Shown one piece after another: positions 1-64,000 of a stretch of 64,000 nucleotides of DNA (positions within the stretch are counted from its first letter, which is position 1; every line of letters starts with the position of its first letter). The DNA is taken from NCBI GenBank assembly GCA_964500435.1, contig CAZCNL010000010.1:1326-65325 (forward strand). Reading direction: 5' to 3'. The notes beneath the pieces were generated by a model. The model ran no database searches and was not told the DNA's origin. It was given only the letters and a program-made list of their open reading frames with translations. The translations under genes and the position numbers were made by a program. The DNA is from an uncultured Chloroherpeton sp. Its GTDB lineage: Bacteria > Bacteroidota > Ignavibacteria > Kapaibacteriales > UBA2268.

Positions 1-1
1 T

Positions 2-193
2 GGTGAAGTAACTGTGAAGTTATCAAATACAAACTCATCGTTTACGAACATAAAATTGTTCGATAAAGAAGGTAATTTGATTAATTTCACAAAGGAATTC
101 AAATTACTTAATTCCTTTAAAATTACAGGATTAAACAAAGGTGTTTATTATCTTAATTTTAACGGTGAAATAAGTCCTTTTATTGTTGAGTAA
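2..193 (+). CDS. 3' end of a T9SS type A sorting-domain protein (runs in from the left edge)
   Basis: Open frame GEVTVKLSNTNSSFTNIKLFDKEGNLI...GLNKGVYYLNFNGEISPFIVE* has the T9SS CTD pattern (I..D..G, L..GVY, terminal F.V). Confidence 0.7.
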   Translation, partial: GEVTVKLSNTNSSFTNIKLFDKEGNLINFTKEFKLLNSFKITGLNKGVYYLNFNGEISPFIVE

Positions 194-198
194 AATAA

Positions 199-228
199 GG
201 GTTGTCTCATAATATAAATGAGGCAACC
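199..228 (+). terminator. Probable intrinsic terminator hairpin
   Basis: GGTTGTCTCAT-aatataa-ATGAGGCAACC stem just after the stop at 193. Confidence 0.6.
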
Positions 229-268
229 TGTTTAAATTTTTTAATAATTTATAAACAAGGATAAACAA

Positions 269-1891
269 ATGAAAAAGATTTATTTAATAATATTTTTTAT
301 ACCAATTTTGTTGAAAAGCACTGTTCCAGAAATACCTGAATTTGATTACGAAAAAATTATAAATTACGATATATATTCTGATAATAGAACAGTCTGGGAA
401 GTTGGCTTTTATGATTTAAAATCTTTTTATCTCTTAGTTCCAAATATATCTATTCCATTGCCAACAAGAGACGATTTTACAAAAGGTAGCTATTTTATTG
501 CACCAACATTATTAAGTAAAGATGGTTCAATAATTAAACGAACTGAAACACGGAAAACAGGGACTTATTTTGATTCGTTAAGTGATACTATGCATATGTT
601 ATCTTATATTGTGGTTGATGAGAACAAAATTAGAATTATTTGCTTTCGAGGCTTTCCGGGATTTTTAAGAATTAACTTCGATGCTCCCCCGGTTATTTTT
701 GACTTTAATCACAACTTAGAATTACAAAAAGTAAAAACAGACACAACTTATTTCCATCCGAATCATGGATCATACTTAGTTATAAAAGATGGACATTATT
801 ATTTTGGATACAACGACCTTAAATTCTTGCAAGATTCGAATGGATATGTATTAAAACGGTGGGGTGAGTATTATATTAAGGAATATAAAGAGACTGATAA
901 TTATTTAGAAGATATGCATAAAGACATAAAATTAAAATTCCCCTCTGATACCGTAGATACATTGTTACGAGAATTAATGAATGAATTTACATTTGGAATA
1001 CAAAAGTATCCGAATGAAGGACAAATATCAGCATATTTTTACTTTAAAGACACAACCGGCAAATTATACCAAAGATTATGCTATTTCGATAAAGAAGGAA
1101 ATTATTTATATTGCAATAAAGAAAAATTACCTCCAATTTTTATTAAATTATCGAATTATAATTCGATTTTTGATAAAGATGGCAATGTATATACATTTAA
1201 TCGTAATCTTGATAAAAGTGAAAGTATTCCACCAACGCTAATAAAATATGATAATAAAGGCAATGTAATATGGGAAACAGCACTGCCATTGGATTTAAAG
1301 GAAAATGATAGCTTAAAAGTATATATTTTTCGAAACAATATAGTAGCAAAATTTTTAGATTCGAATCACATCATAGTATTTTATTCAAAATATTATTATG
1401 GTCCCGATAAATCAAAGATACATTTTCCATTTTTCTATATCTACGATACCGATGGCAATTTATTAAAAGCGTATGAATGGGATAGAACCATAGAAGGAAA
1501 TTCAAGATGGTGGTTAATACAAGATGTACATAAAGAAGATGATGACCACCTGTTTTTAATAGGTCGACCAACATCAAATATGGCAATCGATGACAGAATA
1601 ATAGTAAGTAGAATAAGGTTTTCAACAACTGATGTAAAAGATAATACTAAAAATAAAATCACAAAACTTGAAGTTTACCCAAACCCTGCGATGGACGAAA
1701 TAAACATTAATATGAAAGACAACATATATAATTACAGAATAATAGATGTTTTGGGGAAAGTAATTCAAACGGGCAAAACACAAGGCAAAATTAATATTAA
1801 TGATTTAATTACAGGTCAATATAGTTTAGAAGTTACTGACAATAATAAACATATTTTTCGAAATTTATTAAAAAATAATAAACAAGGATAA
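269..1891 (+). CDS. Secreted T9SS type A sorting-domain protein, probably beta-propeller-rich
   Basis: Signal peptide MKKIYLIIFFIPILLKS; CTD LEVYPNPA...IIDVLGKVI...LITGQY. Confidence 0.8.
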   Translation: MKKIYLIIFFIPILLKSTVPEIPEFDYEKIINYDIYSDNRTVWEVGFYDLKSFYLLVPNISIPLPTRDDFTKGSYFIAPTLLSKDGSIIKRTETRKTGTYFDSLSDTMHMLSYIVVDENKIRIICFRGFPGFLRINFDAPPVIFDFNHNLELQKVKTDTTYFHPNHGSYLVIKDGHYYFGYNDLKFLQDSNGYVLKRWGEYYIKEYKETDNYLEDMHKDIKLKFPSDTVDTLLRELMNEFTFGIQKYPNEGQISAYFYFKDTTGKLYQRLCYFDKEGNYLYCNKEKLPPIFIKLSNYNSIFDKDGNVYTFNRNLDKSESIPPTLIKYDNKGNVIWETALPLDLKENDSLKVYIFRNNIVAKFLDSNHIIVFYSKYYYGPDKSKIHFPFFYIYDTDGNLLKAYEWDRTIEGNSRWWLIQDVHKEDDDHLFLIGRPTSNMAIDDRIIVSRIRFSTTDVKDNTKNKITKLEVYPNPAMDEININMKDNIYNYRIIDVLGKVIQTGKTQGKININDLITGQYSLEVTDNNKHIFRNLLKNNKQG

Positions 1892-1895
1892 ACAA

Positions 1896-3065
1896 ATGAA
1901 AAAGATTTATTTAATAATATTTTTTATACCAATTTTGTTGAAAAGCACTGTTCCAGAAATACCTGAATTTGATTACGAAAAAATTATAAATTACGATATA
2001 TATTCTGATAATAGAACAGTCTGGGAAGTTGGCTTTTATGATTTAAAATCTTTTTATCTCTTAGTTCCAAATATATCTATTAAATTTCCAACAAGAGACG
2101 ATTTTACAAAAGGTAGCTTTTTTATTGCACCAACATTATTGGGGAAAGATGGTTCTCTAATAAAAATAACAGAAACACGAAGAACAGGCACATATTTTGA
2201 TTCATTGGCCGATACAGCTCATATTTTCTCTTATGTCCTTTCTGACGAAAATAAAATAAGAATTATTTGCAAGCGAGGATATCCAACATATTTGAGTTAT
2301 TCTTTCAAATCACACCCACTGATATTTGATTTTAATTACAACTTAGAATTGCAAAAAGTAAAAACAGACACAACTTATTTCCATCCGAATTATGGATCAT
2401 ACTTAGTTATAAAAGATGGACATTATTATTTTGGATACAACGACCTTAAATTCTTGCAAGATTCGAATGGATATGTATTAAAACGGTGGGGTGAGTATTA
2501 TATTAAGGAATATAAAGAGACTGATAATTATTTAGAAGATATGCATAAAGACATAAAATTAAAATTCCCCTCTGATACCGTAGATACATTGTTACGAGAA
2601 TTAATGAATGAATTTACATTTGGAATACAAAAGTATCCGAATGAAGGACAAATATCAGCATATTTTTACTTTAAAGACACAACCGGCAAATTATACCAAA
2701 GATTATGCTATTTCGATAAAGAAGGAAATTATTTGTATTGTAATAAAGAAAAATTGCCAACAGTCATTATAACAGGTTCGATTTATGATAAAGATGAAAA
2801 TGCATATACATTTAATCGCAATCTTGATAAAAGTGAAAGTACTCCACCAACGTTAATAAAATATGATAATAAAGGCAATGTAATATGGGAAACAGCATTA
2901 CCATTGGATTTAAAGGAAAATGATAGCTTAAAAGTATATATTTTTCGAAACAATATAGTAGCAAAATTTTTAGATTCGAATCACATCATAGTATTTTATT
3001 CAAAATATTATTATGGTCCCGATAAATCAAGGATACTTTTCCCTCGTTTGTCGAAGAAAAAATAA
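1896..3065 (+). pseudogene. 3'-truncated tandem paralog of 269-1891, lacking the T9SS CTD
   Basis: Long identical blocks with copy 1 up to ...YYGPDKS (nt 3030), then unrelated sequence and a stop 11 codons later. Confidence 0.8.
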
Positions 3066-3199
3066 CTTACGGTGCAACCGCAGCATTACGCAACCTGCTT
3101 TTCGACGGTGATTACAAGTATAAAGACATTATACGCCCTGCTGTAACAATCAAGCAGTCTTATTCCGTAACCTTTGCTCAACCATCTCTTAAGAAATAA
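3032..3199 (+). pseudogene. Start-less 55-codon C-terminal remnant of a probable phage gene
   Basis: Frame DTFPSFVEEKITYGATAALRNLLFDGDYKYKDIIRPAVTIKQSYSVTFAQPSLKK* opens at the junction, has no start codon and is followed by a hairpin. Confidence 0.55.
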
Positions 3200-3215
3200 C
3201 TTAAACACCCAAAAA

Positions 3216-3240
3216 CCCCTCCTGAACTAAACAGGAGGGG
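3216..3240 (+). terminator. Hairpin upstream of the ParB-like gene
   Basis: CCCCTCCTG-aactaaa-CAGGAGGGG perfect 9-bp stem; no U-tract on +, A-run on its 5' side (U-tract on -). Confidence 0.45.
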
Positions 3241-3266
3241 CAAGGGCAAACTAAAAGGAATAAAAA

Positions 3267-4430
3267 ATGAACGAAGAAATAATATTGATAAATGTATCAG
3301 ACATTGCTTCGCACCCGAAGCAAGAAGAAATTTACGGCGAAATGAGCCTCGAGCCCGAATTCATCGCATCAGTCAAAGATGATGGTATCTTAAATCCAAT
3401 CATAGTAACCTATTCAAATCTATTTGGCGGGATTTCTGATTGCAAATACACGAGTATATCAGGTCATCGCAGACTTGCAGCTTGCAGGGAATTGAATATT
3501 GAACAAATTCCTGCTATTATAAGAGAATATAATTCAGCCGAAGATTCTGTAAAATCTCTCCTTGCTCTAAACTTCCAAAGAGAGAAAAATGACACTCAAA
3601 GAATAAATGAATTTTTGGCATACAAGCAAATATTGTGCCAAATCGGCAAAAAGCACAAGGGCAAAGGTGTTTACACTGACACTGTATTTGATAATGATGA
3701 GTTTTCGACACTTGTCAAAAACTTAAAAATCGACCCTCAGCGACCCTTAAATTCGACAGATATTTTGAAAAATATTTGCGGTTTTGCAGAAAGAGAGCAA
3801 AAATATATGACTGTAATTTTTGATGCTGATTATCAGCCTCGAACAATCGAAAAACTTACAAAATTAGGACTTTCGCTCGATGACCATAATGCTTTGCTGA
3901 GTTTTTGGAATGATATACGAACTGAAGTAACTTCGAAGCAACGAACACTTAAAAATGCGCACGATGCAATCAAGTCAGCAATTAATATGTACGCTGCAAA
4001 GCTCGAAGAGCAGAACAAAAAGCCTGCAAAAAAAGCTACGCCGGACAAACAAAAGCCAAAAGTAGCGGCAGAAGTGCCAAAACCAAAAGTAGCGGTAGAA
4101 GTGCCGAAACAAGCCAAATTTGTGTATCTGTCCGGACCGATAAGCAATAATAATAAATACGTCGATGACTTTGCGAAAGCAGAGAAGGCAGTAAAAGATT
4201 TATTTCCTTCAAATTACAAGGTTATCAATCCTGCTAAGTTTTCAATCGATAAAACGGGAGACGAACATGTAGACTGGATTAAATACATGGCAGAGGAAGC
4301 GATACCGCAACTACTGTCAGAAGCATGCGATGCCATTGCGATGCTCAAAGGCTGGGAGAATTCGAAAGGAGCGTCAGTTGAACATGCGATCGCAAAAGCG
4401 ATGGACTACACGATTGTTTATTTAACTTAA
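3267..4430 (+). CDS. ParB/Srx N-terminal domain protein fused to a C-terminal DUF4406 / nucleoside-deoxyribosyltransferase-like domain
   Basis: N-term SVKDDGILNPIIV...ISGHRRLAACRELNIEQIPAII; C-term VYLSGPIS...F...E...VINPA...CDAIAMLKGWENSKGASVEHAIAKAM. Confidence 0.75.
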   Translation: MNEEIILINVSDIASHPKQEEIYGEMSLEPEFIASVKDDGILNPIIVTYSNLFGGISDCKYTSISGHRRLAACRELNIEQIPAIIREYNSAEDSVKSLLALNFQREKNDTQRINEFLAYKQILCQIGKKHKGKGVYTDTVFDNDEFSTLVKNLKIDPQRPLNSTDILKNICGFAEREQKYMTVIFDADYQPRTIEKLTKLGLSLDDHNALLSFWNDIRTEVTSKQRTLKNAHDAIKSAINMYAAKLEEQNKKPAKKATPDKQKPKVAAEVPKPKVAVEVPKQAKFVYLSGPISNNNKYVDDFAKAEKAVKDLFPSNYKVINPAKFSIDKTGDEHVDWIKYMAEEAIPQLLSEACDAIAMLKGWENSKGASVEHAIAKAMDYTIVYLT

Positions 4431-4443
4431 CCGGGGTGGTTTA

Positions 4444-4692
4444 ATGTTTTGTCCGAAATGTTCAAGTGATAATTGGTCTGTAATCAAAAAGTATTCTTTT
4501 CGTCGTTTTGTTGAAGGAAAAGGCTGGGTTTACTCTGATGAATATGATACACGTAGATTGCTCTGCAATAACTGCATGAGTGTCTTTTTGGTTGAATCTA
4601 AAATCGTATTCAAGGAGGAATTTGATGAACTAAAACACAAAAAGAGAATCACTGTAGTTCACAAATCACCATTCGACGAGGATGCGAAATGA
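4444..4692 (+). CDS. Zinc-ribbon protein (Ogr/Delta- or NrdR-N-like), possible late-transcription activator
   Basis: CPKC...RRLLCNNC..F.VE two-CxxC pattern. Confidence 0.5.
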   Translation: MFCPKCSSDNWSVIKKYSFRRFVEGKGWVYSDEYDTRRLLCNNCMSVFLVESKIVFKEEFDELKHKKRITVVHKSPFDEDAK

Positions 4693-5681
4693 AAGAATTT
4701 TTAAAAGCAGTGAAAGAGTTGGTTGAAAGACTTTACAAAGAAGGGCGCCCGGGCGACATTAGCAAAGAAATCAAAGCTTTAGCAAAACAATACAAAATCG
4801 GCGAGCAAGGTTTGAGAGAAGCTAAGAAAATACAGAATGCTTACCAAAGCAATTTGGAAGATGAATTTATCAAAAAATTCACGAAAGAATTTACTGTAAG
4901 TGAATTTGATAGAATTTCTGAAAACTTTCAAAAGAATGTAGTCGAGTCCGTTAAGCGTTCCATGCGTTCATCTGACCCTGATATAGCTGTAAAAGCAGTA
5001 AAAAGGCTGGGTGTTGTAGCAGAAAGGCATTTACGGACAGTTGTCCAAACAGCAAAGGACGGCATCAACCAGGCTCAGGTAATCGAAGATGCCAAGAACT
5101 CAGGCATTAAGCAAATGCGGTACGTCGGCCCTAAAACAAGTCTTCGCCCTTTTTGTTTCAAGCACGTTGGTAAAATCTACACTATCGAAGAAATCAAAAA
5201 TATGAGCAATGGTCAAGGTTTGCCCGTATTGTACTTTGGCGGCGGCTATAACTGCCGTCACAGGTGGGTCGCTGTGGAAGGCGAGGAACAGAATGGAGTT
5301 TTTCTCCACGAAAGTTTTAAGGCGAAATACGGCAGCAATGTGCCGAAAGTAGTTGCAGAAGAAATAAAAGGAGCCGAATTACTTGCCGCTCACGGTAAAG
5401 TGGAAATCAATCCTTACCGTCAGGAGCAAGAAAAAGCCGATACAGATTTGTTCTTCGACGGCAAACCTGCGCAATTGAAACAAACAAATTCGCAAAACGA
5501 AAATATTTTTAGACAAAAACTTCGGGATGCTCGTCATCAAGCTGATAACGTAATAATAATTTTTAACGGTTTGCCTGATGAATCAAGGTCGATAGAAATC
5601 GCAAAGAATTGGCTTAGAAAGCATCCCGAAAAGAAATTGATAATATACAATAAACAAACTCAAAAATTTAAGGAGATTTAA
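4689..5681 (+). CDS. MuF/minor capsid (head morphogenesis) protein with a C-terminal CdiA-like PD-(D/E)XK toxin domain
   Basis: R.FC...GK.Y...GGYNCRHRW MuF-type motif, then DTDLFFDGKPAQLK...FRQKLRDARHQADNVIII. Confidence 0.7.
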   Translation: MKEFLKAVKELVERLYKEGRPGDISKEIKALAKQYKIGEQGLREAKKIQNAYQSNLEDEFIKKFTKEFTVSEFDRISENFQKNVVESVKRSMRSSDPDIAVKAVKRLGVVAERHLRTVVQTAKDGINQAQVIEDAKNSGIKQMRYVGPKTSLRPFCFKHVGKIYTIEEIKNMSNGQGLPVLYFGGGYNCRHRWVAVEGEEQNGVFLHESFKAKYGSNVPKVVAEEIKGAELLAAHGKVEINPYRQEQEKADTDLFFDGKPAQLKQTNSQNENIFRQKLRDARHQADNVIIIFNGLPDESRSIEIAKNWLRKHPEKKLIIYNKQTQKFKEI

Positions 5682-5961
5682 AATGAAATACGCAGACTGG
5701 GTAGATGATTTTGAAAGCGGCACAATCGAATGGAATATCGAAACTGCTTGTTATGCTTTGGGCGCCATCGAGTCTGATCGCCTCCACGGTGATTTAACCG
5801 ATGAAGAAGCTGAAAAACTTAAAAAAATGCTTCCGTTGACAAAGGAAGATCTCGCTAAAATTGATTTTTAAACAAAAGGAGATTTAAAATGAAATACGGT
5901 GACTGGGTAGATGATTTTGAAAGCGGCACAATCGAATGGAATATCGAAACTGCTTGTTATG
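5670..5961 (+). repeat. 86-bp direct repeat (5670-5755 and 5876-5961), period 206 bp
   Basis: AAGGAGATTTAAAATGAAATACG(CA/GT)GACTGGG...GCTTGTTATG; only 2 mismatches. Confidence 0.95.
5683..5871 (+). CDS. Small acidic protein, candidate cognate immunity protein 1
   Basis: 62 aa; starts 1 nt after the toxin stop; RBS AGGAG. Confidence 0.55.
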   Translation: MKYADWVDDFESGTIEWNIETACYALGAIESDRLHGDLTDEEAEKLKKMLPLTKEDLAKIDF

Positions 5962-6077
5962 TGCTGGGTATTCTTTTCTCAGATTATATAAATCATCAGA
6001 TAACCGAAAAGGAGTATGACGAACTGGTAAAAATGGTGCCTATCTCTAAAGAAGTCAAAGACAAAATTAACTGGTGA
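5889..6077 (+). CDS. Small acidic protein, paralog of 5683-5871, candidate immunity protein 2
   Basis: 62 aa; first 24 residues identical except one; C-terminal half divergent. Confidence 0.55.
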   Translation: MKYGDWVDDFESGTIEWNIETACYVLGILFSDYINHQITEKEYDELVKMVPISKEVKDKINW

Positions 6078-6460
6078 ACAATATGAGAAGAGATTTAGAT
6101 TTGGTAAGACATCTGCTGCTTAAGCTCGAAGGAGAGCAATCTTATAAGGATGCAAAAGAATCCGCAGCAGATGCAGCTTTGCTGACAAATACGAAGATTA
6201 CGAAAAAAACTGTCCATGAACATTATTTATGGCTTTTTGATGCGGGATTTATTGAGGCTCAGCTCATCGCAAGAGCTGGCGGTTACAGCGTTGTTTATCC
6301 TCGCAGGCTTACATGGGCAGGCGCAGAGTATTTGGATTGCGTACGAGATTCGAAAATCTGGAGAGAAACCAAAAGTAAACTTTCGGCAGTTGGCTCGGCT
6401 TCGCTTCCGATTATCCAAAAATTAGCAGAAAGCATAATCAAAAAAGTGCTTTCCATTTAA
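6074..6460 (+). CDS. DUF2513-family protein (start may be the ATG at 6083)
   Basis: MRRDLDLVRHLLLKLE...RLTWAGAEYLDCVRD..IW..TK signature. Confidence 0.8.
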   Translation: MNNMRRDLDLVRHLLLKLEGEQSYKDAKESAADAALLTNTKITKKTVHEHYLWLFDAGFIEAQLIARAGGYSVVYPRRLTWAGAEYLDCVRDSKIWRETKSKLSAVGSASLPIIQKLAESIIKKVLSI

Positions 6461-6480
6461 TAATTTTTTAAACCAAATCC

Positions 6481-6507
6481 AAAAGCCCTCAAACGAGGGC
6501 TTTTTTT
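6481..6507. terminator. Bidirectional intrinsic terminator between convergent operons
   Basis: AAAAGCCCTC-aaac-GAGGGCTTTTTTT. Confidence 0.85.
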
Positions 6508-7051
6508 ATGAACGCGCTTTCAAATCCGTTTTAATTCTGCTAACGGCTTCATCAATGAATTTAGGGTCGTTCAGAACCAATCCTGCTGCATAATCTAAAA
6601 GCCTATTTTCGTTTTCGTCGGTAAGCCCGAAGAACTTCCAAAGCCGCCTACTTTTGCCCACTCCCGAAACGTTAAACCAGAACGCTTTTTGTGCCTGTTC
6701 TGCCGAAGTGAAGTAAATAACGCTACTTGTATCGGATTCTGCTCTCGCAGAAATTGATTTTAGCATTGAACCTGACCATTGTAGGTAATCGCCTTCAGGA
6801 TTTCTGTTGTTCATCACTCTCCAATCTTTGTAACCACCTGTAACGATCTGCCAAAGTTTGCCATTTGCATTAAAAGGTTTCAATCTTCCTTCTTTTTGCA
6901 GTGTTTTGAGCCCTTTCAAATTTCGTTTTGCGGGCATAGCAAAAGGTTTTGTGGAGTATTTGTAAGATTTGCCATCTACATCAACTCCTTTTTCAATTTG
7001 CTCGTTAATAAGCTCGATAGCATAAAAAGCGATCTTCTCGATTATACTCAT
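6506..7051 (-). CDS. Phage virion morphogenesis protein (Mu gpG-like)
   Basis: G.D.DG...LQWSGSMLKSI...R.W.FFGLTDENE resembles the virion morphogenesis family; directly after the portal. Confidence 0.55.
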   Translation of the reverse strand: MSIIEKIAFYAIELINEQIEKGVDVDGKSYKYSTKPFAMPAKRNLKGLKTLQKEGRLKPFNANGKLWQIVTGGYKDWRVMNNRNPEGDYLQWSGSMLKSISARAESDTSSVIYFTSAEQAQKAFWFNVSGVGKSRRLWKFFGLTDENENRLLDYAAGLVLNDPKFIDEAVSRIKTDLKARS

Positions 7052-8160
7052 TGCGGGAGAGCTCCATCAAATATTTCATCGCCTGCAGCGGGCACTTTAA
7101 AGCCAATCTTTTCGTAAACCTCAGTTTTAACAAGCGGGATGCCTGCCGCAAGCGCTTCACGAATAACAGCGACGTTGGACTCATAATCTGCTTGAACATC
7201 TGTGATAAAATTGAATCTGTAAGGTGGGGCTTCATTGCCATAATTTAAAAACCAATCCCATTTGACGAGCTTATTGCACGCTTTTTCTGCGATTTTTAAA
7301 TCGAACCACATTAAATCATCGGTAACTAATTTTTGAACCTGGAGCGCAGCTCTGGAACCTGTTTTTGCCGGCAATTCAGCAACGTTCGCCTGACCGACAA
7401 TCGCTATGGCGATTGAGCTATCTAATAAATCGGAAGCATCTTTGAACGAGCTTGCAGAACCAGATTGCACAATAGAGTGAAAATTAAAGTCCACTAAATC
7501 ACTTGTCATAAGGTAGTTGTTTTTAACTGCACTAATCAACGCATTCTTAGCCTCGGTTATTTCTTCCGCAGAAGCACCATGCTCAATTCCGTGAATAATA
7601 CCTTTTAACTTTCTGTTGAAGTTCAGCCACTCGAGAAGATTGTCGTTTCTATATATCTCTAACAGCCCAACCGACCTCATTTGACCGCCGACTCTATGCG
7701 ATGAATCCGCAATATAAAATTGGTCTTCACCACGAATATTTCTAACATCATTGACAAATTCAAAAACCGTATCATTTTTGAAGCCTGTAAGTGAGGACAA
7801 AGGCAGCTGTCGGGCAGTTTTAGGTGTAACGCCGGCTTCGGTAGTTTCCCAGCCCAATTCAACGCAAAAACAGCCAAAGAGACTAAAATCAACCGAAGCA
7901 AAAATAATCACCTGAAGAGCATCTCGTAGTCTTTCCATTGCTTCCTGGGCTGCTTCGACGAACTCGTTTGATTTTGGCTTCAAATCAAAATCCCAGCTAG
8001 CAACTGCGGCACGGCGGGTATTGATATAACCACCCAATTTGGTGTTGATGGACGAGAACCATTCGAGAGTTTCAAGCAATTTCCTTGCGTCTCTATCTTC
8101 GGGAAGAGTGCGGTCTAAATTTCTGAGCATTGTTAGGTAAGTTTTTGGATCGGGATACAT
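7048..8160 (-). CDS. Portal protein (DUF935 / Mu gp29-like)
   Basis: 370 aa; R..AV..W.F.L, ...ISIAIVGQ......GSRA..QV...V..D, GIPL...EVYEKIG...P motifs. Confidence 0.7.
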   Translation of the reverse strand: MYPDPKTYLTMLRNLDRTLPEDRDARKLLETLEWFSSINTKLGGYINTRRAAVASWDFDLKPKSNEFVEAAQEAMERLRDALQVIIFASVDFSLFGCFCVELGWETTEAGVTPKTARQLPLSSLTGFKNDTVFEFVNDVRNIRGEDQFYIADSSHRVGGQMRSVGLLEIYRNDNLLEWLNFNRKLKGIIHGIEHGASAEEITEAKNALISAVKNNYLMTSDLVDFNFHSIVQSGSASSFKDASDLLDSSIAIAIVGQANVAELPAKTGSRAALQVQKLVTDDLMWFDLKIAEKACNKLVKWDWFLNYGNEAPPYRFNFITDVQADYESNVAVIREALAAGIPLVKTEVYEKIGFKVPAAGDEIFDGALPQ

Positions 8161-8567
8161 TATAGCACCTCAGTTAATTGGTAAACAAAATAAAGTTGAA
8201 TCATATTTACAGCAATATCGGAATAATAGCTGTCGAATTGTACTAAAGGATTTGAAGCACCATCTAATTGGAGAATATCGACAGCAAACCTGAAGGCTCT
8301 TTCAAGGTATTCCTGCGATTTCAGGCGTGATTCATCGGGGGTTTTTGATTTATCCCCGGCAAATAATATTAGTTCACCTTTCGCCATATCTGCGGCACCA
8401 TCAGCCAGTATAATCTCGGCAGGGCTCAAAAACAACCATAAAAACGGTGCAGATGAAGGCATTTCGCCCACTTTGCCGAGCCTGATATTTTTGGCTGGAA
8501 CTCCGATTGACTCAGCATTAAGCAACATACAATCAAGCAAAGCTTCTGAAATATCTCTGAATGTCAT
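8160..8567 (-). CDS. Phage protein, possible head-tail joining or tail terminator
   Basis: Coupled on both sides (ATGA and TAATG overlaps) in the packaging operon; ATG at 8567. Confidence 0.4.
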   Translation of the reverse strand: MTFRDISEALLDCMLLNAESIGVPAKNIRLGKVGEMPSSAPFLWLFLSPAEIILADGAADMAKGELILFAGDKSKTPDESRLKSQEYLERAFRFAVDILQLDGASNPLVQFDSYYSDIAVNMIQLYFVYQLTEVL

Positions 8568-8932
8568 GAGCACTCCCACGGATTATACAAACCTTCAATT
8601 GCTCCTAATTCAGCAGTAGCAGCGTTCCTCTGTGCAGAATATTTGTGCTTTGAAAGCAATTCGAAAGCCTGTTTATATTTTGCTTGCCTGCGTTGCTCGT
8701 ATTCTGGACTTACTGATGATAATTTATCACCTGCCAAATACTCTATTAAGAATGCAAAAGGAGCTATGAGCCAGGAAGTGCCATCTGGTCTCGTATTTGA
8801 AATCGGCAGATTAGTTTCAGCATGTATAATTTCTAAAGCATTGCTTTTTAACATTTCAAAACTACCGTCATCGGTAATTTGTTCGAAAAGTACTGATGGG
8901 ATAAGGCTTTGAATTTCATTAAGTTCTACCAT
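8564..8932 (-). CDS. Head-tail connector, Mu gp36/DUF1320-like
   Basis: Size ~120 aa; C-terminal R...Y.QA.ELL helix; ATG at 8932 preferred over the longer ORF call. Confidence 0.45.
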   Translation of the reverse strand: MVELNEIQSLIPSVLFEQITDDGSFEMLKSNALEIIHAETNLPISNTRPDGTSWLIAPFAFLIEYLAGDKLSSVSPEYEQRRQAKYKQAFELLSKHKYSAQRNAATAELGAIEGLYNPWECS

Positions 8933-8948
8933 AAACAACCTATTTTTT

Positions 8949-10535
8949 TTAAAAATAATAATCCTGAACAACAAAAGGTTTCAACAAAACTCCTCTACGT
9001 CTTCGGACTAATCTGCGTTCATTCAGCAATTCTTCGGCACAAATTACAGCATCCGGACCGTCATCGAGTTTGCCTGCCTTTTTACCTGAAAAAGCAAAAA
9101 GCTGGCTCAGGAAATTAACTGTGTCGGGCTTGCCAGCAAGACTTGATAAAATAAAAACTTTCTTTTCATTCCAAATCGCTTGAAAGTTCTTAGCTAAATC
9201 ATCAACGTGATACCTGCAATATTTGATGTACGGTAATTTTACGCCATAGTGATTTTCAAAACCTCTTACGAATGCTGTCCAGGTGGATTCTTGCGAAACG
9301 TTGCCGTCCATTCCCAAAACTCTGTGATGCTTGGGATTATACATATTTATAACTGACAAAAGCAATTTGTTTGGGTCAGAAAACGACCTACAAACTATAT
9401 CTGTGATATATCTGTTACCGGTTGAAGGGCTGTAAAGATAAGATAATATGGCGGTTGAATCACCTTTTCGTTTCTTGCTCAGGTTCGGGTCGACATAAAT
9501 CACGCCCGCACAATCCTGAGGAATAGAATCAATCCAGTTTAAACCATCTCTATTAATTAAATAACCATCGGGTGGGATTGGATTTTGTTGAAAATCGCCC
9601 TGCCATTCGGATTCGGAAGCTGCTTTAACCATACCTTTCAATTCTGTTTCAGTTTTCGCAGGATACCTATCTTTCCAAAGCGGAGAAAAGCTAAGTTTTC
9701 CTTTATGCTGGATTTCTCTCCAAGCTTTGAAAACTTTAACCCGCCAACTTGCTGGCAGTTGCCCTGCATTTTGCAAAATCAGCAACTGATTTAAAGCTCC
9801 TCTTTCGTCCGAATTGTTGCCAAGAATTTGCAAGACTCCATTATTTGCCATTGACTGGGCTGTTTCCCGAATTAATTTTATCCTTGCTTCTACTTGGTCT
9901 TCGCCCATACTTGAGGCTGAGGTTTCAATATCATCACCAAGAATAAACTGCGGACGTTCAAACATAAATGTCGCACCTCGTGCAGAATGCCCTTCTGAAA
10001 ACGGTTGCAAACAAATCAATTTATTTTTTTTGTTTTTATCTTTTACTCTGATAATTACTTGGTCGGCATTGTCTTCGAGAAATTCTGCTTCAAAATCGAA
10101 CTGTATTCTTTCATCTTTAATCAGTCTCGTTATATCTTTTAGAATATGTCTCGCACCTGGCAATATTGCCGATAGAGTACCTCCGAAGTTAATTCGACCG
10201 GTTAGAATTAACCAACAGAAGAATTTTTTTAGAGTTGCAGTTTTACCGTGTTTTCGAGGGCCAAGAATAATTTCGACACCAGGAGTAAGAAAACCTTTGA
10301 CTAGTTCTTTGTGAAAATCCGAAGGTTTTGAATAGCCATCGGAATAAGCCTCAGGTTTAAAATAAATGGAATCAAATTTCCAAAAATCAGAAAAAGATAA
10401 TTCCAGGCGTTTTTCCTTGGATTTTTTCGAGGCATCTTCACCCGACCACGGTTCGTTCTTCGCAAGTGATAATCTAAGTTCAGTTTCTTGCGAAAATTTA
10501 TTCATTTCGTGTTCTAAAGCTGAGAAATTTTGCAT
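8949..10535 (-). CDS. Terminase large subunit
   Basis: Walker A GPRKHGKT, Walker B ILGDDIE, nuclease YVDP...DSTA and DDGPDA. Confidence 0.9.
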   Translation of the reverse strand: MQNFSALEHEMNKFSQETELRLSLAKNEPWSGEDASKKSKEKRLELSFSDFWKFDSIYFKPEAYSDGYSKPSDFHKELVKGFLTPGVEIILGPRKHGKTATLKKFFCWLILTGRINFGGTLSAILPGARHILKDITRLIKDERIQFDFEAEFLEDNADQVIIRVKDKNKKNKLICLQPFSEGHSARGATFMFERPQFILGDDIETSASSMGEDQVEARIKLIRETAQSMANNGVLQILGNNSDERGALNQLLILQNAGQLPASWRVKVFKAWREIQHKGKLSFSPLWKDRYPAKTETELKGMVKAASESEWQGDFQQNPIPPDGYLINRDGLNWIDSIPQDCAGVIYVDPNLSKKRKGDSTAILSYLYSPSTGNRYITDIVCRSFSDPNKLLLSVINMYNPKHHRVLGMDGNVSQESTWTAFVRGFENHYGVKLPYIKYCRYHVDDLAKNFQAIWNEKKVFILSSLAGKPDTVNFLSQLFAFSGKKAGKLDDGPDAVICAEELLNERRLVRRRRGVLLKPFVVQDYYF

Positions 10536-11011
10536 TTTTCAAATTCCTCTTTATAAATCAATAAAACATCTTGGTCAGTAGCGTCGGGTTTGAATCTTCT
10601 GATAATTGAGGCAACAACCTCCGAATCTGCACGCTTCATATGTCCTGTAAGGCTTATTTGTTGCATTTTTTTCTGTACGGCGATTAATTTGTCCAACTGA
10701 TTAATTCTTTCGGATGCAGTTAAATTTTTATCGGCCGCAAGGGAAGCCATAGACTTATGATACTCTTTTTCAAAAAGTTCTTCTGCCGTAAAATTCGACA
10801 TAATATCTTCGAGTTTTTGAGTTTTTTCTCTTGGAGACTTGCGATCAAGCAGGCCTTTTATGAACTTCTGATGAGCATATCTTGCCTGCTCGTAAGTGCA
10901 ATTAAATTCATTGGCAACTTCGGAGTAAGTTGCGTTTGGATTTGCTTCTTTCCATTTACCAATTCGCCTCTGCTTTGCAATTGATTGCTGTGGTGATTTA
11001 ATTCTGCCCAT
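10514..11011 (-). CDS. Probable terminase small subunit (N-terminal HTH)
   Basis: ATYSEVANEFNCTYEQAR HTH; overlaps the TerL start. Confidence 0.6.
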   Translation of the reverse strand: MGRIKSPQQSIAKQRRIGKWKEANPNATYSEVANEFNCTYEQARYAHQKFIKGLLDRKSPREKTQKLEDIMSNFTAEELFEKEYHKSMASLAADKNLTASERINQLDKLIAVQKKMQQISLTGHMKRADSEVVASIIRRFKPDATDQDVLLIYKEEFEKCKISQL

Positions 11012-11252
11012 AAAAAATATTCCTTCTTGATTCTTCGATATATTTAGCTGCTTCGTTAAGTGTTAATTTTGCAACAAACATAGTAGACCCAAACTCATTA
11101 CACAGATTCAAATAACCCGGAAAATCAACGCTCTCCCAGCAATGATAAATCGCTGAAAAGTCAATTATGCCGTAAGTTTCAATTGGATCCTGAGCAATTC
11201 CGAGTTGCTCAAGATCTGAGCTGTTGATTAATATTTTACATTTGATTACCAT
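10998..11252 (-). CDS. Hypothetical phage protein, first gene of the leftward operon
   Basis: 84-aa ORF overlapping the terS start. Confidence 0.5.
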   Translation of the reverse strand: MVIKCKILINSSDLEQLGIAQDPIETYGIIDFSAIYHCWESVDFPGYLNLCNEFGSTMFVAKLTLNEAAKYIEESRRNIFYGQN

Positions 11253-11253
11253 A

Positions 11254-11340
11254 AATACAAAATTATACCTTATCGCTGTGAAATATCGTTGTATGCGTAT
11301 ATAGCGGCATTACTCCGTTATATAGAGATAATTTTGTATT
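11254..11340. promoter_or_regulatory. Back-to-back promoters within a 13-bp inverted repeat
   Basis: AATACAAAATTAT (11254-66) and ATAATTTTGTATT (11328-40); each contains TAATTTTG, matching the Bacteroidota -7 box TAnnTTTG. Confidence 0.6.
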
Positions 11341-11376
11341 GTGATTTTTTAATAATTATAATTTAAAAGCAGGAAA

Positions 11377-11931
11377 ATGGACAAATTAAAAGAATTACTT
11401 AGATCGCTTTTTGCAAACGACCCCGAAAAACAAAAGATCGTCGATTCTTTAGATATTAAACCTTTACATGATGAGCGGGAACCATCGCTAGAAAATAAAA
11501 CTAGCGACGAGAATAGCAGAATTGCTAAACTTGAAGCAATGGTTGCAAAGCTTCTGGGATATAACAAGAATTTAGTTGATTTGGTTACTGCGATGACAGA
11601 AAAAGAAAAAAAGCGCGAAGAAACGATTAAAACTCAATCCGAAAAGGAACGTGCTGAGCAAATTAGCAAGATTCTCGAAGATGCAGTAAAGGACACCAAA
11701 ATCCCGGCAAAAAATGATGAAATAAAGAACACTTACAAATCCATTCTTGAAAAAGATTTTGAGAATGGGAAGAAAATAATCGAAGCCTTACCAAAGCTCG
11801 GCTCAAATCCATCGCAGAACGGGCAGGGCTCGACTTATAAAACAGAAAGTGGAAAACAATCAGGACTTAACAGCTCACTTAAGCCCGAATTTGCTAAGTA
11901 CGTCGAGAGCGTACCGACCAGCATAGAATAG
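11377..11931 (+). CDS. Capsid scaffolding protein
   Basis: Charged coiled-coil protein directly upstream of the capsid gene; A..DGKI-like VKDTKIP segment. Confidence 0.6.
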   Translation: MDKLKELLRSLFANDPEKQKIVDSLDIKPLHDEREPSLENKTSDENSRIAKLEAMVAKLLGYNKNLVDLVTAMTEKEKKREETIKTQSEKERAEQISKILEDAVKDTKIPAKNDEIKNTYKSILEKDFENGKKIIEALPKLGSNPSQNGQGSTYKTESGKQSGLNSSLKPEFAKYVESVPTSIE

Positions 11932-11964
11932 AAATTTCAGTTTAAAAATATAAGGAAATTAATT

Positions 11965-12957
11965 ATGGCAACTTTAGCATCAACCTCGAGAATTAACAGT
12001 CCATCAGGACGTGGACGTCAGGCTTTGGGGCTTTTACTTCAGGAATCACCTTTACTTCAATTCCTTGAAGCCCAATCAGGTTGGGAATTACTTGGTACCG
12101 CATTCAACTGGCAGCCTGAAGATACGTCAGAAAAGACGATTGCCGCCCGTGCGATCGGAGGCGGCGTGCAGAATACAGCTCAGGATGTTTCGCCAACTTC
12201 ATTTGTTGCAGGTGCCTTATCTGCTTATAACGCTAATTTCGATATTGACGTATCTTATTTAGCTGATGCAGCTCAGAAGTTAGTAAATATGGATTCGTTT
12301 ATGCTGAAAGAACTCCGGCGACGAGTCAGAGCTTTGGCGACAACATTAGAATCTGAATTGATGAGGGGAACAGGCTTAAATAATACGATGAAGGGCTTAA
12401 AGACAATTCTCGATGGAGTAACATCGCTACCAGGTTACCCAGGTATTTACCGAGTATCGGATGCTCAGGAAATCACAGGAGGAACAACCAAGTCGTGCGA
12501 CTTGACCGCCAGAACCAATGATGCCGCATTTATAGAGTGGTTCGGTTTGCAGCTTGCAAAAGTTAAAAATCCGGCAGGTATTATATGCAGTCCGCTGATG
12601 GCTGCGAGACTTGATACTATCGGCAGAACGCAATATTTATCTGGTGAAACCAGAGATTTATTCGGCAAACCAATTAAAACCTTTGCCGGTATTCCAATTA
12701 TTCCTTTGCTTGCTTCATCAATTTTAAACAATGAGCCTGACAATACTCCAACTACTCCGCTTGAGGTTACCACATCAATATACATTCTTGCGCCTGGCGA
12801 GCAATCATTATCTGTTGCAACGAACTCAGGGCTTGAATATACCGATTTTGATATACAGTCCGATAAGCAGTCCAACCGTGAAAAGGTTGAGGTTCGTGCA
12901 GCCTGGAAAATAGAAACGCCTGAATCAATCTTAAGAATTAGAAACTTCAAGGTGTAG
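11965..12957 (+). CDS. Major capsid protein (HK97 fold, inferred)
   Basis: 330 aa; LLQESPLLQFL, ELMRGTG....GL..I, GKPIKTFAGIPI patterns; follows the scaffold. Confidence 0.75.
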   Translation: MATLASTSRINSPSGRGRQALGLLLQESPLLQFLEAQSGWELLGTAFNWQPEDTSEKTIAARAIGGGVQNTAQDVSPTSFVAGALSAYNANFDIDVSYLADAAQKLVNMDSFMLKELRRRVRALATTLESELMRGTGLNNTMKGLKTILDGVTSLPGYPGIYRVSDAQEITGGTTKSCDLTARTNDAAFIEWFGLQLAKVKNPAGIICSPLMAARLDTIGRTQYLSGETRDLFGKPIKTFAGIPIIPLLASSILNNEPDNTPTTPLEVTTSIYILAPGEQSLSVATNSGLEYTDFDIQSDKQSNREKVEVRAAWKIETPESILRIRNFKV

Positions 12958-12958
12958 T

Positions 12959-13165
12959 ATGAACCCATATTTCAGAGTAATGCTCGAAAGAATTAAAAAC
13001 GGAACCGAAAACGAAGCGAAAAAGCGCGAAGAAATCATGCTGCACGTTCCTGATGTACTTAAAGCAAAAGTGAAAAAAATGACGAGCGAAGAAATAATAG
13101 AACATCTATGTAATGGCGCCTCTCTAGAAGAGGATAGACCTCCCGAAAACATAGAAGAGAAGTAG
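12959..13165 (+). CDS. Hypothetical phage protein
   Basis: 68-aa ORF coupled to the capsid gene. Confidence 0.5.
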   Translation: MNPYFRVMLERIKNGTENEAKKREEIMLHVPDVLKAKVKKMTSEEIIEHLCNGASLEEDRPPENIEEK

Positions 13166-13251
13166 AATGAAGAGAAAGTCCTCCGGCGATCCTGTACCGT
13201 AAGGAGAACCATCCCGGAGGCAATTTTTTGAGTATAAAAATACGGATAACA

Positions 13252-13500
13252 ATGAATCTTAGCAGTTTCGAATCATGGCTAATGTTAGGATTAATAACAA
13301 CAATGGCGATAATGCTCGGCTATTTTGGCAAAAGGATAGTAAAAGGCTTCGATTATTTAACGATGTTCGCAGCGAGGCAAGAACAGGTAAATTCCTCTAA
13401 TGAAAATAAGCACGCCGAAATAAGCGATGTTGTCAAAGAGCATGCTGAAATTATACAGGATCACGAAGTAAGAATTTCAATTATAGAAAAAAAACCATAG
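13252..13500 (+). CDS. Single-TM membrane protein, holin candidate
   Basis: N-terminal TM (WLMLGLITTMAIMLGYFG) plus coiled coil ending HEVRISIIEKK; upstream of the lysozyme. Confidence 0.45.
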   Translation: MNLSSFESWLMLGLITTMAIMLGYFGKRIVKGFDYLTMFAARQEQVNSSNENKHAEISDVVKEHAEIIQDHEVRISIIEKKP

Positions 13501-13507
13501 GAGTATT

Positions 13508-14083
13508 ATGAATAATTTAGAAAAAATCGGCACCGAAGCAATCAGTTTTGCAAAGAGACATTTGGTTATGATTGCGATTATATTCGCATCAATTTTAGGT
13601 TATTGGCTAATTAGCCAATTTCAGACAAGCAATTCGGAAAAGCTGAATAAGCTTTATTCCGAAATGCAACAATCGCAGGATTCAATTGCCAATACAATTG
13701 AAAAAAAATACGCTGGGGCAAACATTCCCCGGCACTTAATTGACTTAGAAGCATCGGACGCAATCCAAAAATACACTTTAACACCAGTTTATCAAAACAA
13801 AGAGAACGAAGCCCGGAAATTAGAAGCTGAAGCAAATTCTGAAAATCCATATAAGGGGTTGTTGATAGCTACAGGAATCTTAATTATGAGTGCTTTGCTA
13901 ACTGGTTTAATATTGTATTGTATGACCGCAATTAACTTCATCGATATTATCGTTAGAGGCGAAGACTCGAAGTATTCCGAAGCTGAAGCGAAATCGACAA
14001 TTGATTTAATTGGGCTCATATTCAAATATTGCGTTATTGCATTCACTTTGATCGAAAGCGTAATATTGTTTGTAGGCAAATAA
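13508..14083 (+). CDS. Three-TM membrane protein in the lysis cassette
   Basis: Three hydrophobic segments; TAATG overlap with the endolysin start. Confidence 0.5.
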   Translation: MNNLEKIGTEAISFAKRHLVMIAIIFASILGYWLISQFQTSNSEKLNKLYSEMQQSQDSIANTIEKKYAGANIPRHLIDLEASDAIQKYTLTPVYQNKENEARKLEAEANSENPYKGLLIATGILIMSALLTGLILYCMTAINFIDIIVRGEDSKYSEAEAKSTIDLIGLIFKYCVIAFTLIESVILFVGK

Positions 14084-14580
14084 TGAAAAGACTTGCGTTA
14101 TTGGCTCTTTTGCTGGTGATATTTGCTTTCAAAGCTAAAGCACAAGCCGAAATGACTACATCAGCTTACGGAAGAAAATTCATCGAATCCTTTGAAGGGT
14201 GTAGATTAAAAGCATATAAATGCCCGGCAGGAGTTTGGACTATCGGGATAGGCAACACAACGAAAGCAAAGCCCGGGAAAATCATTACTTATCAGATTGC
14301 ACAGCAGTATTTGCAGGAAGATTTGAAACGATTTGAGAGGCACATAAATGCTAATGCTACAAGAAGATTGAAATGGTATGAATTCGACGCATTAACTTCA
14401 TTTTGTTTCAATGTCGGATATAGATTCAAGGGTGATATAGCTATGTATGTAAATAATAATTTAACTGAGAAAGTGGTATCCAAACTGAAACTGTATATCC
14501 ATGCCGGACAAAAGACGCTCGCCGGATTGGTTAGGAGGCGTTTAGCAGAAACTGAACTATACAAAGGAAATTATGAATAA
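14083..14580 (+). CDS. GH24 lysozyme endolysin with an N-terminal signal peptide
   Basis: FEGCRLKAYKCPAGVWTIGIG, FDALTSFCFNVG, GLVRRRLAE; ATG at 14083 overlaps the upstream stop. Confidence 0.9.
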   Translation: MKRLALLALLLVIFAFKAKAQAEMTTSAYGRKFIESFEGCRLKAYKCPAGVWTIGIGNTTKAKPGKIITYQIAQQYLQEDLKRFERHINANATRRLKWYEFDALTSFCFNVGYRFKGDIAMYVNNNLTEKVVSKLKLYIHAGQKTLAGLVRRRLAETELYKGNYE

Positions 14581-15022
14581 GTATTTGATAAGTTGTATTA
14601 CTCTTGTGGTGGTTGCAGGGATGTTCTTTTTGGGACGCTGTACGAGCGAAAAAGAAATCCAATATGTAACAAAAGTAGAGAAAGATACCACTGAGAAAAT
14701 AATCGAAAAGCCAGCTGATCCTCTCGAACTTAACAAAGCAAAGGCAAAGATTGTTTATATTAAAGAAATAGATACGCTAATTGTTACCAAGCCATTTGTG
14801 GCTTCGGTCGATACGATTATTCGCAAGGATACGGTTTTTGTTTCTTACAATTTGCTTGATAATACGTTTGATTTTCATTTAAAGCCTCATCCGGATTCAT
14901 TGCGAATTCAGACTATAACAATCACTACTGAAAAGCTCAAAGAAACGCCTTGGTGGGAAACTACTCTTTACGCACTTAGTGGGTTTGCTGTTGGTGCAAT
15001 TGCTGGAAAGATTGTAAAGTAA
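14573..15022 (+). CDS. Candidate unimolecular spanin
   Basis: N-terminal hydrophobic stretch with lipobox-like LGRC, beta-rich middle, C-terminal TM (TLYALSGFAVGAIAG). Confidence 0.5.
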   Translation: MNKYLISCITLVVVAGMFFLGRCTSEKEIQYVTKVEKDTTEKIIEKPADPLELNKAKAKIVYIKEIDTLIVTKPFVASVDTIIRKDTVFVSYNLLDNTFDFHLKPHPDSLRIQTITITTEKLKETPWWETTLYALSGFAVGAIAGKIVK

Positions 15023-15032
15023 AGGTGCAAAT

Positions 15033-15320
15033 ATGTTTATCCAAAAAACCGAAATCGTAGATGGAAAAATCGTTTCCGACATACTTGGCAAAGTTAAGGC
15101 AGACGAACTCGAATCCGGAGTTGCGGATAAATATTACATTCACGAGCAAACGACATCTAGCGAAGTTTGGGTTATTACTCACAATCTCCAAAAGAAACCA
15201 TCAGTTACATCAGTTGATAGTGCTGGGACTGTCGTGTTTGGGATTGTTGAATATTTGACAGATAATGTTTTGCAGATAACTTTTAAATATCCATTCACAG
15301 GATTAGCATACTGCAATTAA
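15033..15320 (+). CDS. Small phage structural protein (THNL-domain)
   Basis: W.ITHNL...PSV...D..G...V.Y...N.L.ITF. Confidence 0.5.
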   Translation: MFIQKTEIVDGKIVSDILGKVKADELESGVADKYYIHEQTTSSEVWVITHNLQKKPSVTSVDSAGTVVFGIVEYLTDNVLQITFKYPFTGLAYCN

Positions 15321-15335
15321 ATAAGGAGATAAATA

Positions 15336-16817
15336 ATGGCAATACCATTTTTAAACGATATAGATTTATCAGGAGCATTGCAAATTTTAGCAGGTACAGG
15401 CTACCTGGAAATGAATAAAACCGAGTTAAGAAATGCGGTGATTCAGAATCTCGCATCAGAACCAGCGTCGCCTGTAGCTGGACAAGTTATCTATAACACT
15501 GCAAAGACAGATACTGCGAAAGGAAATGGAAAATTTGGCTATCGGACAGCAACATCGTGGGTTTATCCCGATATGGAGAAATCTGTTTATGATACCAATA
15601 ACGACGGTATCGTAGATTACGCAGCAAATTCGGCACTATTAAATAGCCAAACACCAGCGTGGTATTTGAATAGAGCAAATCATACTGGTTCTCAATTAGC
15701 ATCTACAATTTCTGATTTCACAGAAGCATCGCAAGATGCAGTGGGTGCTGCGTTTGTAAGCACGAACTCAATTAGTCCAACTTACAACGACTCAGCGAAC
15801 CAAATGACTTGGAATGTTGTTGTAGTTGCCGGCGGCGGTATCGAAATAGTTGCCGGCGGTATTCAATTAACAAGTATAGTTACAGCAGGCACTTATACGA
15901 AGGTAACAGTTGACGCAAAAGGAAGAGTTACCGCAGGTGCAAATTTAACATCCGGTGATTTGCCAGCTCATACGCACGTTTATACAGATATAACAAATTT
16001 CAATACAGGAGTCAGGACAAATAGTTTAGACCAGTTAGCAGCTCCAGCTGCTGACGTTACCTTTAACAGCAAGAAAATTACAAATTTATCAGACCCGACT
16101 TCGCCGCAAGATGCAGCAACAAAGAATTATGTAGATAATGCAATCCAGGGAATTGACGCAAAGTATTCTGTTCGTGCCGCTACAACTGCCAACATTACTT
16201 TGTCTGGCACTCAAACAATTGACGGAATAGCACTCGTTGCCGGCGACAGATGTTTGGTGAAAAATCAGACAACACCGGCACAAAATGGGATATATGTTGT
16301 GTCAGCATCCACTTGGAGCCGTGCAACTGATATGGACACGTGGGCGGAAGTAGTAGCGGCATATTGTTGGGTTGAACAAGGCGCAACCCAAGGAGATACT
16401 GGTTGGTATTGCACATCTGATGCGGGTGGCACATTAGGGACAACAGCGATTACCTGGACGCAATTCAATTCCGCTGGCACAATTACAGCAGGCGTTTCGT
16501 TGCTGAAAACCGGTAATGTTATAGATTTGCAATACGACCCTACTACAATGGCGGTTAATGGGTCTAATCAAGTAACGCTGGCTACTGCTTACAAGAATAA
16601 AAAAGTAACGGGCGCAATTACGGGTGATGCATCGGCAACATCATTTTCAATTACTCACAATTTGGCTAATAAAGATGTAGTTGTCAATGTTTACGAAGCA
16701 ACTACTGGTTACACAGTATTCCCACTTATCGAAAGATTTGATACGAATACCGTGAAGGTGAGTTTCAAAACTGCACCTGCAACAGGTAAAGTATATAACG
16801 TTGTAATTTTAGGATAA
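15336..16817 (+). CDS. Phage fiber protein (head or tail fiber)
   Basis: GTYTKVTVDAKGRVTAG, LSDPTSPQDAATKNYVD and VRAATTANITLSGTQTIDG motifs; Thr/Ala/Gly-rich. Confidence 0.7.
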   Translation: MAIPFLNDIDLSGALQILAGTGYLEMNKTELRNAVIQNLASEPASPVAGQVIYNTAKTDTAKGNGKFGYRTATSWVYPDMEKSVYDTNNDGIVDYAANSALLNSQTPAWYLNRANHTGSQLASTISDFTEASQDAVGAAFVSTNSISPTYNDSANQMTWNVVVVAGGGIEIVAGGIQLTSIVTAGTYTKVTVDAKGRVTAGANLTSGDLPAHTHVYTDITNFNTGVRTNSLDQLAAPAADVTFNSKKITNLSDPTSPQDAATKNYVDNAIQGIDAKYSVRAATTANITLSGTQTIDGIALVAGDRCLVKNQTTPAQNGIYVVSASTWSRATDMDTWAEVVAAYCWVEQGATQGDTGWYCTSDAGGTLGTTAITWTQFNSAGTITAGVSLLKTGNVIDLQYDPTTMAVNGSNQVTLATAYKNKKVTGAITGDASATSFSITHNLANKDVVVNVYEATTGYTVFPLIERFDTNTVKVSFKTAPATGKVYNVVILG

Positions 16818-16825
16818 GGGGCAAA

Positions 16826-17548
16826 ATGGCGACACAACCAATACCAACATTAGACGATATGGATATGAATTTTTGTCAATTGGTCAATCGCAGGATTGAA
16901 TTAAAACCAATAGATAATATCGGTTTGCAGTATCTTTTAGGCAAAAATTACGAGGGTTTGGAGTTGTTCGACTCTTTGGACAAAGATGTCTGGGTCGAAA
17001 AACGCACAAATATGTTAATATCTAAAAAATACGGAAGCTCCCATAGCCCGATCAATCAAGGTTTGCTAGCAGAAAACACAATTGTTACAACAAATATAGG
17101 AAGTCTTGGTGAGATTGACGATAGGCTGCAATACGACAATACTAAATTAACCTTTATCCGAGATGCTAACGCTTATATTGTTATCAGAGAGAATGTATAT
17201 CTTAATATCACGTTTGTTCCGCCAGATGTTTCTGCAATTACAGCAACATTGCATCACAGGGTTTATAATGCTTCAAATGTTCTGATTTCTGACACTATTA
17301 CCGCCGTTGGATACGCAAACTACTCAAGTTATATCGTAAAAGGTATGGACGATAGGCCAGTTACGGTTGTATGTGCTACACAGCAATCTATCGAATTGCA
17401 TGGCGATATTCTGTTCAGGTTGAACCACGGCGAATATTCGGTTTGGACTTTGACGCTAGAAAACTTTGGAAATCGTATTGCGACCGCAACTGGATACAGG
17501 GAACACCAAGAGATTTATGAAAGTTATGCAGTTACACAAATAAAATAA
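16826..17548 (+). CDS. Hypothetical virion protein
   Basis: 240-aa ORF with RBS, in the structural operon. Confidence 0.5.
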   Translation: MATQPIPTLDDMDMNFCQLVNRRIELKPIDNIGLQYLLGKNYEGLELFDSLDKDVWVEKRTNMLISKKYGSSHSPINQGLLAENTIVTTNIGSLGEIDDRLQYDNTKLTFIRDANAYIVIRENVYLNITFVPPDVSAITATLHHRVYNASNVLISDTITAVGYANYSSYIVKGMDDRPVTVVCATQQSIELHGDILFRLNHGEYSVWTLTLENFGNRIATATGYREHQEIYESYAVTQIK

Positions 17549-17562
17549 TCAAGTATAGTAAT

Positions 17563-17856
17563 ATGGTAATTAAAATAAGCCGAGAAATTTTATCAAAATT
17601 TATGGAGATGTCAGGTGCGAGACCATACTTGTTTTTAGCAAGTAAAGCCGAGTATTCTATCAGTCCTGAAGAATTAAATGCAATTATTAACAGCGTTAGC
17701 AATGCTCCTTTTGGTCTGGTTACTGGTCTGATTTCGCAGCTAACAACCGGGGCATCGACCGAAGGTATATCGCCAGAGGCATCAATTGAAGGTATATCGC
17801 CAGAGGCATGTATCGAGGGTATCGAAATAAATGAGTCCGAAGAAACAAGGCTATAA
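17563..17856 (+). CDS. Hypothetical phage protein with an internal 27-bp tandem repeat
   Basis: EGISPEA twice (17761-17782, 17788-17809). Confidence 0.5.
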   Translation: MVIKISREILSKFMEMSGARPYLFLASKAEYSISPEELNAIINSVSNAPFGLVTGLISQLTTGASTEGISPEASIEGISPEACIEGIEINESEETRL

Positions 17857-17920
17857 AGCCGAAATAATTTCTAGTATTGTAGATAAATAAATTTTTATCA
17901 GTTAAAATGGAGAATTAATA

Positions 17921-18643
17921 ATGTCCACAGCCACAACAAACAAAAAGATAATTCTGAAAGGATTTCCGTACCTTTCGATGCAGGAAATTGTCGCTGGGGC
18001 TATCAGCCCGTGCTACACGTTTAACAACACAAAATCGGTAACGTGCAAATTGCCGGCACCAAGCACAAGTTCATCATCGAGCGATAACCTCGATATTGTA
18101 CGCAGCGACGGGGCAATCATACGATTTCCTAAGACTTCGCTTGTGCTTAGCGGAATCGACGAATCTGATATCACGCCGGCAGCTGCAAGCTCTGATGCAA
18201 CAGGTAAGTGTGAAATCGACGTCGTTCTTAACGAGGCAGCCGTAGAGACGAACTCTATGACTGCAATGTTTAAAGCATTAAAAGAAAAGAGAGATTCTTT
18301 ATGGCTCGTAACAATTGCAACTGGATTGTCGCACGAAGCTGAAACGAATGCAACTCTCAGAAAACCTGATGGCTTTGTTCATATGATTGGTAAAATCTCG
18401 AATGATATTGAACAGCAATATGCCGACGCACCTACAACCTTAGCTTTGAACTTCGTCTCCTACACCAATTCAGGATTAGATGAAGCCAAACTTACAGGCG
18501 TAGTATTTACACCAGTTACATGGAAGAAAGGCGGAACAGGTAAGGACGTAACAGCAATCACACCACCAGCAATTACTTCGGAAGGCGCTGCTAATTTATT
18601 GGCAGGCGATTGCGAAATAGTTACTAATATAACCTACGTCTAA
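17921..18643 (+). CDS. Probable major tail (tube) protein
   Basis: 240 aa, acidic and Thr/Ala-rich, strong RBS GGAG, first gene of the tail block; no direct motif match. Confidence 0.4.
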   Translation: MSTATTNKKIILKGFPYLSMQEIVAGAISPCYTFNNTKSVTCKLPAPSTSSSSSDNLDIVRSDGAIIRFPKTSLVLSGIDESDITPAAASSDATGKCEIDVVLNEAAVETNSMTAMFKALKEKRDSLWLVTIATGLSHEAETNATLRKPDGFVHMIGKISNDIEQQYADAPTTLALNFVSYTNSGLDEAKLTGVVFTPVTWKKGGTGKDVTAITPPAITSEGAANLLAGDCEIVTNITYV

Positions 18644-18651
18644 CGTTTAAA

Positions 18652-21057
18652 ATGAGATTCTTTCAGAAATATCGCTTTATCGAACACGACACGGGCGAAC
18701 AATGGGTATTGTTCGCCGTGTCTGATTCGCATGAGGAGTTATTTGAAAACACAGGAACAGAAGTTGACATCTTTATGCTGGAGTCAATAAAGCGAGACCT
18801 CAATATTGATGAAGGCTATTTTGCGATTGATGAATTGCCGTTTTCTGTTAACCATCTTAATTGCGAAACAGAAGATGATAAAAAAGCTATGTATTTCGTG
18901 CTTGATGCCGCAGATGTTAAAGTGAACAGATATTGTGCATTGTTCTTTTCCGAAACTCCAACTCTTTCAGAGATGCAGTTTTTGGGAAAAATCGGCACAA
19001 AAATAACGGGTGAAGATAAAACCTGGGAAGGTGATTCTTATGAAACTGATATTAACCCCAAAAGAGAGTATAAATTATCTGCTCTAAGTTTTGACATTTC
19101 TAAACTCGAGGAATGTAAAATCAGCGGGGATATTTACCGGACTGACGGCACGGGTGAAACAAGGATTGACAATCTTCGAGATAGATGGCTGAGAAGAAGC
19201 GGGCAGGGATTTGATGAATTGGGGTATCAGAAAGTATTTTATTGGCAGAATAAAACACGAAACGAACCATTCGATACCGTTGACCAATTTGGCTACTTCC
19301 AGAATATGGCTAATTTGTACGATGTGCTTGTAAGGTACTTGCATTATTGTGAGGAGATATTGCTCGAGAAAGACGGTATTGCGGTAACAATCGGACTAGA
19401 AGAATCGAATATGGATTTCGCTTGTCAACCTGCAACATATACATACTCTAAAGCCTGGACGCCTGGATTTCGTACCGAATTTTGGGATGTTGGGCAAGCA
19501 GGCATTCAACACATAGCACGATTAGGAAGTGGCAATGCACCTCTTGCGAATACCGGTCTGCTATTCATTAATCTTAAAATGGTTGACCCGTTTGCTAATT
19601 CTACGCCCTCTGACTTGCAGGCAAGCAATGAGCGCGCTTACTCATTTTTGTCATTCGAGGATATGGCTCAATTACTGTATGCGATTGCGAAATCATTTGG
19701 ATGTTATATATTTGCCAATTACAATGCAGCCAATTCAATCAATATCGCATTCAAATCAAGATCTGCGATAGTAGAAACTAACTATACGAGAATATACGGG
19801 GCTACAGAAGCTAATATAGATACTTCCTTCGGGACTACGAATAAAGCACGTGCATATTATGCGGTTGCAAATAATTATGCCGATGAAGGTGCAGACGTTA
19901 TTTCAGGGGACAAGCCAACAGATAATTTTGTAAAAGCGGATGCACACCGGAAGGCACTCAAAAACAGCAAGAATATCGAATCAGAGCTCTTGTTGTTTTC
20001 GGGTTCGCCGACGCTAAGAATGTTTTATCAAAATGGTTATCCAATAGCTCAAATGCCTTTAAACTCAATGTTCAGAAAAGCTCCTCTTATCGAAGAAAGT
20101 CAACCTACGAATTACTATGAGACCGCTGAAGATGGCAAGAGAGAATATTTGCACACTTCGATTTATATTTCTTGTGAAGCACCTGAGCCAGAAGTTCTGG
20201 CTCATACAGGGTCTCATTCGGTGCTGAGACCCGTTGCGGGATTTGTGCTGAAATTAGGAGGAGTGAATAAGCAATACACCAAACTTTCTGATATGATTAC
20301 GGAAATTATGGGACGAGACAACGAGTTTTATCAGACAGAATACTCCTTAACAATACCGTCCTGGAATGGATTTTTGAAAGAAAACGATCCAAATCCATCA
20401 TGGAAAAACATTAAGCTCGGTTCCAAAATTAAACTGTCAGAATTAGTAACTCGCTTCACTGGTACTGAGTGGATAGAAGGGGTATCCTTAGGGGATTATA
20501 CTGTAGTTGGTATTGAGGTTGATTTACAGCAGCCCAAAACGACATTAAAGTTACATTCAGTTGAGCGTTTCGCTTTTGGTTATTGGGATGGTGCGGAATT
20601 GCCGAGTGCGATTCTTACCCCGCCTGTTGCATATGACCCGAAGTCTGCCCTAAGTGGCGTTAAGAATATGAATTATATCATAAAGGACGGTGAAATAATT
20701 GGAATTAACGATTCGGTAGATATTTTGCCCGATGGTAAAATTGCAAAAACAAGGAGCATTTCTACTTCGGGTGGAATTCCAATTGGAATAGCAACCGAAT
20801 CAGGCATAGGCGGAGAGACAATCGCAGTTCAGATAGCCGGCAAAGTGTATTCACCTGATTTTAATTTTGTAAATATCGGTGGATATTTATACGCCAGAAC
20901 CAATGCGCAAGGCTCGAATTTGACAGAAATGATTCTTTCAGCACCAAATTACACCGAAGATTTGATAATTATTCTCGGCAAAATTGATTCAGAAAAGAGT
21001 TTTATACTTGATATAAGGGAATTAAAATTCGAATCGGGGGTTATACTACAAACATGA
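18652..21057 (+). CDS. Large tail or tail-tip protein with a C-terminal beta-clip (DUF2190-like) segment
   Basis: 801 aa; C-term PIGIATESGIGGETIAVQIAGKV. Confidence 0.5.
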   Translation: MRFFQKYRFIEHDTGEQWVLFAVSDSHEELFENTGTEVDIFMLESIKRDLNIDEGYFAIDELPFSVNHLNCETEDDKKAMYFVLDAADVKVNRYCALFFSETPTLSEMQFLGKIGTKITGEDKTWEGDSYETDINPKREYKLSALSFDISKLEECKISGDIYRTDGTGETRIDNLRDRWLRRSGQGFDELGYQKVFYWQNKTRNEPFDTVDQFGYFQNMANLYDVLVRYLHYCEEILLEKDGIAVTIGLEESNMDFACQPATYTYSKAWTPGFRTEFWDVGQAGIQHIARLGSGNAPLANTGLLFINLKMVDPFANSTPSDLQASNERAYSFLSFEDMAQLLYAIAKSFGCYIFANYNAANSINIAFKSRSAIVETNYTRIYGATEANIDTSFGTTNKARAYYAVANNYADEGADVISGDKPTDNFVKADAHRKALKNSKNIESELLLFSGSPTLRMFYQNGYPIAQMPLNSMFRKAPLIEESQPTNYYETAEDGKREYLHTSIYISCEAPEPEVLAHTGSHSVLRPVAGFVLKLGGVNKQYTKLSDMITEIMGRDNEFYQTEYSLTIPSWNGFLKENDPNPSWKNIKLGSKIKLSELVTRFTGTEWIEGVSLGDYTVVGIEVDLQQPKTTLKLHSVERFAFGYWDGAELPSAILTPPVAYDPKSALSGVKNMNYIIKDGEIIGINDSVDILPDGKIAKTRSISTSGGIPIGIATESGIGGETIAVQIAGKVYSPDFNFVNIGGYLYARTNAQGSNLTEMILSAPNYTEDLIIILGKIDSEKSFILDIRELKFESGVILQT

Positions 21058-21467
21058 AATTAATTACATTAAGATACAGTGACACCAAGTTAGCCGCTCT
21101 TGAATTTGATAATATGGCTACAAACCAGAATTCATTTGAAGGTGTGAAATTAACAACTCCAATCAGGAACACGGCTGAGGATTCGGGCATTCTGCTAAAC
21201 GGCAGAAAGTATTCTAATCTGAAGTGGGTAAACATCGAACAGGAACTGGTTATTTCATCTGACGAAATCGACAAAGGCATTCTTGAATTTCTTCAGAATT
21301 TCTGGACATCAAGATTCAAGTATATATCGCTTTTAGACGGCTTTGGTGTTTGGAGCAATTATATCAGAGTTGTTACCGATGGCGGTCCTTTTCCGTTAAC
21401 CAATATCAACGATTTGAAAGAGTTACCGGAAGTTGCTTTGAAGTTATCTTATTCGGAGCCTATATGA
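21054..21467 (+). CDS. Hypothetical tail protein
   Basis: ATGA-coupled 137-aa ORF. Confidence 0.5.
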   Translation: MKLITLRYSDTKLAALEFDNMATNQNSFEGVKLTTPIRNTAEDSGILLNGRKYSNLKWVNIEQELVISSDEIDKGILEFLQNFWTSRFKYISLLDGFGVWSNYIRVVTDGGPFPLTNINDLKELPEVALKLSYSEPI

Positions 21468-21934
21468 GTGATTTGGTTTTAAATGCAATTGCAGGTGTAA
21501 TAAATTTACTGCCAATAACAAGGTTGCAACTCTATAAATATGCCTCTGGAGAGCGCATAATTATAGACCAGATTGAAACAGAATCGAGTTATAAAATTAC
21601 ACCAATTACACGGCTTGCAGACAGCGGTCTTGCGAAAGTACTTGGATACAATTACGAAATAACAATCTATGTGCCTTTCAATTTATTCGATTCGAACGGA
21701 TTGCTTGAGGCGATCGAGAATTTAAAGAATGAAGAAAATGTGATAACGTACCTTACGATAGGCGGAGGAGGCAGTTATGTGCCACCAGAACCGCCAAAAA
21801 CAATTAATTGCACAGCCCAACAAATACTTGCAATTTCTCATACGAAACCTTATGCTGAACTCGAGTCGGTTGAATTGAGACCAAGGACAATAATTCATAT
21901 CAACGGATTTACAAAACAATTAAATAATTTTTAA
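21464..21934 (+). CDS. Hypothetical tail protein (start at ATG 21464)
   Basis: ATGA overlap with the previous stop. Confidence 0.5.
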   Translation: MSDLVLNAIAGVINLLPITRLQLYKYASGERIIIDQIETESSYKITPITRLADSGLAKVLGYNYEITIYVPFNLFDSNGLLEAIENLKNEENVITYLTIGGGGSYVPPEPPKTINCTAQQILAISHTKPYAELESVELRPRTIIHINGFTKQLNNF

Positions 21935-21948
21935 TCAGGATAAATAAA

Positions 21949-22425
21949 ATGGAAAATTACACACCTATTGAACCTGTCGTATTTTTAGCAAATACAAGAC
22001 AATACAAATATGATTTCAATTTGCTTACAGTTGAACAAGCCGAATTGGCATTTGAAATTGCAAAATTCAAAGAAGACCAGAAGTCTAATCCTCCCGAGAC
22101 ATTCAATCAGATAATTAAATCGAAGGCTATTGATTGGAAGTTTTTGGCGATGAGTTATTTAGTTAGGGAAATCAAAAATGATAAACCGATGCCATTCGAC
22201 AGAGATGCCGCAGAAATGCATATAGCAACAGATTTTAAGCAGTTGCCAATTAATGAAAAGTCAAAGATTGAGGCATGCTTAACGGATTTTTTTTACAATA
22301 CAGGGCAGAGTTCGATGATACAGACCTGCTTGCAAGGAGAAAAGAAGCTGAACGTGACAGAAATATTATTGCCGATGCTACTGAGAACCTTAGGCAGCAA
22401 AGAGAACGAGACGCCTGGATTATAA
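21949..22425 (+). CDS. Tail assembly chaperone (gpG-like)
   Basis: Lies just before the tape measure gene; contains the in-frame slippery heptamer T TTT TTT at 22287-22293. Confidence 0.6.
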   Translation: MENYTPIEPVVFLANTRQYKYDFNLLTVEQAELAFEIAKFKEDQKSNPPETFNQIIKSKAIDWKFLAMSYLVREIKNDKPMPFDRDAAEMHIATDFKQLPINEKSKIEACLTDFFYNTGQSSMIQTCLQGEKKLNVTEILLPMLLRTLGSKENETPGL

Positions 22426-22613
22426 AGCAGCACAGGATAAACAGGGTTTACGAATCAGGCGAATTAACCCGAAGATTGGCTGAAAGTTGGAGAAAAATTT
22501 GGTATGTACCGATTTTAGCAAATAATGATGTAACTAAATTTGATAAAATAAGGAAGGTGTTGTTCAGAGATGCGATGACCGCATTGAAAAATCATATTGA
22601 GGCGATACCGTAA
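22287..22613 (+). CDS. -1 frameshift extension of the tail chaperone (gpGT-like)
   Basis: -1 frame is open from the slippery site to TAA at 22611-13; predicted fusion is 221 aa. Confidence 0.55.
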   Translation, partial: FFLQYRAEFDDTDLLARRKEAERDRNIIADATENLRQQRERDAWIIKQHRINRVYESGELTRRLAESWRKIWYVPILANNDVTKFDKIRKVLFRDAMTALKNHIEAIP

Positions 22614-22615
22614 AA

Positions 22616-22641
22616 AAGCAAGGGAGTAAGCTCCCTTGTTT
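22616..22641 (-). terminator. Hairpin just upstream of the tape measure RBS, with its U-tract on the minus strand
   Basis: AAGCAAGGGAG-taag-CTCCCTTGTTT, preceded by an A-run. Confidence 0.45.
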
Positions 22642-22659
22642 CATAAAAGGAGTATTGTG

Positions 22660-25600
22660 ATGGCAAATAATAAAATTCAAATATTGTTAGATTTATTAGT
22701 CAATTTGAAGAGCGACCCTGGTCAAATAAACCAGTTTGTAGCACAAATTGAACAGTCGGCCAAAAAGTTAAATATCAGTATCGATACCGATAAGACAAAG
22801 AAAGCGGTAACCGATATGGTGAAGTCGCTCGATGAAGCTGAGACAGCTTTAAAGCAGATTAATAGCGTCCCGCTCGAAAAACTCGAATTGGAATTTAAGA
22901 ATGTAGAGAGAGCGTCATCTGGTTTTATGGATAGGTTGGCGAAATTTGGTATGATCTCAATGGGCGTTGAGCAATTTACGCAAACTATAAATCAGTTTCA
23001 GCAGCCATTTGCAGAGTTAGATAAGCAGGTGAGGAATATTGGTACTCTTGGCGTGAAAAACTTTCAGGAATTTGCCGATCGTGCAACAGAGCTTTCGATA
23101 TCAGTTCCCGATTCGGCAGTTGCGATAGCCGAGGGTGTATATGATGCCATATCTGCGGGTACAATTAAGGTAAAGGATGGCGTTGCTGATGTTGCAGGCG
23201 GGATGCAGTTTGTCGAAACTGCTTCCAAATTAGCAGCTGCAGGTTTAACCACAACAAAGGACTCTATCAACGGTTTAACATCTGTTATGAATGCTTACGG
23301 GTTAGAAGCCAATCAGGCAGGAAAAGTAGCCGATACGTTTTTTGGAGCCGTAAATGTGGGGAAAACAACAATCCCTGAATTAAATGCATCGTTAGCCCAA
23401 GTGATACCAACGGCGGCGAGTTTCGGAGTAGAATTCGACCAGGTTGCTGCTTCGATAGCTACAATGACAAAACAGGGCACACCGACAGCTCAGGCTGCTA
23501 CGCAGATTCGTGCAGCTCTTGTTGAGCTGGCAAAACCGGGTGCGGAATTAGCTCCAATATTACAAAAAGCGGGTGTTTCGTTGGATTCGTTAAAGAAAGA
23601 AGGGCTGCAGGAATCGTTTAAAAAGATTGGAATAGCTCTTGATTCTACAGGAAAATCAGCAACTCAGGTTTTCGGTTCGGTCGAGGCGGCGTCGGCAGTT
23701 ATGCTTCTATCGGGTAAGAATGCAGCAATGGCAGCAAGCGATTTAGATTTAGTTAAAAACTCTATCGGTTCGACGGATGCAGCATTTGCGGTAGCTTCCG
23801 AAGGGATAGATTCAAAATCTAAAATGCTAATGAACTCCATTCAGGCAGGCTTTAATGAAGCAATGTCGGTTTTGGGGAGTTACGGACAGTTAGCATTATC
23901 TACGGCAGCTCAGGTGGCGCCGCTAATGACATCCTTTACAGGATTAGCAACTTTAATTCCTGCCGGGACTGTAGGGAAGGTAGGAGAATTAGGTAAGACG
24001 ATTTTAACGAAGTTGGTACCGGGCTTGATGGGAGCTGCTACTGCACAAGGTTCGTTGAATGCTGTAATGGGCATGAATCCGATATTTGCTGTTACGTTAG
24101 CGGTGACGGGTTTAGTAGCTGGTTTAAAATTACTTTCAGAGGCACTTCACGAGACTGCACAAGAAAAATTAAAGGATGCAGAATCACAAGATAAACTTAT
24201 CGATAAAGAGATTGAGGCAAAAGAAAAGGAAATTGAGCTTGCAGAATCCAAACAAAAGCTTGTCGAAGAGTTCAAAAATACCGGCGAATCTGCTATGGAA
24301 AATGTCGAAATGATGACCAAATTATCACAAGCTTATCCCGGTGTGATTGATGCTTCAAAATCATATCAAGAAAATCTTGCCGCTCTGTCAGCGGCATCAA
24401 ACAAAACAAAGGAAGACCTTGCAAAGTTGACCACAGAAATCGGAACCCTTGCCGAGAAAAAACTCGACCTCCAACTAAAAATATCTAACCTCAAAGTTGA
24501 TGTGGAAAAACAGAACATTGAAAATACTTTAAAAGATGCATTCAAAATCTGGGGACTTTCCGATGCAAGTGAGTGGATTTTCGGTACTAGCACAGCTAGA
24601 CAAATGGGCGAGCAAATTATAAAACCTTATACAGATGCTATTTCTAATGCAAAGAATTCAAAAGAACTTGAAAAAGCTTCCCTCGATTTTCAAATGGCAA
24701 TATTCAATTCGAAGGATTTCGAAAAATTAACAGCAGAAGAAAAAACCAAGATGCTCAAAGGCATCAATAAAATGGTTGAAGCAAGAAAATCTGCCATGGA
24801 TAGTGCAAATCAAAATGCAGGTAAAGACTTTGAAGTTCTTAAAGACAGTGGTATGCAAACAGGTCAGATAATTGATTTCCTTGCAAAGAAATACAACGCC
24901 ACAAAAGAAGAAATTAAAGGCATAATCGATGCACAGGAAAGATCGAAACAGGAAACAATTGAGCAGACTGCAAGCGTGGAAAGTTTGGCGGCGGCCTGGA
25001 ACAAAGTAAAAGCTGATGCAAAAAAATCTCTGGATGAAAACGCAGGTGCTATGGCTGAATTGCTTTCGAAAGGAAAAGAGAATTGGACTCAGGAAGATTT
25101 TGATAAGTGGGACCAGTATAAGAAAGCAGGCTTCAATGCTCATAAAGCTATCGTGGAGCAAGCTAAAATTGATGAACAGGTGCAAAAAGCATTAGGTATT
25201 ACTGTCGCTAAAAATTCAAGTGAAAAGAAATCGCAGTTAGAGTTACTGACAAAGGAATTTGAGCTTTACAAACAAAAAGCAAAGTATGATAGCGATATTG
25301 TTGAATCTGAGAAGCAACTATCATTCATTCTGCAAGAGCGGGAAAAAACTACTTATGATGATTTGGCTGCCCAAGAAAGAAAGATTCAGTTGGCGAAGGA
25401 TGAAAAAGAGAAATTTCTTGAAATTTACAAGGCGTTAGTAAGTGAAAATGAAAGTGGCGGCTTGGACATTTCGCCTAAATTGAAGAAAGAAGATAGGATG
25501 AAATTAGAAAATGATTACAAGCAGATTATTTTGAATTTGAAGAATGAATCGAATAAGGAGCTTGAATTAAAGGCTAAGATAAAATTAGACCAGGAGGAAT

Positions 25601-27021
25601 TTAATAAGAGTTTTGCTGAATTTAAAAAACAGCAGCTCGAATACGACATTACACTGGGACTCAAAAACCCTGACGAAATGGTTACTTTGCTACAAGAGCA
25701 ATTGACTAAGATTGACCAGAAAATTGCAGAGACAAAAGCGAAAATGGAAAAACTCGGTGTTTTACCTGCTGATGCGACACCTGAAATGAAGGCTCAAATC
25801 GCATCTTTAGATAAAAGTCTTTTAGCATTGTCGCAAGAGAGGTTCAATTTAGAGAAAGACATTTCTTCGAAGAAAAAAGCAATTTACGACGATGAGCTCA
25901 AAGCAATCGCAACCGCCTCAGAGGATGAAACAAAGATTGTTGAAGAGAAATACAGCAAAACAAGCGAATCATTAAAGCGGTTCAACGAGCTTTGGACTAA
26001 GTCAAGTTCTGTCAAGATTGATTACCAAAAAGACCAGCAATTAAATGATTTGAAAAGTATAGAAGATGAGAAATTAAAGGTGCTTGATAGTTATAAAGAA
26101 ATGGGAGTTATATCCGCAGAGGATTATGAGGCAAGAAAAACAAGAATCACGGAAGAAGGTGAGGCAAAGAGAGCAGCAATTGAAGAAAAAGCACGTCAGG
26201 ACAAACTGAGAAATGACGCATTAGCCAAAGGTATGGAAAAGGAGAACGAGAGAAAGCATTCACTTGACTTAGCAAATATTACGAAAAAATCAGCTGAAGA
26301 GCAAATGAATATTTTGAATGCTAAAAAACTCAAACAGGGCGGATTTTTAGATATAGCAGATAAAACGCAGTTAGATAATTTGAAGGAGCAATTCGATAAA
26401 GCAAATGATGTTATAGCTATGAATGCGAATTCGCTGATAACAGCAACTGAAATTGCAGGTACTGGTTTTGCCGACGCAATTACGCAATTTATGGCAGGTG
26501 ATTCGAAAGGTGCAATTGATGCTTTGAGGGCATCTTGGGGAGAGATATTGGGAGTATTTGCAGCAGGTTTAAAGAAATGGGCATCAGGTTTGGTACTTGA
26601 ATTACTCTTCGGGGAATTGTCGGCACTATCACCAACTGGATTTTTAGCATTAGTTGCAGTTCCGGTTTTAAAATCAATTGCCGAGGGGGCAATCGGAGCG
26701 ATAATAGACCCATTCCTAAATGATATAACAAGTTTTGCGACTGGTGCAAAATTCGACCAACCGACGCTTTTAAATGGCAATATTCAAGTTGGAGATGCGG
26801 CTTTAAATGGCGGAAAAAATAGAGAGTGGCTTCTTAATGACAGGGATTTTCAGATGGCATTAAGACTATCGGCAGCAACAGCCACGATGTCGGTTGTTGC
26901 CGAGATGAGAGCAATGACAGCGATGCTGGCAAATCAGAAATTAGAAACAAAGTTAACTGGCAGAGATGCGAGAATAATGCTAATAAGAGAGCAATCAGCA
27001 GTCAATAAAAGAGCAAAATAA
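22660..27021 (+). CDS. Tape measure protein (TP901-family core), 1453 aa
   Basis: LINGLTSVMNAYGL.A.QA..VAD.FF.AVN.GKTT..ELN.SL.QV.P.AASFGV.F core; long helical body; RBS AAGGAG before ATG 22660. Confidence 0.9.
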   Translation: MANNKIQILLDLLVNLKSDPGQINQFVAQIEQSAKKLNISIDTDKTKKAVTDMVKSLDEAETALKQINSVPLEKLELEFKNVERASSGFMDRLAKFGMISMGVEQFTQTINQFQQPFAELDKQVRNIGTLGVKNFQEFADRATELSISVPDSAVAIAEGVYDAISAGTIKVKDGVADVAGGMQFVETASKLAAAGLTTTKDSINGLTSVMNAYGLEANQAGKVADTFFGAVNVGKTTIPELNASLAQVIPTAASFGVEFDQVAASIATMTKQGTPTAQAATQIRAALVELAKPGAELAPILQKAGVSLDSLKKEGLQESFKKIGIALDSTGKSATQVFGSVEAASAVMLLSGKNAAMAASDLDLVKNSIGSTDAAFAVASEGIDSKSKMLMNSIQAGFNEAMSVLGSYGQLALSTAAQVAPLMTSFTGLATLIPAGTVGKVGELGKTILTKLVPGLMGAATAQGSLNAVMGMNPIFAVTLAVTGLVAGLKLLSEALHETAQEKLKDAESQDKLIDKEIEAKEKEIELAESKQKLVEEFKNTGESAMENVEMMTKLSQAYPGVIDASKSYQENLAALSAASNKTKEDLAKLTTEIGTLAEKKLDLQLKISNLKVDVEKQNIENTLKDAFKIWGLSDASEWIFGTSTARQMGEQIIKPYTDAISNAKNSKELEKASLDFQMAIFNSKDFEKLTAEEKTKMLKGINKMVEARKSAMDSANQNAGKDFEVLKDSGMQTGQIIDFLAKKYNATKEEIKGIIDAQERSKQETIEQTASVESLAAAWNKVKADAKKSLDENAGAMAELLSKGKENWTQEDFDKWDQYKKAGFNAHKAIVEQAKIDEQVQKALGITVAKNSSEKKSQLELLTKEFELYKQKAKYDSDIVESEKQLSFILQEREKTTYDDLAAQERKIQLAKDEKEKFLEIYKALVSENESGGLDISPKLKKEDRMKLENDYKQIILNLKNESNKELELKAKIKLDQEEFNKSFAEFKKQQLEYDITLGLKNPDEMVTLLQEQLTKIDQKIAETKAKMEKLGVLPADATPEMKAQIASLDKSLLALSQERFNLEKDISSKKKAIYDDELKAIATASEDETKIVEEKYSKTSESLKRFNELWTKSSSVKIDYQKDQQLNDLKSIEDEKLKVLDSYKEMGVISAEDYEARKTRITEEGEAKRAAIEEKARQDKLRNDALAKGMEKENERKHSLDLANITKKSAEEQMNILNAKKLKQGGFLDIADKTQLDNLKEQFDKANDVIAMNANSLITATEIAGTGFADAITQFMAGDSKGAIDALRASWGEILGVFAAGLKKWASGLVLELLFGELSALSPTGFLALVAVPVLKSIAEGAIGAIIDPFLNDITSFATGAKFDQPTLLNGNIQVGDAALNGGKNREWLLNDRDFQMALRLSAATATMSVVAEMRAMTAMLANQKLETKLTGRDARIMLIREQSAVNKRAK

Positions 27022-27088
27022 TTTGGGAACGAAAAAGGGAAATAAAAGAGCAAAATAATTTGGGAACAGAGCAAAATAATTTGGTAAC
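27004..27088 (+). repeat. Three direct repeats of AGAGCAAAATAAT(T)TGG(G/T)AAC at the right end of the phage element
   Basis: Copies at 27010-30, 27048-67 and 27068-88; the first contains the TMP stop codon. Confidence 0.9.
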
Positions 27089-27332
27089 GGATAGTATTAA
27101 TAGATTTATTCGTCCAAAGTACACTTGGCAAACGAAAAAATATACACGTCCAAGTGATGCACCAGAATTAAATGAATTTTACTTTGATAATGATGCGGCA
27201 GTTTATTTGGATAAAATTCAAATGAGAGTAATATACAAAGAAAAATTTGGTTTTGCAGAAATTTTAATTCGTCACAGGAGCGTTTGGGGCGAAATATATT
27301 ACAAATGGAAATTTAAGCAAATCGGAGCATAA
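27060..27332 (+). pseudogene. Probable 3' fragment of an interrupted gene
   Basis: Its TTG start lies inside the repeats, there is no RBS, composition is host-like, and it ends at a terminator. Confidence 0.4.
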
Positions 27333-27341
27333 GTAAAAAAA

Positions 27342-27373
27342 CACCCCAAAAGTAATATAAAACTTTTGGGGTG
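27342..27373. terminator. Terminator between convergent genes
   Basis: CACCCCAAAAG-loop-CTTTTGGGGTG 11-bp stem, with a 5' A-run. Confidence 0.75.
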
Positions 27374-27398
27374 ATTTGTATCAAGTCAAAGTTCAGTT

Positions 27399-30300
27399 TT
27401 ACCGAACAATCGACATTGTCTTCGTTGAAATTTCATTGTTGATTTGCAAAGTAACAATATAACTGCCGGGTACTAACTTACTTATATCAATATTTTGTAT
27501 GTAGCTGCCTCGGTCAAATGCTTTATTGCTGAAAACAGTTATAACTTCCTTTCCTTGCATATCGACAACACTTAACTTCACGCTTTCAGTGAAATTCATT
27601 AAAGTGAAAGTAATTGTCGCAGTTGTTTTTGCGGGATTTGGGGTGATGAAGTCCAAATATCCACTTGAATTATTGCCACTTTCGCTTTGTTGAATACTGG
27701 AAATTGGATTGGATAATGTTAAACCGCCGTTGGATATTTTTTGCATATTATTATCGTATGTAACAAATTCAATTTGGGCATTGGTTTCATCAACACCAGC
27801 AAGGGTAATGTAAATTGGTTTGACGAGTACACCGGGCTCTACGCTAACAATTCCTTGTGACGGAACAGTAACTATGTAAGAGCCGTCTTCGAGAAGTTGC
27901 GGGATAAGATAAGTTGCACCATTTAAAGAACTTGGTGGTCCAACTGCGATAATTTTTTGATTGCCTGTTGGTTTGATACTTATTGCAGATATGTTTTCCT
28001 CGTAACCATTTGTATTATTAACATATAATGCATAAGTAAAGACTTTATCGGGATGAGTAGTTTCGTCTATTCCAACTTTATCTAAATCAGTGATAGGAAC
28101 ACGAGCATTATATTTTATAGGTTCTGTTGTGAAAATGTCTTCAAAACCTTCAACTTGATAATAATACCTTACGTATAATGTAAATTGTTTAATTTGACTA
28201 ATATTATTAAAGTTCAACGCAATAGCTGCAATATCACCAGGTTTAACAAGAACATCGATATAACCAATATTTCCTTGAATTGCTCCATCTTGATTATTAT
28301 ATTTCAATGAGTTAAGAGGAACTTCTTGAGAATTAATCTCTACTCCGACAATTTTTATATTATTTTCCTGGTCATTTGGATTTACGACCCATAAATTGCC
28401 ATTTGTAAAGTCATCCATAATTAAACTTGTTTGAGAAGGAACTTCGGATTGAACGACATTCGAGCTTGTTGCTTTTTCATTTTGTAATCCTCTTGGATTG
28501 AAATTAAGTGAAGTTGAAGCATCCCAAGGCAAAGGTTTCCATTTTCGAATTATTGTATAAGAAATTAAAGTGTCGCAAGTGTTGCAATCGCAATCAGTGA
28601 AACTGTATCGAACAGAGAATTTCAAAGTATCATAGAATTTCAATGCCGCAACAGATGGGAAGAGCATACTCAATGAATATTGTGCTCCTTTGTTCCAATC
28701 GATACATTCACCAGGACCCCAAATTGCTTCACGGCTAAATAAACTTAAAAGCTGCGGACCAGGTGCGGGCGAAATAATTAAGGAACCACCAATAATATCA
28801 CCAAATATTCTTTGCCAAGGAGTATTATATCTTCTAAGTTGTGCTGAAACAATTGTTGCAGAGAATTTCTTAATTTTCGAAGGACCGGCAAAGATTGTGC
28901 CACTAAGTCCGACTAAACCATTTGCAGTCCAAGTAATTTTCGGGTCCTTAATCGTATGTATAAATTTCAAGCAACAATCATCTGGGTTTGTTGTTGGGCA
29001 ATCAGGTAAATCTAATTTTACGCTATCTCGACAAACAACTCCATTGCATAAAATTGTATAATTTAGCATAATTGGATTGTTCGATGATGTATGCTCGAAA
29101 GTAGTGTTTATTGTCCAAGGTGAAGATGCCAAACTAAATGAACCAGTTGAGAAGTTGCCATCAGGCGAGCTTATCAGCAATGTCGCAGGTGTGCAGCTTG
29201 ATGCTTGTATTTGAATTGCAAATTCAGGGTTTCCTGCGGCATTAATACCAATGCATTTAACTGACTTGCTTATTAATTTTTCGATGCAAGGATTTTGTCC
29301 GCTGCAAGGTGGCAAATCTCGCATTATACTATCTGTGCATTGCACTCCATTATTGCAAGCAATTGTATAGTAAATTTTTATTGGATTATTGCTACTTGTG
29401 TGGATGAAATTAGGGTTAATTGTCCAAGGATTCGACGTAATATTGAAACTTGATGGTGAAAAGCTTCCATCAGGCGAATTCAAAGTAATTGTTCCAGGCA
29501 CACAACTTGTTGCTGTTATGCTCATAGAATAAACCCAAGCACCATTTGCACCTTGTTCTTTGCATTTTACATTGAATTGAATTAAGCTATCGATGCAATG
29601 TCCTTGAGAATTTGTCGAATCGATTTGCAAGCAAACAGGCGATGATTCAGTTTGACCTGCAAGTTGGAATGATGTTAAATTACTTTGAATTAAATGTTTC
29701 GTAAATCCACTTGCAGCAAATGAATTACAAGCAGTTTCGTTTGCTTTAGCATTAGGAGACACTTGTGCCGAAAATTCAACATTTGCGGAAGTTGAAATAG
29801 AATTACTTCCGAAATGTGCTGCAAGATTTTTATCCCCAGCAGTCCAATTCGCTAACCAAGAACCACCAGATCCGCAGCCAATATTGAAAGCAAAGCCAGG
29901 TGAGCCAACAGGCTGTAAATTATTTACATTTGCAAGTCCAGTATTGAATGGATTATTCCACTGCGAAAATGTTGGGGACGATGCAATAAAACTGTTGTAG
30001 GTTACATCAAATTGACTTCCACGACTTGAGCATGTTTGTAAAATCTTCGAATCGGCTGTTCCAGCGTCTTTTGGTAATAAATCTGCAAAAGTAACGTAGC
30101 GGAGTGCTGCAGTTCCTGTCGAATTTAATTGTAATTTATAATCAACAATACTACCAGCAGAAACAGTAGCTGACGAAGAATAATTTGGAGCAGTATGCTT
30201 TTTAACAGCTTTGTTTAAATTATAACCAATTACACCGGCGACCAATACATATTCTGTGTTAGAAGTATACGTCGAATTACCTAAATTTCCACCACTTAAA

Positions 30301-32033
30301 GTGAAGGAATTAGGAATGTTGCCAAGTGCCGAAGTATCACGTACTTTCACATCAAATTCGATGAAATAATATGGTACTCCACCGGTTCCATACATCCCGC
30401 ATGCTGAATAAAATATATTTTGACAAACGGGTGCTATGCTTGGTAAATTTATAGTAATTTGATTCGATGTTGGATTATAATTTAAATTAACACCGCTCCA
30501 ATTGCTTGTTGTTGTGCAAGGTGAGTTCCAAGAATTTGTTGTATAATATGACGGATTGCCAATATACTGTAAATTCGGGTCTAATTGGTCAGTAATTGTG
30601 GTACCTGTAAGTGGCAATCCCCCTATATTTTGAATTCTCAATCTATAACGGAAAATTGCACCAGGTGTGTAGCTTGTTTGCTTATTGCAAACTTCTTTCC
30701 ATAAGCAAGGAGTAGGTGCCGGGGCATCTACAACAAATGAAGTGCAATATTGAAGAGGATTTATTCCCGGTGCTGTCATATATGCACAGTTCGTAATTGT
30801 GGAACCGATTGTTGCATTTGTTGGAATTGTGAAATTAATATAAATATAACCACAAGTTCCAGGAGCTAATGTATCAGTAGCAGTAACGATATTGCCACTT
30901 AATGTCGCTGATAAATTATACATAAAGCCAAGGCTATAACCTGAAAGTTGTGAAGGTAAGGTATCTTTAATTGTAACAATTAATGAAGTAGTTCCGGTAT
31001 TGCAAGCATAAATTAGATATTGACCAGCGCAACCAGGTTGCCTGTTTGTATAAACCCATTTGCTTAATGAGCCGGTTGTAAAGGAAACTAATGAGACGCA
31101 AGTTTGATTACTTGTGGTCGAAAAATTGCTGCAAGGTTGATTTATAGGACCAAGTCCTCCGGTCAATGTTGCGGAATTGGTAATATTCGTACCGGTTGGG
31201 AATTGAGCAAGTGGATAATACACTTTAATTTGGCAACAAACAGTGTTGTAGCCTTGTGTTGCTGATAAGTTACCTACATTCCAAGTAATTACATTTCCAC
31301 TTTGAGTAGCACCGCAAGTTGAGCTCACAAGAGTCGCCCCTGAAGGTAAAGTGTCATAAACTATCCCGCCAACTAAATTGAGTTGACCGGTAGTTCCAAA
31401 GTCTTTGTAAACACAAAGTTGATAAGTAATTGTGTCCGAGCCAGATGCATAATTACAATTTCCACCTTGCCATGCGGCTCCGAGAGGATATTTGTTTATA
31501 TGCCATGGGTTTACTGCTAATGCCTTTGTTAAAACAAATCCTGTGCAAAATTCATAGGTTTTGCCAAGAAGCAGCCCAGTCAGGCAAACATTATTGCGAA
31601 CAGATTCATTAGGACAAGTTACACCATTAGGGAAGGCTACTTGAATTGTAATAGAGCCGGCACAGGCATTTGGAACGCTTGCCCAAGATAATGAATATGT
31701 TCCACCCATTTGATTTGCGGCGGGTGACGCCACAGTCGGTGTTCCACAAGCATTACTATATGAAGCAGACAAGAACATCAAGCCCGGTGGAAGGTTATCA
31801 GTAATAGTAACATTGCTTGCACCTGCGGGAATCGAGTAATATATGGTATAGCTAAATGGTTGTCCTGTTGCAATTGCTGTATCGCTAACAACTTTTTTAA
31901 TCCAAAAGCCACCTTGTGTAGCTTCTTGAGACCAAGAAGTTTGACTGAAAGCCAAATAACTTGTTCCCAAAAAAATAATCAACAAAATGATTGTGGATTT
32001 TAGTTGTTTTAGGAAGGCTAACTTTTTATACAT
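27399..32033 (-). CDS. Large Cys-rich T9SS surface protein with ~5 DUF11/isopeptide-type repeats and two further internal repeats
   Basis: Signal peptide; repeated K..(S/N)...G..(F/I).Y...V.D.LP..L.F...N; CTD ITPNPA...VVDMQGKEV...LVPGSY. Confidence 0.8.
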   Translation of the reverse strand: MYKKLAFLKQLKSTIILLIIFLGTSYLAFSQTSWSQEATQGGFWIKKVVSDTAIATGQPFSYTIYYSIPAGASNVTITDNLPPGLMFLSASYSNACGTPTVASPAANQMGGTYSLSWASVPNACAGSITIQVAFPNGVTCPNESVRNNVCLTGLLLGKTYEFCTGFVLTKALAVNPWHINKYPLGAAWQGGNCNYASGSDTITYQLCVYKDFGTTGQLNLVGGIVYDTLPSGATLVSSTCGATQSGNVITWNVGNLSATQGYNTVCCQIKVYYPLAQFPTGTNITNSATLTGGLGPINQPCSNFSTTSNQTCVSLVSFTTGSLSKWVYTNRQPGCAGQYLIYACNTGTTSLIVTIKDTLPSQLSGYSLGFMYNLSATLSGNIVTATDTLAPGTCGYIYINFTIPTNATIGSTITNCAYMTAPGINPLQYCTSFVVDAPAPTPCLWKEVCNKQTSYTPGAIFRYRLRIQNIGGLPLTGTTITDQLDPNLQYIGNPSYYTTNSWNSPCTTTSNWSGVNLNYNPTSNQITINLPSIAPVCQNIFYSACGMYGTGGVPYYFIEFDVKVRDTSALGNIPNSFTLSGGNLGNSTYTSNTEYVLVAGVIGYNLNKAVKKHTAPNYSSSATVSAGSIVDYKLQLNSTGTAALRYVTFADLLPKDAGTADSKILQTCSSRGSQFDVTYNSFIASSPTFSQWNNPFNTGLANVNNLQPVGSPGFAFNIGCGSGGSWLANWTAGDKNLAAHFGSNSISTSANVEFSAQVSPNAKANETACNSFAASGFTKHLIQSNLTSFQLAGQTESSPVCLQIDSTNSQGHCIDSLIQFNVKCKEQGANGAWVYSMSITATSCVPGTITLNSPDGSFSPSSFNITSNPWTINPNFIHTSSNNPIKIYYTIACNNGVQCTDSIMRDLPPCSGQNPCIEKLISKSVKCIGINAAGNPEFAIQIQASSCTPATLLISSPDGNFSTGSFSLASSPWTINTTFEHTSSNNPIMLNYTILCNGVVCRDSVKLDLPDCPTTNPDDCCLKFIHTIKDPKITWTANGLVGLSGTIFAGPSKIKKFSATIVSAQLRRYNTPWQRIFGDIIGGSLIISPAPGPQLLSLFSREAIWGPGECIDWNKGAQYSLSMLFPSVAALKFYDTLKFSVRYSFTDCDCNTCDTLISYTIIRKWKPLPWDASTSLNFNPRGLQNEKATSSNVVQSEVPSQTSLIMDDFTNGNLWVVNPNDQENNIKIVGVEINSQEVPLNSLKYNNQDGAIQGNIGYIDVLVKPGDIAAIALNFNNISQIKQFTLYVRYYYQVEGFEDIFTTEPIKYNARVPITDLDKVGIDETTHPDKVFTYALYVNNTNGYEENISAISIKPTGNQKIIAVGPPSSLNGATYLIPQLLEDGSYIVTVPSQGIVSVEPGVLVKPIYITLAGVDETNAQIEFVTYDNNMQKISNGGLTLSNPISSIQQSESGNNSSGYLDFITPNPAKTTATITFTLMNFTESVKLSVVDMQGKEVITVFSNKAFDRGSYIQNIDISKLVPGSYIVTLQINNEISTKTMSIVR

Positions 32034-32238
32034 AAATCCTCCAAAATAAATTAATCATTAGAAATAATCGTTTTAATTATTAATATATTTCAAATATACA
32101 AAATTTTTTTAATTTACAACAAAAATATTTAGTAATGACTAAAATTATCTTTTTAAATGGCTAATTTATTATTAAACCTATAAAAGATTTGTTTTTGTAA
32201 TTTGCATTTTTGAAAAAGTTAAAAATTATAAGTATAAA

Positions 32239-32898
32239 ATGGCAGAATTAATATTTAAAGATGGACGTAATTTACCAGTTGGTACAATGTACGGAATAGG
32301 GCAAAATTACTCAAAACACGCAAAAGAGATGGGTTCTACTTTGCCTCGTGGTGAAAAAATAATATTTATCAAACCATCATCAAGTTATGTCCCTGATGGT
32401 GGCAAAATTGTTTTACCAAATTTTTCAACCGAAGTACATCACGAAGTGGAATTAGTTGTAGTAATTGGAAAGGAATGCGTTGACGTAACCAAGGAAGAAG
32501 CTTGGGATTATATCGCAGGTTTTGGAATTGGAATTGATGCAACTTTGCGAGATTTGCAAAAGCAAGCAAAAGAAAAAGGTTTGCCTTGGGCAATTAGCAA
32601 AGGCTTTCGTACATCGGCGCCAATTTCAACTATTGTACCTATTTCTCAATTTGAACGCAACAAAAAAGATTTTGAATTCGAATTAAAAATAAACGGTGAA
32701 GTCAGACAAATTGGAAATACAGTAGATATGATATATTCTGTGGAAGAGCTAATTGAATTCCTTTCACAAATTTTTATATTGCAACCTGGAGATATAATTT
32801 TTACGGGAACTCCTGAAGGAGTTGGAAAATTAAACAATGGCGACAGATTAGAAGCCGAACTTTTTGGTTATACTAAACTTTCCGTTGAAGTAGCGTAA
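32239..32898 (+). CDS. Fumarylacetoacetate hydrolase family protein
   Basis: GIGQNY..HAKEM, HHEVELVVVIGK, LQPGDIIFTGTPEGVG. Confidence 0.9.
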   Translation: MAELIFKDGRNLPVGTMYGIGQNYSKHAKEMGSTLPRGEKIIFIKPSSSYVPDGGKIVLPNFSTEVHHEVELVVVIGKECVDVTKEEAWDYIAGFGIGIDATLRDLQKQAKEKGLPWAISKGFRTSAPISTIVPISQFERNKKDFEFELKINGEVRQIGNTVDMIYSVEELIEFLSQIFILQPGDIIFTGTPEGVGKLNNGDRLEAELFGYTKLSVEVA

Positions 32899-32917
32899 TA
32901 TTAATCATTGTTTTGTT

Positions 32918-34624
32918 GTGAGAGAAATTAATATTTGGGAAGCAAATTACGTAGTAGTTGACGTTGAAACAACTGGAAATCAACCAACACAAAGCAGAAT
33001 AATAGATATTGCTGCTGTTAATTTACGTGATGGCGAAATTGAGGAAGTTTTTTCTTCATTAGTAAATCCACATCAATTTATCCCGTCTTTTATTTCCCAA
33101 ATGACCGGGATTTCCAATGAAGCTGTATTTTTTGCTCCAGAAGCAAAAGAAGTAATGCCTAAATTTTTAAAAGCTTTTAACTTCGAAAATTCAATTTTTG
33201 TCGCACATAATGCAAATTTCGATTATTCATTTGTAAAAGAAACCTTAATAAGAAATGGAATCGTAGATTTTGATTATCCTGTTTTAGATACATTGAAATT
33301 AGCACGGAGAGTGCTATCTGATACTCAAAAGAAAAGTGTTGGCAGCTTAGCAGCATATTTCGGAATTAAAGTTCGCAATAGACATACAGCTTTAGGAGAT
33401 GCAAAAGCTACAGCGAAAATACTTTATAATTTACTTGAAATGATTGAAGAAGAGCACGAAATCACTTCACTCGAAGAACTTTTGTCCTTTCAAAACAAAA
33501 GATTAAGTTATTTCAATCCTAAACCTGATAGTTTTAATTATTTAGAAGAAAAATTAAAACAAATTCCGGAATCTCCCGGAGTATATCATTTTTTTGATGG
33601 GAAAAAGAAAATTATTTATGTTGGTAAAGCAAAAAATTTAAAAGAAAGGGTAAATAGTTATTTTCGCCCAGGCAACATTACTTCGCCAAAGTTGAAGGAA
33701 CTTGTTACTCATATCCGAGATTTAACATTCACTGAAACTTATAATGAGCTTTCTGCATTAGTATTAGAATCAAAAGAAATAAAGGCATTGCAACCTAAAT
33801 TTAACTTTGCTGGACGAAGAATTAAACGACTTCCTTTTTTGAAAATACCAGCAAATACATTGTTTCCTAAAATTGAAATTGCATTTGATATTAATGATAA
33901 TGGTGAATATTACGGACCATTTTCGAATTTAAATTACGCCTTGGAAATTAAAAAAATACTTGATGATAATTTTAGTTTGGTGAAATGCGACCATTCGTTC
34001 GAAGGAAAAACACTAACCGAACCATGTATTTACCTGCAAATGAATAAATGTTTGGCACCTTGTGTCAAAAGGCTGGACGAAGATTTTCCCGCAAAATATG
34101 AATTAGAATTAAATAATATTAAAAGTTTTTTAAGTGGATTTGCTGAAGAATTAATAAGTGCATTAGAGAAAAAAATGTTCCAACATTCTGAAAAATTGGA
34201 GTTCGAAAAAGCAAATGAATTAAAAAAGACTTTGCTTTCAATAAAAAATATATTTAACAATACTGAAAGATTTTTCAATTCAATAAATGAGCAAAATTTT
34301 GTGCTTATATTGCCACATTCAGAAAGTGAAAAAATGGTCGATTTATACCTATTCCGCTATTCAAAGTTGATTTATCATCAAACAATTGGAAAAAAATCAT
34401 TGCCAAACCCTTTTATACTTGAAAAACTTGAACATATTTATTTCAATGGTTTGCAATTACCCAAACATCTTTCCGTAGACGAAATCGAGGAAATCAAGAT
34501 AACAAATTCATGGCTAAATCAAAATAAAGAAAACGGTAAAATTATTTATTTTGAAAAAGATAAAATAAACTCATCAGAAAAGCTAATTTGGCTCATTCAA
34601 GAAAAAATAAATGAGCTAAATTAA
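32918..34624 (+). CDS. DEDDh (DnaQ-like) exonuclease fused to a UvrC/Cho-like GIY-YIG domain
   Basis: VVVDVETTG, VAHNANFD, HTALGDA; PESPGVY.F..IIYVGKAKNLK.RV.SYF; UVR motif SEKLEFEKA. Confidence 0.9.
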   Translation: MREINIWEANYVVVDVETTGNQPTQSRIIDIAAVNLRDGEIEEVFSSLVNPHQFIPSFISQMTGISNEAVFFAPEAKEVMPKFLKAFNFENSIFVAHNANFDYSFVKETLIRNGIVDFDYPVLDTLKLARRVLSDTQKKSVGSLAAYFGIKVRNRHTALGDAKATAKILYNLLEMIEEEHEITSLEELLSFQNKRLSYFNPKPDSFNYLEEKLKQIPESPGVYHFFDGKKKIIYVGKAKNLKERVNSYFRPGNITSPKLKELVTHIRDLTFTETYNELSALVLESKEIKALQPKFNFAGRRIKRLPFLKIPANTLFPKIEIAFDINDNGEYYGPFSNLNYALEIKKILDDNFSLVKCDHSFEGKTLTEPCIYLQMNKCLAPCVKRLDEDFPAKYELELNNIKSFLSGFAEELISALEKKMFQHSEKLEFEKANELKKTLLSIKNIFNNTERFFNSINEQNFVLILPHSESEKMVDLYLFRYSKLIYHQTIGKKSLPNPFILEKLEHIYFNGLQLPKHLSVDEIEEIKITNSWLNQNKENGKIIYFEKDKINSSEKLIWLIQEKINELN

Positions 34625-34707
34625 AATTAGAAAATAAATTGCAAATTAATGTGTCAATAATCAAATAAATTTTCAAAGATTAATAAATAAAAATTTTAGA
34701 GTAACAA

Positions 34708-36381
34708 ATGAAGAAAAGGCAAATATTTTATGTTGGATTAGTGTTCTTTGGATTAATCATTGGACTTTTAATCCAGCCTTTATTTTCTGGGGATAGTTTA
34801 TACGAACAAATAAAAAAATACCAAGATGTAATAAGCAATGCTGTTCGTAATTATGTCGACCCGGTTGATACACAAAAATTAACTGAAGCTGCAATAAAAG
34901 GGATGTTGGAAGAACTCGACCCACACTCAATTTATATATCAGCTGATGATATGAAACAAGTCGAAGAAGACTTTCTAGGCAGCTTTGATGGAATTGGTGT
35001 CCAATTCGACGTAATTCAAGATACAATTGTTGTAATTGCTCCAATTTCAGACGGACCAAGCGAAAAAGTCGGAATTCAAGCTGGCGATAAAATTGTTAAA
35101 ATAGATACATTAAATGCTGTTGGACTGAACCGTGAACTCGTTCCAAAATACTTAAAAGGACCAAAAGGCACGAAAGTAAATTTGACAATTAAACGAAGCG
35201 GGATAAAAGACTTACTTAATTTCACTGTCGTTAGAGATAAGATACCTTTATATTCTGTCGATGCATCATTTGTGATTGATAGTAGCGATATTGGAGTAAT
35301 TGTTGTAAGTCGTTTTGCCGCAACTACTCATGACGAGATGGTACAAGCAATTCAAAACTTGAAAAGCCAAGGAATGAAAAAATTGATACTTGATTTACGT
35401 GGAAATCCAGGTGGATATTTAAATCAAGCATTTTTGATGGCTGATGAATTCTTAAAAGGTGGCGATACAATCGTTTACACCAAAGGCAGAAGACCTGAGT
35501 TCGACGAAACATATATGTCTTCAGCTGGTGGATTGCTCGAAGATATTCCTTTAACCGTTTTAATCAATGCGGGAAGCGCTTCGGCAAGCGAAATAGTTTC
35601 AGGTGCCATTCAAGATTTAGACCGAGGCTTAATAGTCGGCGAAACATCTTTTGGCAAAGGTTTAGTGCAAAGACAGTATCCACTTTCGGATGGTTCTGCT
35701 TATAGATTAACAATTGCAAGATATTATACTCCATCAGGACGCAGCATTCAACGACCTTATAAAGATAAAGAAGGTTACCGTAATTTAATTGGCAGAATAG
35801 AACTAAAGGAAGGTTCGAATATAGGAACTGCTCTCGAAGTTGTACGAAAAGAAATTCAAGAAGAAAATGAAAAGAAAATCAAAGAAAATAAAAGTAAAGA
35901 AATCATAAATATTGATTCATTACCAATTTATTATACAAAAGCAGGTAGAATAGTTCTTGGTGGCGGTGGTATAATCCCAGATTACATTGTAAAACAAGAT
36001 ACAATAACACATTTCAGTATTGATTTAAGAATTAAGAGAATTTTCTTTGAATATGTTGACCAATTTCTCCATAACGGAAAGGATATCAAAGAGCAATATG
36101 GTTCAAATTTTAGAGACTTTTTACGCAATTGGAATGTAACTGATAAAATGATGGAAGATTTCAAAAAATTAGCAATTTCCAAAGATGTAAAATGGGATGA
36201 AGAAAGCTACAAAAAAGATGAAGATTTTATCAAAACGGAAATAAAAGGAACGGTTGCAAGAAGCGTTTGGGATAGAAATGCTTATGTTCAAGTCTTTTCA
36301 ACAATTGATAAACAATTGCTCACCGCAAAGAAATTATTCCCAGAAGCATTGAAAATTACTCAATTGAAACGAAAGAACTAA
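34708..36381 (+). CDS. S41A C-terminal processing peptidase (CtpA/Prc family)
   Basis: PDZ domain, LILDLRGNPGG, SASASEIVSGA, SFGKGLVQ. Confidence 0.92.
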   Translation: MKKRQIFYVGLVFFGLIIGLLIQPLFSGDSLYEQIKKYQDVISNAVRNYVDPVDTQKLTEAAIKGMLEELDPHSIYISADDMKQVEEDFLGSFDGIGVQFDVIQDTIVVIAPISDGPSEKVGIQAGDKIVKIDTLNAVGLNRELVPKYLKGPKGTKVNLTIKRSGIKDLLNFTVVRDKIPLYSVDASFVIDSSDIGVIVVSRFAATTHDEMVQAIQNLKSQGMKKLILDLRGNPGGYLNQAFLMADEFLKGGDTIVYTKGRRPEFDETYMSSAGGLLEDIPLTVLINAGSASASEIVSGAIQDLDRGLIVGETSFGKGLVQRQYPLSDGSAYRLTIARYYTPSGRSIQRPYKDKEGYRNLIGRIELKEGSNIGTALEVVRKEIQEENEKKIKENKSKEIINIDSLPIYYTKAGRIVLGGGGIIPDYIVKQDTITHFSIDLRIKRIFFEYVDQFLHNGKDIKEQYGSNFRDFLRNWNVTDKMMEDFKKLAISKDVKWDEESYKKDEDFIKTEIKGTVARSVWDRNAYVQVFSTIDKQLLTAKKLFPEALKITQLKRKN

Positions 36382-36405
36382 AATTTGAGTAAAGTATAAC
36401 AAAAT

Positions 36406-36435
36406 AAAGCCCTTCCTTTTGAAGGGCTTTATTTA
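36406..36435 (+). terminator. Intrinsic terminator
   Basis: AAAGCCCTTC-ctttt-GAAGGGCTTTTATTT. Confidence 0.75.
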
Positions 36436-36621
36436 ATTAAATTTACCTTTTCAAAAATTGAAATATAAAGATAGATAAATGATGCTTAAAATCGTCATTA
36501 TTATTAAGCTAAAATAAACTATTAAGTAAAATTAATTATAACTTAATATTCTTTTTCGTAATTTCGTAATTATACTAATAATAATATTTTAAAATCGTTA
36601 TAAATAAAAAAAGGTGCTATT

Positions 36622-36819
36622 ATGCCAAATTTAGGTATGCCCGAAATTCTTATAATTGCTTTTCTTATTTTATTGCTCTTTGGAGCAAAGAAAATACCAG
36701 AATTTATGAAAAACATTGGTTCTGGTATGAAAGAATTCAAAAAAGCTGTAAATCCAGATGAACAAAAAGAAACAGCAGTTACAAAAAAAGAAGATAATGA
36801 AGAAATACCCGTCAAATAA
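36622..36819 (+). CDS. tatA: Twin-arginine translocase TatA/E
   Basis: LGMPEILII...[21 protein letters not shown]. Confidence 0.9.
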
Positions 36820-36834
36820 ATAAAAGGTGAACTA

Positions 36835-37035
36835 ATGTTCGATATTGGCGGTGGTGAGTTAATGGTTATTTTACTTGGAATTTTAATTTTGTTTGGTCCT
36901 GAAAAATTACCAGATATCTTAAAAACAGTTCGCTCTGGTTCGGAAAAAATTAACCAAGCAAAAAGTGAAATACAAAAAGAAATAACCAATTTTACAAATG
37001 ATATTAAAAAAAATATCGATATAGATATCAAATAA
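36835..37035 (+). CDS. tatB: Twin-arginine translocase TatB-like subunit
   Basis: MFDIGGGELMVI...LILFGPEKLP. Confidence 0.75.
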   Translation: MFDIGGGELMVILLGILILFGPEKLPDILKTVRSGSEKINQAKSEIQKEITNFTNDIKKNIDIDIK

Positions 37036-37065
37036 TTATTTGATATAATATTCTATACTTATTTC

Positions 37066-38487
37066 GTGAGAAACTTGATGGATTATACCTCTTTTAGAAA
37101 AAATGTCCTCGATGGTAAGGATACTGTATTAAACCGTACAACCAAATTTATAGATACAATAAAATCTAAATCTTATTTAAATGCATTTATCACCGATAAT
37201 TTTGATTCTGCAAAAGAAAAGGCGATAGAATCTGATAGACGTTTCCAAACCGGAGAGATCCGAAAATTGGAAGGAATGGTAATTGCAATTAAAGATAATA
37301 TTTCTACAAAAGGATTACGAACTACTTGCGGCTCAAAAATTTTAAATAATTTCATTCCTGTTTTTAATGCAACTGTTGTTGAAAAGCTCGAAGCCGCTGG
37401 TGCAATAGTGATTGGAAAAACGAATATGGACGAATTTGCAATGGGATCCTCGAATGAAACTTCATATTTCGGACATGTTCATCATCCATTAAACCAAGAA
37501 TATGTGCCGGGCGGTTCATCAGGTGGAAGTGCTGTTGCTGTAAGTGCGGATATGGCTTTCACAGCTCTTGGTTCTGATACAGGTGGTTCAATCCGCCAAC
37601 CAGCAGCTTTTTGCGGCAATATTGGATTTAAACCAACATATGGCAGCGTTTCTCGTTCGGGACTTGTAGCATTTGCTTCTTCGCTTGACCAAATTGGCAC
37701 ATTCGCTAATTCAATAGAAGACACTGCGGTTTTATTCGATGTAATTTCGGGCATCGACCCAAAAGATTCGACTACTGTTGATTTCCCAAAAAATAATGAT
37801 TTTTCTCTTTTATCTTTTCCTGAGCCATCAAAAGCCAAAATAGCAATTTTATCCGAAAAAGAAATCAAAAATTGCAATGATGATGTTTTAAATATTTATT
37901 ATTCTGTGCTTGATAAATTGAGAAAAGAAAAAATTGCAATTGAAGAAGTCGAATTCGAAAATTTTGACACTTATATTGCAACATATTATATTATTGCAAC
38001 TGCCGAAGCATCCTCAAATTTAGCACGCTTTGATGGTATGCGTTACGGAGAACGTGCAAATTTCGAAGATGGTGACGATTTAATCGTAAAAACACGCTCA
38101 GAAAGTTTTGGCGAAGAAGTTAAGAGGAGAATTATGCTGGGGACTTATGTGCTTTCCTCTGGTTATTACGACGCCTATTATGGCAAAGCACTCAAAGCAA
38201 GAAGATTAATTTATGATAATTATAAAAAGATATTTTCGAAATATAATTTTATATTTTTACCAACAACACCAACGCCAGCATTCAAAATAGGTGAAAAAGT
38301 AGACGACCCAATATCGATGTATTTATCCGATTTGTTTACAACATCTGCGAATTTAGGTAGTGTCCCGGCGATAAGTTTGCCTCTGGGTACTGCATCAAAC
38401 GGTTTCCCTATTGGTATGCAATTGCAAGCCAATCATTTCGACGAATATAATCTTTTTAGTTTTTCGAAATTTTTGTTATCATTATAA
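37066..38487 (+). CDS. gatA: Asp/Glu-tRNA amidotransferase subunit A (start may be ATG 37078)
   Basis: GKTNMDEFAMGSS, PGGSSGGSA, GSDTGGSIRQPA, EVKRRIMLGTYVLSSGYYDAYY. Confidence 0.95.
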   Translation: MRNLMDYTSFRKNVLDGKDTVLNRTTKFIDTIKSKSYLNAFITDNFDSAKEKAIESDRRFQTGEIRKLEGMVIAIKDNISTKGLRTTCGSKILNNFIPVFNATVVEKLEAAGAIVIGKTNMDEFAMGSSNETSYFGHVHHPLNQEYVPGGSSGGSAVAVSADMAFTALGSDTGGSIRQPAAFCGNIGFKPTYGSVSRSGLVAFASSLDQIGTFANSIEDTAVLFDVISGIDPKDSTTVDFPKNNDFSLLSFPEPSKAKIAILSEKEIKNCNDDVLNIYYSVLDKLRKEKIAIEEVEFENFDTYIATYYIIATAEASSNLARFDGMRYGERANFEDGDDLIVKTRSESFGEEVKRRIMLGTYVLSSGYYDAYYGKALKARRLIYDNYKKIFSKYNFIFLPTTPTPAFKIGEKVDDPISMYLSDLFTTSANLGSVPAISLPLGTASNGFPIGMQLQANHFDEYNLFSFSKFLLSL

Positions 38488-38505
38488 TTAAAATCATAAT
38501 TTTTC

Positions 38506-38838
38506 GTGAAAATGGAACAAATTTATTCAATAGAAAAATTGCGAGATGCAATAAAAAATTCACCAATTGTTCTTGTTTATTTCTCGGCGCCATATTGCAA
38601 TGTTTGCAAAGTGTTGAAGCCGAAAATAATCGAGCTTTTCTTTAAATATCAGGAAGTCAAAACGATTTATGTAGATTTGGAGCAATTAAAAGAAGCTTCA
38701 GGCGAATATAGCGTATTTTCTCTTCCCACTATTCTTGTTTTTATTGAAGGTAAAGAATATTTACGAGAAAGCAGAAATATAAGTTTATACGAATTTGAAG
38801 AAAAAGTTCAAAGATATTATTCTTTGTTTTATTCATAA
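38506..38838 (+). CDS. Thioredoxin-family protein
   Basis: YFSAPYCNVCKVLKP (CxxC) and FSLPT. Confidence 0.85.
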   Translation: MKMEQIYSIEKLRDAIKNSPIVLVYFSAPYCNVCKVLKPKIIELFFKYQEVKTIYVDLEQLKEASGEYSVFSLPTILVFIEGKEYLRESRNISLYEFEEKVQRYYSLFYS

Positions 38839-38852
38839 TTTTAAAGTTAAAT

Positions 38853-39842
38853 ATGTTTAACAAATCAAACAAACCAAAAAATAACAAATCTGATTTTGGT
38901 AACTCAGGTAAATCGACCTCACCAAAAAAAGATTTTGGTTATTCAAAAGAAAAATCTCAAAGAAGTGATTCTTCGAGAGGAACAAGCCCTTCTACTTCTT
39001 TTTCGAGATTTTCAAATGATAATAGTAAAAAAGACTTTGTCCCAAGGACTTTACCAAGGAAACCAAAGCCAAAATTTATTCGAGATTTAAAGTCAACAGT
39101 GCGGAATAAGAATCTTGCAGATAATGAAGCAATTAGATTAAATAAATATATCGCTGATTCGGGGTTATGTTCCCGCAGAAAAGCAGATGAGTTAATTTTG
39201 GAGGGTGTAGTCAAAGTTAATGGCGTAACCGTAAATGTCTTGGGTTCGAAAGTAAATCCAGGCGATAAAGTTACAGTACGTGGCAATCCCTTACCAGAGG
39301 TTATCAGAAAAGTATATATTCTATTCAATAAACCGAAAGACGTCATTATTTCTGTTAAAGATGAACGGGATAGGACAACAGTAATGGATATAGTCAAAAG
39401 TAGCGTTCGAATATTCCCTGTTGGAAGATTGGATAGGAACACCACTGGTGCATTACTTTTGACAAATGATGGGGAATTGGCTCATAGGCTGTTGCATCCA
39501 AGCTTTCAAGTCGAACGAACCTACAATGCTTTATTAGATAAAGAATTATTGCCGAAAGATGCCGAAAAAATTTCCAAAGGGGTCGAACTCGAAGACGGTA
39601 TGACTTCCCCTTGCAAGATATACTACGACCCACGTAATCACCATAAAGTCATTTTAACTTTGAAAGAGGGACGTAATCACGAAGTCAAACGTTTGTTTAT
39701 GCACTTTGGTTATAATGTCAAGCAATTAGACCGCAAGGTGTTTGCTGATTTATCGGTTCAAAATATGGAAAGAGGTGAATATCGACATTTAACCCGTGCC
39801 GAAGTGCAACATCTCCGTAAGTTGGTTGGTTTAGATTATTAA
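38853..39842 (+). CDS. rluB: rRNA pseudouridine synthase (RluB/RsuA family) with a charged N-terminal extension
   Basis: S4 domain IRLNKYIA..G.CSRRKAD; FPVGRLDRNTTGALLLTNDG; EGRNHEVKR. Confidence 0.85.
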   Translation: MFNKSNKPKNNKSDFGNSGKSTSPKKDFGYSKEKSQRSDSSRGTSPSTSFSRFSNDNSKKDFVPRTLPRKPKPKFIRDLKSTVRNKNLADNEAIRLNKYIADSGLCSRRKADELILEGVVKVNGVTVNVLGSKVNPGDKVTVRGNPLPEVIRKVYILFNKPKDVIISVKDERDRTTVMDIVKSSVRIFPVGRLDRNTTGALLLTNDGELAHRLLHPSFQVERTYNALLDKELLPKDAEKISKGVELEDGMTSPCKIYYDPRNHHKVILTLKEGRNHEVKRLFMHFGYNVKQLDRKVFADLSVQNMERGEYRHLTRAEVQHLRKLVGLDY

Positions 39843-39963
39843 TTTAGTATTGAATAATTTTACTTTTGATTTGTTAAATAAAAATTAATTTTATTAATTA
39901 ATTATTAATTTGTATATTTGTTTTATTATAAATTAGTATTTTCAATTTTTTTTGGCAATATTT

Positions 39964-40431
39964 ATGAAAATAGTATACAAAGTTCTTATATTTAGCTTAT
40001 TTTTATCAATTAACTCTTTTTCGCAAGATACTAAATTATCCAAATCGACTGCTGAAACAATTGATGAAGTTAGTATTCCGACTGAAGTTAAAGCAAAGTT
40101 GAACAATTTTTTCAACGCTTTGAGTAATAATGAAATTGATAATGCTTTAGATAATTTATTGTTGAATAGCCCATTAAAAGAAAGGAAAGAAGACCTCAGT
40201 GTTTTAAAAGAACAAACAGAACGGGCAATTAGAATTTATGGTAAATTTTCAGGTGCAAAATTCGTAAATGGGCATTTCGCTTCCGAAGTTTATTTACGGT
40301 TGCGTTATATTGGATTATACGAAAAATATCCAATGCGTTGGATATTCACTTATTATAAATCACCAAAACTCGGCTGGATTGTTACTAATATTAAATTAGA
40401 TGATTTGACTGAATTTTATTTAGGTGAATAG
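39964..40431 (+). CDS. Hypothetical secreted protein
   Basis: Signal peptide ending SFS-Q; ATG 39964 preferred. Confidence 0.65.
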   Translation: MKIVYKVLIFSLFLSINSFSQDTKLSKSTAETIDEVSIPTEVKAKLNNFFNALSNNEIDNALDNLLLNSPLKERKEDLSVLKEQTERAIRIYGKFSGAKFVNGHFASEVYLRLRYIGLYEKYPMRWIFTYYKSPKLGWIVTNIKLDDLTEFYLGE

Positions 40432-40446
40432 CTGCTTTTCGACAAA

Positions 40447-41073
40447 TTACAATGTCAAATAACCATCATTTCTCGAAAGAGTCTCTATACCTTCGGCTTT
40501 TTCAATTAAAGGACTTAAAACTTGTAAATGTGTTTTCAACTTCTTCAATCTTGAATTTTCCGAACGCATCTCTAATAATTCTTGCTTTTCTACTAACGAC
40601 AAACCGGATTTTTGGGCGATGAAAAAGGATGGGAGCGGATAAGTACCAATATTATCAATTTGAATTTGAGGAATTTTGAAATTTTTTACTTTGATTGCTA
40701 TTTCATTGTATAGTTCAATAGTTTCATATAGCAAATTTTCGTCGATTTCTTTATCTAAATCTTCGTATTGTTCTATTTCTCCCACCAAATAAGGTTGTTC
40801 GCCATCAATAATATTATTAATCTTGAAACGGTTTTTTCCTGTTACTAATATTTCCAAATTGCCGTTTGTTTTTATATTCATTATATCTGTTACAAAGGTC
40901 ATACAACCTATGCTGGACATCTTCTTGGGAGTTAATAATGTTATTCCAAACGATTTTTGTTCCTCCCAACATTCGTTTATCAACTTCTTATAACGTTCTT
41001 CGAATATATAAAGTGGATATGATGAACCTGGAAATAACACTATACCTAATGGGAAAAGTCCAATTTTATTCAT
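40447..41073 (-). CDS. LON peptidase substrate-binding (N-terminal) domain protein
   Basis: LFPLGIVLFPG...L.IFEERYK.LI.EC. Confidence 0.85.
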   Translation of the reverse strand: MNKIGLFPLGIVLFPGSSYPLYIFEERYKKLINECWEEQKSFGITLLTPKKMSSIGCMTFVTDIMNIKTNGNLEILVTGKNRFKINNIIDGEQPYLVGEIEQYEDLDKEIDENLLYETIELYNEIAIKVKNFKIPQIQIDNIGTYPLPSFFIAQKSGLSLVEKQELLEMRSENSRLKKLKTHLQVLSPLIEKAEGIETLSRNDGYLTL

Positions 41074-41262
41074 ACTTTTTTATTTTTGTATTTATATATA
41101 AATAAACTTTATTGCTGTAAATATGTATTTTTTAAAACGAAATTTTTTGATTTTAATTGATTTTAATTATTTAAAAAAACTTATTTTCGTTTATTTCGTA
41201 TTATTATTTCATACAATTTACAATTTTTAAAATTTCTAACAAATAATTAATAGGTATTATTA

Positions 41263-43323
41263 ATGAGAAAAGTGATTTTATTATTATTTTTTGGATTTCT
41301 TGCAACAAATTCGAAGACTTTTGCAGATGAAGGAATGTGGACTTTCAACAATGTTCCTACAAAAGAAATCAAAGAAAAATACGGATTCGAAATTACAAAA
41401 GAGTGGTTGGACCACGTGAGACTTTCCAGCGTGCGTTTTATGGATGGTGGCTCTGGTTCGTTCGTTTCGCCTAATGGACTGGTTATTACAAATCATCACG
41501 TTGGAGTTGGACAAATTCAAAAACTTTCTACTCCCGAGCATAATTATGTTAAAAATGGTTTTTATGCTAAAAACCAAAGCGAAGAGCTCAAATGTGCCGA
41601 TTTGGAATTAAACGTGCTTGTGAATATGACTGATGTAACTGCACAAGTCAAAGATGCTGTCAAACCAAATATGAACAAAAAAGAATCGCTCGAAGCAAAA
41701 CAAAAAGCAATCGACAAAATCGAAAAAGAAAATTTTGAAAAAAGCGGTCTTCGCTCTGATGTAGTATCTTTTTACAACGGAGCAGAATATTGGCTTTTGC
41801 AATATAAAAAATACACTGATGTGCGTTTAGTTTTCGCTCCAGAACGTCAAATGGCTTATTATGGCGGTGATTATGATAATTTTACTTATCCTCGTTATGA
41901 TTTAGATTTTTGTCTGTTCCGAATTTACGAAAATGACAAACCTCTTCAAACTCAAAATTACTTGAAATTTAACACTAATGGAATAAAGGAAAATGATTTA
42001 GTTTTTATGAGCGGGAATCCCGGTCATACCGACAGACTTAAAACTCTTGCTCAACTCAAATTTTCTCGTGATGTTTCGATTTCTCTTCGTTTGAAATCTA
42101 TCGATAATATGCTCGAAACTCTACAACGTTACTCAAACGAAGGTGAAGAGCAAGCAAGACGTGCTTTGATGTATCAATTCGGTCTCGAAAATAGCAAAAA
42201 AGCTTTAACTGGTCAACTTAATGGTTTGAAAGATCCCGAACTTTTATCAATTAAAGAAAAAGAAGAAAAAGAGTTTATCGACAAAATCAAAGAAAATCCC
42301 GAATATGTTAAAAAATATCTGCCCGCTTTCGATCAAATTGAAAAATTGCTCGCACAATATAAAGATTATTCGATAAAACAAAATTATCGCAACTTCGGTT
42401 CACGATTGTTTGGTTATGCTTTAAGTATAGTAAGATATATCGAAGAAAGCAGGAAAAAGCCCGAAGACAGATTGCCCGGTTATAACGATGCCGCATTACC
42501 AGGTATGAAATTCCGTTTACTATCACCCGCCCCAATTTATAAAGATTTAGATAAAGCGCTCGCTTGGGGAACTGTAAAATATGGAATAGGTAATATTGGC
42601 ATTGAAGATGAATATTGGCGTCAAATATTCGAAGGGATGGACCCGAAAGCAACTGTCTTTGATTTAATCGATAAAACTCAACTCGATAATGTTGAATTTA
42701 GGAAAAAACTTATAGAAGGTGGGCTTGCTGAACTTACCAAATCAGAAGACCCGCTCATTAAATTAGCTTTAAAAATTAATCCTTATTTGGAAAAACAAGA
42801 TAAAGAATATCGTGATAATTTCGAAAGCGTTCTCGACGATGCACAAGAAAAAATCGCCGAAGCTCGCTTTTTAATTTATGGACATAATAAATATCCTGAT
42901 GCGAACTTTACTCTTCGGCTTACTTATGGACAAGTTAAAGGATATCCAATGAACGGAACAATTGCCCCACCATTTACGACGCTTTATGGTCTTTTCGACC
43001 GCAGTTTAGGCTTCGGAAATAAAGGCGATTTTGAAGTAGTTCCAAGATATTGGGAACGTAAAAATAAATTAGATTTGGCAACACCTTGCAATTTTGTTTC
43101 TACTTGCGATATTATTGGGGGTAATTCAGGTTCACCTACTATTAATAAAAACGGTGAATTCGTAGGAATAGTTTTCGATGGAAATATAGAAAGTTTGCCC
43201 GGCAGCTTCGTTTATGATATCCGCAATAACAGAGCTGTGAGCTTGCATGCAAATTATATTATTACTGCTTTAAGACAATTATACGATGCAAATAATATCG
43301 CTGATGAATTAGAAGGTAAATAA
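41263..43323 (+). CDS. S46 dipeptidyl peptidase, DPP7-like
   Basis: ADEGMW, TNHH, GNPG.T.R, DIIGGNSGSP; FDGN (Gly, as in DPP7, not the Arg of DPP11). Confidence 0.9.
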   Translation: MRKVILLLFFGFLATNSKTFADEGMWTFNNVPTKEIKEKYGFEITKEWLDHVRLSSVRFMDGGSGSFVSPNGLVITNHHVGVGQIQKLSTPEHNYVKNGFYAKNQSEELKCADLELNVLVNMTDVTAQVKDAVKPNMNKKESLEAKQKAIDKIEKENFEKSGLRSDVVSFYNGAEYWLLQYKKYTDVRLVFAPERQMAYYGGDYDNFTYPRYDLDFCLFRIYENDKPLQTQNYLKFNTNGIKENDLVFMSGNPGHTDRLKTLAQLKFSRDVSISLRLKSIDNMLETLQRYSNEGEEQARRALMYQFGLENSKKALTGQLNGLKDPELLSIKEKEEKEFIDKIKENPEYVKKYLPAFDQIEKLLAQYKDYSIKQNYRNFGSRLFGYALSIVRYIEESRKKPEDRLPGYNDAALPGMKFRLLSPAPIYKDLDKALAWGTVKYGIGNIGIEDEYWRQIFEGMDPKATVFDLIDKTQLDNVEFRKKLIEGGLAELTKSEDPLIKLALKINPYLEKQDKEYRDNFESVLDDAQEKIAEARFLIYGHNKYPDANFTLRLTYGQVKGYPMNGTIAPPFTTLYGLFDRSLGFGNKGDFEVVPRYWERKNKLDLATPCNFVSTCDIIGGNSGSPTINKNGEFVGIVFDGNIESLPGSFVYDIRNNRAVSLHANYIITALRQLYDANNIADELEGK

Positions 43324-43348
43324 TTTTATAAAGTTAGTATTCACTCAG

Positions 43349-43388
43349 AAATCACCTCTAACTTCCAGAGTTAGAGGTGATTTTTTTT
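43349..43388 (+). terminator. Intrinsic terminator of the S46 gene
   Basis: AATCACCTCTAACT-tccag-AGTTAGAGGTGATT then a T-run. Confidence 0.85.
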
Positions 43389-43474
43389 GATTTAAAACAG
43401 AGCGATTATAATTTATTTAGTATCTATAGAGTTTCAAAAAGTTGAAATGGATGAATTTAATATTCAATTAATAT

Positions 43475-43505
43475 AAAAAAACCTCCACAATGGGGTAGTG
43501 GAGGT
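43475..43505 (-). terminator. Intrinsic terminator of asnS
   Basis: ACCTCCAC...GTGGAGGT stem with a U-tract on the minus strand. Confidence 0.65.
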
Positions 43506-43546
43506 CGTTCTCTTTTTTTTAATAAAGATTAAAAAAAAGAGAAAAT

Positions 43547-44899
43547 TTAAGGATAAATTCGATAAATCATTCTTGGGAAAGGAATAACTTCACGAATGTG
43601 TGAAGCGCCGGTAATCCATTTAACAGTACGTTCGACACCGAGACCGAAACCACTATGAGGAACAGAGCCGAAACGACGTAAATCTAAATACCACTGATAA
43701 TCTTCTTCTGGTAAATTTTCCTTTCTAATTCTTTCTAAAAGCAATTCTTCGCTGTCTTCACGTTGGCTGCCGCCGATAATTTCACCACCTTTTTCAGGAG
43801 CAAGCATATCCATAGCGAGCACGACTTTTTCATTATTTGGGTCACGTTTCATATAAAAGGCTTTAACATCGGACGGGTAGCGGTGGATGATGCAAGGTTT
43901 ATCGAATTGTTCCATTAAAGCTTCTTCTTGTGGGGCGCCAAAATCTTCACCCCAAGGGAAAGGTAAAATATCAACATCTTTTCCGTCAATTTTTTTCTTA
44001 AGGGGAATATTATGTTTTTGTAGCCAGTCAACTGCTTCGTCATAACTTAAACGATAAAAAGGACGTTTAATATTTTCGAGTTTGGTAATATCACGTTCCA
44101 GTACGTTAAGTTCTCGGATATTATTTTTGAGTACGTATTGTACAATGTATTCAACTAAATCTTCGGCTAAATCCATATCGTCGTTTAAATCGAAGAAAGC
44201 CATTTCAGGTTCAACCATCCAAAATTCGGTTAAATGTTTACGTGTTTTCGAAAGTTCTGCACGGAAAGCGGGACCGAAGGTATAAACTCTGCCGAGTGCC
44301 ATAGCGGAAGCTTCGGCATATAATTGCCCGGATTGCGAAAGGTAAGCACTTCCCAAATCGAAATATTTAGTCTCGAACAAAGTCGAAGTACCTTCGCAAG
44401 CGCTTGGCGTAAGCATTGGAGAATCCATTTGTTTGAAGCCATTGCCATCGAAGAAATCTTTAATTGCTTTAATAACAGAAGCACGTACTCGCATAATTGC
44501 GTGTTGGCGGGAAGAACGTAACCATAGATGCCTGTGTTCCATCAAAAAAGCATCGCCGTGTTCTTTCGGAGTAATAGGATAATCAACGGCACGACTATAA
44601 ATTTTCAATTCGTTAACATCGATTTCATAACCACCTGGTGCTCGTTCTTCGAGTTTAACTGTTCCTTTTATATAAATTGATGATTCTTGAGTTAGTGATT
44701 TCGCTTCAGCAAAAGCTTGCTCAGCAACATTATTTTTAAAGACTACACATTGGACAATGCCTGTGCCATCCCTCAAAATAATAAAAACTAATTTGCCTTT
44801 TTCGGTTTTATTTGCAACCCAACCACGCAATTCGACTTCCTTTCCTACGTAGTTATGGAGCAATTCAATATACTGATAACTTTTGTAACGTGATTCCAT
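43547..44899 (-). CDS. asnS: Asparagine--tRNA ligase
   Basis: YLSQSGQLYAE, FRAE.S.TRKHLTEFWMVEPE, GEIIGGSQRE, PHSGFGLGVER. Confidence 0.92.
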   Translation of the reverse strand: MESRYKSYQYIELLHNYVGKEVELRGWVANKTEKGKLVFIILRDGTGIVQCVVFKNNVAEQAFAEAKSLTQESSIYIKGTVKLEERAPGGYEIDVNELKIYSRAVDYPITPKEHGDAFLMEHRHLWLRSSRQHAIMRVRASVIKAIKDFFDGNGFKQMDSPMLTPSACEGTSTLFETKYFDLGSAYLSQSGQLYAEASAMALGRVYTFGPAFRAELSKTRKHLTEFWMVEPEMAFFDLNDDMDLAEDLVEYIVQYVLKNNIRELNVLERDITKLENIKRPFYRLSYDEAVDWLQKHNIPLKKKIDGKDVDILPFPWGEDFGAPQEEALMEQFDKPCIIHRYPSDVKAFYMKRDPNNEKVVLAMDMLAPEKGGEIIGGSQREDSEELLLERIRKENLPEEDYQWYLDLRRFGSVPHSGFGLGVERTVKWITGASHIREVIPFPRMIYRIYP

Positions 44900-44948
44900 A
44901 ATAATATGATTTTATTTAATTTAAAATTATTAATGCAAAATTACACAA

Positions 44949-45944
44949 TTAATAGTTGCCATTTCTTTTAATTGTTGCTAACAAATCGTTAATTTCAATC
45001 GATACAACACCGGGTTTTTCGCAAACAGTACCAGATGCAAAATTAGCAATGGAGGCGGCTTCAATCACGTTGGCGCCACCGATAATTGCTGCAGTGTATG
45101 AAGCAATTGCTGTATCGCCTGCACCTGAAACATCGGATACTTGCCTTGCTCGTGTCGGCACAGAAAAAATATTGCCATCTTCTTGGAAAAGCATCATTCC
45201 TTCACTTCCGAGGGTAATCAATAAATTTTTGCATTGCAAACTTTCAAGTAATATTAGACCTGCTTGCTTGACATTTTCTTTTGTATCAATTTTTTTTCCA
45301 AGAGCTTGAGAGGCTTCTTTTTTATTTGGTTTGAATAAATCAACACCTTTGTAATAAAAGAAGTTATCTTGCTTTGGGTCAACAGTAACTAAAATATTTT
45401 TCTCTTTGGCAAAAGCTATAATATTTTCGATGAATTCTTTAGAAAGAACACCTTTATCATAATCTTCGAAAATAATAGCTTGCAAATTGTTAATAGATTT
45501 CAAAAAATTTTCAAAAAAAGTTTGAGCATCAGTACCAATTTTGGCACGAGTTTCTTTATCTATTCGAGCAACGTGTTGATTATTAGCAATAATTCTTGTT
45601 TTTACGGTAGTGGAACGGGATTTATCAATAAAAAGTCCATCACTATTTAATCCCGAATTTTTTGCTAAAGTTATAAATTCTTGTGCGGCAAAATCGTTAC
45701 CTAAGACACCGAGCAAAATTGGTTGCAGTCCGAGAGATTTCAAATTGCTTGCGACATTAGCTGCACCGCCAAGATGGTAAGTTTCTTCGTTTAATTCGAC
45801 CACGGGAACAGGAGCTTCGGGGCTAATTCTGTTGACATTACCCCAATAAAATCTATCGAGCATAACATCGCCAATAACAGCAACTTTGGCATTTTCTGCT
45901 TTAGAAAGAATTTCCGTAACTCTATCAATATTAAGCGATAGCAT
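44949..45944 (-). CDS. hldA: D-glycero-beta-D-manno-heptose-7-phosphate kinase (RfaE domain I, stand-alone)
   Basis: GDVMLDRF..G.V.RISPEAPVPV, LGGAANVA, DVSGAGDT. Confidence 0.85.
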   Translation of the reverse strand: MLSLNIDRVTEILSKAENAKVAVIGDVMLDRFYWGNVNRISPEAPVPVVELNEETYHLGGAANVASNLKSLGLQPILLGVLGNDFAAQEFITLAKNSGLNSDGLFIDKSRSTTVKTRIIANNQHVARIDKETRAKIGTDAQTFFENFLKSINNLQAIIFEDYDKGVLSKEFIENIIAFAKEKNILVTVDPKQDNFFYYKGVDLFKPNKKEASQALGKKIDTKENVKQAGLILLESLQCKNLLITLGSEGMMLFQEDGNIFSVPTRARQVSDVSGAGDTAIASYTAAIIGGANVIEAASIANFASGTVCEKPGVVSIEINDLLATIKRNGNY

Positions 45945-45946
45945 TG

Positions 45947-46939
45947 TTACACCTTAGTTTCAGCGACGATTTGTTCGATAATTTTATTTGTGTTCATATT
46001 TTCAGCTTCGGCATTGAAATTAGTAACAATTCTATGACGCATAACAGGTACGGCAACTGCTTTGATATCTTCGATGTCAGGAGTATATTTACCGAGCAAA
46101 GCAGCACGAGATTTAGCACCTAAAATTAAATATTGAGATGCTCTTGGACCTGCACCATAACTAATGAAATCTTTAACAAATTTTAAAGTAGTTGTTTCTG
46201 GGCGACTTGCTCTAACGAGGCTCACGGCATATTTTATGACATTATCAGCAATCGGGATTCTACGAACTAAATTTTGGAACTCGATTATTTGCTCTGCATT
46301 TAAAACTTTTTCCACAGATGGAACAAACTCAGTTGTTGTGCTACGAACAATTTCGATTTCTTCTTGCAACGAAGGATAATCGAGCCAAATATTAAACATA
46401 AATCTATCTAATTGAGCTTCGGGCAAAGGATAAGTTCCTTCTTGCTCAATTGGGTTTTGAGTAGAAAGTACAAAGAAAGGTTGTTCAAGTTTGTATGTAT
46501 TTCCTGCTGCAGTAACTTCTTTTTCTTCCATAGCTTGCAACAAGGATGATTGAGTTTTTGGTGGAGTACGGTTAATTTCATCTGCTAATATAATATTGGC
46601 AAAGATTGGTCCTTTGATGAATTTGAAATGTTTTTCTTTGGTCGAAATATTTTCTTCGATAACTTCGGTTCCAGTAATATCGCCAGGCATCAAATCAGGA
46701 GTGAATTGAATTCTGCTGAATTTTAAATCTAATGCTTGCGAAAGTGTTCTAATCAGCAAAGTTTTCGCAAGTCCAGGTACACCAATTAAAAGCACGTGAC
46801 CTTTTGCGAAAATAGAAATTAACAATTGTTCAATAATTTCATCTTGACCAATTATCACTTTGCTAATTTCTTTTCTAATTGTTTTTATAGATTCGGATAA
46901 CTCTTTTAATCCTTGAACGTCATCGACTATTTTACTCAT
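45947..46939 (-). CDS. MoxR-family AAA+ ATPase
   Basis: GVPGLAKT, RIQFTPDLMPGDITG, LADEINRTPPKTQS, NPIEQEGTYPLPEAQLDRF. Confidence 0.92.
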   Translation of the reverse strand: MSKIVDDVQGLKELSESIKTIRKEISKVIIGQDEIIEQLLISIFAKGHVLLIGVPGLAKTLLIRTLSQALDLKFSRIQFTPDLMPGDITGTEVIEENISTKEKHFKFIKGPIFANIILADEINRTPPKTQSSLLQAMEEKEVTAAGNTYKLEQPFFVLSTQNPIEQEGTYPLPEAQLDRFMFNIWLDYPSLQEEIEIVRSTTTEFVPSVEKVLNAEQIIEFQNLVRRIPIADNVIKYAVSLVRASRPETTTLKFVKDFISYGAGPRASQYLILGAKSRAALLGKYTPDIEDIKAVAVPVMRHRIVTNFNAEAENMNTNKIIEQIVAETKV

Positions 46940-47074
46940 TGTTTATTCTTTTTTTCATAAAAATTATTTGACGTTAATAAAAGTAAAAAATTTGAGATAA
47001 TTTATAAATTAAATAAAAATTATAAATTTAACATAGGTTAAGCACGTGTTGTGTTAAAAAATGGAGGTAAAATA

Positions 47075-47743
47075 TTAAACTAAATTGTAAATAATTTGTT
47101 TTTTTGTATCGAGTTTTTGTTGTTTAGCGTATGTTTCTTCGACCTTCGATTGATAATAATTTTGCTCATCGTCATTGATTTTCAGCGACGGATAAGGATT
47201 TATTGGCTTATTAGGAGGAGAATATTTAGTTTGTTCGGGGTTTGATTGAGTTTCGTTTGGATTTTTCTGTTGTATATTTACATTAGAATTTTTAGTTGGA
47301 GTACTGACAATATTTTTAGACATTTCAATTGCGGCATTCATTTCTATATTGCGAGCAGTCGATGCCACCGCTTTATCTTGAGGCGAAGGGTCAGCAGGTG
47401 CTAATGCTGCAGCAACAACACGTTCCATCTTTTGAATTGTTTCTTGTGGTTTTCCCGGTACGGGGCTAATGTCTATTTTAACTTCACCAGCGACAGCATA
47501 TAGTTTGCCATCAGGACCTGTAGTATATTCAAACGAAGCACCACCACGCACTAAACCTGCACCAGCGGCTAAATGTGCTTGCTCATGTGCTTTTACTTTT
47601 TGGTCTATTTTTTGTAATTCTTGAATCTGTTTTTCTTCGGAGGCTGATAATTTATTTGTTGAAAATTGTGGTTTTGCATTACCTTTTCCAATATATTTGG
47701 AATACGGAGTATAACCATTAATATTTGAAATGGTTGTTCCCAC
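47075..47743 (-). CDS. SprA-related family protein (putative metalloprotease)
   Basis: D..V.AHEQAH.AAG...GG.SF.Y..GPDGK.YAV.GEV.ID; AALAPADPS.QD. Confidence 0.85.
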   Translation of the reverse strand: MGTTISNINGYTPYSKYIGKGNAKPQFSTNKLSASEEKQIQELQKIDQKVKAHEQAHLAAGAGLVRGGASFEYTTGPDGKLYAVAGEVKIDISPVPGKPQETIQKMERVVAAALAPADPSPQDKAVASTARNIEMNAAIEMSKNIVSTPTKNSNVNIQQKNPNETQSNPEQTKYSPPNKPINPYPSLKINDDEQNYYQSKVEETYAKQQKLDTKKQIIYNLV

Positions 47744-47867
47744 AACTCAACTCACTTATGTGGTAAATATTTATCCAAATTTACAAAATTTAGATTAAAT
47801 AACGATAAATTTTTTTAAATATTATTAAAAATATTAAAGAATTAGTAAATACAGTGAAGGTAAGTAT

Positions 47868-49247
47868 TTATCTGCTCCATCCTATACCCAAAGGTGAACC
47901 AATAATAGCACCAATAATAGAATCATAACCACCAAAATCCATATTTCGATAATATGCAAAAGCAATAATTGAATGGTTGGAATAAACAGTATTTCCTTCG
48001 AAATAATCAAAAGAAATATTTTCGAATTTTTTGGTATCGATATTCAATTTGCCAGTTCCGTATAAGTAATCGTGCCTTGCACGTCGCACCCATTGTTTTA
48101 AGCGGTAAAGTCTGCTTTTTTCATCCCAATTCATCAACCAGCGAATATCGGGATTCCAATTATTAAATGAACCGGAAACGAAAACATCTTCGTTGGACTT
48201 CAACTCTGCGGGGTCTAAAATAAATTCGAGGTAAACATAATTATCCTCGCTTGCAGAAATTTGGGAGGTAATCATCGCCCCATCATTGTCGTCGTACAAA
48301 TAATTGCCATTGCGGACATAATCAGAGAAAGGCATTCGTACGGCATAATTTCCTGTTGGATATTCAGCTGGATTTTCCATATAAAGCGTGCGATAAACAT
48401 TTTCGGCGGGTAATTCATTCAAAAAGAATCTTTTTTCGTAACTTGAAAAACCAATAACAGAGGTTGGAAAAGTATATTTATAAAGTTGATTTTGATTGCC
48501 CCTGAAAGCGTCTTCATTTATTTTATAAGGCTCTGAGTAACGATTGTTGCGGTAAATTACAACATTTTTCAATTGAGAATTAAATAAATTGGAAGGTGCG
48601 GATAAGCGAACTTCAATATTATATGCTGAATTTGATACTTGAAATTGGCTTTTGTAAAAGCTTGAATTAAAATATAGCTGCATTTCAGCCAAAGGTTCAA
48701 TTACAAAAAATTTTGCTTCAGCAATGGGCTTGTCGTCGTTATAATATTCGAATATTTTAATTTTATAATTGCCTGAATATTTAAATTGAACTTGTGCGTT
48801 TGGGAATTTAAGTTTTGCTCGTTGGGAATAAAAGCTTGAACTATAAGGTGCGGATTCCCAAGAAAAATCACTTGTACGCATAAATCCCGAATTATTAATG
48901 AAGTTGTTGTCGTCTTCATTCCAATCAATATCACAATGGACAAATGTTGCATAAAAACTTGGTGAAACATCCGCATAAATATCAATTTCGAAAGTCAATT
49001 GCTTTGAACCAACATTTGATTGGACAGAATTTGGCTTGTTTAATAATAAAACAGGAGGCAATCTTTCGTTATCATCTCCATAGATTCGATAAAATCTAAC
49101 TTCTGTCGGCGATTTTATAGGTTTATCATCAGAAATTAATCTAACAAAGGAGAAAATGAAAATAAAGGTTACTGCAAAAAAGTAACTGCTTGATTTAAAT
49201 GTAATTAAGAAACAATTCTTATTATGAATTTTCAAATTATTAATCAA
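47868..49247 (-). CDS. DUF5103-like Ig-domain protein with a C-terminal CBM48-like segment
   Basis: F..CD.DW, SGNY.I.I, DVFVSGSFNNW, HDYLY, G...Y...NFGGYD. Confidence 0.6.
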   Translation of the reverse strand: MINNLKIHNKNCFLITFKSSSYFFAVTFIFIFSFVRLISDDKPIKSPTEVRFYRIYGDDNERLPPVLLLNKPNSVQSNVGSKQLTFEIDIYADVSPSFYATFVHCDIDWNEDDNNFINNSGFMRTSDFSWESAPYSSSFYSQRAKLKFPNAQVQFKYSGNYKIKIFEYYNDDKPIAEAKFFVIEPLAEMQLYFNSSFYKSQFQVSNSAYNIEVRLSAPSNLFNSQLKNVVIYRNNRYSEPYKINEDAFRGNQNQLYKYTFPTSVIGFSSYEKRFFLNELPAENVYRTLYMENPAEYPTGNYAVRMPFSDYVRNGNYLYDDNDGAMITSQISASEDNYVYLEFILDPAELKSNEDVFVSGSFNNWNPDIRWLMNWDEKSRLYRLKQWVRRARHDYLYGTGKLNIDTKKFENISFDYFEGNTVYSNHSIIAFAYYRNMDFGGYDSIIGAIIGSPLGIGWSR

Positions 49248-49771
49248 AATCCAAATCCCATAGTAACGCCATAAACTACATAAGTATTAGACGAAATAAT
49301 ATCCAAAGCAACGTTTGGAGTTAAAGAAAAATTATTAAAAGTAAATTTATAGCCCGTTCCTAATCGAATAAAAAATTTGGTTGTTGACTCTTTCAAATTT
49401 TCTTCTGGTGGGACAACGGCTTCTTCTTTTTCAAACACAATTGTTGGAGCAATATATAATTTAAAATGGCTCATTTCAACCCCAAGGGGAACACCAACCA
49501 AAAATTCGCTGTGGTCACCGGAAACATATTCGCCCGATAAGCCTACATAGACTAAAGGAGTTTCACCAAAATAGTGTTCGTATTCGATTGCCGCTGTGAA
49601 TGCACTCCAACTGCCAACACCTGTGAAAGAAGTTCCTCCTAAAAATAGACCTAATTCATTGCTATGTTCTGTCTCGGTTGTTCCTTCTGGTGCAGAATTT
49701 TCTTCATCTTGCGACAAGGCGGGAATAAATGCTAAGTTTAAAACAAAAAGGAAATAAAATAAATATTTCAT
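49244..49771 (-). CDS. Small outer-membrane beta-barrel protein
   Basis: Signal peptide, alternating beta strands, terminal GFGF. Confidence 0.65.
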   Translation of the reverse strand: MKYLFYFLFVLNLAFIPALSQDEENSAPEGTTETEHSNELGLFLGGTSFTGVGSWSAFTAAIEYEHYFGETPLVYVGLSGEYVSGDHSEFLVGVPLGVEMSHFKLYIAPTIVFEKEEAVVPPEENLKESTTKFFIRLGTGYKFTFNNFSLTPNVALDIISSNTYVVYGVTMGFGF

Positions 49772-49893
49772 AGAAAAATCCTTCTTTAATTTGTACAAAA
49801 ATAATTATTGATATCAAATTTAAAAAAATTATTTATCGTGGAATATAAATTACAAAAAAAATAACTTTTACTAATAAAATAAGATTTCGGAGA

Positions 49894-50742
49894 GTGATTA
49901 TGGTAACTACAAAAACTATAAAAATTGATGGGTTAAGATTTGATGTCCATTTGCACGAAAATTTGCAATCGAAGCCCATTGCTATCTTTTTTCATGGGTT
50001 TAAATCATTCCGTAATTGGGGATTTATTCCGTATATTTGCAGAGAAATAGCGAATGATAACGTTATAACAATAAATTTGGATTTTTCATTGAATGGAATT
50101 GTATCCGAAAATCCTGTGATTTTCGATATTGAGAAATTTGCAAGAAATACAATCACCCAAGAACTTGATGATGCAAGAAAATTAATTAATATTTTAAATA
50201 ATTCAAAAAATACTCCGCAATTAAAGGAATTGCTTAAAGATTGGAATGGCGAAATAATATTGATGGGGCATTCCAGAGGTGGCGGAATATCTATGCTTTT
50301 AGCAGATGAAATAAAAACAATTAAATTAATTTTGCTCGGGACAATTTCAACGTTTGATAGATATACCAAGAGATTAAAACAGGAGTGGTTATCTAAAGGT
50401 TATCTGGAATTTAATGATATAATGAGCAAGCAATTGCTTAGAATGAATTCGACATATTTGATTGATTTAGAAGAGAATAAAGAGAAATTTGATTTATATC
50501 AAATTGCCCACCATTTGGAAATCCCAGTTCTTTTTATTCATGGTGAAAATGATATTTCGGAACGTGCAGAAAAAGCAAAAGAAATTTATAAAATAATACA
50601 AAATAATCAAAAAAGTAATTGTAATTTTGTATTATTACAAAAAGCAAATCATTTATTTAATGTAATACATCCTTTTGAAAACACGAATTTATTTTTAGAG
50701 GAAGCATTAAATAATATTAAAAATTTCTTAAAAAATGAATAA
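49894..50742 (+). CDS. Alpha/beta hydrolase
   Basis: FFHGFKSF..WG, GHSRGG nucleophile elbow, IHG..D, ANH. Confidence 0.85.
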   Translation: MIMVTTKTIKIDGLRFDVHLHENLQSKPIAIFFHGFKSFRNWGFIPYICREIANDNVITINLDFSLNGIVSENPVIFDIEKFARNTITQELDDARKLINILNNSKNTPQLKELLKDWNGEIILMGHSRGGGISMLLADEIKTIKLILLGTISTFDRYTKRLKQEWLSKGYLEFNDIMSKQLLRMNSTYLIDLEENKEKFDLYQIAHHLEIPVLFIHGENDISERAEKAKEIYKIIQNNQKSNCNFVLLQKANHLFNVIHPFENTNLFLEEALNNIKNFLKNE

Positions 50743-51166
50743 ATATAAGTTGTTGATAGTATTTGTTTTAGCATTGCAATCTTGTCAATTAATTGTACTT
50801 TCGCCCGATAAAACTATCAAAAACAAATTTATAGCAAACCAAAACTCTGCTGAAGGAGTTTTTAATCTATTTTTATTGCAACTTGACAGTAATGATGTAT
50901 ATGCAGCGGCATTTTTACGGACTGATTCCACGGGACAAAAACGTTTGCCAATTTGGCAATATGAATCAATATTCGAACTTTCCAGATTGCAAAGACAAAT
51001 CAATAATTTACCTATTACAAGAATTAAATTTGACACTTTGAATCGCAATTCAATTTTGCTTTATGTAGAATTTGATTATTTGCGAGAAGTCGAATTTTTA
51101 GCGAGTAAAATTGATTCTACTTGGTATATTTCTAATAAAAAGAGCTGGAAAAACTCATTATACTAA
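50735..51166 (+). CDS. Hypothetical lipoprotein
   Basis: Lipobox LQSC after a hydrophobic leader. Confidence 0.6.
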   Translation: MNKYKLLIVFVLALQSCQLIVLSPDKTIKNKFIANQNSAEGVFNLFLLQLDSNDVYAAAFLRTDSTGQKRLPIWQYESIFELSRLQRQINNLPITRIKFDTLNRNSILLYVEFDYLREVEFLASKIDSTWYISNKKSWKNSLY

Positions 51167-51288
51167 TCCATTGACCAATTATTCAATATTAATTTAGTTA
51201 ATAATCACAAAAAATTTGTAATTTATTGTAACTTTTTCTTAATTTTGTTGTCTTAATTTAATGACTACAATAATTATAAGGTGTTATT

Positions 51289-53637
51289 ATGAAGAAATTT
51301 TACATAATAATTTCTATGCTTATATTAACAAGCATAAGCACAGCTTTATCATTGGATTTAAGTGGCATAACTTTGCCAAAAAATCCATTAATTGCCCCCG
51401 AAGGTAAAAACAGAGAGCTTCCTGAATTGCAAGGGACGCAACCACTATATATAATTTTTGATAATTTTGAAGCAGAAACACAGTTCAATGACGGAACGAA
51501 TAATGGCAAAATTATCGGTAATTTAGTTGCTTTGATGTATGCTGATTCTTTATATAATAGATGGCCTACTCCTGATTATAATTATATGAGTTATACAGTC
51601 AGAGCCTCGTTTTCTGATGCAACTTTTTCAAAATATAATATTACAGATTTCGATGTGGCTATATTCCCATTGGGCGATTATCCATTAAATGTTGCTACAA
51701 CGGGTGGCATCAAAGTCATTGATAAAATCAAAGAAATGCTCGATGCCGGAAAACGAGTTATGGTAATTGGACGAAGAATAATGCTTTGGGCTTTTTATCA
51801 AGATTCACAATTTTCGCAAGGTAAAGACCCAGTTGTAATAGATTTTTTGACAAATACATTAGGAATTGACCCCAATCCTCAATCAGATAATAGTGTTCCA
51901 ACAGGACCTATATCAACAATTCAAGGTAGTACCTACATTCCTTTCCATATAAATGGTATTGCAGATGACCCTATAGCACGTGGTTATGATTATTATTGCA
52001 ATGTCGGTTATGGTCGCAATGTTGATCCTGCTTTCCCGTTAATATTTCAATCTATTATCGATGTTTTCCGCTTAAAACCTGATGCAACAGCAATTGGATT
52101 TTCTTATATAAATAAATACGGAGACATTTCCGGTGGACCAAATGATGCAAAAAATGTTTCGCCAACGCCAGGAATTTGGGTTGGTTGCCGTGCTGATGTT
52201 GGTGATGGAAAAATTGCACTTTGGAGCATAGGAGCAGATGTATGCGCATTGCCTGAAAGTGAATATTATACAATTTCTGAAAAATATGCAATGGATTGGT
52301 TTACAAAAGATTTACCAAAACCAGAACCTTGGATTGAATTTGAAACAAGCAAAATTGATTTTGGTGCAACTTTACTTGATGTCGATAAACCGAGAGAATT
52401 GCGTTTTCGTAATTTCGGTCGTAAGCCGCTGACAATTAAGAAAATATATTTAAATGGCTGGGTAGATGATGGTATCTTTAAACTCTCAGGTGCGGAACCT
52501 GGTGTATTACAACCAAATGAAATTCGAACAGTTACAATCACTTTCCGTCCGGCAGAAGAAATTGATTATGAAGACCAATTGATGTTTGAATCAGATGCGA
52601 AAAATGCTCCTTCAGCATCAGTTACTTTGCAAGGTAAAGGTGGAAGTGATATTCCTGTGGGACCAGAAATCACAGTTCCTGACCAACCATTTGTATTTAA
52701 GACATTAGATATAGGCAGCTCGCAAATTATGGACTTTTACTTCGAAAGTTCCGGAACTGCAGCCTTAACAGTAAATAAAATCAGCTTTGAACAAAATGAC
52801 GGCTTAGTTTTCAATTTTCCGAAACCTATGAATTTCCCGATTACTGTTCCTGCAGGACAAAAGTATACTTTCTCGGTGAGATTTGCACCAGCAGATTACG
52901 ATAAATTATATAAATGCATACTAAAAATAGTCTCTAATGCAAAAGTAAATTCAATTGCATATTTATATGGCGAAGGTCGTTCAATGTCTGCAGCAGAGGG
53001 TCCTCAAATTTCTGCTTCTGTTGATACATTGAAGTTTGGTGGCGTGAAACCACTCGGACATTTAATAAAAAATATTGATATTTTAAATACGGGCAAACAA
53101 GTTTTGAAACTTCAATCTTTATATTTTTCACAAAATGATGAAGACGTTTTTTCATATCCCTCAGAGTTAGATAACCAATTGCCGATTGAAGTATTGCCAG
53201 GTTCATTGTTTACTATTCCAATCACATTCAAACCTTATACTGATGGAGTTGATTACTTTGCAGATTTTGGTATATTTACAAACGCAACAAATCCGGGTGG
53301 AGATGACTTCCATATTTACTTCACAGGGACTGGCGATAAAAATGGTGTTTCCGTCAAAGAAGTAACAAATTCAGACGGGACTTTAAAATTGAAAGCATTT
53401 CCAAATCCTGCATCTTCCAACTTTACTATTGAAATTAATGCAGCTTCATATTTGAATAATACAACAATCAACATTTACGATTTGAGCGGCAAATTAGTTA
53501 AAAAGGTGTTTTCAGGAGCTATTCCAGAAGGTGCAAAGACAATCGAAGTCAATACTGCGTTGAGAACTGGTCAATACTTTATTCAATTACAAAACGGTAA
53601 TGAATCAATATCTTTACCATTACAAATAGTGAAATAA
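51289..53637 (+). CDS. T9SS cargo with three choice-of-anchor D / ASH-type Ig domains
   Basis: Repeated F.N.G..PL.I..I...L.P.....F.P blocks; CTD AFPNPA...IYDLSGKLV...LRTGQYF. Confidence 0.85.
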   Translation: MKKFYIIISMLILTSISTALSLDLSGITLPKNPLIAPEGKNRELPELQGTQPLYIIFDNFEAETQFNDGTNNGKIIGNLVALMYADSLYNRWPTPDYNYMSYTVRASFSDATFSKYNITDFDVAIFPLGDYPLNVATTGGIKVIDKIKEMLDAGKRVMVIGRRIMLWAFYQDSQFSQGKDPVVIDFLTNTLGIDPNPQSDNSVPTGPISTIQGSTYIPFHINGIADDPIARGYDYYCNVGYGRNVDPAFPLIFQSIIDVFRLKPDATAIGFSYINKYGDISGGPNDAKNVSPTPGIWVGCRADVGDGKIALWSIGADVCALPESEYYTISEKYAMDWFTKDLPKPEPWIEFETSKIDFGATLLDVDKPRELRFRNFGRKPLTIKKIYLNGWVDDGIFKLSGAEPGVLQPNEIRTVTITFRPAEEIDYEDQLMFESDAKNAPSASVTLQGKGGSDIPVGPEITVPDQPFVFKTLDIGSSQIMDFYFESSGTAALTVNKISFEQNDGLVFNFPKPMNFPITVPAGQKYTFSVRFAPADYDKLYKCILKIVSNAKVNSIAYLYGEGRSMSAAEGPQISASVDTLKFGGVKPLGHLIKNIDILNTGKQVLKLQSLYFSQNDEDVFSYPSELDNQLPIEVLPGSLFTIPITFKPYTDGVDYFADFGIFTNATNPGGDDFHIYFTGTGDKNGVSVKEVTNSDGTLKLKAFPNPASSNFTIEINAASYLNNTTINIYDLSGKLVKKVFSGAIPEGAKTIEVNTALRTGQYFIQLQNGNESISLPLQIVK

Positions 53638-53666
53638 ATAAACTCATATAATCTTTGAATAAAATC

Positions 53667-53697
53667 AAAAGGGGCTTGAAATAGCCCCTTTATTTTT
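53667..53697. terminator. Bidirectional terminator
   Basis: AAAAGGGGCT-tgaaat-AGCCCCTTTATTTTT between convergent genes. Confidence 0.8.
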
Positions 53698-53726
53698 AGA
53701 CAAATCTTTAAAAATTAAATATAAAA

Positions 53727-55100
53727 TTATTTTTTTAGAATGATAAATTCAGTTCTTCTATTTAAAGCACGACCTTCATTGGTTGAATTATCTGCAACTG
53801 GCAAGGTGTCACCATATCCCTTAGCGATAATTCTTGCCGGGTCAATTCCTTCATTAATTAAAGCATTTCTAACTTCATTAGCACGATTTTGGGAAAGCTT
53901 AGTGTTGTAATCCGGTATATTTGTACGATTTTGGGAATCAGTATGACCAGAAATTTCAATTTCAATCGTAGGGAATGCTTTCATTAGTTTTGCAACTCTT
54001 TTTATTGCTTTCATTGATTCTGGTTTCAAATTAAATTTATCAGTATCAAAATAAACATTTAAAAGTGTAATATCTCCAATATGAGGCACATTGTTGATAG
54101 TAATTGTATCCGATAAAACTTTATTTTCTAAACAATAATTCATTACAAATTTGTATTCACCAAATTCTGGTAAAATAATTTGAGTAGTATAGAAGTACTC
54201 GAATCTTTTTAATATATCAGTAAATAATAACTTAAACTCATCTTTTTTGTAAATATGTTTGTAATAACCGCCAGTGTTTTGGGGGAATTGCTGCATAAAA
54301 CCTTCATTAATTCCATAACCATAATCAATTGCATTAATGATAATTCCATTTTTTCTTGCCTGAGTTATTGCCTCTTGCATTGTTGAATTTGAAGAATTAT
54401 CCCAACCATCAGTAAAAATGATCAAAACACGTTTATAAGATTTGTCTGCCGACATAAGTTGATTAATACCAGCAATAATTGCATCAGAAATAGCAGTCAT
54501 TCCACCAAAATCTAATAAACCATTTCTTTTTAAATTATTTAAAGCATAGTCTGATGATTGAGTCAACGGCACTTCTGCGGCGACCCTTTGGTCATATTTA
54601 ATAATTGAAACTAAATCTTTTGAATTTTTAGATTTTAGAAAATTAATAACAGCATCTTGACAATCATAAGCCCTATCTTCACCCATTGAACCACTATGGT
54701 CGAGCACAATTGCAATTGCGAGAGGTGGTCTATCTTTAATATTACTTTCTTTGATTGTTAATTTATCAATCGGAATCTCGCTTTCTTCAGTAAGCAATTT
54801 GCCACCACAAAATCGTTTTAAGATAGAATTTGTAGTTGCATTTGATAAGTATGAATTTTTATTTCCAACTAAATGGAAATATACCGTAGCCTTTTCATCA
54901 TCATTAATTTCATAGCGAGTAATTTCTAAATCAATATCATTTTTATCAATATTATTAATATCTTTGGAATTTTGTATAAAATTTGGACTATAATTACTTG
55001 GTGGTGGCAATTCCGGAAGCTCGACTTCCCGATTCATAATTGATGCACAACCAGTTAAAAGAAAAACAGAAAAGAAGGTATAAATAATTAATTTTTTCAT
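53727..55100 (-). CDS. Lipoprotein with VWA and OmpA-like peptidoglycan-binding domains
   Basis: Lipobox LTGC; VLDHSGSM MIDAS, FTDG; ISGHTD...LSQNRA.EV...NRRTEF. Confidence 0.9.
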   Translation of the reverse strand: MKKLIIYTFFSVFLLTGCASIMNREVELPELPPPSNYSPNFIQNSKDINNIDKNDIDLEITRYEINDDEKATVYFHLVGNKNSYLSNATTNSILKRFCGGKLLTEESEIPIDKLTIKESNIKDRPPLAIAIVLDHSGSMGEDRAYDCQDAVINFLKSKNSKDLVSIIKYDQRVAAEVPLTQSSDYALNNLKRNGLLDFGGMTAISDAIIAGINQLMSADKSYKRVLIIFTDGWDNSSNSTMQEAITQARKNGIIINAIDYGYGINEGFMQQFPQNTGGYYKHIYKKDEFKLLFTDILKRFEYFYTTQIILPEFGEYKFVMNYCLENKVLSDTITINNVPHIGDITLLNVYFDTDKFNLKPESMKAIKRVAKLMKAFPTIEIEISGHTDSQNRTNIPDYNTKLSQNRANEVRNALINEGIDPARIIAKGYGDTLPVADNSTNEGRALNRRTEFIILKK

Positions 55101-55299
55101 ATGATTCCTAAATTTTTTTTACAAATTTACAAATATTATGCTAACCTAAATTAATATTTAGGTAATTAATTTTGATAAAAATCTAAATAAACAATTTAGC
55201 CATAATAAATTAAAAAATTAGTTGATAAATTAAATATTTACAAAAAATTCGTAATTTTGTAGTTTATATAAAACAGAAGAAATCTAAAGTCAAAGGAAT

Positions 55300-55381
55300 G
55301 CGGTCGTGGCGGAATTGGCAGACGCACTAGACTTAGGATCTAGCGGGGCAACTCGTGAGAGTTCGAGTCTCTCCGACCGCA
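55300..55381 (+). tRNA. tRNA-Leu(UAG), CCA not encoded
   Basis: Acceptor GCGGTCG/CGACCGC, D-loop GGCAGAC, anticodon arm CTAGA-CTTAGGA-TCTAG, long variable arm, GTTCGAGTC. Confidence 0.95.
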
Positions 55382-55422
55382 CTTTTTCTTAAATTTATAG
55401 ATTTTTATCTTTATTTATTTCA

Positions 55423-56835
55423 TTGATTGAGGATATTGTGGAAAAAACTATTAATTACTCGACTTCCGGAATTAACACTTTGGAACTTACATTAACAAAA
55501 GCGGAAGTAAATGCTCGATTTGACATCGCTTATAATGAATTACAAAAAAATGTTAATATTCAAGGTTTTCGTAAAGGTAAAGTGCCTTTACATATGTTAA
55601 AGCAATTATATGGAAAAGCGGTAGAAGCTGAAACGAATGTCGATATTGTTAATGAGTATTTCCCAAAAATTGCTCAGGAAGAAAATTTAATGCTTATTGC
55701 TAATCCAATTTTGAAAGATGTGCAAAAAACTGATGACAGTTATAAATATATAATTGAATTCCAAACAGTTCCTCAATTCGAAGTAAAAGACTATAAAGAT
55801 TTAACTATTTATGAACCTGTTCACGTTGTTACAAGCGAAGAAGTTGATCGAGAAATTGACCAAATTGCATTGGAATTCGCAGAGTACGAAGATGTTAAAA
55901 GCGTTGAATCCCATGATTGTTTGGTAAATGTTGGCATTGAACCAGTTCATGATCATGATGAGCACGAGCACGATGAGCACGATCATCATCATCATCACGA
56001 ACATCAATCAATTTATTTACGTGACGAAAAATATTATATAGATTTCCGTGATGCATTTTTATATAAGAAGGTTGGTGACGAATTTACTTATCATAATCCA
56101 GAACGTCCCGATGAACCAGAAATGAAAATTATTATCGAGAGTATTCAAAGAGTTACCCCACCCGCTGTTGATGACGAACTGGCAAAGAAATATTCCAAAG
56201 GGCAATTCGAAACTATAGATGATTTAAGAAAAGATTTAGAATTTAAAATTCAAGATTATTGGGACGAAAAAGCACGTCAAGAAATGGAAAATCAAATGAT
56301 GGATATTATTACCAAAAATAATAGCCATATAGTTGTACCAGAGCCTTTAATTGAAAATGCACTCGATATATTAGTTGATAATTTGAAAAAGCAATACGGA
56401 TTGAAAAAAGAAAATAAACAATTAGACCCAATTTTAAGAACTAATTATAGAAAGACAGCCGAAAACTTTGCTCGTTGGGATATGATTCGAAATGAAATTA
56501 TGAAAATTGAAGATATTAAACTCGAAGATTACGATATTGACGATTTTATTGAAACCAACAAACAACATTTGCCAGATGCTACAGTTGAACAATTGAAAGA
56601 AATCATCAACGCAAATGAGCAAGTTTTGGATAAAATTAAGTCTAAAAAGCTCTTCGATTTGCTACTTGGATATGCAACTACTGAAGAAATAAGCTTTGAT
56701 GATTATTACAAGAAACGTCAAATGGAAGCAGAGCAAGAAAATGCACCTAAAATCCAAGCAGAAGAATATGATCCATTAGAAAGTAGTGAATCAGATGAAG
56801 ATATCCAAGAAGATAATGAAGAAAAAGCAGAATAA
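55423..56835 (+). CDS. tig: Trigger factor with a His-rich insertion (start TTG 55423 or GTG 55438)
   Basis: IQGFRKGKVP signature; VDDELAKK; lies downstream of tRNA-Leu. Confidence 0.9.
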   Translation: MIEDIVEKTINYSTSGINTLELTLTKAEVNARFDIAYNELQKNVNIQGFRKGKVPLHMLKQLYGKAVEAETNVDIVNEYFPKIAQEENLMLIANPILKDVQKTDDSYKYIIEFQTVPQFEVKDYKDLTIYEPVHVVTSEEVDREIDQIALEFAEYEDVKSVESHDCLVNVGIEPVHDHDEHEHDEHDHHHHHEHQSIYLRDEKYYIDFRDAFLYKKVGDEFTYHNPERPDEPEMKIIIESIQRVTPPAVDDELAKKYSKGQFETIDDLRKDLEFKIQDYWDEKARQEMENQMMDIITKNNSHIVVPEPLIENALDILVDNLKKQYGLKKENKQLDPILRTNYRKTAENFARWDMIRNEIMKIEDIKLEDYDIDDFIETNKQHLPDATVEQLKEIINANEQVLDKIKSKKLFDLLLGYATTEEISFDDYYKKRQMEAEQENAPKIQAEEYDPLESSESDEDIQEDNEEKAE

Positions 56836-56856
56836 TTAAGATTTAAGCCTTAAATT

Positions 56857-56890
56857 AAAAAAAGCAACCTAAAAATATAGGTTGCTTTTT
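56857..56890. terminator. Bidirectional terminator
   Basis: AAAAAAAGCAACCT-aaaaatat-AGGTTGCTTTTT. Confidence 0.85.
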
Positions 56891-56912
56891 ATTTATAGTA
56901 AATTTGTTATAA

Positions 56913-58316
<1,404 letters not shown>

Positions 58317-58574
58317 TTAAAAAATAAGTAATTTACAAAATTCAAAATTACGAAAAAAAAAGCATATATGTTTATTTAAAATTGACGTACAATTTATATG
58401 ATGACATTGCATTAGGATTCAAACGGTGCAAATTGATTATTGATATTAAAATATCGACTGGTGAGATTATTTCTATAATATCTTTTGAAAAAGTTATATA
58501 TTTAGTAAATACTTTTTTAATAATTTCTTAAGTAATTTTGTTCGAAATGTTTTTTTTAATGGATATATTTAATA

Positions 58575-60203
58575 ATGGATAATATAGAATTAACTTTATT
58601 CAACAACCAACAAGTTTTATTCAAGAATAAAGATTTACTTGATATTAAAGGGGCAAGTATTTGGGCTTCAAATTATACAGGTAAAAAAGTGACAAGTTCG
58701 AATATATCTTATTTAATTCAATATGGTCGCATAAAAAAATATGGCGAAAATGGCAATGTATTTGTATCAGTCAATGACCTAATTAAATATTATAATTCAA
58801 TTCAAGGGAATAGGGAAATATTGTGGAAGGAGCAATTAGGCGAAGATTTAAATTGGGCTTTATCTTTTGAACAATACAAAGAAGCAGAAACAACAAAGCA
58901 CGTACATCGCTTACATCCATATAAAGGGAAATTTATTCCTCAATTGGTTGAATATTTTTTAGATACGCATAAAGATAAATTTAAAAAAGAGATTTATTTC
59001 AAAAAAGGAGATATTGTTCTCGATCCTTTTTGCGGAAGTGGAACTACTCTTGTTCAAGCAAATGAATTGGGATTGCATTCTGTCGGTATTGATATATCAG
59101 CATTTAACTCATTAATTAGCAACAGCAAACTTGCAAAATATGATTTAACGGAACTAAAAAAAGAAATAGATAGAATTACTTTAAAATTAAAAGTTTTTTT
59201 ATCTGATTCCCAAACGTTAGAATTTGATGAAAAGTTGACTCAAGCCTTAAATTCCTTTAATAATAAATACTTTCCTGCACAACAATATAAGTATAAACTA
59301 AGACAAGGTGAAATTAATGAACAGCAATACGGAAGTGAAAAAGAAAAAGAATTTATTGCAATTTATGAAAAATTAATCAAACAATTTAATGTATCTCTTA
59401 AACAATCTAATACACTAACATTTTTAGATAAATGGTATATTCAACCAGTTAGAAATGAAATCGAATTTGTAAATAATGAAATTAAGAAAATAAATAATAT
59501 TGAAATACAGAAATTGCTTTCAATAATACTGAGTAGAACTATTCGAAGTTGTCGTGCAACGACACACTCCGATTTAGCCACTTTAAAGGAGCCCGTTATA
59601 TCCCCATATTATTGCTCTAAACATGGTAAAGTTTGTAAACCACTATTTTCAATTTTAAAATGGTGGCAAACATATAGCAATGATACAATAAAAAGGCTTT
59701 CACAATTTGACAAAATAAGAACAGATACATTTCAGTTGTGTATAACAGGAGATAGCCGTGATGTAGATATTATTACTGAAGTTGGAAAAATTAACACTGA
59801 ATTTGCGAATTTGATCGAAAGGAACAAAATTAAGGGAATTTTTTCCTCACCACCTTATGTCGGGCTTATTGATTATCACGAGCAACATGCTTACGCATAT
59901 GATTTATTTGGATTTGAAAGAAAGGATGATCTTGAAATCGGACCATTATTTAAAGGACAAGGTAAAGCGGCAAGAGATTCTTATGTTGAGGGTATTTCCA
60001 AAGTGTTGTTAAATAGTAAAAAATATTTAATTGATGATTATGATATTTTCTTAGTTGCAAATGACAAATATAACCTATATCCTACCATATCTGAAATTTC
60101 AGGTATGAAGATTGTTAACCAATTTAAAAGACCAGTCTTAAATCGTACCGAGAAAGATAAGGGTGCTTATTCAGAAATTATTTTTCATTTAAAGGAAAGG
60201 TAA
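58575..60203 (+). CDS. Type II DNA methyltransferase, alpha-class, probably m4C, with an N-terminal HTH-like region
   Basis: HRLHPYKGKFIPQLV, DPFCGSGTT (motif I) before FSSPPY (motif IV). Confidence 0.85.
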   Translation: MDNIELTLFNNQQVLFKNKDLLDIKGASIWASNYTGKKVTSSNISYLIQYGRIKKYGENGNVFVSVNDLIKYYNSIQGNREILWKEQLGEDLNWALSFEQYKEAETTKHVHRLHPYKGKFIPQLVEYFLDTHKDKFKKEIYFKKGDIVLDPFCGSGTTLVQANELGLHSVGIDISAFNSLISNSKLAKYDLTELKKEIDRITLKLKVFLSDSQTLEFDEKLTQALNSFNNKYFPAQQYKYKLRQGEINEQQYGSEKEKEFIAIYEKLIKQFNVSLKQSNTLTFLDKWYIQPVRNEIEFVNNEIKKINNIEIQKLLSIILSRTIRSCRATTHSDLATLKEPVISPYYCSKHGKVCKPLFSILKWWQTYSNDTIKRLSQFDKIRTDTFQLCITGDSRDVDIITEVGKINTEFANLIERNKIKGIFSSPPYVGLIDYHEQHAYAYDLFGFERKDDLEIGPLFKGQGKAARDSYVEGISKVLLNSKKYLIDDYDIFLVANDKYNLYPTISEISGMKIVNQFKRPVLNRTEKDKGAYSEIIFHLKER

Positions 60204-60979
60204 TGAGCTTAGACAAAGAAAAAAAGAATTATATATAAGAAACTATTATATCTTGTGTTCATAATAAATTACAACACTACAAACCCGAAAGTAATTATAT
60301 GCCATTTCATTATAGTTTGCTCGGTAAGGATCGGATGGCTCTGTATTCATTCATTCAATCATTAAATACAACCTTCGGTACTTCAATATTTGAACCAGTT
60401 GCCGTTGCTCTCGCTAAGGGTAATTTTAAAAAAATTGAACGGCAACACACTATTGGAAATCAAATAACTAATAAATCCCAAAACGTTATTCAAAAGATAA
60501 TGAATGATTTGACCACAGGATCTTCTCCTAATAAACAAAAAGAAATCGAAATAATTCGTAGAGCAGCTTCTAAAGGATTAAAGAATAATGTAAAAACAGT
60601 TAAAGTAGATTTATTTCTTGAAGCTTTTAGCGGCGAAGTTTTTTTTATTGATCTTAAAACTGCAAAACCAAATATAAGTAATTTCAAAGATTTCAAACGG
60701 ACTTTACTGGAATGGATTGGAATAGCATTAACAATTAACCCGTTAGCAAAAGTACATTCATTAATTGCTATTCCGTATAATCCTTATGAACCTAAACCTT
60801 ATGAACGATGGACAATAAAAGGTATGCTTGATGATAAGAAAGAATTATTAGTCGGAAAAGAATTTTGGGATTTCTTAGGTGGAAAAGATTCTTATGATGA
60901 TTTATTAGATTGCTTTGAAGCTGCGGGAATAAAGCTAAGACCAGAAATAGATAAGTATTTTTCTAAGTATAAGTTATAA
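60203..60979 (+). pseudogene. TdeIII/MjaII-family type II restriction endonuclease with a nonsense codon at position 12
   Basis: Coupled ATG 60203, TAA at 60236-38, same frame continues into MPFHYSLLGKDRMALYSFIQSLNTTFGTSIFEP...DLFL...IDLKTAKPN. Confidence 0.7.
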
Positions 60980-61040
60980 GGATTCTTATTACTCATTCAT
61001 TTCTTTTTCAATTTACTTTTGTTTTAATCGTTAAATAATT

Positions 61041-61709
61041 ATGATTAAAAATGATATTATTTATAATATTTCCGAAATTTTTTTCTCTATTCAAGGCGAA
61101 GGTACACGAGTTGGTTTGCCTTGTGTTTTTGTCCGTTTTCAAGGTTGTAATTTGAGGTGTAGTTGGTGCGATACTCCTTATGCTCTGGAATTGAATCAAA
61201 AAGAATTTCAGATGACAGCGGACGAAATTATTGAAAAAGTTAAAAGTTATAATTGTAATTTTATTGAATTTACTGGTGGTGAGCCACTTGCTCAGGAAAA
61301 TTCTTATTTGTTGATTAATTACTTCGCAGAATTAGGTTACACGGTAGCAATCGAAACTAATGGTTATTATTCTTTTGAAAAATTGCATCCAAATGTTATC
61401 AAAATAATGGATATTAAATGTCCAGGCTCTAAAATGTCCAAATTTAACAAAATCGAAAATACACAATTTTTAACAAAAAAAGATGAAGTTAAATTTGTGG
61501 TTTTGAATAAGGACGATTTTGATTGGGCAGTAAATTTAATTAATCAGCAAAAGTTATTTGAGAAAGTTGATACAATATTAATTTCACCAGTGTTTGGTAA
61601 ATTAGAATATGTCTCGCTTGCGAATTGGATATTAAGTAGTGGATTACCGCTAAAAATGCAACTTCAAATTCATAAATTTATTTGGCACCCCGAAACAAGA
61701 GGCGTTTAA
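61041..61709 (+). CDS. queE: 7-carboxy-7-deazaguanine synthase (radical SAM)
   Basis: EIFFSIQGEG, CNLRCSWCDT, FTGGEP, QLQIHK.IW. Confidence 0.9.
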   Translation: MIKNDIIYNISEIFFSIQGEGTRVGLPCVFVRFQGCNLRCSWCDTPYALELNQKEFQMTADEIIEKVKSYNCNFIEFTGGEPLAQENSYLLINYFAELGYTVAIETNGYYSFEKLHPNVIKIMDIKCPGSKMSKFNKIENTQFLTKKDEVKFVVLNKDDFDWAVNLINQQKLFEKVDTILISPVFGKLEYVSLANWILSSGLPLKMQLQIHKFIWHPETRGV

Positions 61710-62515
61710 TGAAAATTATTTCTTGGAACATAAACGGTTACCGTTCGATAACTGGGCAAAATCCTCGTAAAACTGCTAATGGCAAATCAAACGAGAACAT
61801 TTTATTTGAGTATATTAAATCCGAAAATCCGGATATTATTTGCTTGCAAGAAACAAAAAGCGAGCCATCTCAAATAAAGCCCGAACTTCAAGCACCACCT
61901 GGTTATTATTCATTTTATAATTGGTCAAAAGCAAGAAAAGGTTATAGCGGTGTCGTTACTTTTTCCAAAATCCCCGCCAAAAAGGTCATTGAAAATATTG
62001 GCATCGAAAAATTTGATATTGAAGGACGTGTGATTGAAACAGAATTCGATGATTTTACGTTACTCAATATTTATTTTCCAAATGGTGGTGCCGACAACAA
62101 TCGAGTGGGCTTCAAACTTGAATTTTACGATGCAATTTTTGATTATACTAATAAACTTATTGCTCAAGACCATAAAATAATTATGTGTGGCGATTATAAC
62201 ACTGCACATAAAGAAATTGATTTGGCACGTCCAAAAGAAAATGAAAAGACAACCGGTTTTTTGCCCGAAGAACGGGAAAAACTCGATTGGTTAGTTGAAC
62301 ATAATTGGCTCGACACGTTCAGAGTATTTAACCAAGAGCCAAATAATTACACTTGGTGGGACCAAAAAACAAGAGCAAGAGAACGTAACGTTGGCTGGCG
62401 TATTGATTACCATTTCATCACAAGTAATTTAAAAAATAATTTGAAAGATGCTTTCATTCAACCAGAAGTATTTGGTTCAGACCATTGTCCAGTTGGCATT
62501 ATTTTGGATGTTTAA
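61709..62515 (+). CDS. xth: Exodeoxyribonuclease III / AP endonuclease
   Basis: ISWNING.R, LQETK, YFPNG, GDYNTAH, WRIDY, GSDHCP; ATG 61709 overlaps the queE stop. Confidence 0.92.
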   Translation: MKIISWNINGYRSITGQNPRKTANGKSNENILFEYIKSENPDIICLQETKSEPSQIKPELQAPPGYYSFYNWSKARKGYSGVVTFSKIPAKKVIENIGIEKFDIEGRVIETEFDDFTLLNIYFPNGGADNNRVGFKLEFYDAIFDYTNKLIAQDHKIIMCGDYNTAHKEIDLARPKENEKTTGFLPEEREKLDWLVEHNWLDTFRVFNQEPNNYTWWDQKTRARERNVGWRIDYHFITSNLKNNLKDAFIQPEVFGSDHCPVGIILDV

Positions 62516-62565
62516 GTTTTATTAGCTTCAATACCGATTTTAATATCTTGACAAATATATAATAA

Positions 62566-63999
62566 CTATAATTTCTTTTTCTTTAATAAATATTGATAGG
62601 TTTGCAAATTTGATTTTGCATAAATATTCATTTTTTCTGCAATATCTTTTGCTTCGTTGACATAGTTATGCTTGTCTTTTTCACGATATTTATAAAGTTC
62701 TAACGTGTTATCATCTCGTGCAATTAAGAACCACGTCGAATCAAGCACGCCATATTTATTATCAGCATTAAAATAAATATATGGACGATTCTCTTTAAGC
62801 AAATCAATTCCAAGTGTATTATTGTTGTATGATAATTGTAATTGTCCCATAATTGTTGGATAAATATCAATTTGTCCTGCTATATTGTCAAAAGTCTTAT
62901 AATTTTTAATTAGATTGGGCGAATAAAATAATAGTGGTGTGTGATGATAACTCAAAGACATATCGTACAAATTATCTAAAGCAGCACCATGGTCGGCAAC
63001 GAACACAAAAATAGTATTTTTAAACCAACTTTGCTTTGATGCCATATCAATAAATTTCTGTAAAGAATAATCAGCATATTCAACGATTTGATTTTTTATA
63101 CCAGAACTTTTCGGTTGGAAATATTCAGGAATGTAGTAAGGACCATGGTCGCTTGCGGTCATAAATACAGAAAGGAAAGGCTTGTTGTTTTTGCTTAAAT
63201 TTGTTAAGATGGGAATAGAAAATTGGAACATAAAATCATCGGGTACGCCGAGTGTTGTTGCAATTGCGCTATCTGGATAATCTGATTTAGTAATTACTTT
63301 TTCGCAATCGTTTGCTTTTAAAAAACCTTCAACATTATCGAATTGACCGTCATGGGTTGTGAAATATATTGTCGAATAACCATAATGTTTTAATGTTGAA
63401 AAAATATTAAACTTATAATGTTGCATTGAGCTTTCATTCATTGGATGTTGCCGAAATAAAGCAGGAAAACCAAATAATGTTGAAAAAATGCCATTCATTG
63501 TATGTATGCCAGCTGTATATGCATTTGAAAAATATATTCCACGAGAAGAGATGCTATCAAGAAATGGGGTTAAATTGTATGGGCAACCATTACGTGACAT
63601 TTTTTCTGCACTCATACTTTCCATAATAATGATTACGACATTATATTTTTTTGCGGCACTTTCTGGATAATCAATTTTTCGTAAAATTGGAAAATTTAAA
63701 TTTGTCGACTTTATATTTAAATACTTTTGAACATTTTGAATAGCTAAAGAGTCTTCTATTAAATTGATATATTTATTATCTTTGTTAATAGCATCTAAAT
63801 AACTTCGGATAAATGTAAAGTTTGGATTTAATCCTAATTGATTTAAAAAAGGATTGTTTGAAAAATAAGCTGTGCCGACACGAATTGGAGATTTTTCATC
63901 GATTCTACCACGTATGCCTATAATCATTAGAAGTAGAAATATAATTGAAGTTATAATTTGATAAATATTTAATTTGTCAAGTTTTGTGTTCTTAAAGAA
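62566..63999 (-). CDS. LTA synthase / sulfatase family membrane protein (5' end lies beyond the window)
   Basis: NVVIIIMESMS, T.SDHGPY, YAD..L..F, FVFVADHG; frame stays open to the window edge. Confidence 0.85.
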   Translation of the reverse strand, partial: FFKNTKLDKLNIYQIITSIIFLLLMIIGIRGRIDEKSPIRVGTAYFSNNPFLNQLGLNPNFTFIRSYLDAINKDNKYINLIEDSLAIQNVQKYLNIKSTNLNFPILRKIDYPESAAKKYNVVIIIMESMSAEKMSRNGCPYNLTPFLDSISSRGIYFSNAYTAGIHTMNGIFSTLFGFPALFRQHPMNESSMQHYKFNIFSTLKHYGYSTIYFTTHDGQFDNVEGFLKANDCEKVITKSDYPDSAIATTLGVPDDFMFQFSIPILTNLSKNNKPFLSVFMTASDHGPYYIPEYFQPKSSGIKNQIVEYADYSLQKFIDMASKQSWFKNTIFVFVADHGAALDNLYDMSLSYHHTPLLFYSPNLIKNYKTFDNIAGQIDIYPTIMGQLQLSYNNNTLGIDLLKENRPYIYFNADNKYGVLDSTWFLIARDDNTLELYKYREKDKHNYVNEAKDIAEKMNIYAKSNLQTYQYLLKKKKL

Positions 64000-64000
64000 A

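Follow-up and report, generated by a model that had tools for sequence, protein, structure and literature searches.

Does an intact set of virion and lysis genes without mobility genes represent a domesticated particle, an assembly error, or a stranded prophage? This question is raised by a block of about 24 kb (3027-27090) in the window, that is, the whole 64-kb stretch of DNA analyzed here. The GC content of the block was approximately 0.40, compared with approximately 0.29 for the host, and changed from 0.26-0.28 in positions 1-3000 to 0.35-0.46 across 3001-27000. According to the ORF list of the window, the packaging, head, lysis, and tail ORFs were contiguous and none was interrupted. Pfam and PHROG searches of the window proteins recognized no integrase, transposase, repressor, primase, or helicase in the block. 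These results bear out the first-pass annotation, which had described an intact packaging, head, tail, and lysis module without integration, replication, or immunity genes and had offered three readings of it: a recently half-deleted prophage, a GTA-like or toxin-delivery particle, and an assembly chimera. The borders that it placed at 3031 and 27088 agreed with the junctions mapped here at 3027-3043 and 27090-27095. We consider it very likely that the block is a Mu-like transposable prophage whose left end (approximately 4.5 kb) was deleted very recently, and thus a stranded prophage rather than a domesticated particle or an assembly error.

The first genes of the block are encoded on the forward strand. 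A ParB_N nuclease-like domain fused to DUF4406 (nucleoside 2-deoxyribosyltransferase-like; 3267..4430) was identified by Pfam (3.5e-10 and 9.2e-15) and PHROG matches, and is followed by an 82-aa Zn-ribbon protein (4444..4692; CPKC...CNNC in the translation) that is conserved in relatives. A DUF2513 protein (6074..6460; Pfam 3.8e-21) lies further downstream. The packaging block (6506..11252) is on the reverse strand and contains a 181-aa protein, the portal (7048-8160; Portal_Mu, 3.8e-29), two small genes, TerL (8949-10535; phrog_38), a 165-aa candidate small terminase, and an 84-aa gene. The same divergent packaging layout was present in L004, L011, and L013-L016. All relatives share the divergent arrangement, so a local inversion of the terminase-portal block was rejected.

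The remaining late genes are on the forward strand. The head region (11377..13500) includes a scaffold/protease-like protein (11377-11931; phrog_2976), the major head protein (11965-12957; phrog_212), which shares 66% identity with the L004 orthologue over its full length, and small genes. In the lysis cassette (13508..15022), a lysozyme with a signal/SAR-like N-terminus (14029/14086-14580; Phage_lysozyme, 1.1e-32) is flanked by a holin-like protein with two TM segments (13508-14083) and a spanin-like protein (14573-15022) whose N-terminus is lipobox-like and whose C-terminus contains a TM segment; the holin and spanin roles are suggested by a hydrophobicity scan. The tail genes (15033..22613) encode proteins of 95, 493, 240, 97, 240, 801, 137, and approximately 160 aa together with an overlapping chaperone pair (21949-22425 and 22275-22613). 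The 493-aa protein (15336-16817) is fibre/decoration-like, and one phrog_2647 match (1.4e-73) was obtained among these genes, which have full-length orthologues in L008, L009, L020, L022, and L023. The 801-aa protein, which is conserved, and the 240-aa proteins had no match in Pfam or in a profile search of PDB sequences, and a single-sequence AlphaFold model of the 801-aa protein was unusable (pLDDT 30).

The last gene of the element is a full-length tape measure gene (22636..27021; PhageMin_Tail, 1.2e-27), for which an exact look-up returned no record. Since relatives are approximately 130 aa longer, a C-terminal truncation was considered; it was rejected, because the C-terminal alignment reaches the final residue of P0122 and the extra length of the relatives is at the N-terminus. 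No distal-tail or baseplate gene was recognized after the tape measure in the block, nor in L008, L009, L022, L023, L029, or L078. Loss of tail-tip genes 3' of the tape measure was likewise rejected, and a terminal tape measure is the normal layout of the family, because all relatives examined also stop there. The sequence that follows the tape measure encodes glycosyl- and methyltransferase-like proteins in L023 and an LRR lipoprotein in L022. The first-pass annotation had called the module complete. This was correct insofar as the larger proteins all aligned end to end with orthologues in relatives, but a recognizable distal-tail or baseplate gene is missing, as in every relative examined.

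Between the Zn-ribbon and DUF2513 genes, the forward strand encodes a protein with a MuF-like head-morphogenesis domain (GGYNCRHRW motif) and a variable, CdiA_C-like toxin domain at its C-terminus (4689..5681). The N-terminal approximately 200 aa are conserved (33-58% identity), whereas the C-terminus varies among relatives. The CdiA_C match of the window copy (E 1e-4, 22.8 bits) was under the Pfam cut-off of 26.6, and that of the L004 orthologue reached 1.6e-7 (31.8 bits). The MuF-like domain was also sub-threshold, with Phage_Mu_F at 0.017 in the window and Phage_min_cap2 in four of six orthologues. Directly downstream are two tandem genes (5683..6077, forward strand) for 62-aa paralogues with 60% aa identity, which share a 93-nt repeat of 95% identity. 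By position, these are candidate immunity proteins for the MuF toxin; small genes directly 3' of the toxin are the layout of MuF polymorphic toxin loci (PMC5576092). The locus resembles these systems in its conserved N-terminus with a candidate MuF-like domain, variable C-terminus with a candidate CdiA_C toxin-like domain, small downstream candidate immunity genes, and temperate phage context. In contrast to them, both domains of the window copy are under Pfam cut-offs, the gene is not beside the portal, and the host belongs to Kapaibacteriota.

The genes missing from the block were found in a relative. L010 (Logan ERR14373517), which came from another sample, was 100% identical to window positions 3027-3511 and 4107-5724 (approximately 2.1 kb). 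Across 3027-5724, the 49 mismatches and one 27-nt indel all fell within 3512-4106, the sole divergent patch, which lies in the ParB_N-DUF4406 gene. Upstream of the shared stretch, L010 encodes, on the opposite strand, a repressor of 141 aa (HTH_3/Phage_CI_repr), and its early arm further contains a 69-aa HTH (ner/cro-like) gene, a 635-aa protein, and 132-, 207-, and 159-aa genes. When six L010 early proteins were searched against the 64-kb window by tblastn, the only match was the last 56 codons of the 159-aa gene (e159) at 3029-3196. Thus, a full prophage from which the block could derive by deletion exists, and the first-pass option of a recently half-deleted prophage was right as to recent truncation; "half" overstated the loss, which amounts to approximately 4.5 of 28.6 kb.

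The 635-aa protein matched the phrog_310 "transposase" family (E 6e-11), as did a 630-aa orthologue (E 3e-11), and both gave weak matches to DDE_2 (Mu transposase) and rve. D217, D283 (DNSRTF), and E343 (IEQFF) are invariant, with a D-D-E spacing of 66/60. The protein had no match above the Pfam cut-off and none in a profile search of PDB sequences. Judged from one PHROG family and this motif pattern, it is a predicted DDE transposase. The same early arm was present in the more distant L011/L039/L015 (a 30,564-bp IMG/VR contig that begins at the repressor end) and in L014, and L004 carried its proximal genes and a 640-aa gene at the transposase position. Scans of viral, metagenome, and genome collections did not return the right end of the 30.6-kb IMG/VR contig. 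In L010, L011, and L039, the repressor gene is transcribed toward the left end and is followed by the ner-like gene and the transposase, all of which are deleted in the window copy.

Transposable (Mu-like) phages, for which the name "Saltoviridae" has been proposed, include a Bacteroidetes phage, fF4 of Flavobacterium columnare, with a genome of approximately 32 kb (PMC7761591). The intact relatives resemble these phages in having a leftward repressor at the left end, a small HTH gene, a DDE transposase, a Mu-type (DUF935/Portal_Mu) portal, a sub-threshold MuF-like protein, and a small genome (approximately 29-31 kb); they are further alike in that the element sits within an ordinary gene and that short repeats, as candidate transposase-binding sites, lie at or near the two ends. 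The parent phage has the predicted DDE transposase expected of Mu-like phages, and the window copy has lost it. Unlike Mu-like phages, the lineage has a terminase-portal block divergent from the head-tail block, lysis genes between head and tail, a tape measure as the last gene, and a transposase that matches phrog_310 only, under Pfam cut-offs. No MuB-like ATPase, Mor/C regulators, or GemA were recognized either: the small early proteins of L010 and L011 and the window proteins had no such Pfam or PHROG match, possibly because of divergence. TerL and the transposase had no match among deposited phages, the nearest of which, FP_Mushu and Villandry, showed a portal identity of only 21-24%.

The left junction was mapped by a three-way alignment of the window, the host paralogue, and L010. 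The host T9SS-cargo gene (1896..3065, forward strand) is a paralogue of 269-1891, with 91% nt identity as far as position 3042, and is truncated at approximately codon 383. Its reading frame ends within phage DNA, with a stop at 3063-3065, and its C-terminus, including the Por_Secre_tail domain, was found nowhere in the window; an exact look-up of the paralogue returned no record. The phage side is the 3' remnant of e159 (3029..3199, forward strand), which is 100% identical in aa sequence to residues 104-159 of the L010 protein. The deletion endpoint (3027..3043) coincides with a microhomology of approximately 4-17 nt, TCAA(G/A)GATAC..TTTTCC, shared by the host gene and phage e159. Logan contig SRR12969846_123376 (k=31) was 100% identical to window positions 3001-5724 and runs through this junction; it begins 30 nt ahead of the first base that separates the two T9SS paralogues.

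The right junction (27090-27095) lies 2-7 nt outside the outermost of three 12-bp end repeats. These are direct copies of TAATTTGGKAAC at 27019, 27056, and 27077 (27019..27090, forward strand) and are candidate transposase-binding sites; a 21-nt version of the repeat gave three matches, compared with 0.00 expected. The outermost TAATTTGGKAAC copy is followed by GG and then by host DNA. An inverted copy, CCGTTACCAARTTA, occurs close to the left end in L010 and L039, and none was found within the window. The left end is not just a mirrored version of the right one, since a conserved GTGTGTGGG is present on the outer side of its inner repeat. Two DNA-pattern scans for end motifs returned only unrelated phages. 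The phage right end splits a host gene for a 271-aa protein, of which the last approximately 80 codons remain (27091..27332, forward strand; homology starts at 27091-27095). This gene is whole and phage-free in the close host relatives L003 (99.65% nt identity) and L154 (94.7%). Hence, the single insertion site is the interior of an ordinary protein gene. tRNA-linked integration was rejected, the only tRNA of the window being at 55300, and no att-like direct repeats pairing the two borders were found in the window. Logan contig SRR12969846_16634 (k=31) starts at window position 5932, was 100% identical in the part compared, and, judged from its length of 40.5 kb, should run on through 27090.

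We propose that a temperate Mu-like transposable siphovirus of approximately 28.6 kb inserted into the 271-aa gene of its Candidatus Kapaibacteriota host; the host assignment follows the naming of its cluster mates. A deletion by illegitimate recombination at the short microhomology would then have taken the left approximately 4.5 kb of the phage (about 16%), comprising the left end, the genes for the CI-type repressor, the ner/cro-like protein, and the DDE transposase, two further small genes, and about two thirds of e159, together with the neighboring host DNA as far as midway through the T9SS-cargo gene. The remnant at 3027-27090 would comprise what survives of the early/middle operon (the ParB fusion, Zn-ribbon, MuF-toxin, candidate immunity, and DUF2513 genes) and the whole late region, with terminase, portal, head, lysis, and tail genes, tape measure, and right end. 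Without a transposase, a left end, or an early promoter, such a remnant should be unable to transpose, replicate, or excise. The pac site of Mu is located at the left end, so the remnant is probably unable to package itself either. Its genes presumably appear intact because there has been too little time for mutations, which would mean that the decay of this stranded ("grounded") prophage has only just begun.

The sequences of L003 and L154 stop short of the ancestral position of the T9SS gene, and a single simple deletion is the most parsimonious explanation. As these relatives do not fix the ancestral order of the truncated T9SS gene and the 271-aa gene, and the search for the early arm covered the 64-kb window of an 87-kb contig, a rearrangement might instead have moved the arm elsewhere, from where the repressor and transposase could act in trans; transposable phages are known to reorganize host genomes (PMC7761591). 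We regard such a split as improbable. The joined pieces share one orientation, as expected from a deletion and unlike a single inversion, and the remnant would lack a left end even if proteins were supplied in trans. Moreover, the Logan unitig was unbranched where it continues from the junction into the phage, implying that no abundant intact copy was present in that sample.

A domesticated GTA-like or toxin-delivery particle, in which a host-controlled head-tail-lysis module packs host DNA or delivers the MuF-CdiA_C toxin, is a still weaker prospect. Like RcGTA-type GTAs, the block is a head-tail-lysis cluster with all structural and lysis genes intact and without replication, integration, or immunity genes. 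It also carries the MuF-like toxin and two candidate immunity genes, and the deletion placed the ParB to DUF2513 genes downstream of a co-oriented host gene. Unlike those GTAs, it is not conserved in close host relatives, being absent at the site in both, and is not vertically inherited. Its identity over approximately 2.1 kb to a mobile phage in which repressor and transposase are still present leaves no time for selection to have acted on the remnant. At the left junction, the break occurred at a random microhomology inside a phage gene, and MuF toxins are nothing unusual in temperate phages (PMC5576092). The option in the first-pass annotation of such a particle switched on by the Zn-ribbon protein is therefore not supported. 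The annotation was right to count the GC contrast and the broken ends as arguments against an old domestication. A sigma-70 promoter scan performed no better than shuffles, the model being ill-suited to this phylum. There is a slim chance that the deletion fused the early/middle operon to the T9SS-cargo promoter, yielding host-driven particles that are DNA-less or filled with host DNA, or host-driven MuF-CdiA_C toxin; if so, the block would be a nascent GTA-like or toxin-delivery agent. Least probable is an assembly or binning chimera of phage reads and host contigs at one or both borders: the left and right host flanks are not partners of one insertion site, the left border adjoins a 96%-identical paralogue repeat, and the source is apparently a metagenome-assembled genome, but the k=31 Logan contigs of SRR12969846 cross the borders (the right one as judged from contig size) at 100% identity, the sequence shared at the left border (at most approximately 17 nt, with mismatches) is too short to mislead a k=31 graph, and the right border coincides with the end repeats of the phage itself.

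A recently truncated Mu-like prophage also accords with the grounded or defective prophages that arise by deletion (PMC6379469). Like these, it was immobilized by losing integration/excision and regulatory genes, and the deletion ends in phage and host DNA. Unlike the usual cases, it is unusually early, with no substitutions relative to the intact relative outside one mosaic patch in the region compared (3027-5724) and all remaining genes open.

The result is mainly a clean negative, indicating that a virion module can be intact, lack mobility genes, and still not be a domesticated particle. Because the parent phage with the missing arm is identifiable, defective prophage is the appropriate annotation for the block. 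The analysis also documents a small (approximately 29-31 kb) Mu-like phage lineage in Kapaibacteriota, Ignavibacteriota, and related FCB bacteria, which has no cultured representative and whose gene order is unusual in its divergent packaging and head-tail blocks and terminal tape measure. Finally, the locus provides a dated "time zero" case of prophage grounding that may be useful for studies of the rates at which stranded prophages decay or are co-opted.

The host belongs to Candidatus Kapaibacteriota, the name carried by the cluster mates (at least 90% identity) of three housekeeping proteins, and T9SS sorting domains occur in several proteins flanking the element. The GC content of the host part of the window is 0.26-0.31, versus 0.35-0.46 from 3001 to approximately 27000. 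A minus-strand DUF11-repeat T9SS cargo gene (27399-32033, 1544 aa; GC 0.34-0.41) also exceeds the host average. This gene is present in both relatives that are phage-free at the site, L003 (Logan SRR31838814) and L154 (a Kapaibacteriota MAG), indicating that it is a host gene and that the raised GC beyond 27090 lies outside the island.

The ORFs from 3267 to 27021 are unbroken and contiguous and form three blocks. The first (3267-6460, plus strand) encodes a ParB_N-DUF4406 fusion (ParB, 3267-4430) and an 82-aa Zn-ribbon protein, followed by a 330-aa MuF-like protein whose C-terminus resembles CdiA_C, a pair of 62-aa paralogues, and a DUF2513 protein. The second (6506-11252, minus strand) contains TerL and a Portal_Mu portal, both surrounded by small genes, and the third (11377-27021, plus strand) contains scaffold-like, major head, lysis, and fibre-like genes, conserved unknowns, an overlapping chaperone pair, and, as its last gene, a 1461-aa tape measure. 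No integrase, transposase, repressor, primase, or helicase was found in the element, confirming the first-pass annotation of a virion and lysis block without integration, replication, or immunity genes; its borders, 3031 and 27088, were accurate within a few bases. The DUF4406 (nucleoside 2-deoxyribosyltransferase-like) domain fused to ParB_N is lacking in more distant relatives. Directly downstream of the MuF-like gene, the tandem 62-aa paralogues (5683-5871 and 5889-6077) share 60% amino acid identity and 95% identity over their first 93 nt, and are candidate duplicated immunity genes; the repeat in this pair breaks the Logan assembly. The lysis cassette (13508-15022), located between head and tail genes, encodes a 2-TM holin-like protein, a signal/SAR-type lysozyme, and a spanin-like protein with a lipobox and a C-terminal TM. 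In relatives, a CHAP-type enzyme replaces the lysozyme at the matching position.

In the window, as in every relative examined, the tape measure is not followed by a distal-tail or baseplate gene. Instead, it gives way to host DNA in L008 and L078, with an ssrA (tmRNA) gene close by, an LRR lipoprotein gene in L022, glycosyl- and methyltransferase-like genes in L023, and a tyrosine integrase and helicase in L029. The alignment of the window tape measure with a 1593-aa relative extends to the final residue of the latter, and the portal, TerL, major head, fibre-like, 240-, 801-, and 137-aa proteins and the chaperones align with their orthologues nearly end to end. Judged from these alignments, the virion module is no less complete than that of intact relatives. 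Tail-tip functions presumably reside among the unassigned genes upstream of the tape measure, none of which could be assigned this role by a PDB sequence search or by a single-sequence AlphaFold model of the 801-aa protein, which was unusable. The 801-aa protein (18652-21057), encoded just upstream of the tube, chaperone, and tape-measure genes, is well conserved in all relatives (34-43% identity), has no match in Pfam, PHROG, or PDB, and may be the unassigned tail-tip or receptor-binding component. L008 (Ignavibacteria MAG GCA_016844745.1, JAERMQ010000013.1) carries at 3017-14782 what is left of a related phage that has been cut back further. Nothing survives there outside the stretch from the 240-aa gene to the tape measure, which is interrupted between chaperone and tape measure by an AbiEii/DUF6577 pair; the tmRNA gene lies 4.5 kb downstream. 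Related late modules accompany other lifestyle modules in L029 (15590-19187, tyrosine integrase and helicase) and L078 (10908-11268), where the element abuts the 3' end of the tmRNA gene. The head-tail module seems to be common to transposing and site-specifically integrating phages.

At the right junction, the small ORF 27060-27332 corresponds to the 3' end of a host gene for a 271-aa protein. This gene is complete and phage-free in L003 (99.65% nucleotide identity to 27091-36230); in L154 (94.7% identity to 27095-42901) it also contains no phage DNA and aligns in two reading frames. In both relatives, a 778-aa T9SS gene absent from the window lies on its left. The empty site reads GCAAGCATTGTTATA followed by TATTAATAG, versus TTTGGTAACGGATAG followed by TATTAATAG in the window. 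The L003 contig terminates in a REP-like repeat present twice, GTCATTCTGAGCGTWGCGAAG..ATCCAG (12180-12303), which probably explains why its assembly stops before the T9SS paralogues.

Three direct repeat copies lie just inside the right junction (27019, 27056, and 27077; 12-bp core TAATTTGGKAAC), and 0.00 chance matches are expected for the 21-nt version. The left ends of L010 (Logan contig ERR14373517_387801) and L039, phages with only about 50% protein identity, carry the right-end site inverted, CCGTTACCAARTTA, matching the reverse complement of 27075-27090 at 15 of 16 positions. Each contig also has a weaker inverted copy farther out, 13-15 nt from its start, and ends within about 15 nt of that copy, as expected if flanking sequence varies. 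GTGTGTGGG is conserved in the interval separating these left inverted sites, 18 nt outward from the inner site, and has no right-end counterpart. In our reading, these repeats are putative transposase-binding sites and the genuine right terminus probably falls at 27090-27095, with exact termini loosely defined. Further in, two direct copies and TTTWGGAAC arrays adjoin the repressor gene. The arrays, with two ATTAATTTGGKAAC copies (L010 230-370, L011 110-240, L039 230-360), are kept despite the low protein identity and could form an operator or transposition-enhancer-like region.

At the left junction, a T9SS-cargo gene (1896-3065), recognized by 91% nucleotide identity to the complete 540-aa gene at 269-1891, is truncated; the ~150 residues missing from its C-terminus, among them the sorting domain, are not encoded anywhere in the window. 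The tandem genes share 96% identity over two long stretches, a repeat that explains short-read contig breaks at 269-3065. Paralogue similarity ends at 3042-3043, and phage homology starts at 3027, within a gene: 3029-3196 codes for the C-terminal 56 residues of a protein whose full 159-aa form is present in L010. A three-way alignment placed the crossover in a short common stretch, TCAA(G/A)GATAC..TTTTCC, a sequence signature of illegitimate recombination.

L010 carries a 93% identical ParB homologue, and its DNA aligns with window 3027-5724. The differences, 49 mismatches and one 27-nt indel, are all confined to 3512-4106 (~600 nt inside ParB; dN/dS 0.18), and the remaining ~2.1 kb is 100% identical, indicating that L010 and the window element are one phage that differs in a single patch resembling a recombination mosaic. 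Upstream of the window's phage start, L010 encodes, in order, a 141-aa repressor (HTH_3/Phage_CI_repr) on the opposite strand, a 69-aa HTH protein, a 635-aa protein, and 132-, 207-, and 159-aa proteins. The 635-aa protein and a 630-aa orthologue match PHROG 310 'transposase' over the catalytic core (E 6e-11 and 3e-11), and the latter weakly matches DDE_2 (phage Mu transposase) and rve. The invariant residues are D217, D283 (in DNSRTF), and E343 (in IEQFF), spaced 66/60; the MuA triad is D269/D336/E392. From profile match and motif pattern, the 635-aa protein is a predicted transposase. The early arm also occurs in more distant relatives: L011, L014 (27.4 kb), and L039/L015, a 30,564-bp IMG/VR contig that begins at the repressor end and is long enough that its other end should fall near the tape measure. 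The arm occurs partly in L004, whose fetched stretch ends within a 640-aa gene at the transposase position. The full phage is estimated at ~28.6 kb (24.06 kb kept and ~4.5 kb lost), of which ~16% is missing.

We propose that, once this strain had diverged from an L003-like strain, a Mu-like transposable phage entered the 271-aa gene, and that a deletion would then have taken the left arm plus neighbouring host DNA; this deletion reading, a probable one, is drawn from 64 kb of genome. The junctions, the arm present in L010, and the empty site in L003 and L154 support the earlier suggestion of a recently truncated prophage. Repressor, early promoter, transposase, and left end are all missing from the remnant. 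Judged from phage Mu biology, it could not transpose, replicate, or excise, and would probably be incapable of packaging its own DNA. Its intact genes reflect youth, not selection.

The first-pass annotation had also considered a domesticated GTA-like or toxin-delivery particle. This is disfavoured because the element is absent from close host relatives and identical to a mobile phage, and because the break in the phage is random; MuF-toxin fusions are themselves a known feature of temperate phages (PMC5576092). Two SRR12969846 Logan contigs (k=31) bear on an assembly chimera. One matches 3001-5724 at 100% identity and starts exactly 30 nt before the first paralogue-distinguishing base, so that it contains the left junction; the other (40.5 kb, from 5932) is 100% identical over the 14.6 kb fetched (5932-20535) and, from its length, should run past the right junction. 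In addition, the two sides of the left junction have far less sequence in common than k. Together, these results make a chimera very unlikely.

Transposable phages of ~32 kb have already been described in Bacteroidetes (fF4; PMC7761591), and deletion-stranded prophages are commonplace (PMC6379469).

Follow-up and report, generated by a model that had tools for sequence, protein, structure and literature searches.

Does a phage head gene that ends in a nuclease-like domain, with two small open reading frames (ORFs) directly behind it, encode a toxin and its immunity proteins, and would the toxin travel in the virion? The locus that raises this question lies in a 64,000-nucleotide stretch of contig CAZCNL010000010.1 from an uncultured Chloroherpeton sp., hereafter the window. 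To our knowledge, no polymorphic toxin family other than the MuF toxins has been proposed to be carried inside phage heads, and what these toxins do is still unproven. The locus shares with them a MuF N-terminus, a variable C-terminal toxin, a small ORF directly downstream, a probable association with prophages, and portal and terminase genes nearby (Zhang et al. 2012, PMC3482391; Jamet et al. 2017, PMC5576092). Toxin domains reported on MuF proteins include cd13442, the tRNase domain of the 1026b CdiA-CT (Jamet et al. 2017, PMC5576092). As earlier work, published in 2017 (PMC5576092), had reported the class and had found this type of nuclease on MuF proteins, the general picture is unchanged; the toxin variant, the antidote family, and the cassette-like shuffling reported here are new details. 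MuF toxins were reported to be concentrated in Firmicutes (PMC5576092), whereas the host of the window is an Ignavibacteriota/FCB-group bacterium. The locus and its roughly 20 relatives offer a compact, well-defined system in a phylum where such toxins are unstudied.

A MuF gene extended by a C-terminal domain

An earlier sequence-only reading had proposed, at 4689-6077, a MuF toxin gene followed by two small ORFs. All three ORFs were found there (4689-5681, 5683-5871, and 5889-6077), as were the motifs it quoted. The first of them is organized as follows.

4689-5681, + strand: toxin gene, 330 aa, with a MuF N-terminus and a C-terminal domain
4689..5273, + strand: MuF domain (minor head protein, SPP1 gp7 / Mu gpF type), aa 1-195, ending in GGYNCRHRW
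5274..5681 (stop codon included), + strand: C-terminal toxin domain, aa 196-330, 135 aa, PD-(D/E)XK fold, CdiA_C superfamily

Judged by sequence comparison, the toxin gene and the two 62-aa ORFs are real genes rather than chance ORFs, since 37 toxin homologues were found and dN/dS was 0.07 for the toxin (measured against the L001 copy in another genome, with coding DNA 91% identical) and 0.10 for the second small ORF, copy B (against its closest homologue). A query with the C-terminus alone against a word index of 5.8 billion proteins returned no match, while full-length phmmer on a representative library recovered 19 relatives, so the empty search reflects a limit of the word index and is not evidence.

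For the MuF domain, whose closing GGYNCRHRW occupies aa 185-193, the window protein on its own scored below threshold against PF04233 (E=0.017) and TIGR01641 (E=0.0017). Among 20 aligned members of the toxin family, PF06152 matched nine and PF04233 matched five (best 3.3e-8), and the top BFVD matches of the AF2 model in Foldseek were annotated as 'minor capsid protein' or head morphogenesis proteins (E down to 7.6e-7). The family profiles and the minor capsid matches bear out the MuF N-terminus of the sequence-only reading. A MuF HMM found 4689-5681 to be the sole MuF gene within the window, and its counterpart is the only MuF gene in intact phage contigs as well; one locus (L052) carries a toxin-less 205-aa orthologue at the equivalent position. 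The 181-aa gene beside the portal gene was considered as the true MuF and rejected, as it had no Pfam or PHROG match and none to the MuF HMM.

The C-terminal domain is a remote CdiA_C relative

PF18451 matched the window protein at aa 253-321 with E=1e-4 and 22.8 bits, short of the gathering threshold of 26.6. Across the 20-member alignment, the same family matched 12 of the 14 sequences that bear a C-terminus (E<=0.01, best 1.2e-8). The AF2 model of the toxin (pLDDT 87.5) shows a canonical core, with helices at 220-232 and 273-280 and strands at 238-240, 254-256, 259-266, and 287-292. With the full-length toxin as query, the best Foldseek match in the PDB was 4g6v_A (prob 1.00, TMt 0.54 over 128 columns, 12% identity, E-value only 3.3e-3), and the second-ranked was YaeQ, which we take to be a PD-(D/E)XK family member. 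HMMER searches of PDB sequences with the single protein, the full-family profile, and the profile of E-type C-termini (those with the canonical E-x-K) gave only spurious designed-repeat and ankyrin matches, so the link to 4G6V rests on structure comparison and Pfam. We conclude that the C-terminal domain is a remote relative of CdiA_C (PF18451), and the PD-(D/E)XK, CdiA-CT-like assignment made from the sequence holds by Pfam, by the AF2 model, and by Foldseek, which had been named as a check.

The top structural match is CdiA-CT(II) of Burkholderia pseudomallei 1026b (PF18451 / cd13442, PDB 4G6V), whose active site and substrate have been described (PMC9086364). The window domain differs from it in having Q262 in place of E, together with E239 and D251, and its carrier is a protein of the phage head, not a CdiA filament of a T5SS. 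Conserved positions in 29 C-terminal domains are E225, E239, D251, D253, Q262-x-K264, and Q284; the stretch DTDLFFDGKPAQLK spans aa 251-264 of the toxin, which also contains the motif HQADNVIII. Wherever one of the 29 has a residue at position 225, 253, or 264, that residue is E, D, or K, respectively. E239 occurs with Q262 in 24/29 C-termini and a non-acidic residue at 239 with E262 in the other 5/29, one of which (P0045) lies inside the Q clade; the alternation is perfect, with an acidic residue always at 239 or 262, never at both and never at neither. The Q-x-K variant predicted from the sequence is real, and Q262 is always accompanied by E239. The D-x-D...E-x-K pattern that had been cited for the CdiA family was not quite right: canonical members combine E-x-K with just one D, and D251 and E239 are additions found only in the Q variant.

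This alternation in aligned sequences suggests that the acidic residue was moved, not lost, in the Q-x-K variant, with E239 (together with D251) probably supplying the acidic group that canonical members carry at 262. The E239/Q262 and x239/E262 forms would then represent a natural rearrangement of an active site. E225, D253, and K264 are the likely catalytic set of a predicted nuclease.

Could the domain instead be a dead or non-toxic nuclease fold, such as a nucleic-acid-binding aid to DNA packaging or ejection, with the small ORFs as unrelated phage genes? Q stands for the canonical E of E-x-K in 24/29 sequences, the window protein is under the Pfam threshold, and DNA binding has been reported for MuF/gp7 proteins (PMC12226406). 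Against such a role, E225, D253, and K264 are invariant, one acidic residue is always kept at 239 or 262, and dN/dS in the catalytic core is 0.02. C-termini and small ORFs are also paired, orphan cassettes occur, and immunity genes have outlived broken toxins (see below), and we regard an inert domain as very improbable.

The substrate is a separate matter, as the fold family does not fix it. PD-(D/E)XK CdiA-CT domains include Zn-dependent DNases (TA271, YPIII) besides tRNases (1026b, E479) (PMC9086364), and the window toxin has only 12% identity to 4g6v and an active-site make-up unlike that of both tRNases. A DNase, or a general RNase or rRNase, is accordingly possible. It is nonetheless the less likely option, given that the closest family (PF18451, named 'tRNA nuclease CdiA C-terminal') and the closest structure (4g6v) are tRNases, and that DNase-type CdiA-CT structures were absent from the Foldseek matches.

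A new four-helix family follows the Q-type toxins

The two ORFs behind the toxin gene, and a direct repeat that links them to its 3' end, are as follows.

5683..5871, + strand: immunity-family copy A, 62 aa, pI 4.27, net charge -9
5889..6077, + strand: immunity-family copy B, 62 aa, pI 4.35, net charge -7, predicted four-helix fold
5669..5754, + strand: 86-nt direct repeat, first copy, comprising the toxin end AAG GAG ATT TAA and the first 72 nt of copy A
5875..5960, + strand: 86-nt direct repeat, second copy, with a 14-nt relic of the toxin 3' end before copy B

Both proteins are acidic, as the sequence-only reading had noted. Copy B was modelled by AF2 as four helices with pLDDT 92.9, and its best fold match in the PDB had E=1.4, with CdiI not among the matches; the 62-aa proteins had no significant family match in Pfam, PHROG, or NCBIfam. 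They form a new four-helix family of 62-66 aa, known from 13 clusters only, and differ from CdiI in that they have no significant match to a solved structure, and hence none to CdiI. Among what the locus and its relatives offer is thus a tiny immunity protein of a new family with a confident model. In every locus examined, a member lies directly behind a Q-type toxin or its fragment, and the immunity HMM found members behind Q-type C-termini only. E-type canonical C-termini are followed by a different family of 76-81 aa that is found with the E type only. On this linkage, the earlier proposal that the two downstream genes protect against the toxin stands, in the sense that they are immunity-type partners of a Q-type toxin. 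When profiles of the Q-type and E-type immunity families were compared with each other, the probability was only 47%, with a pairwise E of 2e-4; they may be remote homologues, a relationship we do not claim. The immunity profile omits an 82-aa ORF that follows the divergent toxins of L006/L007, which was considered as a member of the 62-aa family and set aside because its alignment was unconvincing.

The last toxin codons, AAG GAG ATT TAA, double as a Shine-Dalgarno sequence. The repeat copies match at 83/86 nt, made up of 14 nt upstream and 72 nt of coding sequence, beyond which the similarity drops abruptly to 61/117 nt (52% identity). Copy B is 90% identical to the single immunity gene behind the 90%-identical toxin C-terminus of L020, and no close relative of the C-terminal half of copy A was found. 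By comparison with L020, copy B, rather than the adjacent copy A, is probably the ancestral cognate immunity gene of the window toxin.

A MuF toxin followed by two protective genes has a precedent in the Apk2 toxins with IapK and Aph1 (PMC12226406). There, the two are unrelated and act by binding and by product hydrolysis, whereas the two genes of the window are paralogues of one family; the Apk2 toxin is a (p)ppApp synthetase, whereas the window toxin is nuclease-like. IapK, the binding-type immunity protein, is mostly specific to its cognate toxin (PMC12226406).

Toxin tails and immunity genes are exchanged as cassettes

The end of the nuclease domain evolves differently from its core.

5559..5678, + strand: toxin tail, aa 291-330, helix 298-311 plus two strands, fast-evolving

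In comparison with L001, the tail has a dN of 0.16 and a dS of 1.19, against 0.013 and 0.53 for the catalytic core. Orphan fragments in L002 and L015 are divergent versions of the tail, each followed by a divergent immunity gene. The tail is the segment exchanged together with the immunity gene, and it is a probable immunity-binding surface; such natural chimeras would map immunity specificity to the last ~40 toxin residues.

Exchange also affects the C-terminus as a whole. After GGYNCRHRW, homologues carry either a Q-type CdiA_C-like or a canonical PF18451 domain, a third nuclease-like domain (P0011/22/23), a HEIGH-containing, peptidase-like C-terminus (P0026), a GNAT-like one (P0027), or nothing (P0006, P0013-19). 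Since the MuF half is kept while the C-termini are unrelated, this is a polymorphic toxin, as the sequence-only reading had inferred. In L003, a Q-type C-terminus has been newly acquired along with its immunity gene, and the former E-type immunity gene is still present behind this pair. Arrays of orphan toxin tails and immunity genes are present in L002, L015/16, and L022, and in L017, L018, and L020 the immunity gene is intact while the toxin is truncated or broken. The strict pairing of C-termini with small ORFs, the orphan cassettes, and the surviving immunity genes are hallmarks of systems in which a toxin is paired with its immunity protein. In pairwise comparisons, the identity between C-termini also correlated with that between immunity proteins (Mantel r=0.75, p=0.0006), a relationship confounded by physical linkage.

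Orphan cdiA-CT/cdiI and rhs-CT/rhsI modules have reportedly been described in CDI and Rhs loci by Poole et al. in 2011 and Koskiniemi et al. in 2014. As in those loci, displaced toxin 3' fragments and immunity genes lie downstream of the main toxin (L002, L015/16, L022), and the fragments retain homology to the main gene that permits recombination. In contrast to the CDI and Rhs modules, the exchanged unit here can be the last ~45-75 nuclease residues rather than the whole C-terminus, and the window keeps just 14 nt of the toxin 3' end before its second immunity gene. By a search for 'orphan', orphan tail and immunity arrays and modules in tiny islands appear to be absent from the main text of PMC5576092.

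Prophage context and delivery

Two features flanking the locus bear on whether the toxin is carried by a virion.

3032..3190, + strand: C-terminal remnant of an early phage gene; marks the left, truncated end of the prophage
6506..8160, - strand: conserved 181-aa gene and Mu-type portal gene (portal 370 aa, PF06074 E=3.8e-29)

The early-gene fragment matches aa 93-145 of a 147-aa protein of L004 at 64% identity (tblastn). Nowhere in the window is there a counterpart to the repressor, the cro-like gene, or the ~635-aa early gene that related phages carry, and no integrase was seen among the ORFs scanned to about 32900; head, lysis, and tail genes occupy 6506-27021. The window prophage is left-truncated and probably defective; with its left arm lost, it would depend on a helper phage for delivery, if delivery still takes place.

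The toxin gene is placed at the end of an early-gene operon on the strand opposite the portal gene (7048-8160, - strand), convergent with it. The immunity genes, a DUF2513 gene, and the 181-aa gene lie in between, so the portal gene does not directly precede the toxin gene, while portal and terminase genes are in the vicinity. This strand, operon position, and convergence with the head genes distinguish it from the MuF polymorphic toxins described before, and the layout recurs in L003, L004, L006-L008, L010, L011, L053, and L054. From this position, unusual for a MuF gene, it may or may not be co-expressed with the head genes.

Other genomes contain near-identical toxin-immunity modules that have no phage structural genes around them, and intact modules occupy at least six other chromosomal sites of this kind. 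Several are intact or near-intact islands of ~2 kb among housekeeping genes, with no portal or terminase gene (L001/L021, L002, L012, L015/16, L017-19, L020), and three toxin-immunity loci adjoin CRISPR-Cas genes. The survival of modules without a phage is not what a purely virion-dependent function predicts. Given the truncated prophage and these modules, the 'virion-delivered' part of the sequence-only reading is uncertain here.

These observations raise the alternative that the pair works chiefly within its host cell, where it would serve addiction or abortive infection, and not as cargo of the virion. It would stabilize itself or poison related phages, with the MuF half engaging the capsids or portals of incoming relatives or loading the toxin into the heads of superinfecting phages. 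The ~2-kb islands, the strong purifying selection on the L001 toxin (dN/dS 0.07), the lack of a regulatory and replication arm in the window prophage, and the CRISPR-Cas genes beside three loci are consistent with such a role. However, PADLOC defence models gave zero matches to seven neighbourhood genes, and a structural role in the head is suggested by intact phage contigs, where the gene is the only MuF gene and orthologues without a toxin occupy its position. Selection on immunity and slow decay also predict remnants, several remnant toxins are truncated, and at least 3% of muf genes were found in prophage remnants (Jamet et al., PMC5576092). We therefore consider a mainly intracellular role unlikely.

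A related idea, which we hold with similarly low confidence, is that the pair forms a selfish or defensive unit that is sufficient in itself and survives its phage, kept by purifying selection in chromosomal islands of ~2 kb. It would change its immunity specificity by swapping no more than the last ~40-75 nuclease residues together with the immunity gene, and may load into the capsids of related incoming phages. If true, the MuF half would give the module a Trojan-horse or anti-phage function rather than serving its own virion alone. The repeated survival of modules after phage decay bears directly on the choice between virion-borne and intracellular action.

A model for the MuF-CdiA_C toxin

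Taken as a whole, the locus is best explained by a MuF-CdiA_C toxin with 62-aa immunity proteins that is packaged, ejected, and cleaves tRNA, an account we consider probable. The gene at 4689-5681 would be the MuF gene of a siphophage family that has a Mu-type portal and infects Ignavibacteriota-like bacteria, extended by a 135-aa PD-(D/E)XK domain; among relatives with a solved structure, the nearest to this domain is CdiA-CT of Burkholderia pseudomallei 1026b, an Mg-dependent tRNase. In the producing cell, an acidic four-helix 62-aa protein would neutralize the toxin, probably by binding its last ~40 residues. Tail and immunity gene would diverge and recombine as one cassette, which may give rise to two-gene arrays like that of the window, where copy B is the probable cognate and copy A may be a spare allele, either a leftover of tail switching or a reserve for it. 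If SPP1 gp7 and the model for MuF toxins are a guide, a small number of toxin copies would enter the head through their MuF domain and leave it along with the DNA when a new cell is infected. In that cell, the toxin would be expected to cleave tRNA (or, less likely, another nucleic acid) unless immunity was already present or quickly expressed. The replacement of the canonical E of E-x-K by Q counts against the model, and the window protein is below the gathering score for both of its domains.

Flanking genes and transcription signals

The remaining features next to the toxin system are as follows.

4444..4692, + strand: 82-aa CxxC...CxxC zinc-ribbon gene, with weak Zn-ribbon Pfam matches
6074..6460, + strand: DUF2513 gene, 128 aa, PF10711 E=3.8e-21
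6481..6504, no strand assigned: A-tract / GC stem / T-tract hairpin between convergent transcription units

DUF2513 is present downstream in L001 (truncated), L002 (as a 33-aa fragment), L003, and L010, and probably in L020, where the DNA match runs on into the start of the window's DUF2513 gene; it is missing in L004-L008 and L013. The possibility that it is a third component, for immunity or regulation, was rejected since many loci lack it, and it is probably an accessory gene outside the toxin system. From its sequence, the hairpin is likely a bidirectional terminator. A promoter scan was at background, with 11 found against 9.0 expected. On the upstream side, the stop codon of the zinc-ribbon gene overlaps the toxin start codon (ATGA). 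This neighbour is conserved, with a homologue immediately before the MuF gene in L001, L002, L004, L006, L010, L012, L052, and L054.

Genes of the toxin locus

The toxin ORF and the two small ORFs that follow it, copies A and B, were found on the plus strand where the sequence-only reading had placed them, together with the motifs that it quoted. Both small ORFs are acidic, as it had said (pI 4.27 and 4.35). A 5.8-billion-protein index holds 37 homologues of the 330-aa protein, and dN/dS is 0.07 for the toxin (compared with a copy, 91% identical in coding DNA, from another genome) and 0.10 for copy B (compared with its nearest relative). Given these homologues and ratios, the three ORFs are genes, and chance ORFs are ruled out. 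They lie in a phage-derived region at about 3032-27021, with a GC content of about 0.40 compared with about 0.30 in the flanks.

Features of the phage-derived region (coordinates, strand, feature)
3267-4430, plus: ParB_N and DUF4406 fusion
4444-4692, plus: zinc-ribbon gene
4689-5681, plus: toxin, 330 aa
5683-5871, plus: copy A, 62 aa
5889-6077, plus: copy B, 62 aa
6074-6460, plus: DUF2513 gene
6481-6504, no strand: hairpin, probable terminator
6506-7051, minus: 181-aa gene
7048-8160, minus: Mu-type portal
8949-10535, minus: large terminase
11377-11931, plus: protease-like gene
11965-12957, plus: major head protein
14029-14580, plus: lysozyme
15336-16817, plus: fibre-like gene
22636-27021, plus: 1461-aa tape measure

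A MuF protein with varied C-termini

The N-terminus of the window's protein is sub-threshold when searched alone (PF04233, E=0.017; TIGR01641 SPP1-gp7, E=0.0017), while nine of 20 aligned relatives match PF06152 and five match PF04233. Compared with predicted viral structures, an AlphaFold2 model of the toxin (mean pLDDT 87.5) best matched entries labelled 'minor capsid protein' and 'phage head morphogenesis domain' (E down to 7.6e-7), with one siphovirus 'CDI toxin-like protein' also among the best. These family-level and structural matches bear out the proposed MuF identity. IMG/VR viral contigs contain at least 397 relatives of the GGYNCRH motif region. Since the toxin gene is the sole MuF gene in the window, and a 205-aa orthologue without a toxin domain occupies the same position in L052 (a viral contig among the related loci, which are numbered with L), it is the ordinary MuF gene of the phage, to which a C-terminus has been added.

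Homologues share the boundary GGYNCRHRW(V)(A/P)V, after which their C-termini were compared.

C-termini after the common boundary (homologous proteins are numbered with P)
Q-type domain, with Q at position 262: the window
Canonical PF18451 (E-type, E262): P0007, P0012, P0020, P0021
Third domain: P0011, P0022, P0023
HEIGH-containing domain: P0026
GNAT-like domain with RGQGIA: P0027
Another domain: P0028
Nothing after the boundary: some relatives

Polymorphic toxins, the class to which the locus had been assigned, are defined by such a combination of one N-terminus with varied C-termini.

A nuclease-like domain with a probable active-site rearrangement

The C-terminal domain matches CdiA_C (PF18451) at aa 253-321 (E=1e-4, 22.8 bits; gathering score 26.6), as do 12 of the 14 aligned sequences that bear a C-terminus, the best at 1.2e-8. 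When the full-length toxin model was searched against 350,542 PDB chains, the best was 4g6v_A, the CdiA-CT of B. pseudomallei 1026b (probability 1.00, E=3.3e-3, TMt 0.54, 128 columns), and the second was YaeQ, presumably likewise a member of the PD-(D/E)XK superfamily; sequence-only searches of the PDB gave no meaningful match. The family matches and the top structural match support the CdiA-type nuclease fold suggested earlier. The 1026b toxin targets tRNA-Ala as a Mg-dependent tRNase whose catalytic residues are E187, D214, D223 and K242 (PMC9086364). The window's domain is predicted to be a nuclease, most likely a tRNase, an activity that we rank above that of a DNase.

The active site was compared across 29 C-termini (25 window-type and four canonical). 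E225, D253 and K264 are invariant wherever the residue is present, and Q284 is kept in 28. The residue at 262, corresponding to the (D/E) in (D/E)-x-K, is Q in 24 sequences and E in five. At position 239, on beta-1, all the Q262 sequences and no others have E, and the E262 sequences have V, H or I instead. Because one of the E262 sequences, P0045, falls within the Q-type clade, the swap at 239/262 occurred at least twice. This alternation and a catalytic-core dN/dS of 0.02 argue for a functional site in which the acidic residue would have been relocated. Such relocation is known in the PD-(D/E)XK superfamily (Cfr10I-type 'migration'). The Q-x-K variant that had been proposed stands, but D-x-D, offered as a trait of the CdiA family, is specific to the variant, canonical members having S/T-x-D. 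The Q-type C-terminus is rare: phmmer found 19 such proteins among 1.84 billion cluster representatives, most fused to the same MuF domain and four short, two of these too short to reveal their upstream part.

Putative immunity families track the toxin type

Copies A and B carry the motif (E/D)WN.ET.CY..G ... LTEEE..L...P(I/L)TKEE..INW, which defines a family of only 13 clusters by profile search, all of 53-66 aa and without a name in any library searched. A member lies 1-15 nt after the Q-type toxin gene or fragment in every locus examined (the window, L001/L021, L002, L003, L004/5, L013/14, L015/16, L017-19, L020 and L022). Behind canonical E-type C-termini stands a different family of 76-81 aa (L008/9, L010, L012, L027, L048), and behind divergent Q-type subclades other acidic helical ORFs of 72-82 aa. 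The Q-type and E-type families never cross except in L003, where a Q-type C-terminus and its immunity gene precede a 77-aa gene that is identical to its counterpart behind the E-type toxin of sister phage L010. This identity makes L003 a clear case of a C-terminus/immunity cassette that replaced the old C-terminus and left the old immunity gene in place. Loci with an N-terminally truncated or broken toxin (L017, L018, L020) still have intact immunity genes.

An AlphaFold2 model of copy B is a four-helix protein (pLDDT 92.9), with no match among PDB folds (best E=1.4) and no similarity to CdiI. The Q-type and E-type immunity families have a common helix pattern, G..I......(I/L)T..E...L, and hhalign related them with 47% probability and a pairwise E=2e-4 (window 5683-6077 against L010 8038-8271); they may be remote homologues that diverged alongside their toxins.

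Exchange of toxin tails with putative immunity genes

Compared with L001, the window's toxin shows 98% identity over the catalytic core (aa 196-290; dN 0.013), whereas the tail (aa 291-330) has a dN of 0.16 and a dS of 1.19 and the immunity proteins are only 55-60% identical. The central helix of the immunity protein co-varies with the toxin tail motif in four pairings.

Toxin tail motifs and the paired immunity central helices
LIIYN: GIL(F/L)SDY
LYFYN: GALEFEY
IYIYN: GLIDQL
IYLYN: GWID.L

Because tail and immunity protein diverge against a conserved core and their motifs track each other, the last ~40-75 toxin residues and the immunity gene are the exchanged, co-evolving unit, and we infer that the tail is the surface bound by the immunity protein.

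Several loci hold arrays. L002 has the cognate immunity gene, a DUF2513 fragment, an orphan toxin fragment (starting KPAQLK) that nearly matches the main toxin in its first half and differs from it in the tail, and finally a second, slightly different immunity gene. Amid housekeeping genes, L015/16 has a truncated toxin, immunity gene, full toxin and immunity gene, then a fragment of a toxin tail (55 aa), a divergent immunity gene and a further toxin fragment. L022 carries an inverted orphan C-terminus with two immunity genes.

Copies A and B agree at 83 of 86 nt, then at 61 of 117 nt. The 86-nt stretch consists of a 14-nt relic of the toxin 3' end, which doubles as a Shine-Dalgarno sequence, and the first 72 nt of coding sequence; the drop in identity looks like a recombination junction. 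The toxin C-terminus of L020 has the window's tail and 90% identity to the window's C-terminus; the single immunity gene there shows 90% identity to copy B and 56% to copy A, so copy B is the likelier cognate partner. Copy A is an extra allele; no matching toxin partner was found among the relatives compared.

A truncated prophage and modules outside phages

The toxin gene sits at the end of the early operon, convergent with the portal operon, a layout kept in related phage contigs L003, L004, L006-8, L010, L011, L053 and L054. The rule for MuF toxins puts muf directly after the portal gene (PMC5576092), whereas the window's muf faces the portal operon from the opposite strand. Exactly between the convergent DUF2513 and 181-aa genes, a perfect A4-GCCCTC-loop-GAGGGC-T4 hairpin (6481-6504) is a probable bidirectional terminator. 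The 82-aa four-cysteine zinc-ribbon gene (4444-4692) is translationally coupled to the toxin gene by an ATGA overlap, and is kept directly upstream of the MuF gene in phages, several remnants and the toxin-less L052. The gene at 3267-4430 is an unusual fusion of ParB_N (aa 5-99) with a DUF4406/nucleoside 2-deoxyribosyltransferase-like domain (aa 286-385), joined by a lysine/proline-rich repeat (KPKVAAEVPKPKVAVEVPK); L001 keeps the DUF4406 part only, as a 99-aa ORF.

Related phages extend about 6 kb further to the left, with a repressor gene, a cro-like gene and one for a ~635-aa protein, all absent from the 64 kb of the window. The last 53 codons of the pre-ParB early gene (3032-3190) are all that survives, and they run into the end of host ORF 1896-3065. 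With these left-arm genes missing, the prophage is truncated and probably defective. Its right end may also be truncated or unconventional, since no recognisable tail-tip genes follow the tape measure (22636-27021). Directly after it, on the opposite strand, lies a 1544-aa DUF11/T9SS-sorting-domain gene (27399-32033) of intermediate GC content (0.36-0.39). The 493-aa protein at 15336-16817, between lysis and tail genes, has strong PHROG matches (E=1.4e-73) labelled variously head decoration, virion structural and tail fibre. T9SS sorting domains encoded by the window's flanking genes fit a host of the FCB group.

A 95%-identical toxin occurs in a 'Bacteroidetes bacterium' MAG as a 2.2-kb island between FBPase and AccA genes, with flanks showing no similarity to the window's, and similar remnants are present in Rhodothermus profundi and several Ignavibacteriota MAGs. 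This repeated survival without the phage, like the defective state of the window's own prophage, would suit a module that works inside the cell, in addiction or abortive infection, which we consider improbable; the MuF polymorphic toxin is the best-supported reading. In that toxin, a head protein would carry a CdiA_C-type nuclease, most likely a tRNase. In the producer cell, a small, helical and acidic immunity protein would keep it harmless by recognising its C-terminal tail, and tail-plus-immunity cassettes would recombine to give arrays. For the class, it has been hypothesised that such toxins are packaged via MuF and then ejected into the next host (PMC5576092).

MuF toxins are already known, including some with the 1026b-type nuclease domain (cd13442) (PMC3482391, PMC5576092), as is a MuF toxin followed by two protective genes, although those two are mutually unrelated (PMC12226406). 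Several features appear to be new: the host phylum, the rearrangement of the active site to Q262/E239, the family of 62-aa immunity proteins, the exchange at MuF loci of cassettes smaller than a domain, with orphan arrays, the non-canonical position of the MuF-toxin gene, and the survival of the module as minimal islands in the chromosome.

Three related toxin loci adjoin CRISPR-Cas genes: Cas6/HD in L008 (1-1059), type I-E cas5/cas1/cas2 in L012 (1-3911), and cas2, preceded by an uncharacterised 185-aa ORF, in L020 (2-884). Chance, clustering in defence islands or a preference in integration could each account for this adjacency. Several related toxin loci are flanked by restriction-modification and GmrSD/HNH genes (L003 4136-6698 and 12406-13488; L005 1-4496; L017 7556-9481), which suggests that the prophage remnants sit in variable or defence regions.

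Follow-up and report, generated by a model that had tools for sequence, protein, structure and literature searches.

Why two adjacent small genes behind a putative toxin gene should be almost identical over their first parts and hardly alike over the rest is the question raised by this locus, which lies in a 64,000-nucleotide stretch of DNA (the window). Both genes, called A and B here, are on the same strand with 17 nt between them, A starting 2 nt past the toxin stop (Table 1), and they sit in two 206-bp units that abut head to tail (5670-5875 and 5876-6081). Each unit consists of AAGGAG, 7 nt, ATG, 62 codons, a stop codon and then 4 nt; the AAGGAG of the first copy doubles as coding sequence for the last toxin residues K-E-I and the stop. 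The initial annotation of this DNA had read the gene pair as a sign of cassette exchange between immunity genes, and its coordinates, 62-aa lengths and peptide strings for both genes proved to be accurate.

Table 1. Coordinates of the features at the toxin locus (window positions)
Feature	Position	Strand	Description
82-aa Zn-ribbon-like small gene	4444..4692	+	end overlaps toxin start (ATGA); weak Zn-ribbon Pfam hints
Polymorphic toxin (putative)	4689..5681	+	330 aa; MuF/SPP1-gp7-like N-part and CdiA-CT(Bp1026b)-like PD-(D/E)XK domain
Toxin tip	5555..5681	+	last ~40 codons, helix 298-311 and two strands; variable part
Repeat copy 1	5670..5755	+	AAGGAG ribosome site and gene A codons 1-24; 84/86 identical to 5876-5961
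Gene A	5683..5871	+	62 aa, putative immunity protein, chimera; family HMM E=7e-27
A-specific divergent segment	5756..5875	+	codons 25-62, stop, ACAA; 53% identity to the B segment
Repeat copy 2	5876..5961	+	AAGGAG ribosome site and gene B codons 1-24
Gene B	5889..6077	+	62 aa, putative immunity protein; family HMM E=2e-30
DUF2513 gene	6083..6460	+	PF10711 E=4e-21, phrog_585; start is the conserved right border of the cassette
Terminator-like hairpin	6481..6504	.	10-bp stem, consensus scan only; separates the toxin operon from the convergent head-gene operon

A repeat search returned a single 93-nt direct repeat (5670-5762 and 5876-5968, spacing 206), and base-by-base comparison of both units gave 84/86 matching nucleotides at the unit starts, with both mismatches in codon 4 (GCA in A, GGT in B), against 64/120 (53%) over the last 120 nt, where third codon positions agree at 13/38 (Fisher exact p = 3e-14 for the contrast). 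The maximum chi-square breakpoint falls at unit position 86 (chi2 = 48.7), a value equalled in 0/20,000 permutations. The described pattern of an 86-bp block repeated 206 bp further on with 2 mismatches, followed by strong divergence, is thereby borne out, and the two-unit mosaic is real and far beyond chance. The synonymous proportion different between A and B (Nei-Gojobori) is 0.086 over codons 1-24 and 0.85, hence saturated, over codons 25-62, so that the asymmetry reflects the age of the sequence and not selection on the protein, which the synonymous sites rule out as its cause. Identity restricted to the 5' part is also contrary to what selection would be expected to produce, because across the family conservation is lowest over the N-terminal ~16 residues and highest over residues 17-62.

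Short-read assemblies are well known to go wrong at repeats of 86 bp, and the protein collection shows the A-B tandem on one contig only, which together would suit an assembly in which the toxin-A and toxin-B alleles of two strains had been merged in series. This was examined in Logan assemblies, which are built at k=31 and keep each 31-mer once per accession (PMC12424806). The two copies share an identical core of 61 nt (5695-5755 = 5901-5961), and contig breaks at 5724 and 5932 are what is expected if this core is present twice. An identical toxin gene lies on Logan contigs L190 (SRR12969846) and L189 (ERR14373517), both of which stop at window-equivalent 5724, 30 nt beyond the A-specific bases of codon 4, while L191 (SRR12969846) begins at window-equivalent 5932, 30 nt ahead of the first B-specific base, and reads on without a break across the 3' half of B into the DUF2513 and portal genes. 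The contigs from SRR12969846 are thus unbranched from the toxin tail through GCA to 5724, and from 5932 through DUF2513 to the head genes, whereas for strains with toxin-A-DUF2513 mixed with strains carrying toxin-B-DUF2513 the breaks would be expected at 5692 and where the DUF2513 gene begins. Codon 4 differs between the blocks, so these are not one reused graph node, and ERR14373517, with upstream sequence different from that of SRR12969846, has the same break. Since independent k=31 assemblies of two runs break at the edges of the identical core, the two-copy arrangement is real and an artefact, the weak point that the initial annotation had itself named, is very unlikely, close to negligible. 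Exact-sequence look-ups of A and B gave no match, plausibly because the repeat breaks up both genes in assemblies made at k=31.

The gene upstream of the two units encodes a putative MuF toxin. Its N-terminal part is helical and MuF/SPP1-gp7-like with an invariant GGGYNCRHRW motif, and a CdiA-CT-like domain covers residues ~212-330, with E225, D253 and K264 as invariant residues; homologs are polymorphic over their C-terminal ~120 residues. For the window protein itself the toxin domain assignment is sub-threshold, with PF18451 at E=1e-4 and 22.8 bits, under the 26.6 cut-off, and its MuF matches likewise fall below the cut-off (PF04233 E=0.017; TIGR01641 E=0.0017). Among 14 toxin homologs PF18451 was found in 10, PF06152 in 7 and PF04233 in 4 (best 3e-8). 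An AF2 model of the toxin (pLDDT 85.8) gave 4g6v_A as the best PDB fold match of the C-terminal domain (probability 1.0, TM 0.54 on the target, Foldseek E 0.018), and the BFVD fold matches, with E down to 3e-7, were minor capsid/MuF-like proteins and one 'CDI toxin-like protein'. A MuF-like protein with a CdiA-CT-like putative toxin domain is supported, mainly at family and fold level. PDB sequence searches with the toxin family and the C-terminal domain gave nothing meaningful, and a PARP14 macrodomain match from a PDB sequence search (E=0.04) looks like chance. The fold match is the CdiA-CT of the CdiA-CT/CdiI pair of Burkholderia pseudomallei 1026b (PDB 4G6V), a PD-(D/E)XK tRNase of PF18451, and the invariant E...D...K of the window toxin is spaced as E187/D214 there. 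The 4G6V toxin is delivered by a CdiA filament, unlike the phage MuF domain here, and the acidic position of the (D/E)xK motif is Gln (Q262, QLK) in the subfamily of the window toxin, for which tRNase activity is a prediction.

The surroundings are phage-like, with portal, large terminase, tape measure and ParB-like genes alongside the toxin locus; integrase, lysis and baseplate genes were not seen in 3.2-27 kb, and a scan of the immediate neighbours revealed no recognisable recombinase gene. The Zn-ribbon-like gene also precedes the toxin in L003, L005, L187, L189 and L190. Searches of 50,697 records of cultured phages gave no match to 4400-6500 (blastn) or to the toxin (tblastn), leaving no cultured relative for comparison, and a sigma-70 promoter scan, with a model not appropriate for Bacteroidota, returned background-level counts. 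In combining a MuF/SPP1-gp7-like N-part with a variable toxin C-terminus, the arrangement resembles the MuF polymorphic toxins described from temperate phages (Jamet et al. 2017, PMC5576092), for which Zhang et al. (2012, PMC3482391) use the class label 'phage DNA packaging system / MuF'. Further likenesses to the surveyed MuF toxins are the head-gene neighbourhood (portal, terminase) and a small ORF (<150 aa) directly downstream (PMC5576092), a layout seen here in 33 distinct pairs. It differs from them in that the MuF match of the window protein is weak, with support mainly at family and fold level, and in that the gene is convergent with the portal operon and not downstream of the portal gene (PMC5576092).

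The two small proteins belong to a hitherto unnamed family of ~62-66 aa with a predicted four-helix fold and an invariant W-N-x-x-T-x-x-Y-x-x-G pattern, which is paired with the MuF-delivered CdiA-CT-like putative nuclease in Bacteroidota, Ignavibacteria and Kapaibacteria and has no match in Pfam, PHROG, PADLOC or NCBIfam. Gene A retains 7/7 of the residues invariant in a 12-member family alignment (W17 N18 T21 Y24 G27 L46 P51), of which G27, L46 and P51 fall in its 3' half, and its AF2 model has four helices (pLDDT 85). Residues 25-62 of A show 37% identity to B, a distance like that to the Ignavibacteria and Kapaibacteria homologs. B shares 90% amino-acid identity with the protein of L001/L002 (P0003), with a dN/dS of about 0.1 against the L001 ortholog. 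On these comparisons, the single small gene in L001/L002 has its ortholog in B, which is under purifying selection, and A is chimeric, a deeply diverged 3' half having been joined to a B-like ribosome site and 24 codons. No close relative of the A-type 3' half (e.g. peptide AIESDRLHGDLTDEEAEKL), and no A-type allele with its own toxin, was found in the collections searched. A word-indexed search of 5.8 billion proteins with a profile of A and B found 3 close ones, and the A-type 3' half was in none of them; the search missed the L003 allele, so its negative on A-type alleles is weak. IMG/VR and JGI metagenome contigs held no close relatives of the small proteins, and pattern scanning was precluded by the variability of the wide family alignment. 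Against the PDB, the 62-aa four-helix model gave nothing significant (best E=2.4), with no CdiI among the 40 matches listed and the putative chaperone SPP1 gp23.1 as the second-ranked, non-significant match (E=2.9). The CdiI of 4G6V is a larger alpha/beta protein, unlike the 62-aa four-helix predicted partner in the window.

From 44 loci with this toxin C-terminal type we obtained 33 distinct pairs of toxin C-terminus and small gene, and in 33/33 of them the small gene directly adjoins the toxin stop or overlaps it. Copy number varies among the relatives. One copy, B-type, is present in L001/L002, which are shorter than the window by exactly one 206-bp unit; L003/L004 carry one copy of a third allele, and most of the distant relatives are single-copy as well. 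Orphan modules of a toxin tip with an immunity gene occur in L005/L110, L112 and L187, and fused double-domain family proteins are represented by L188 (153 aa, directly after an intact toxin) and P0055 (174 aa). With one copy, two, fused pairs and orphan modules all represented, homologs do not always carry both genes unchanged, the outcome that the initial annotation had set against its own reading. A CRISPR-repeat-like 47-mer in L001/L002 matched nothing in Rfam and is absent from the window.

The fused proteins bear on whether A and B might counter the resident toxin jointly, as a heteromer or a bivalent inhibitor, instead of each covering a different toxin. The two-domain arrangement recurs as separate genes in L005/L110, and the identical ribosome sites of A and B predict similar expression, both of which agree with a joint unit, as do the fusions L188, with its position directly after an intact toxin, and P0055. 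However, the toxins of L001/L002 and L003/L004, 88-96% identical to the window toxin outside the tip, are followed by one small gene, and the L003 toxin is intact, so that one copy appears to be enough for this toxin type, and we regard joint action as unlikely.

The clearest view of exchange comes from comparison with L003, which is 91-100% identical to the window at the nucleotide level but 53-80% over 5555-6072, returning to >90% at the DUF2513 start. Within the toxin tip, nucleotide identity drops to 69-80% against L003 and 71-80% against L001, and toxin dS between the window and L003 is 0.39 over codons 1-290 and 1.19 over codons 291-330. The joint exchange of toxin tip and immunity gene as a cassette is directly visible in these alignments, in agreement with the cassette exchange first proposed, the two loci being alike save for the last ~40 toxin codons and the small gene. 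The proposed site and role of the 86-bp block were not supported by the same comparison. Its exchange borders are found outside the block, one within the toxin core (~codon 290) and the other where the DUF2513 gene begins, and across the block synonymous sites are saturated between the window alleles and the L003 allele, which contradicts a recombination handle common to the population; the 86-bp identity is local to this genome and stems either from gene conversion or from the formation of the chimera itself.

Co-variation of toxin and immunity alleles, also predicted, was found in local mosaics (L003, L187), while the global correlation does not single out the tip. In a Mantel analysis of 19 full-length pairs, immunity divergence correlated with the tip at r 0.66 and with the MuF core at r 0.69 (r 0.64-0.69 over toxin tip, C-terminal core and MuF core), a test that is uninformative because everything co-diverges, and the local mosaics were used instead. 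L187 contains a ~400-bp internal direct repeat that is 87-100% identical outside two patches, one at the toxin tip (43-67%), the other spanning codons ~30-41 of the immunity gene (73%); a truncated DUF2513 copy lies between its two modules. The imm1 and imm2 genes of L112 show even divergence after module duplication and are a contrast to the window, not a parallel.

These mosaics also weigh on whether the small proteins confer immunity at all. As alternatives, they could help to package the MuF protein into capsids, acting as chaperones or adaptors, or could be regulators: MuF proteins are head-associated (PMC5576092), the family is without homology to any known immunity family, and the putative chaperone SPP1 gp23.1 is the non-significant PDB match named above. 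Such roles fit poorly with the modules of tip fragment and small gene in L112 and L187, where the chromosome stretches examined, like that of L003, held no phage genes, or with the persistence of the small gene in the prophage remnant L003. In L187 the variable patch of the small protein changes jointly with the toxin tip. Orphan modules and joint patch change are hallmarks of toxin-immunity pairs and argue against a non-immunity role, which we consider distinctly improbable.

The history of the two units can be traced in part. The extra unit carries just 13 nt of toxin tail ahead of B, and the A/B junction reads ACAAAAGGAG, leading into the GGT of B. Since the microhomology between the A stop and the B ribosome site is only ~2 nt (AA), and a model with a longer GAGATTTA microhomology fails to reproduce the observed sequence, the event that made the tandem is not reconstructable. 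One account would have an old tandem duplication under concerted evolution, with gene conversion holding the 5' parts identical, the 3' halves drifting or being driven apart by selection, and L001/L002 as loop-out derivatives. Conversion confined to the most similar stretch is common in tandem paralogs, as this account would need; the gene in L001/L002 combines the codon 4 of A (GCA) with the 3' half of B, the exact product of recombination between the two 86-bp blocks; and in the fused domains of L188 the N-terminal halves are, by eye, more alike than the C-terminal halves. GCA, however, may simply be the ancestral codon, and the single-copy state in all closest relatives (L001/L002, L003/L004), as in most of the distant ones, means that an old duplication needs several independent losses. 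The distance between the 3' half of A and B moreover matches that of homologs from other phyla, which import fits better, and we hold an old duplication to be rather doubtful. It would differ from our preferred explanation in history only, the function being the same. As for the suggested looping-out of one copy, L001/L002 do lack exactly the 206-bp unit, and the gain of a unit fits equally well.

We consider it probable that A and B are tandem putative immunity genes for the MuF toxin, of which A is a recombinant, forming a minimal 'polyimmunity' stack. That the small proteins act as immunity proteins for the 4689-5681 toxin is the most likely function; we infer this, as well as the activity of the toxin, the partner of the resident toxin (A or B) and any benefit of the stack, while the mosaic, the two copies, the conserved location behind the toxin, the differences in copy number and the borders of the cassette are observed directly. 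Specificity would reside in the last ~40 residues of the toxin and in the immunity protein from about residue 25 on, and these parts would move jointly in a recombining cassette that extends from the toxin core border to the border at the DUF2513 start. B would be the vertically inherited ortholog of the one immunity gene that the nearest relatives carry. The ribosome-binding site and 24 codons of A may be a recent copy from the B lineage, or may have been overwritten by gene conversion, and its last 38 codons would derive from a very distant allele. With identical translation signals, A and B are probably co-expressed with the toxin and would offer two specificity surfaces, while recombination between the 86-bp repeats could remove one 206-bp unit and leave a gene with the 5' end of A and the 3' half of B. 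The toxin tip of the window is about equally far from the L001 and L003 tips (78-80% amino-acid identity), so that B is only weakly assigned as the cognate immunity gene. Resistance to the MuF toxins of rival phages, as suggested at first, would be a hypothetical gain.

A more specific reading, which we offer tentatively, is that the small proteins are modular and that phages and their remnants gain new or added immunity specificities by exchanging the specificity part alone at a conserved motif, the products being stacked behind a single toxin with cloned translation signals. The scaffold would then consist of helix 1 and the beginning of helix 2 with its invariant WNxxTxxY, and the specificity part of the rest of helix 2 with helices 3-4, with A as an orphan immunity to a MuF toxin tip still unsequenced. 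If this modular reading is true, the 86-bp repeat would let phage populations gain and lose an extra specificity reversibly.

The preferred explanation of a putative immunity stack has its nearest counterpart in homogeneous polyimmunity loci (Zhang et al. 2012, PMC3482391), with which the window has in common tandem same-strand paralogs separated by a 17-nt spacer with no toxin cassette between, the immunity function being presumed; likenesses are also seen in copy number and type, which vary among close relatives, and in fused multi-domain versions (L188, P0055). The window differs from these loci (PMC3482391) in having just two genes, within the toxin operon and not in a separate island, one of them chimeric with a 5' third common with its neighbour. 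A second comparison is with the orphan cdiA-CT/cdiI and Rhs-CT/immunity modules (Poole et al. 2011; PMC9086364), where displaced cassettes of toxin end and immunity gene are stacked downstream of the active pair, where conserved sequence upstream of the variable toxin end is the site of recombination, and where orphan immunity is thought to protect against foreign toxins (PMC9086364). The extra unit of the window is unlike those modules (Poole et al. 2011) in lacking a toxin fragment beyond the 13 nt; true orphan modules occur only in the relatives L005/L110, L112 and L187. In the searched part of the text of the 2017 survey (PMC5576092), the words 'orphan', 'tandem' and 'Bacteroidetes' are absent, so orphan modules and stacked immunity in MuF loci (window, L005, L112, L187) may be unreported.

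The locus is best read as a new immunity-type family within a well-known kind of system, in which MuF loci would behave as CDI and Rhs loci do, with cassette replacement, orphan modules, and stacked and fused immunity genes. Recombination-driven diversification and immunity accumulation at polymorphic toxin loci are well established; the finding extends known biology and overturns nothing, and the locus is a clear but ordinary case of toxin-antidote diversification. The comparisons point to two short patches as the likely determinants of specificity, residues ~296-322 of the toxin and ~28-38 of the immunity protein, and the natural chimera A provides a ready-made domain-swap test of these patches.

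The two putative immunity genes downstream of the MuF-type toxin gene, A and B, lie in 206-bp units (5670-5875 and 5876-6081) that align head-to-tail without gaps, and the associated 93-nt direct repeat at 206-nt spacing is the sole long repeat in their neighbourhood. Each unit opens with 86 nt holding AAGGAG, 7 nt, the ATG and 24 codons, over which A and B are identical at 84/86 positions, both mismatches falling in codon 4 (GCA/GGT), whereas the remaining 120 nt match at 64 positions, with third codon positions agreeing in 13 of 38 codons (Fisher's test, p = 3e-14). A maximum chi-square scan placed the breakpoint at unit position 86, with the observed value reached by 0/20,000 permutations. 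The tandem of 62-codon ORFs with near-identical 5' and diverged 3' parts agrees with the initial annotation in coordinates and in extent. The proportion of synonymous differences is 0.086 for codons 1-24 and 0.85 (saturated) for codons 25-62, pointing to very different ages for the two parts; protein-level selection as the cause of the asymmetry was rejected, as it cannot yield this synonymous pattern. Because the N-terminal ~16 residues are freely variable and the least constrained part of these proteins family-wide, the near-identical ribosome site and first 24 codons mark a recent copying event. The A/B junction shows only ~2 nt of microhomology and retains the complete AAGGAG ribosome site for B, and the sequence AAGGAGATTTAAAATG, encoding K-E-I-stop together with ribosome site and ATG, is conserved as far as the distant locus L112.

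Features of the toxin operon and its surroundings (window positions unless a locus is named)
Feature	Position	Strand	Length	Remark
Tandem paralog, first	269-1891	+	540 aa	N-terminal ~60 residues identical to second
Tandem paralog, second	1896-3065	+	389 aa	N-terminal ~60 residues identical to first
ParB N-terminal domain (ParB_N) + DUF4406 fusion	3267-4430	+	387 aa	upstream of toxin
Zn-ribbon-like gene	4444-4692		82 aa	overlaps toxin start
Toxin	4689-5681		330 aa	long helical N-terminal part; invariant GGGYNCRHRW motif
Gene A	5683-5871	+	62 codons	ORF
Gene B	5889-6077	+	62 codons	ORF
181-aa gene	6506-7051	-	181 aa	downstream of portal; without family match
382-aa ORF	L005 698-1846		382 aa	starts MEDLKLKKVLGLDIGSNSIGVALV; just upstream of Zn-ribbon and toxin genes

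In the protein collection, A and B occur together on one contig only, and the reality of the tandem was examined in Logan assemblies, which are built with k=31 and contain every 31-mer a single time per accession (PMC12424806), so that a sequence present twice must break contigs at its edges. The identical core of A and B spans 61 nt (5695-5755 = 5901-5961). Two contigs with a toxin gene identical to that of the window, L190 (SRR12969846) and L189 (ERR14373517, a different background in which the sequence farther upstream differs), both stop at window-equivalent 5724, 30 nt past the A-specific codon 4 bases. The 40.5-kb contig L191, also from SRR12969846, starts at window-equivalent 5932, 30 nt ahead of the first B-specific base, and runs unbroken across the B 3' half and the DUF2513 gene into the portal gene; the SRR12969846 sequence matches the window at 100% over the parts compared, and this run may accordingly be the source sample. 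These ends are the cuts predicted for the core. For a mixture of two strains (toxin-A-DUF2513 and toxin-B-DUF2513), the breaks would instead be expected at 5692 in the toxin contig and at the DUF2513 start in L191. Since the observed cuts fit a twice-present core and not a strain mixture, the assembly artefact envisaged in the initial annotation is very unlikely, and the contig ends support two real copies.

An exhaustive HMMER search of 1.84 billion representative proteins returned 18 matches to the small-protein family, including nine proteins of 62-85 aa and one of 174 aa carrying the domain twice; judged by these sequences, it is a real, rare family. W17, N18, T21, Y24, G27 and L46 are invariant, as is P51 in the 12-member alignment, and W17 lies exactly 46 residues from the C-terminus in every full-length member. 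The AF2 model of the 62-aa protein (pLDDT 85) consists of helices 2-12, 19-34, 40-49 and 54-60; it has no significant match in a PDB fold search, and the proteins have none in Pfam, PHROGs, PADLOC or NCBIfam.

The window toxin alone gives weak matches to Phage_Mu_F and SPP1 gp7 models, and among 14 aligned homologs PF04233 is matched in 4 and PF06152 in 7. Its AF2 model (pLDDT 85.8) resembles viral models named 'minor capsid protein', 'MuF-like fusion protein' and 'CDI toxin-like protein'. The toxin domain occupies the last ~120 residues, where Pfam CdiA_C (PF18451) is below threshold in the window protein and matched in 10/14 homologs. Searched against the PDB, the whole model best matches the fold of 4g6v_A (probability 1.0, TM 0.54 on target, E=0.018), the CdiA-CT of Burkholderia pseudomallei 1026b, a PD-(D/E)XK tRNase (PMC9086364). 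The C-terminal alignment shows E225, D253 and K264 without exception; two positions ahead of the lysine, where PD-(D/E)XK has an acidic residue, the subfamily of the window toxin has Gln.

The toxin's conserved motif and exact-protein look-ups yielded 191 loci, 44 with a toxin of this C-terminal family, giving 33 distinct toxin-end/small-gene pairs. The small gene abuts or overlaps the toxin stop codon in all 33, and distant toxin subtypes are paired with distant, at times barely recognisable, small-protein versions. Array length varies among relatives, a point that the initial annotation had proposed to check, with one or two small genes, orphan modules and fused domains. In L187, whose toxin is 50% identical to that of the window, the toxin and a 66-aa gene come first, a DUF2513 stub of 33 codons lies next, and an orphan toxin end of 46 codons with another 66-aa gene completes the array. 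On the chromosome-sized 1.38-Mb contig L112, the stretch from asnS to a flavoprotein gene contains one truncated toxin, one full toxin and one orphan toxin end, all three with a small gene of their own behind them. L005/L110 have a complete pair on one strand; on the other, two small genes follow an orphan toxin end. In L188 an intact toxin precedes a 153-aa two-domain fusion. L003/L004 retain, amid housekeeping genes, only window-equivalent 4140-6330, with the toxin intact and a single small gene. Such layouts are hallmarks of polymorphic toxin systems and, with the adjacency in 33/33 pairs and the co-varying segments described below, favour the putative immunity role proposed earlier. The L003 remnant (5400-7560, = L004), flanked by FBPase and accA on a 542-kb contig, comprises a DUF4406 end, Zn-ribbon gene, intact toxin, one immunity-type gene and truncated DUF2513; the module outlived the rest of the prophage, as expected of an addictive or otherwise selected module.

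Comparison of the window with L003 bears out cassette exchange, the drop in identity being confined to the toxin end and the small gene. Nucleotide identity is 91-100% from 4140 to ~5550, 53-80% across the toxin's last ~40 codons and the entire small gene, and >90% again from the first DUF2513 codons onward, while toxin dS is 0.39 for codons 1-290 and 1.19 for codons 291-330. In L187, the orphan and main modules form a ~400-bp repeat with 87-100% identity outside two patches, the toxin tip (43-67%) and small-gene codons ~30-41 (73%). Two independent comparisons thus converge on toxin residues ~296-322 and small-protein residues ~28-38 (window numbering) as segments that vary together, the strongest indirect evidence here for an interaction between the two proteins. 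In a global Mantel test all toxin and small-protein parts co-diverge, so no part is singled out.

Sequence identifies B as orthologous to the lone small gene in L001/L002 (90% amino-acid identity, dN/dS about 0.1, nucleotide identity similar to the rest of the locus), and the arrays of these loci are exactly one 206-bp unit shorter than that of the window. Over residues 25-62, A shares just 37% identity with B, no more than is seen with homologs from other phyla, yet it keeps the family-invariant residues of that half; the A-type 3' half was not found in the protein collections, IMG/VR or JGI metagenome contigs searched. A may be a chimera whose 5' end stems from the B lineage and whose 3' half was imported, with the join at the conserved WNxxTxCY motif; alternatively, the 5' end of an older A gene may have been overwritten from B by gene conversion. 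The proposed role of the 86-bp block as a recombination handle holds in part: it could serve as a substrate for intragenomic gene conversion or one-unit deletion, but the borders of intergenomic exchange lie elsewhere, in the toxin core and at the DUF2513 start, and its synonymous sites are saturated between the window alleles and the L003 allele. The L001/L002 gene combines the codon 4 of A with the 3' half of B, as expected of a loop-out product, and is equally compatible with an ancestral state. Both genes are candidates for the cognate partner: A holds the canonical toxin-adjacent position, and the B type is the sole partner of the near-identical L001 toxin. The L001 and L003 tips each share 78-80% identity with the tip of the window toxin. 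By analogy with polyimmunity loci (PMC3482391) and orphan cdiI genes (PMC9086364), the A/B stack might plausibly protect against toxins from other phages.

MuF toxins (PMC5576092) as well as cassette recombination, orphan modules, polyimmunity loci and polyimmunity proteins (PMC3482391) were already established. New are the small-protein family itself, with its putative immunity function, the orphan modules and stacks in MuF toxin loci, of which the 2017 survey text makes no mention (PMC5576092), and a natural chimera delimiting a probable specificity module.

The DUF2513 gene 3' of B is followed by a terminator-like hairpin, beyond which the 181-aa gene, a Mu-type portal and the large terminase lie on the opposite strand; capsid and tail genes run on as far as a tape measure ending at 27 kb. 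The 181-aa gene occupies the site normally taken by the MuF gene in Mu-like phages. Many loci conserve it opposite the toxin operon, as a fragment in L005 and as reverse-frame traces in L007-L010 and L029-L035. G+C climbs from ~30% to ~40% within the element, and flanking genes carry type IX secretion tails. Together with the phage genes, these features identify the setting as a prophage, or the remnant of one, in a Bacteroidota genome. Integrase, lysis and baseplate genes were not recognised in the phage-like region ~3200-27021, which is probably a truncated prophage.

Several further observations concern the surroundings. A host gene with a type IX secretion tail begins 380 nt beyond the tape measure. 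Just outside the phage-like region, the tandem paralogs, which share long near-identical stretches, form a second tandem duplication of uneven divergence; the first carries a type IX secretion sorting domain at its end, and the second is shorter. The DUF4406 part of the ParB_N fusion, 378 aa in L189, is nucleoside 2-deoxyribosyltransferase-like in PHROGs. A Zn-ribbon-like protein (65-83 aa, CxxC...CxxC) directly upstream of the toxin and overlapping its start recurs across distant loci (L003 5753-6004; L005 1943-2140; L187 2000-2245). In L001, cas1-cas2 and a terminator precede a 47-nt sequence, GTTGCAAACTTACAAAATCAAAGAACAAAATGAAAGCAAATCACAAC, at 986-1032, CRISPR-repeat-like in look (it begins GTTG and ends ACAAC), which directly adjoins a 5'-truncated toxin gene and contains the toxin ATG. 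In L002, from a separate run, an identical 47-mer stands at both contig ends and follows the truncated DUF2513 gene, so that the contig closes as a 1190-bp cycle; the 47-mer has no Rfam match and no window copy. The phage toxin-immunity fragment of L001/L002 may lie between two CRISPR-type repeats or be tandemly amplified. The start of the 382-aa ORF in L005, which has no Pfam match, resembles the Cas9 RuvC-I motif by eye, making this the second toxin cassette, after L001, beside a possible CRISPR-Cas gene.
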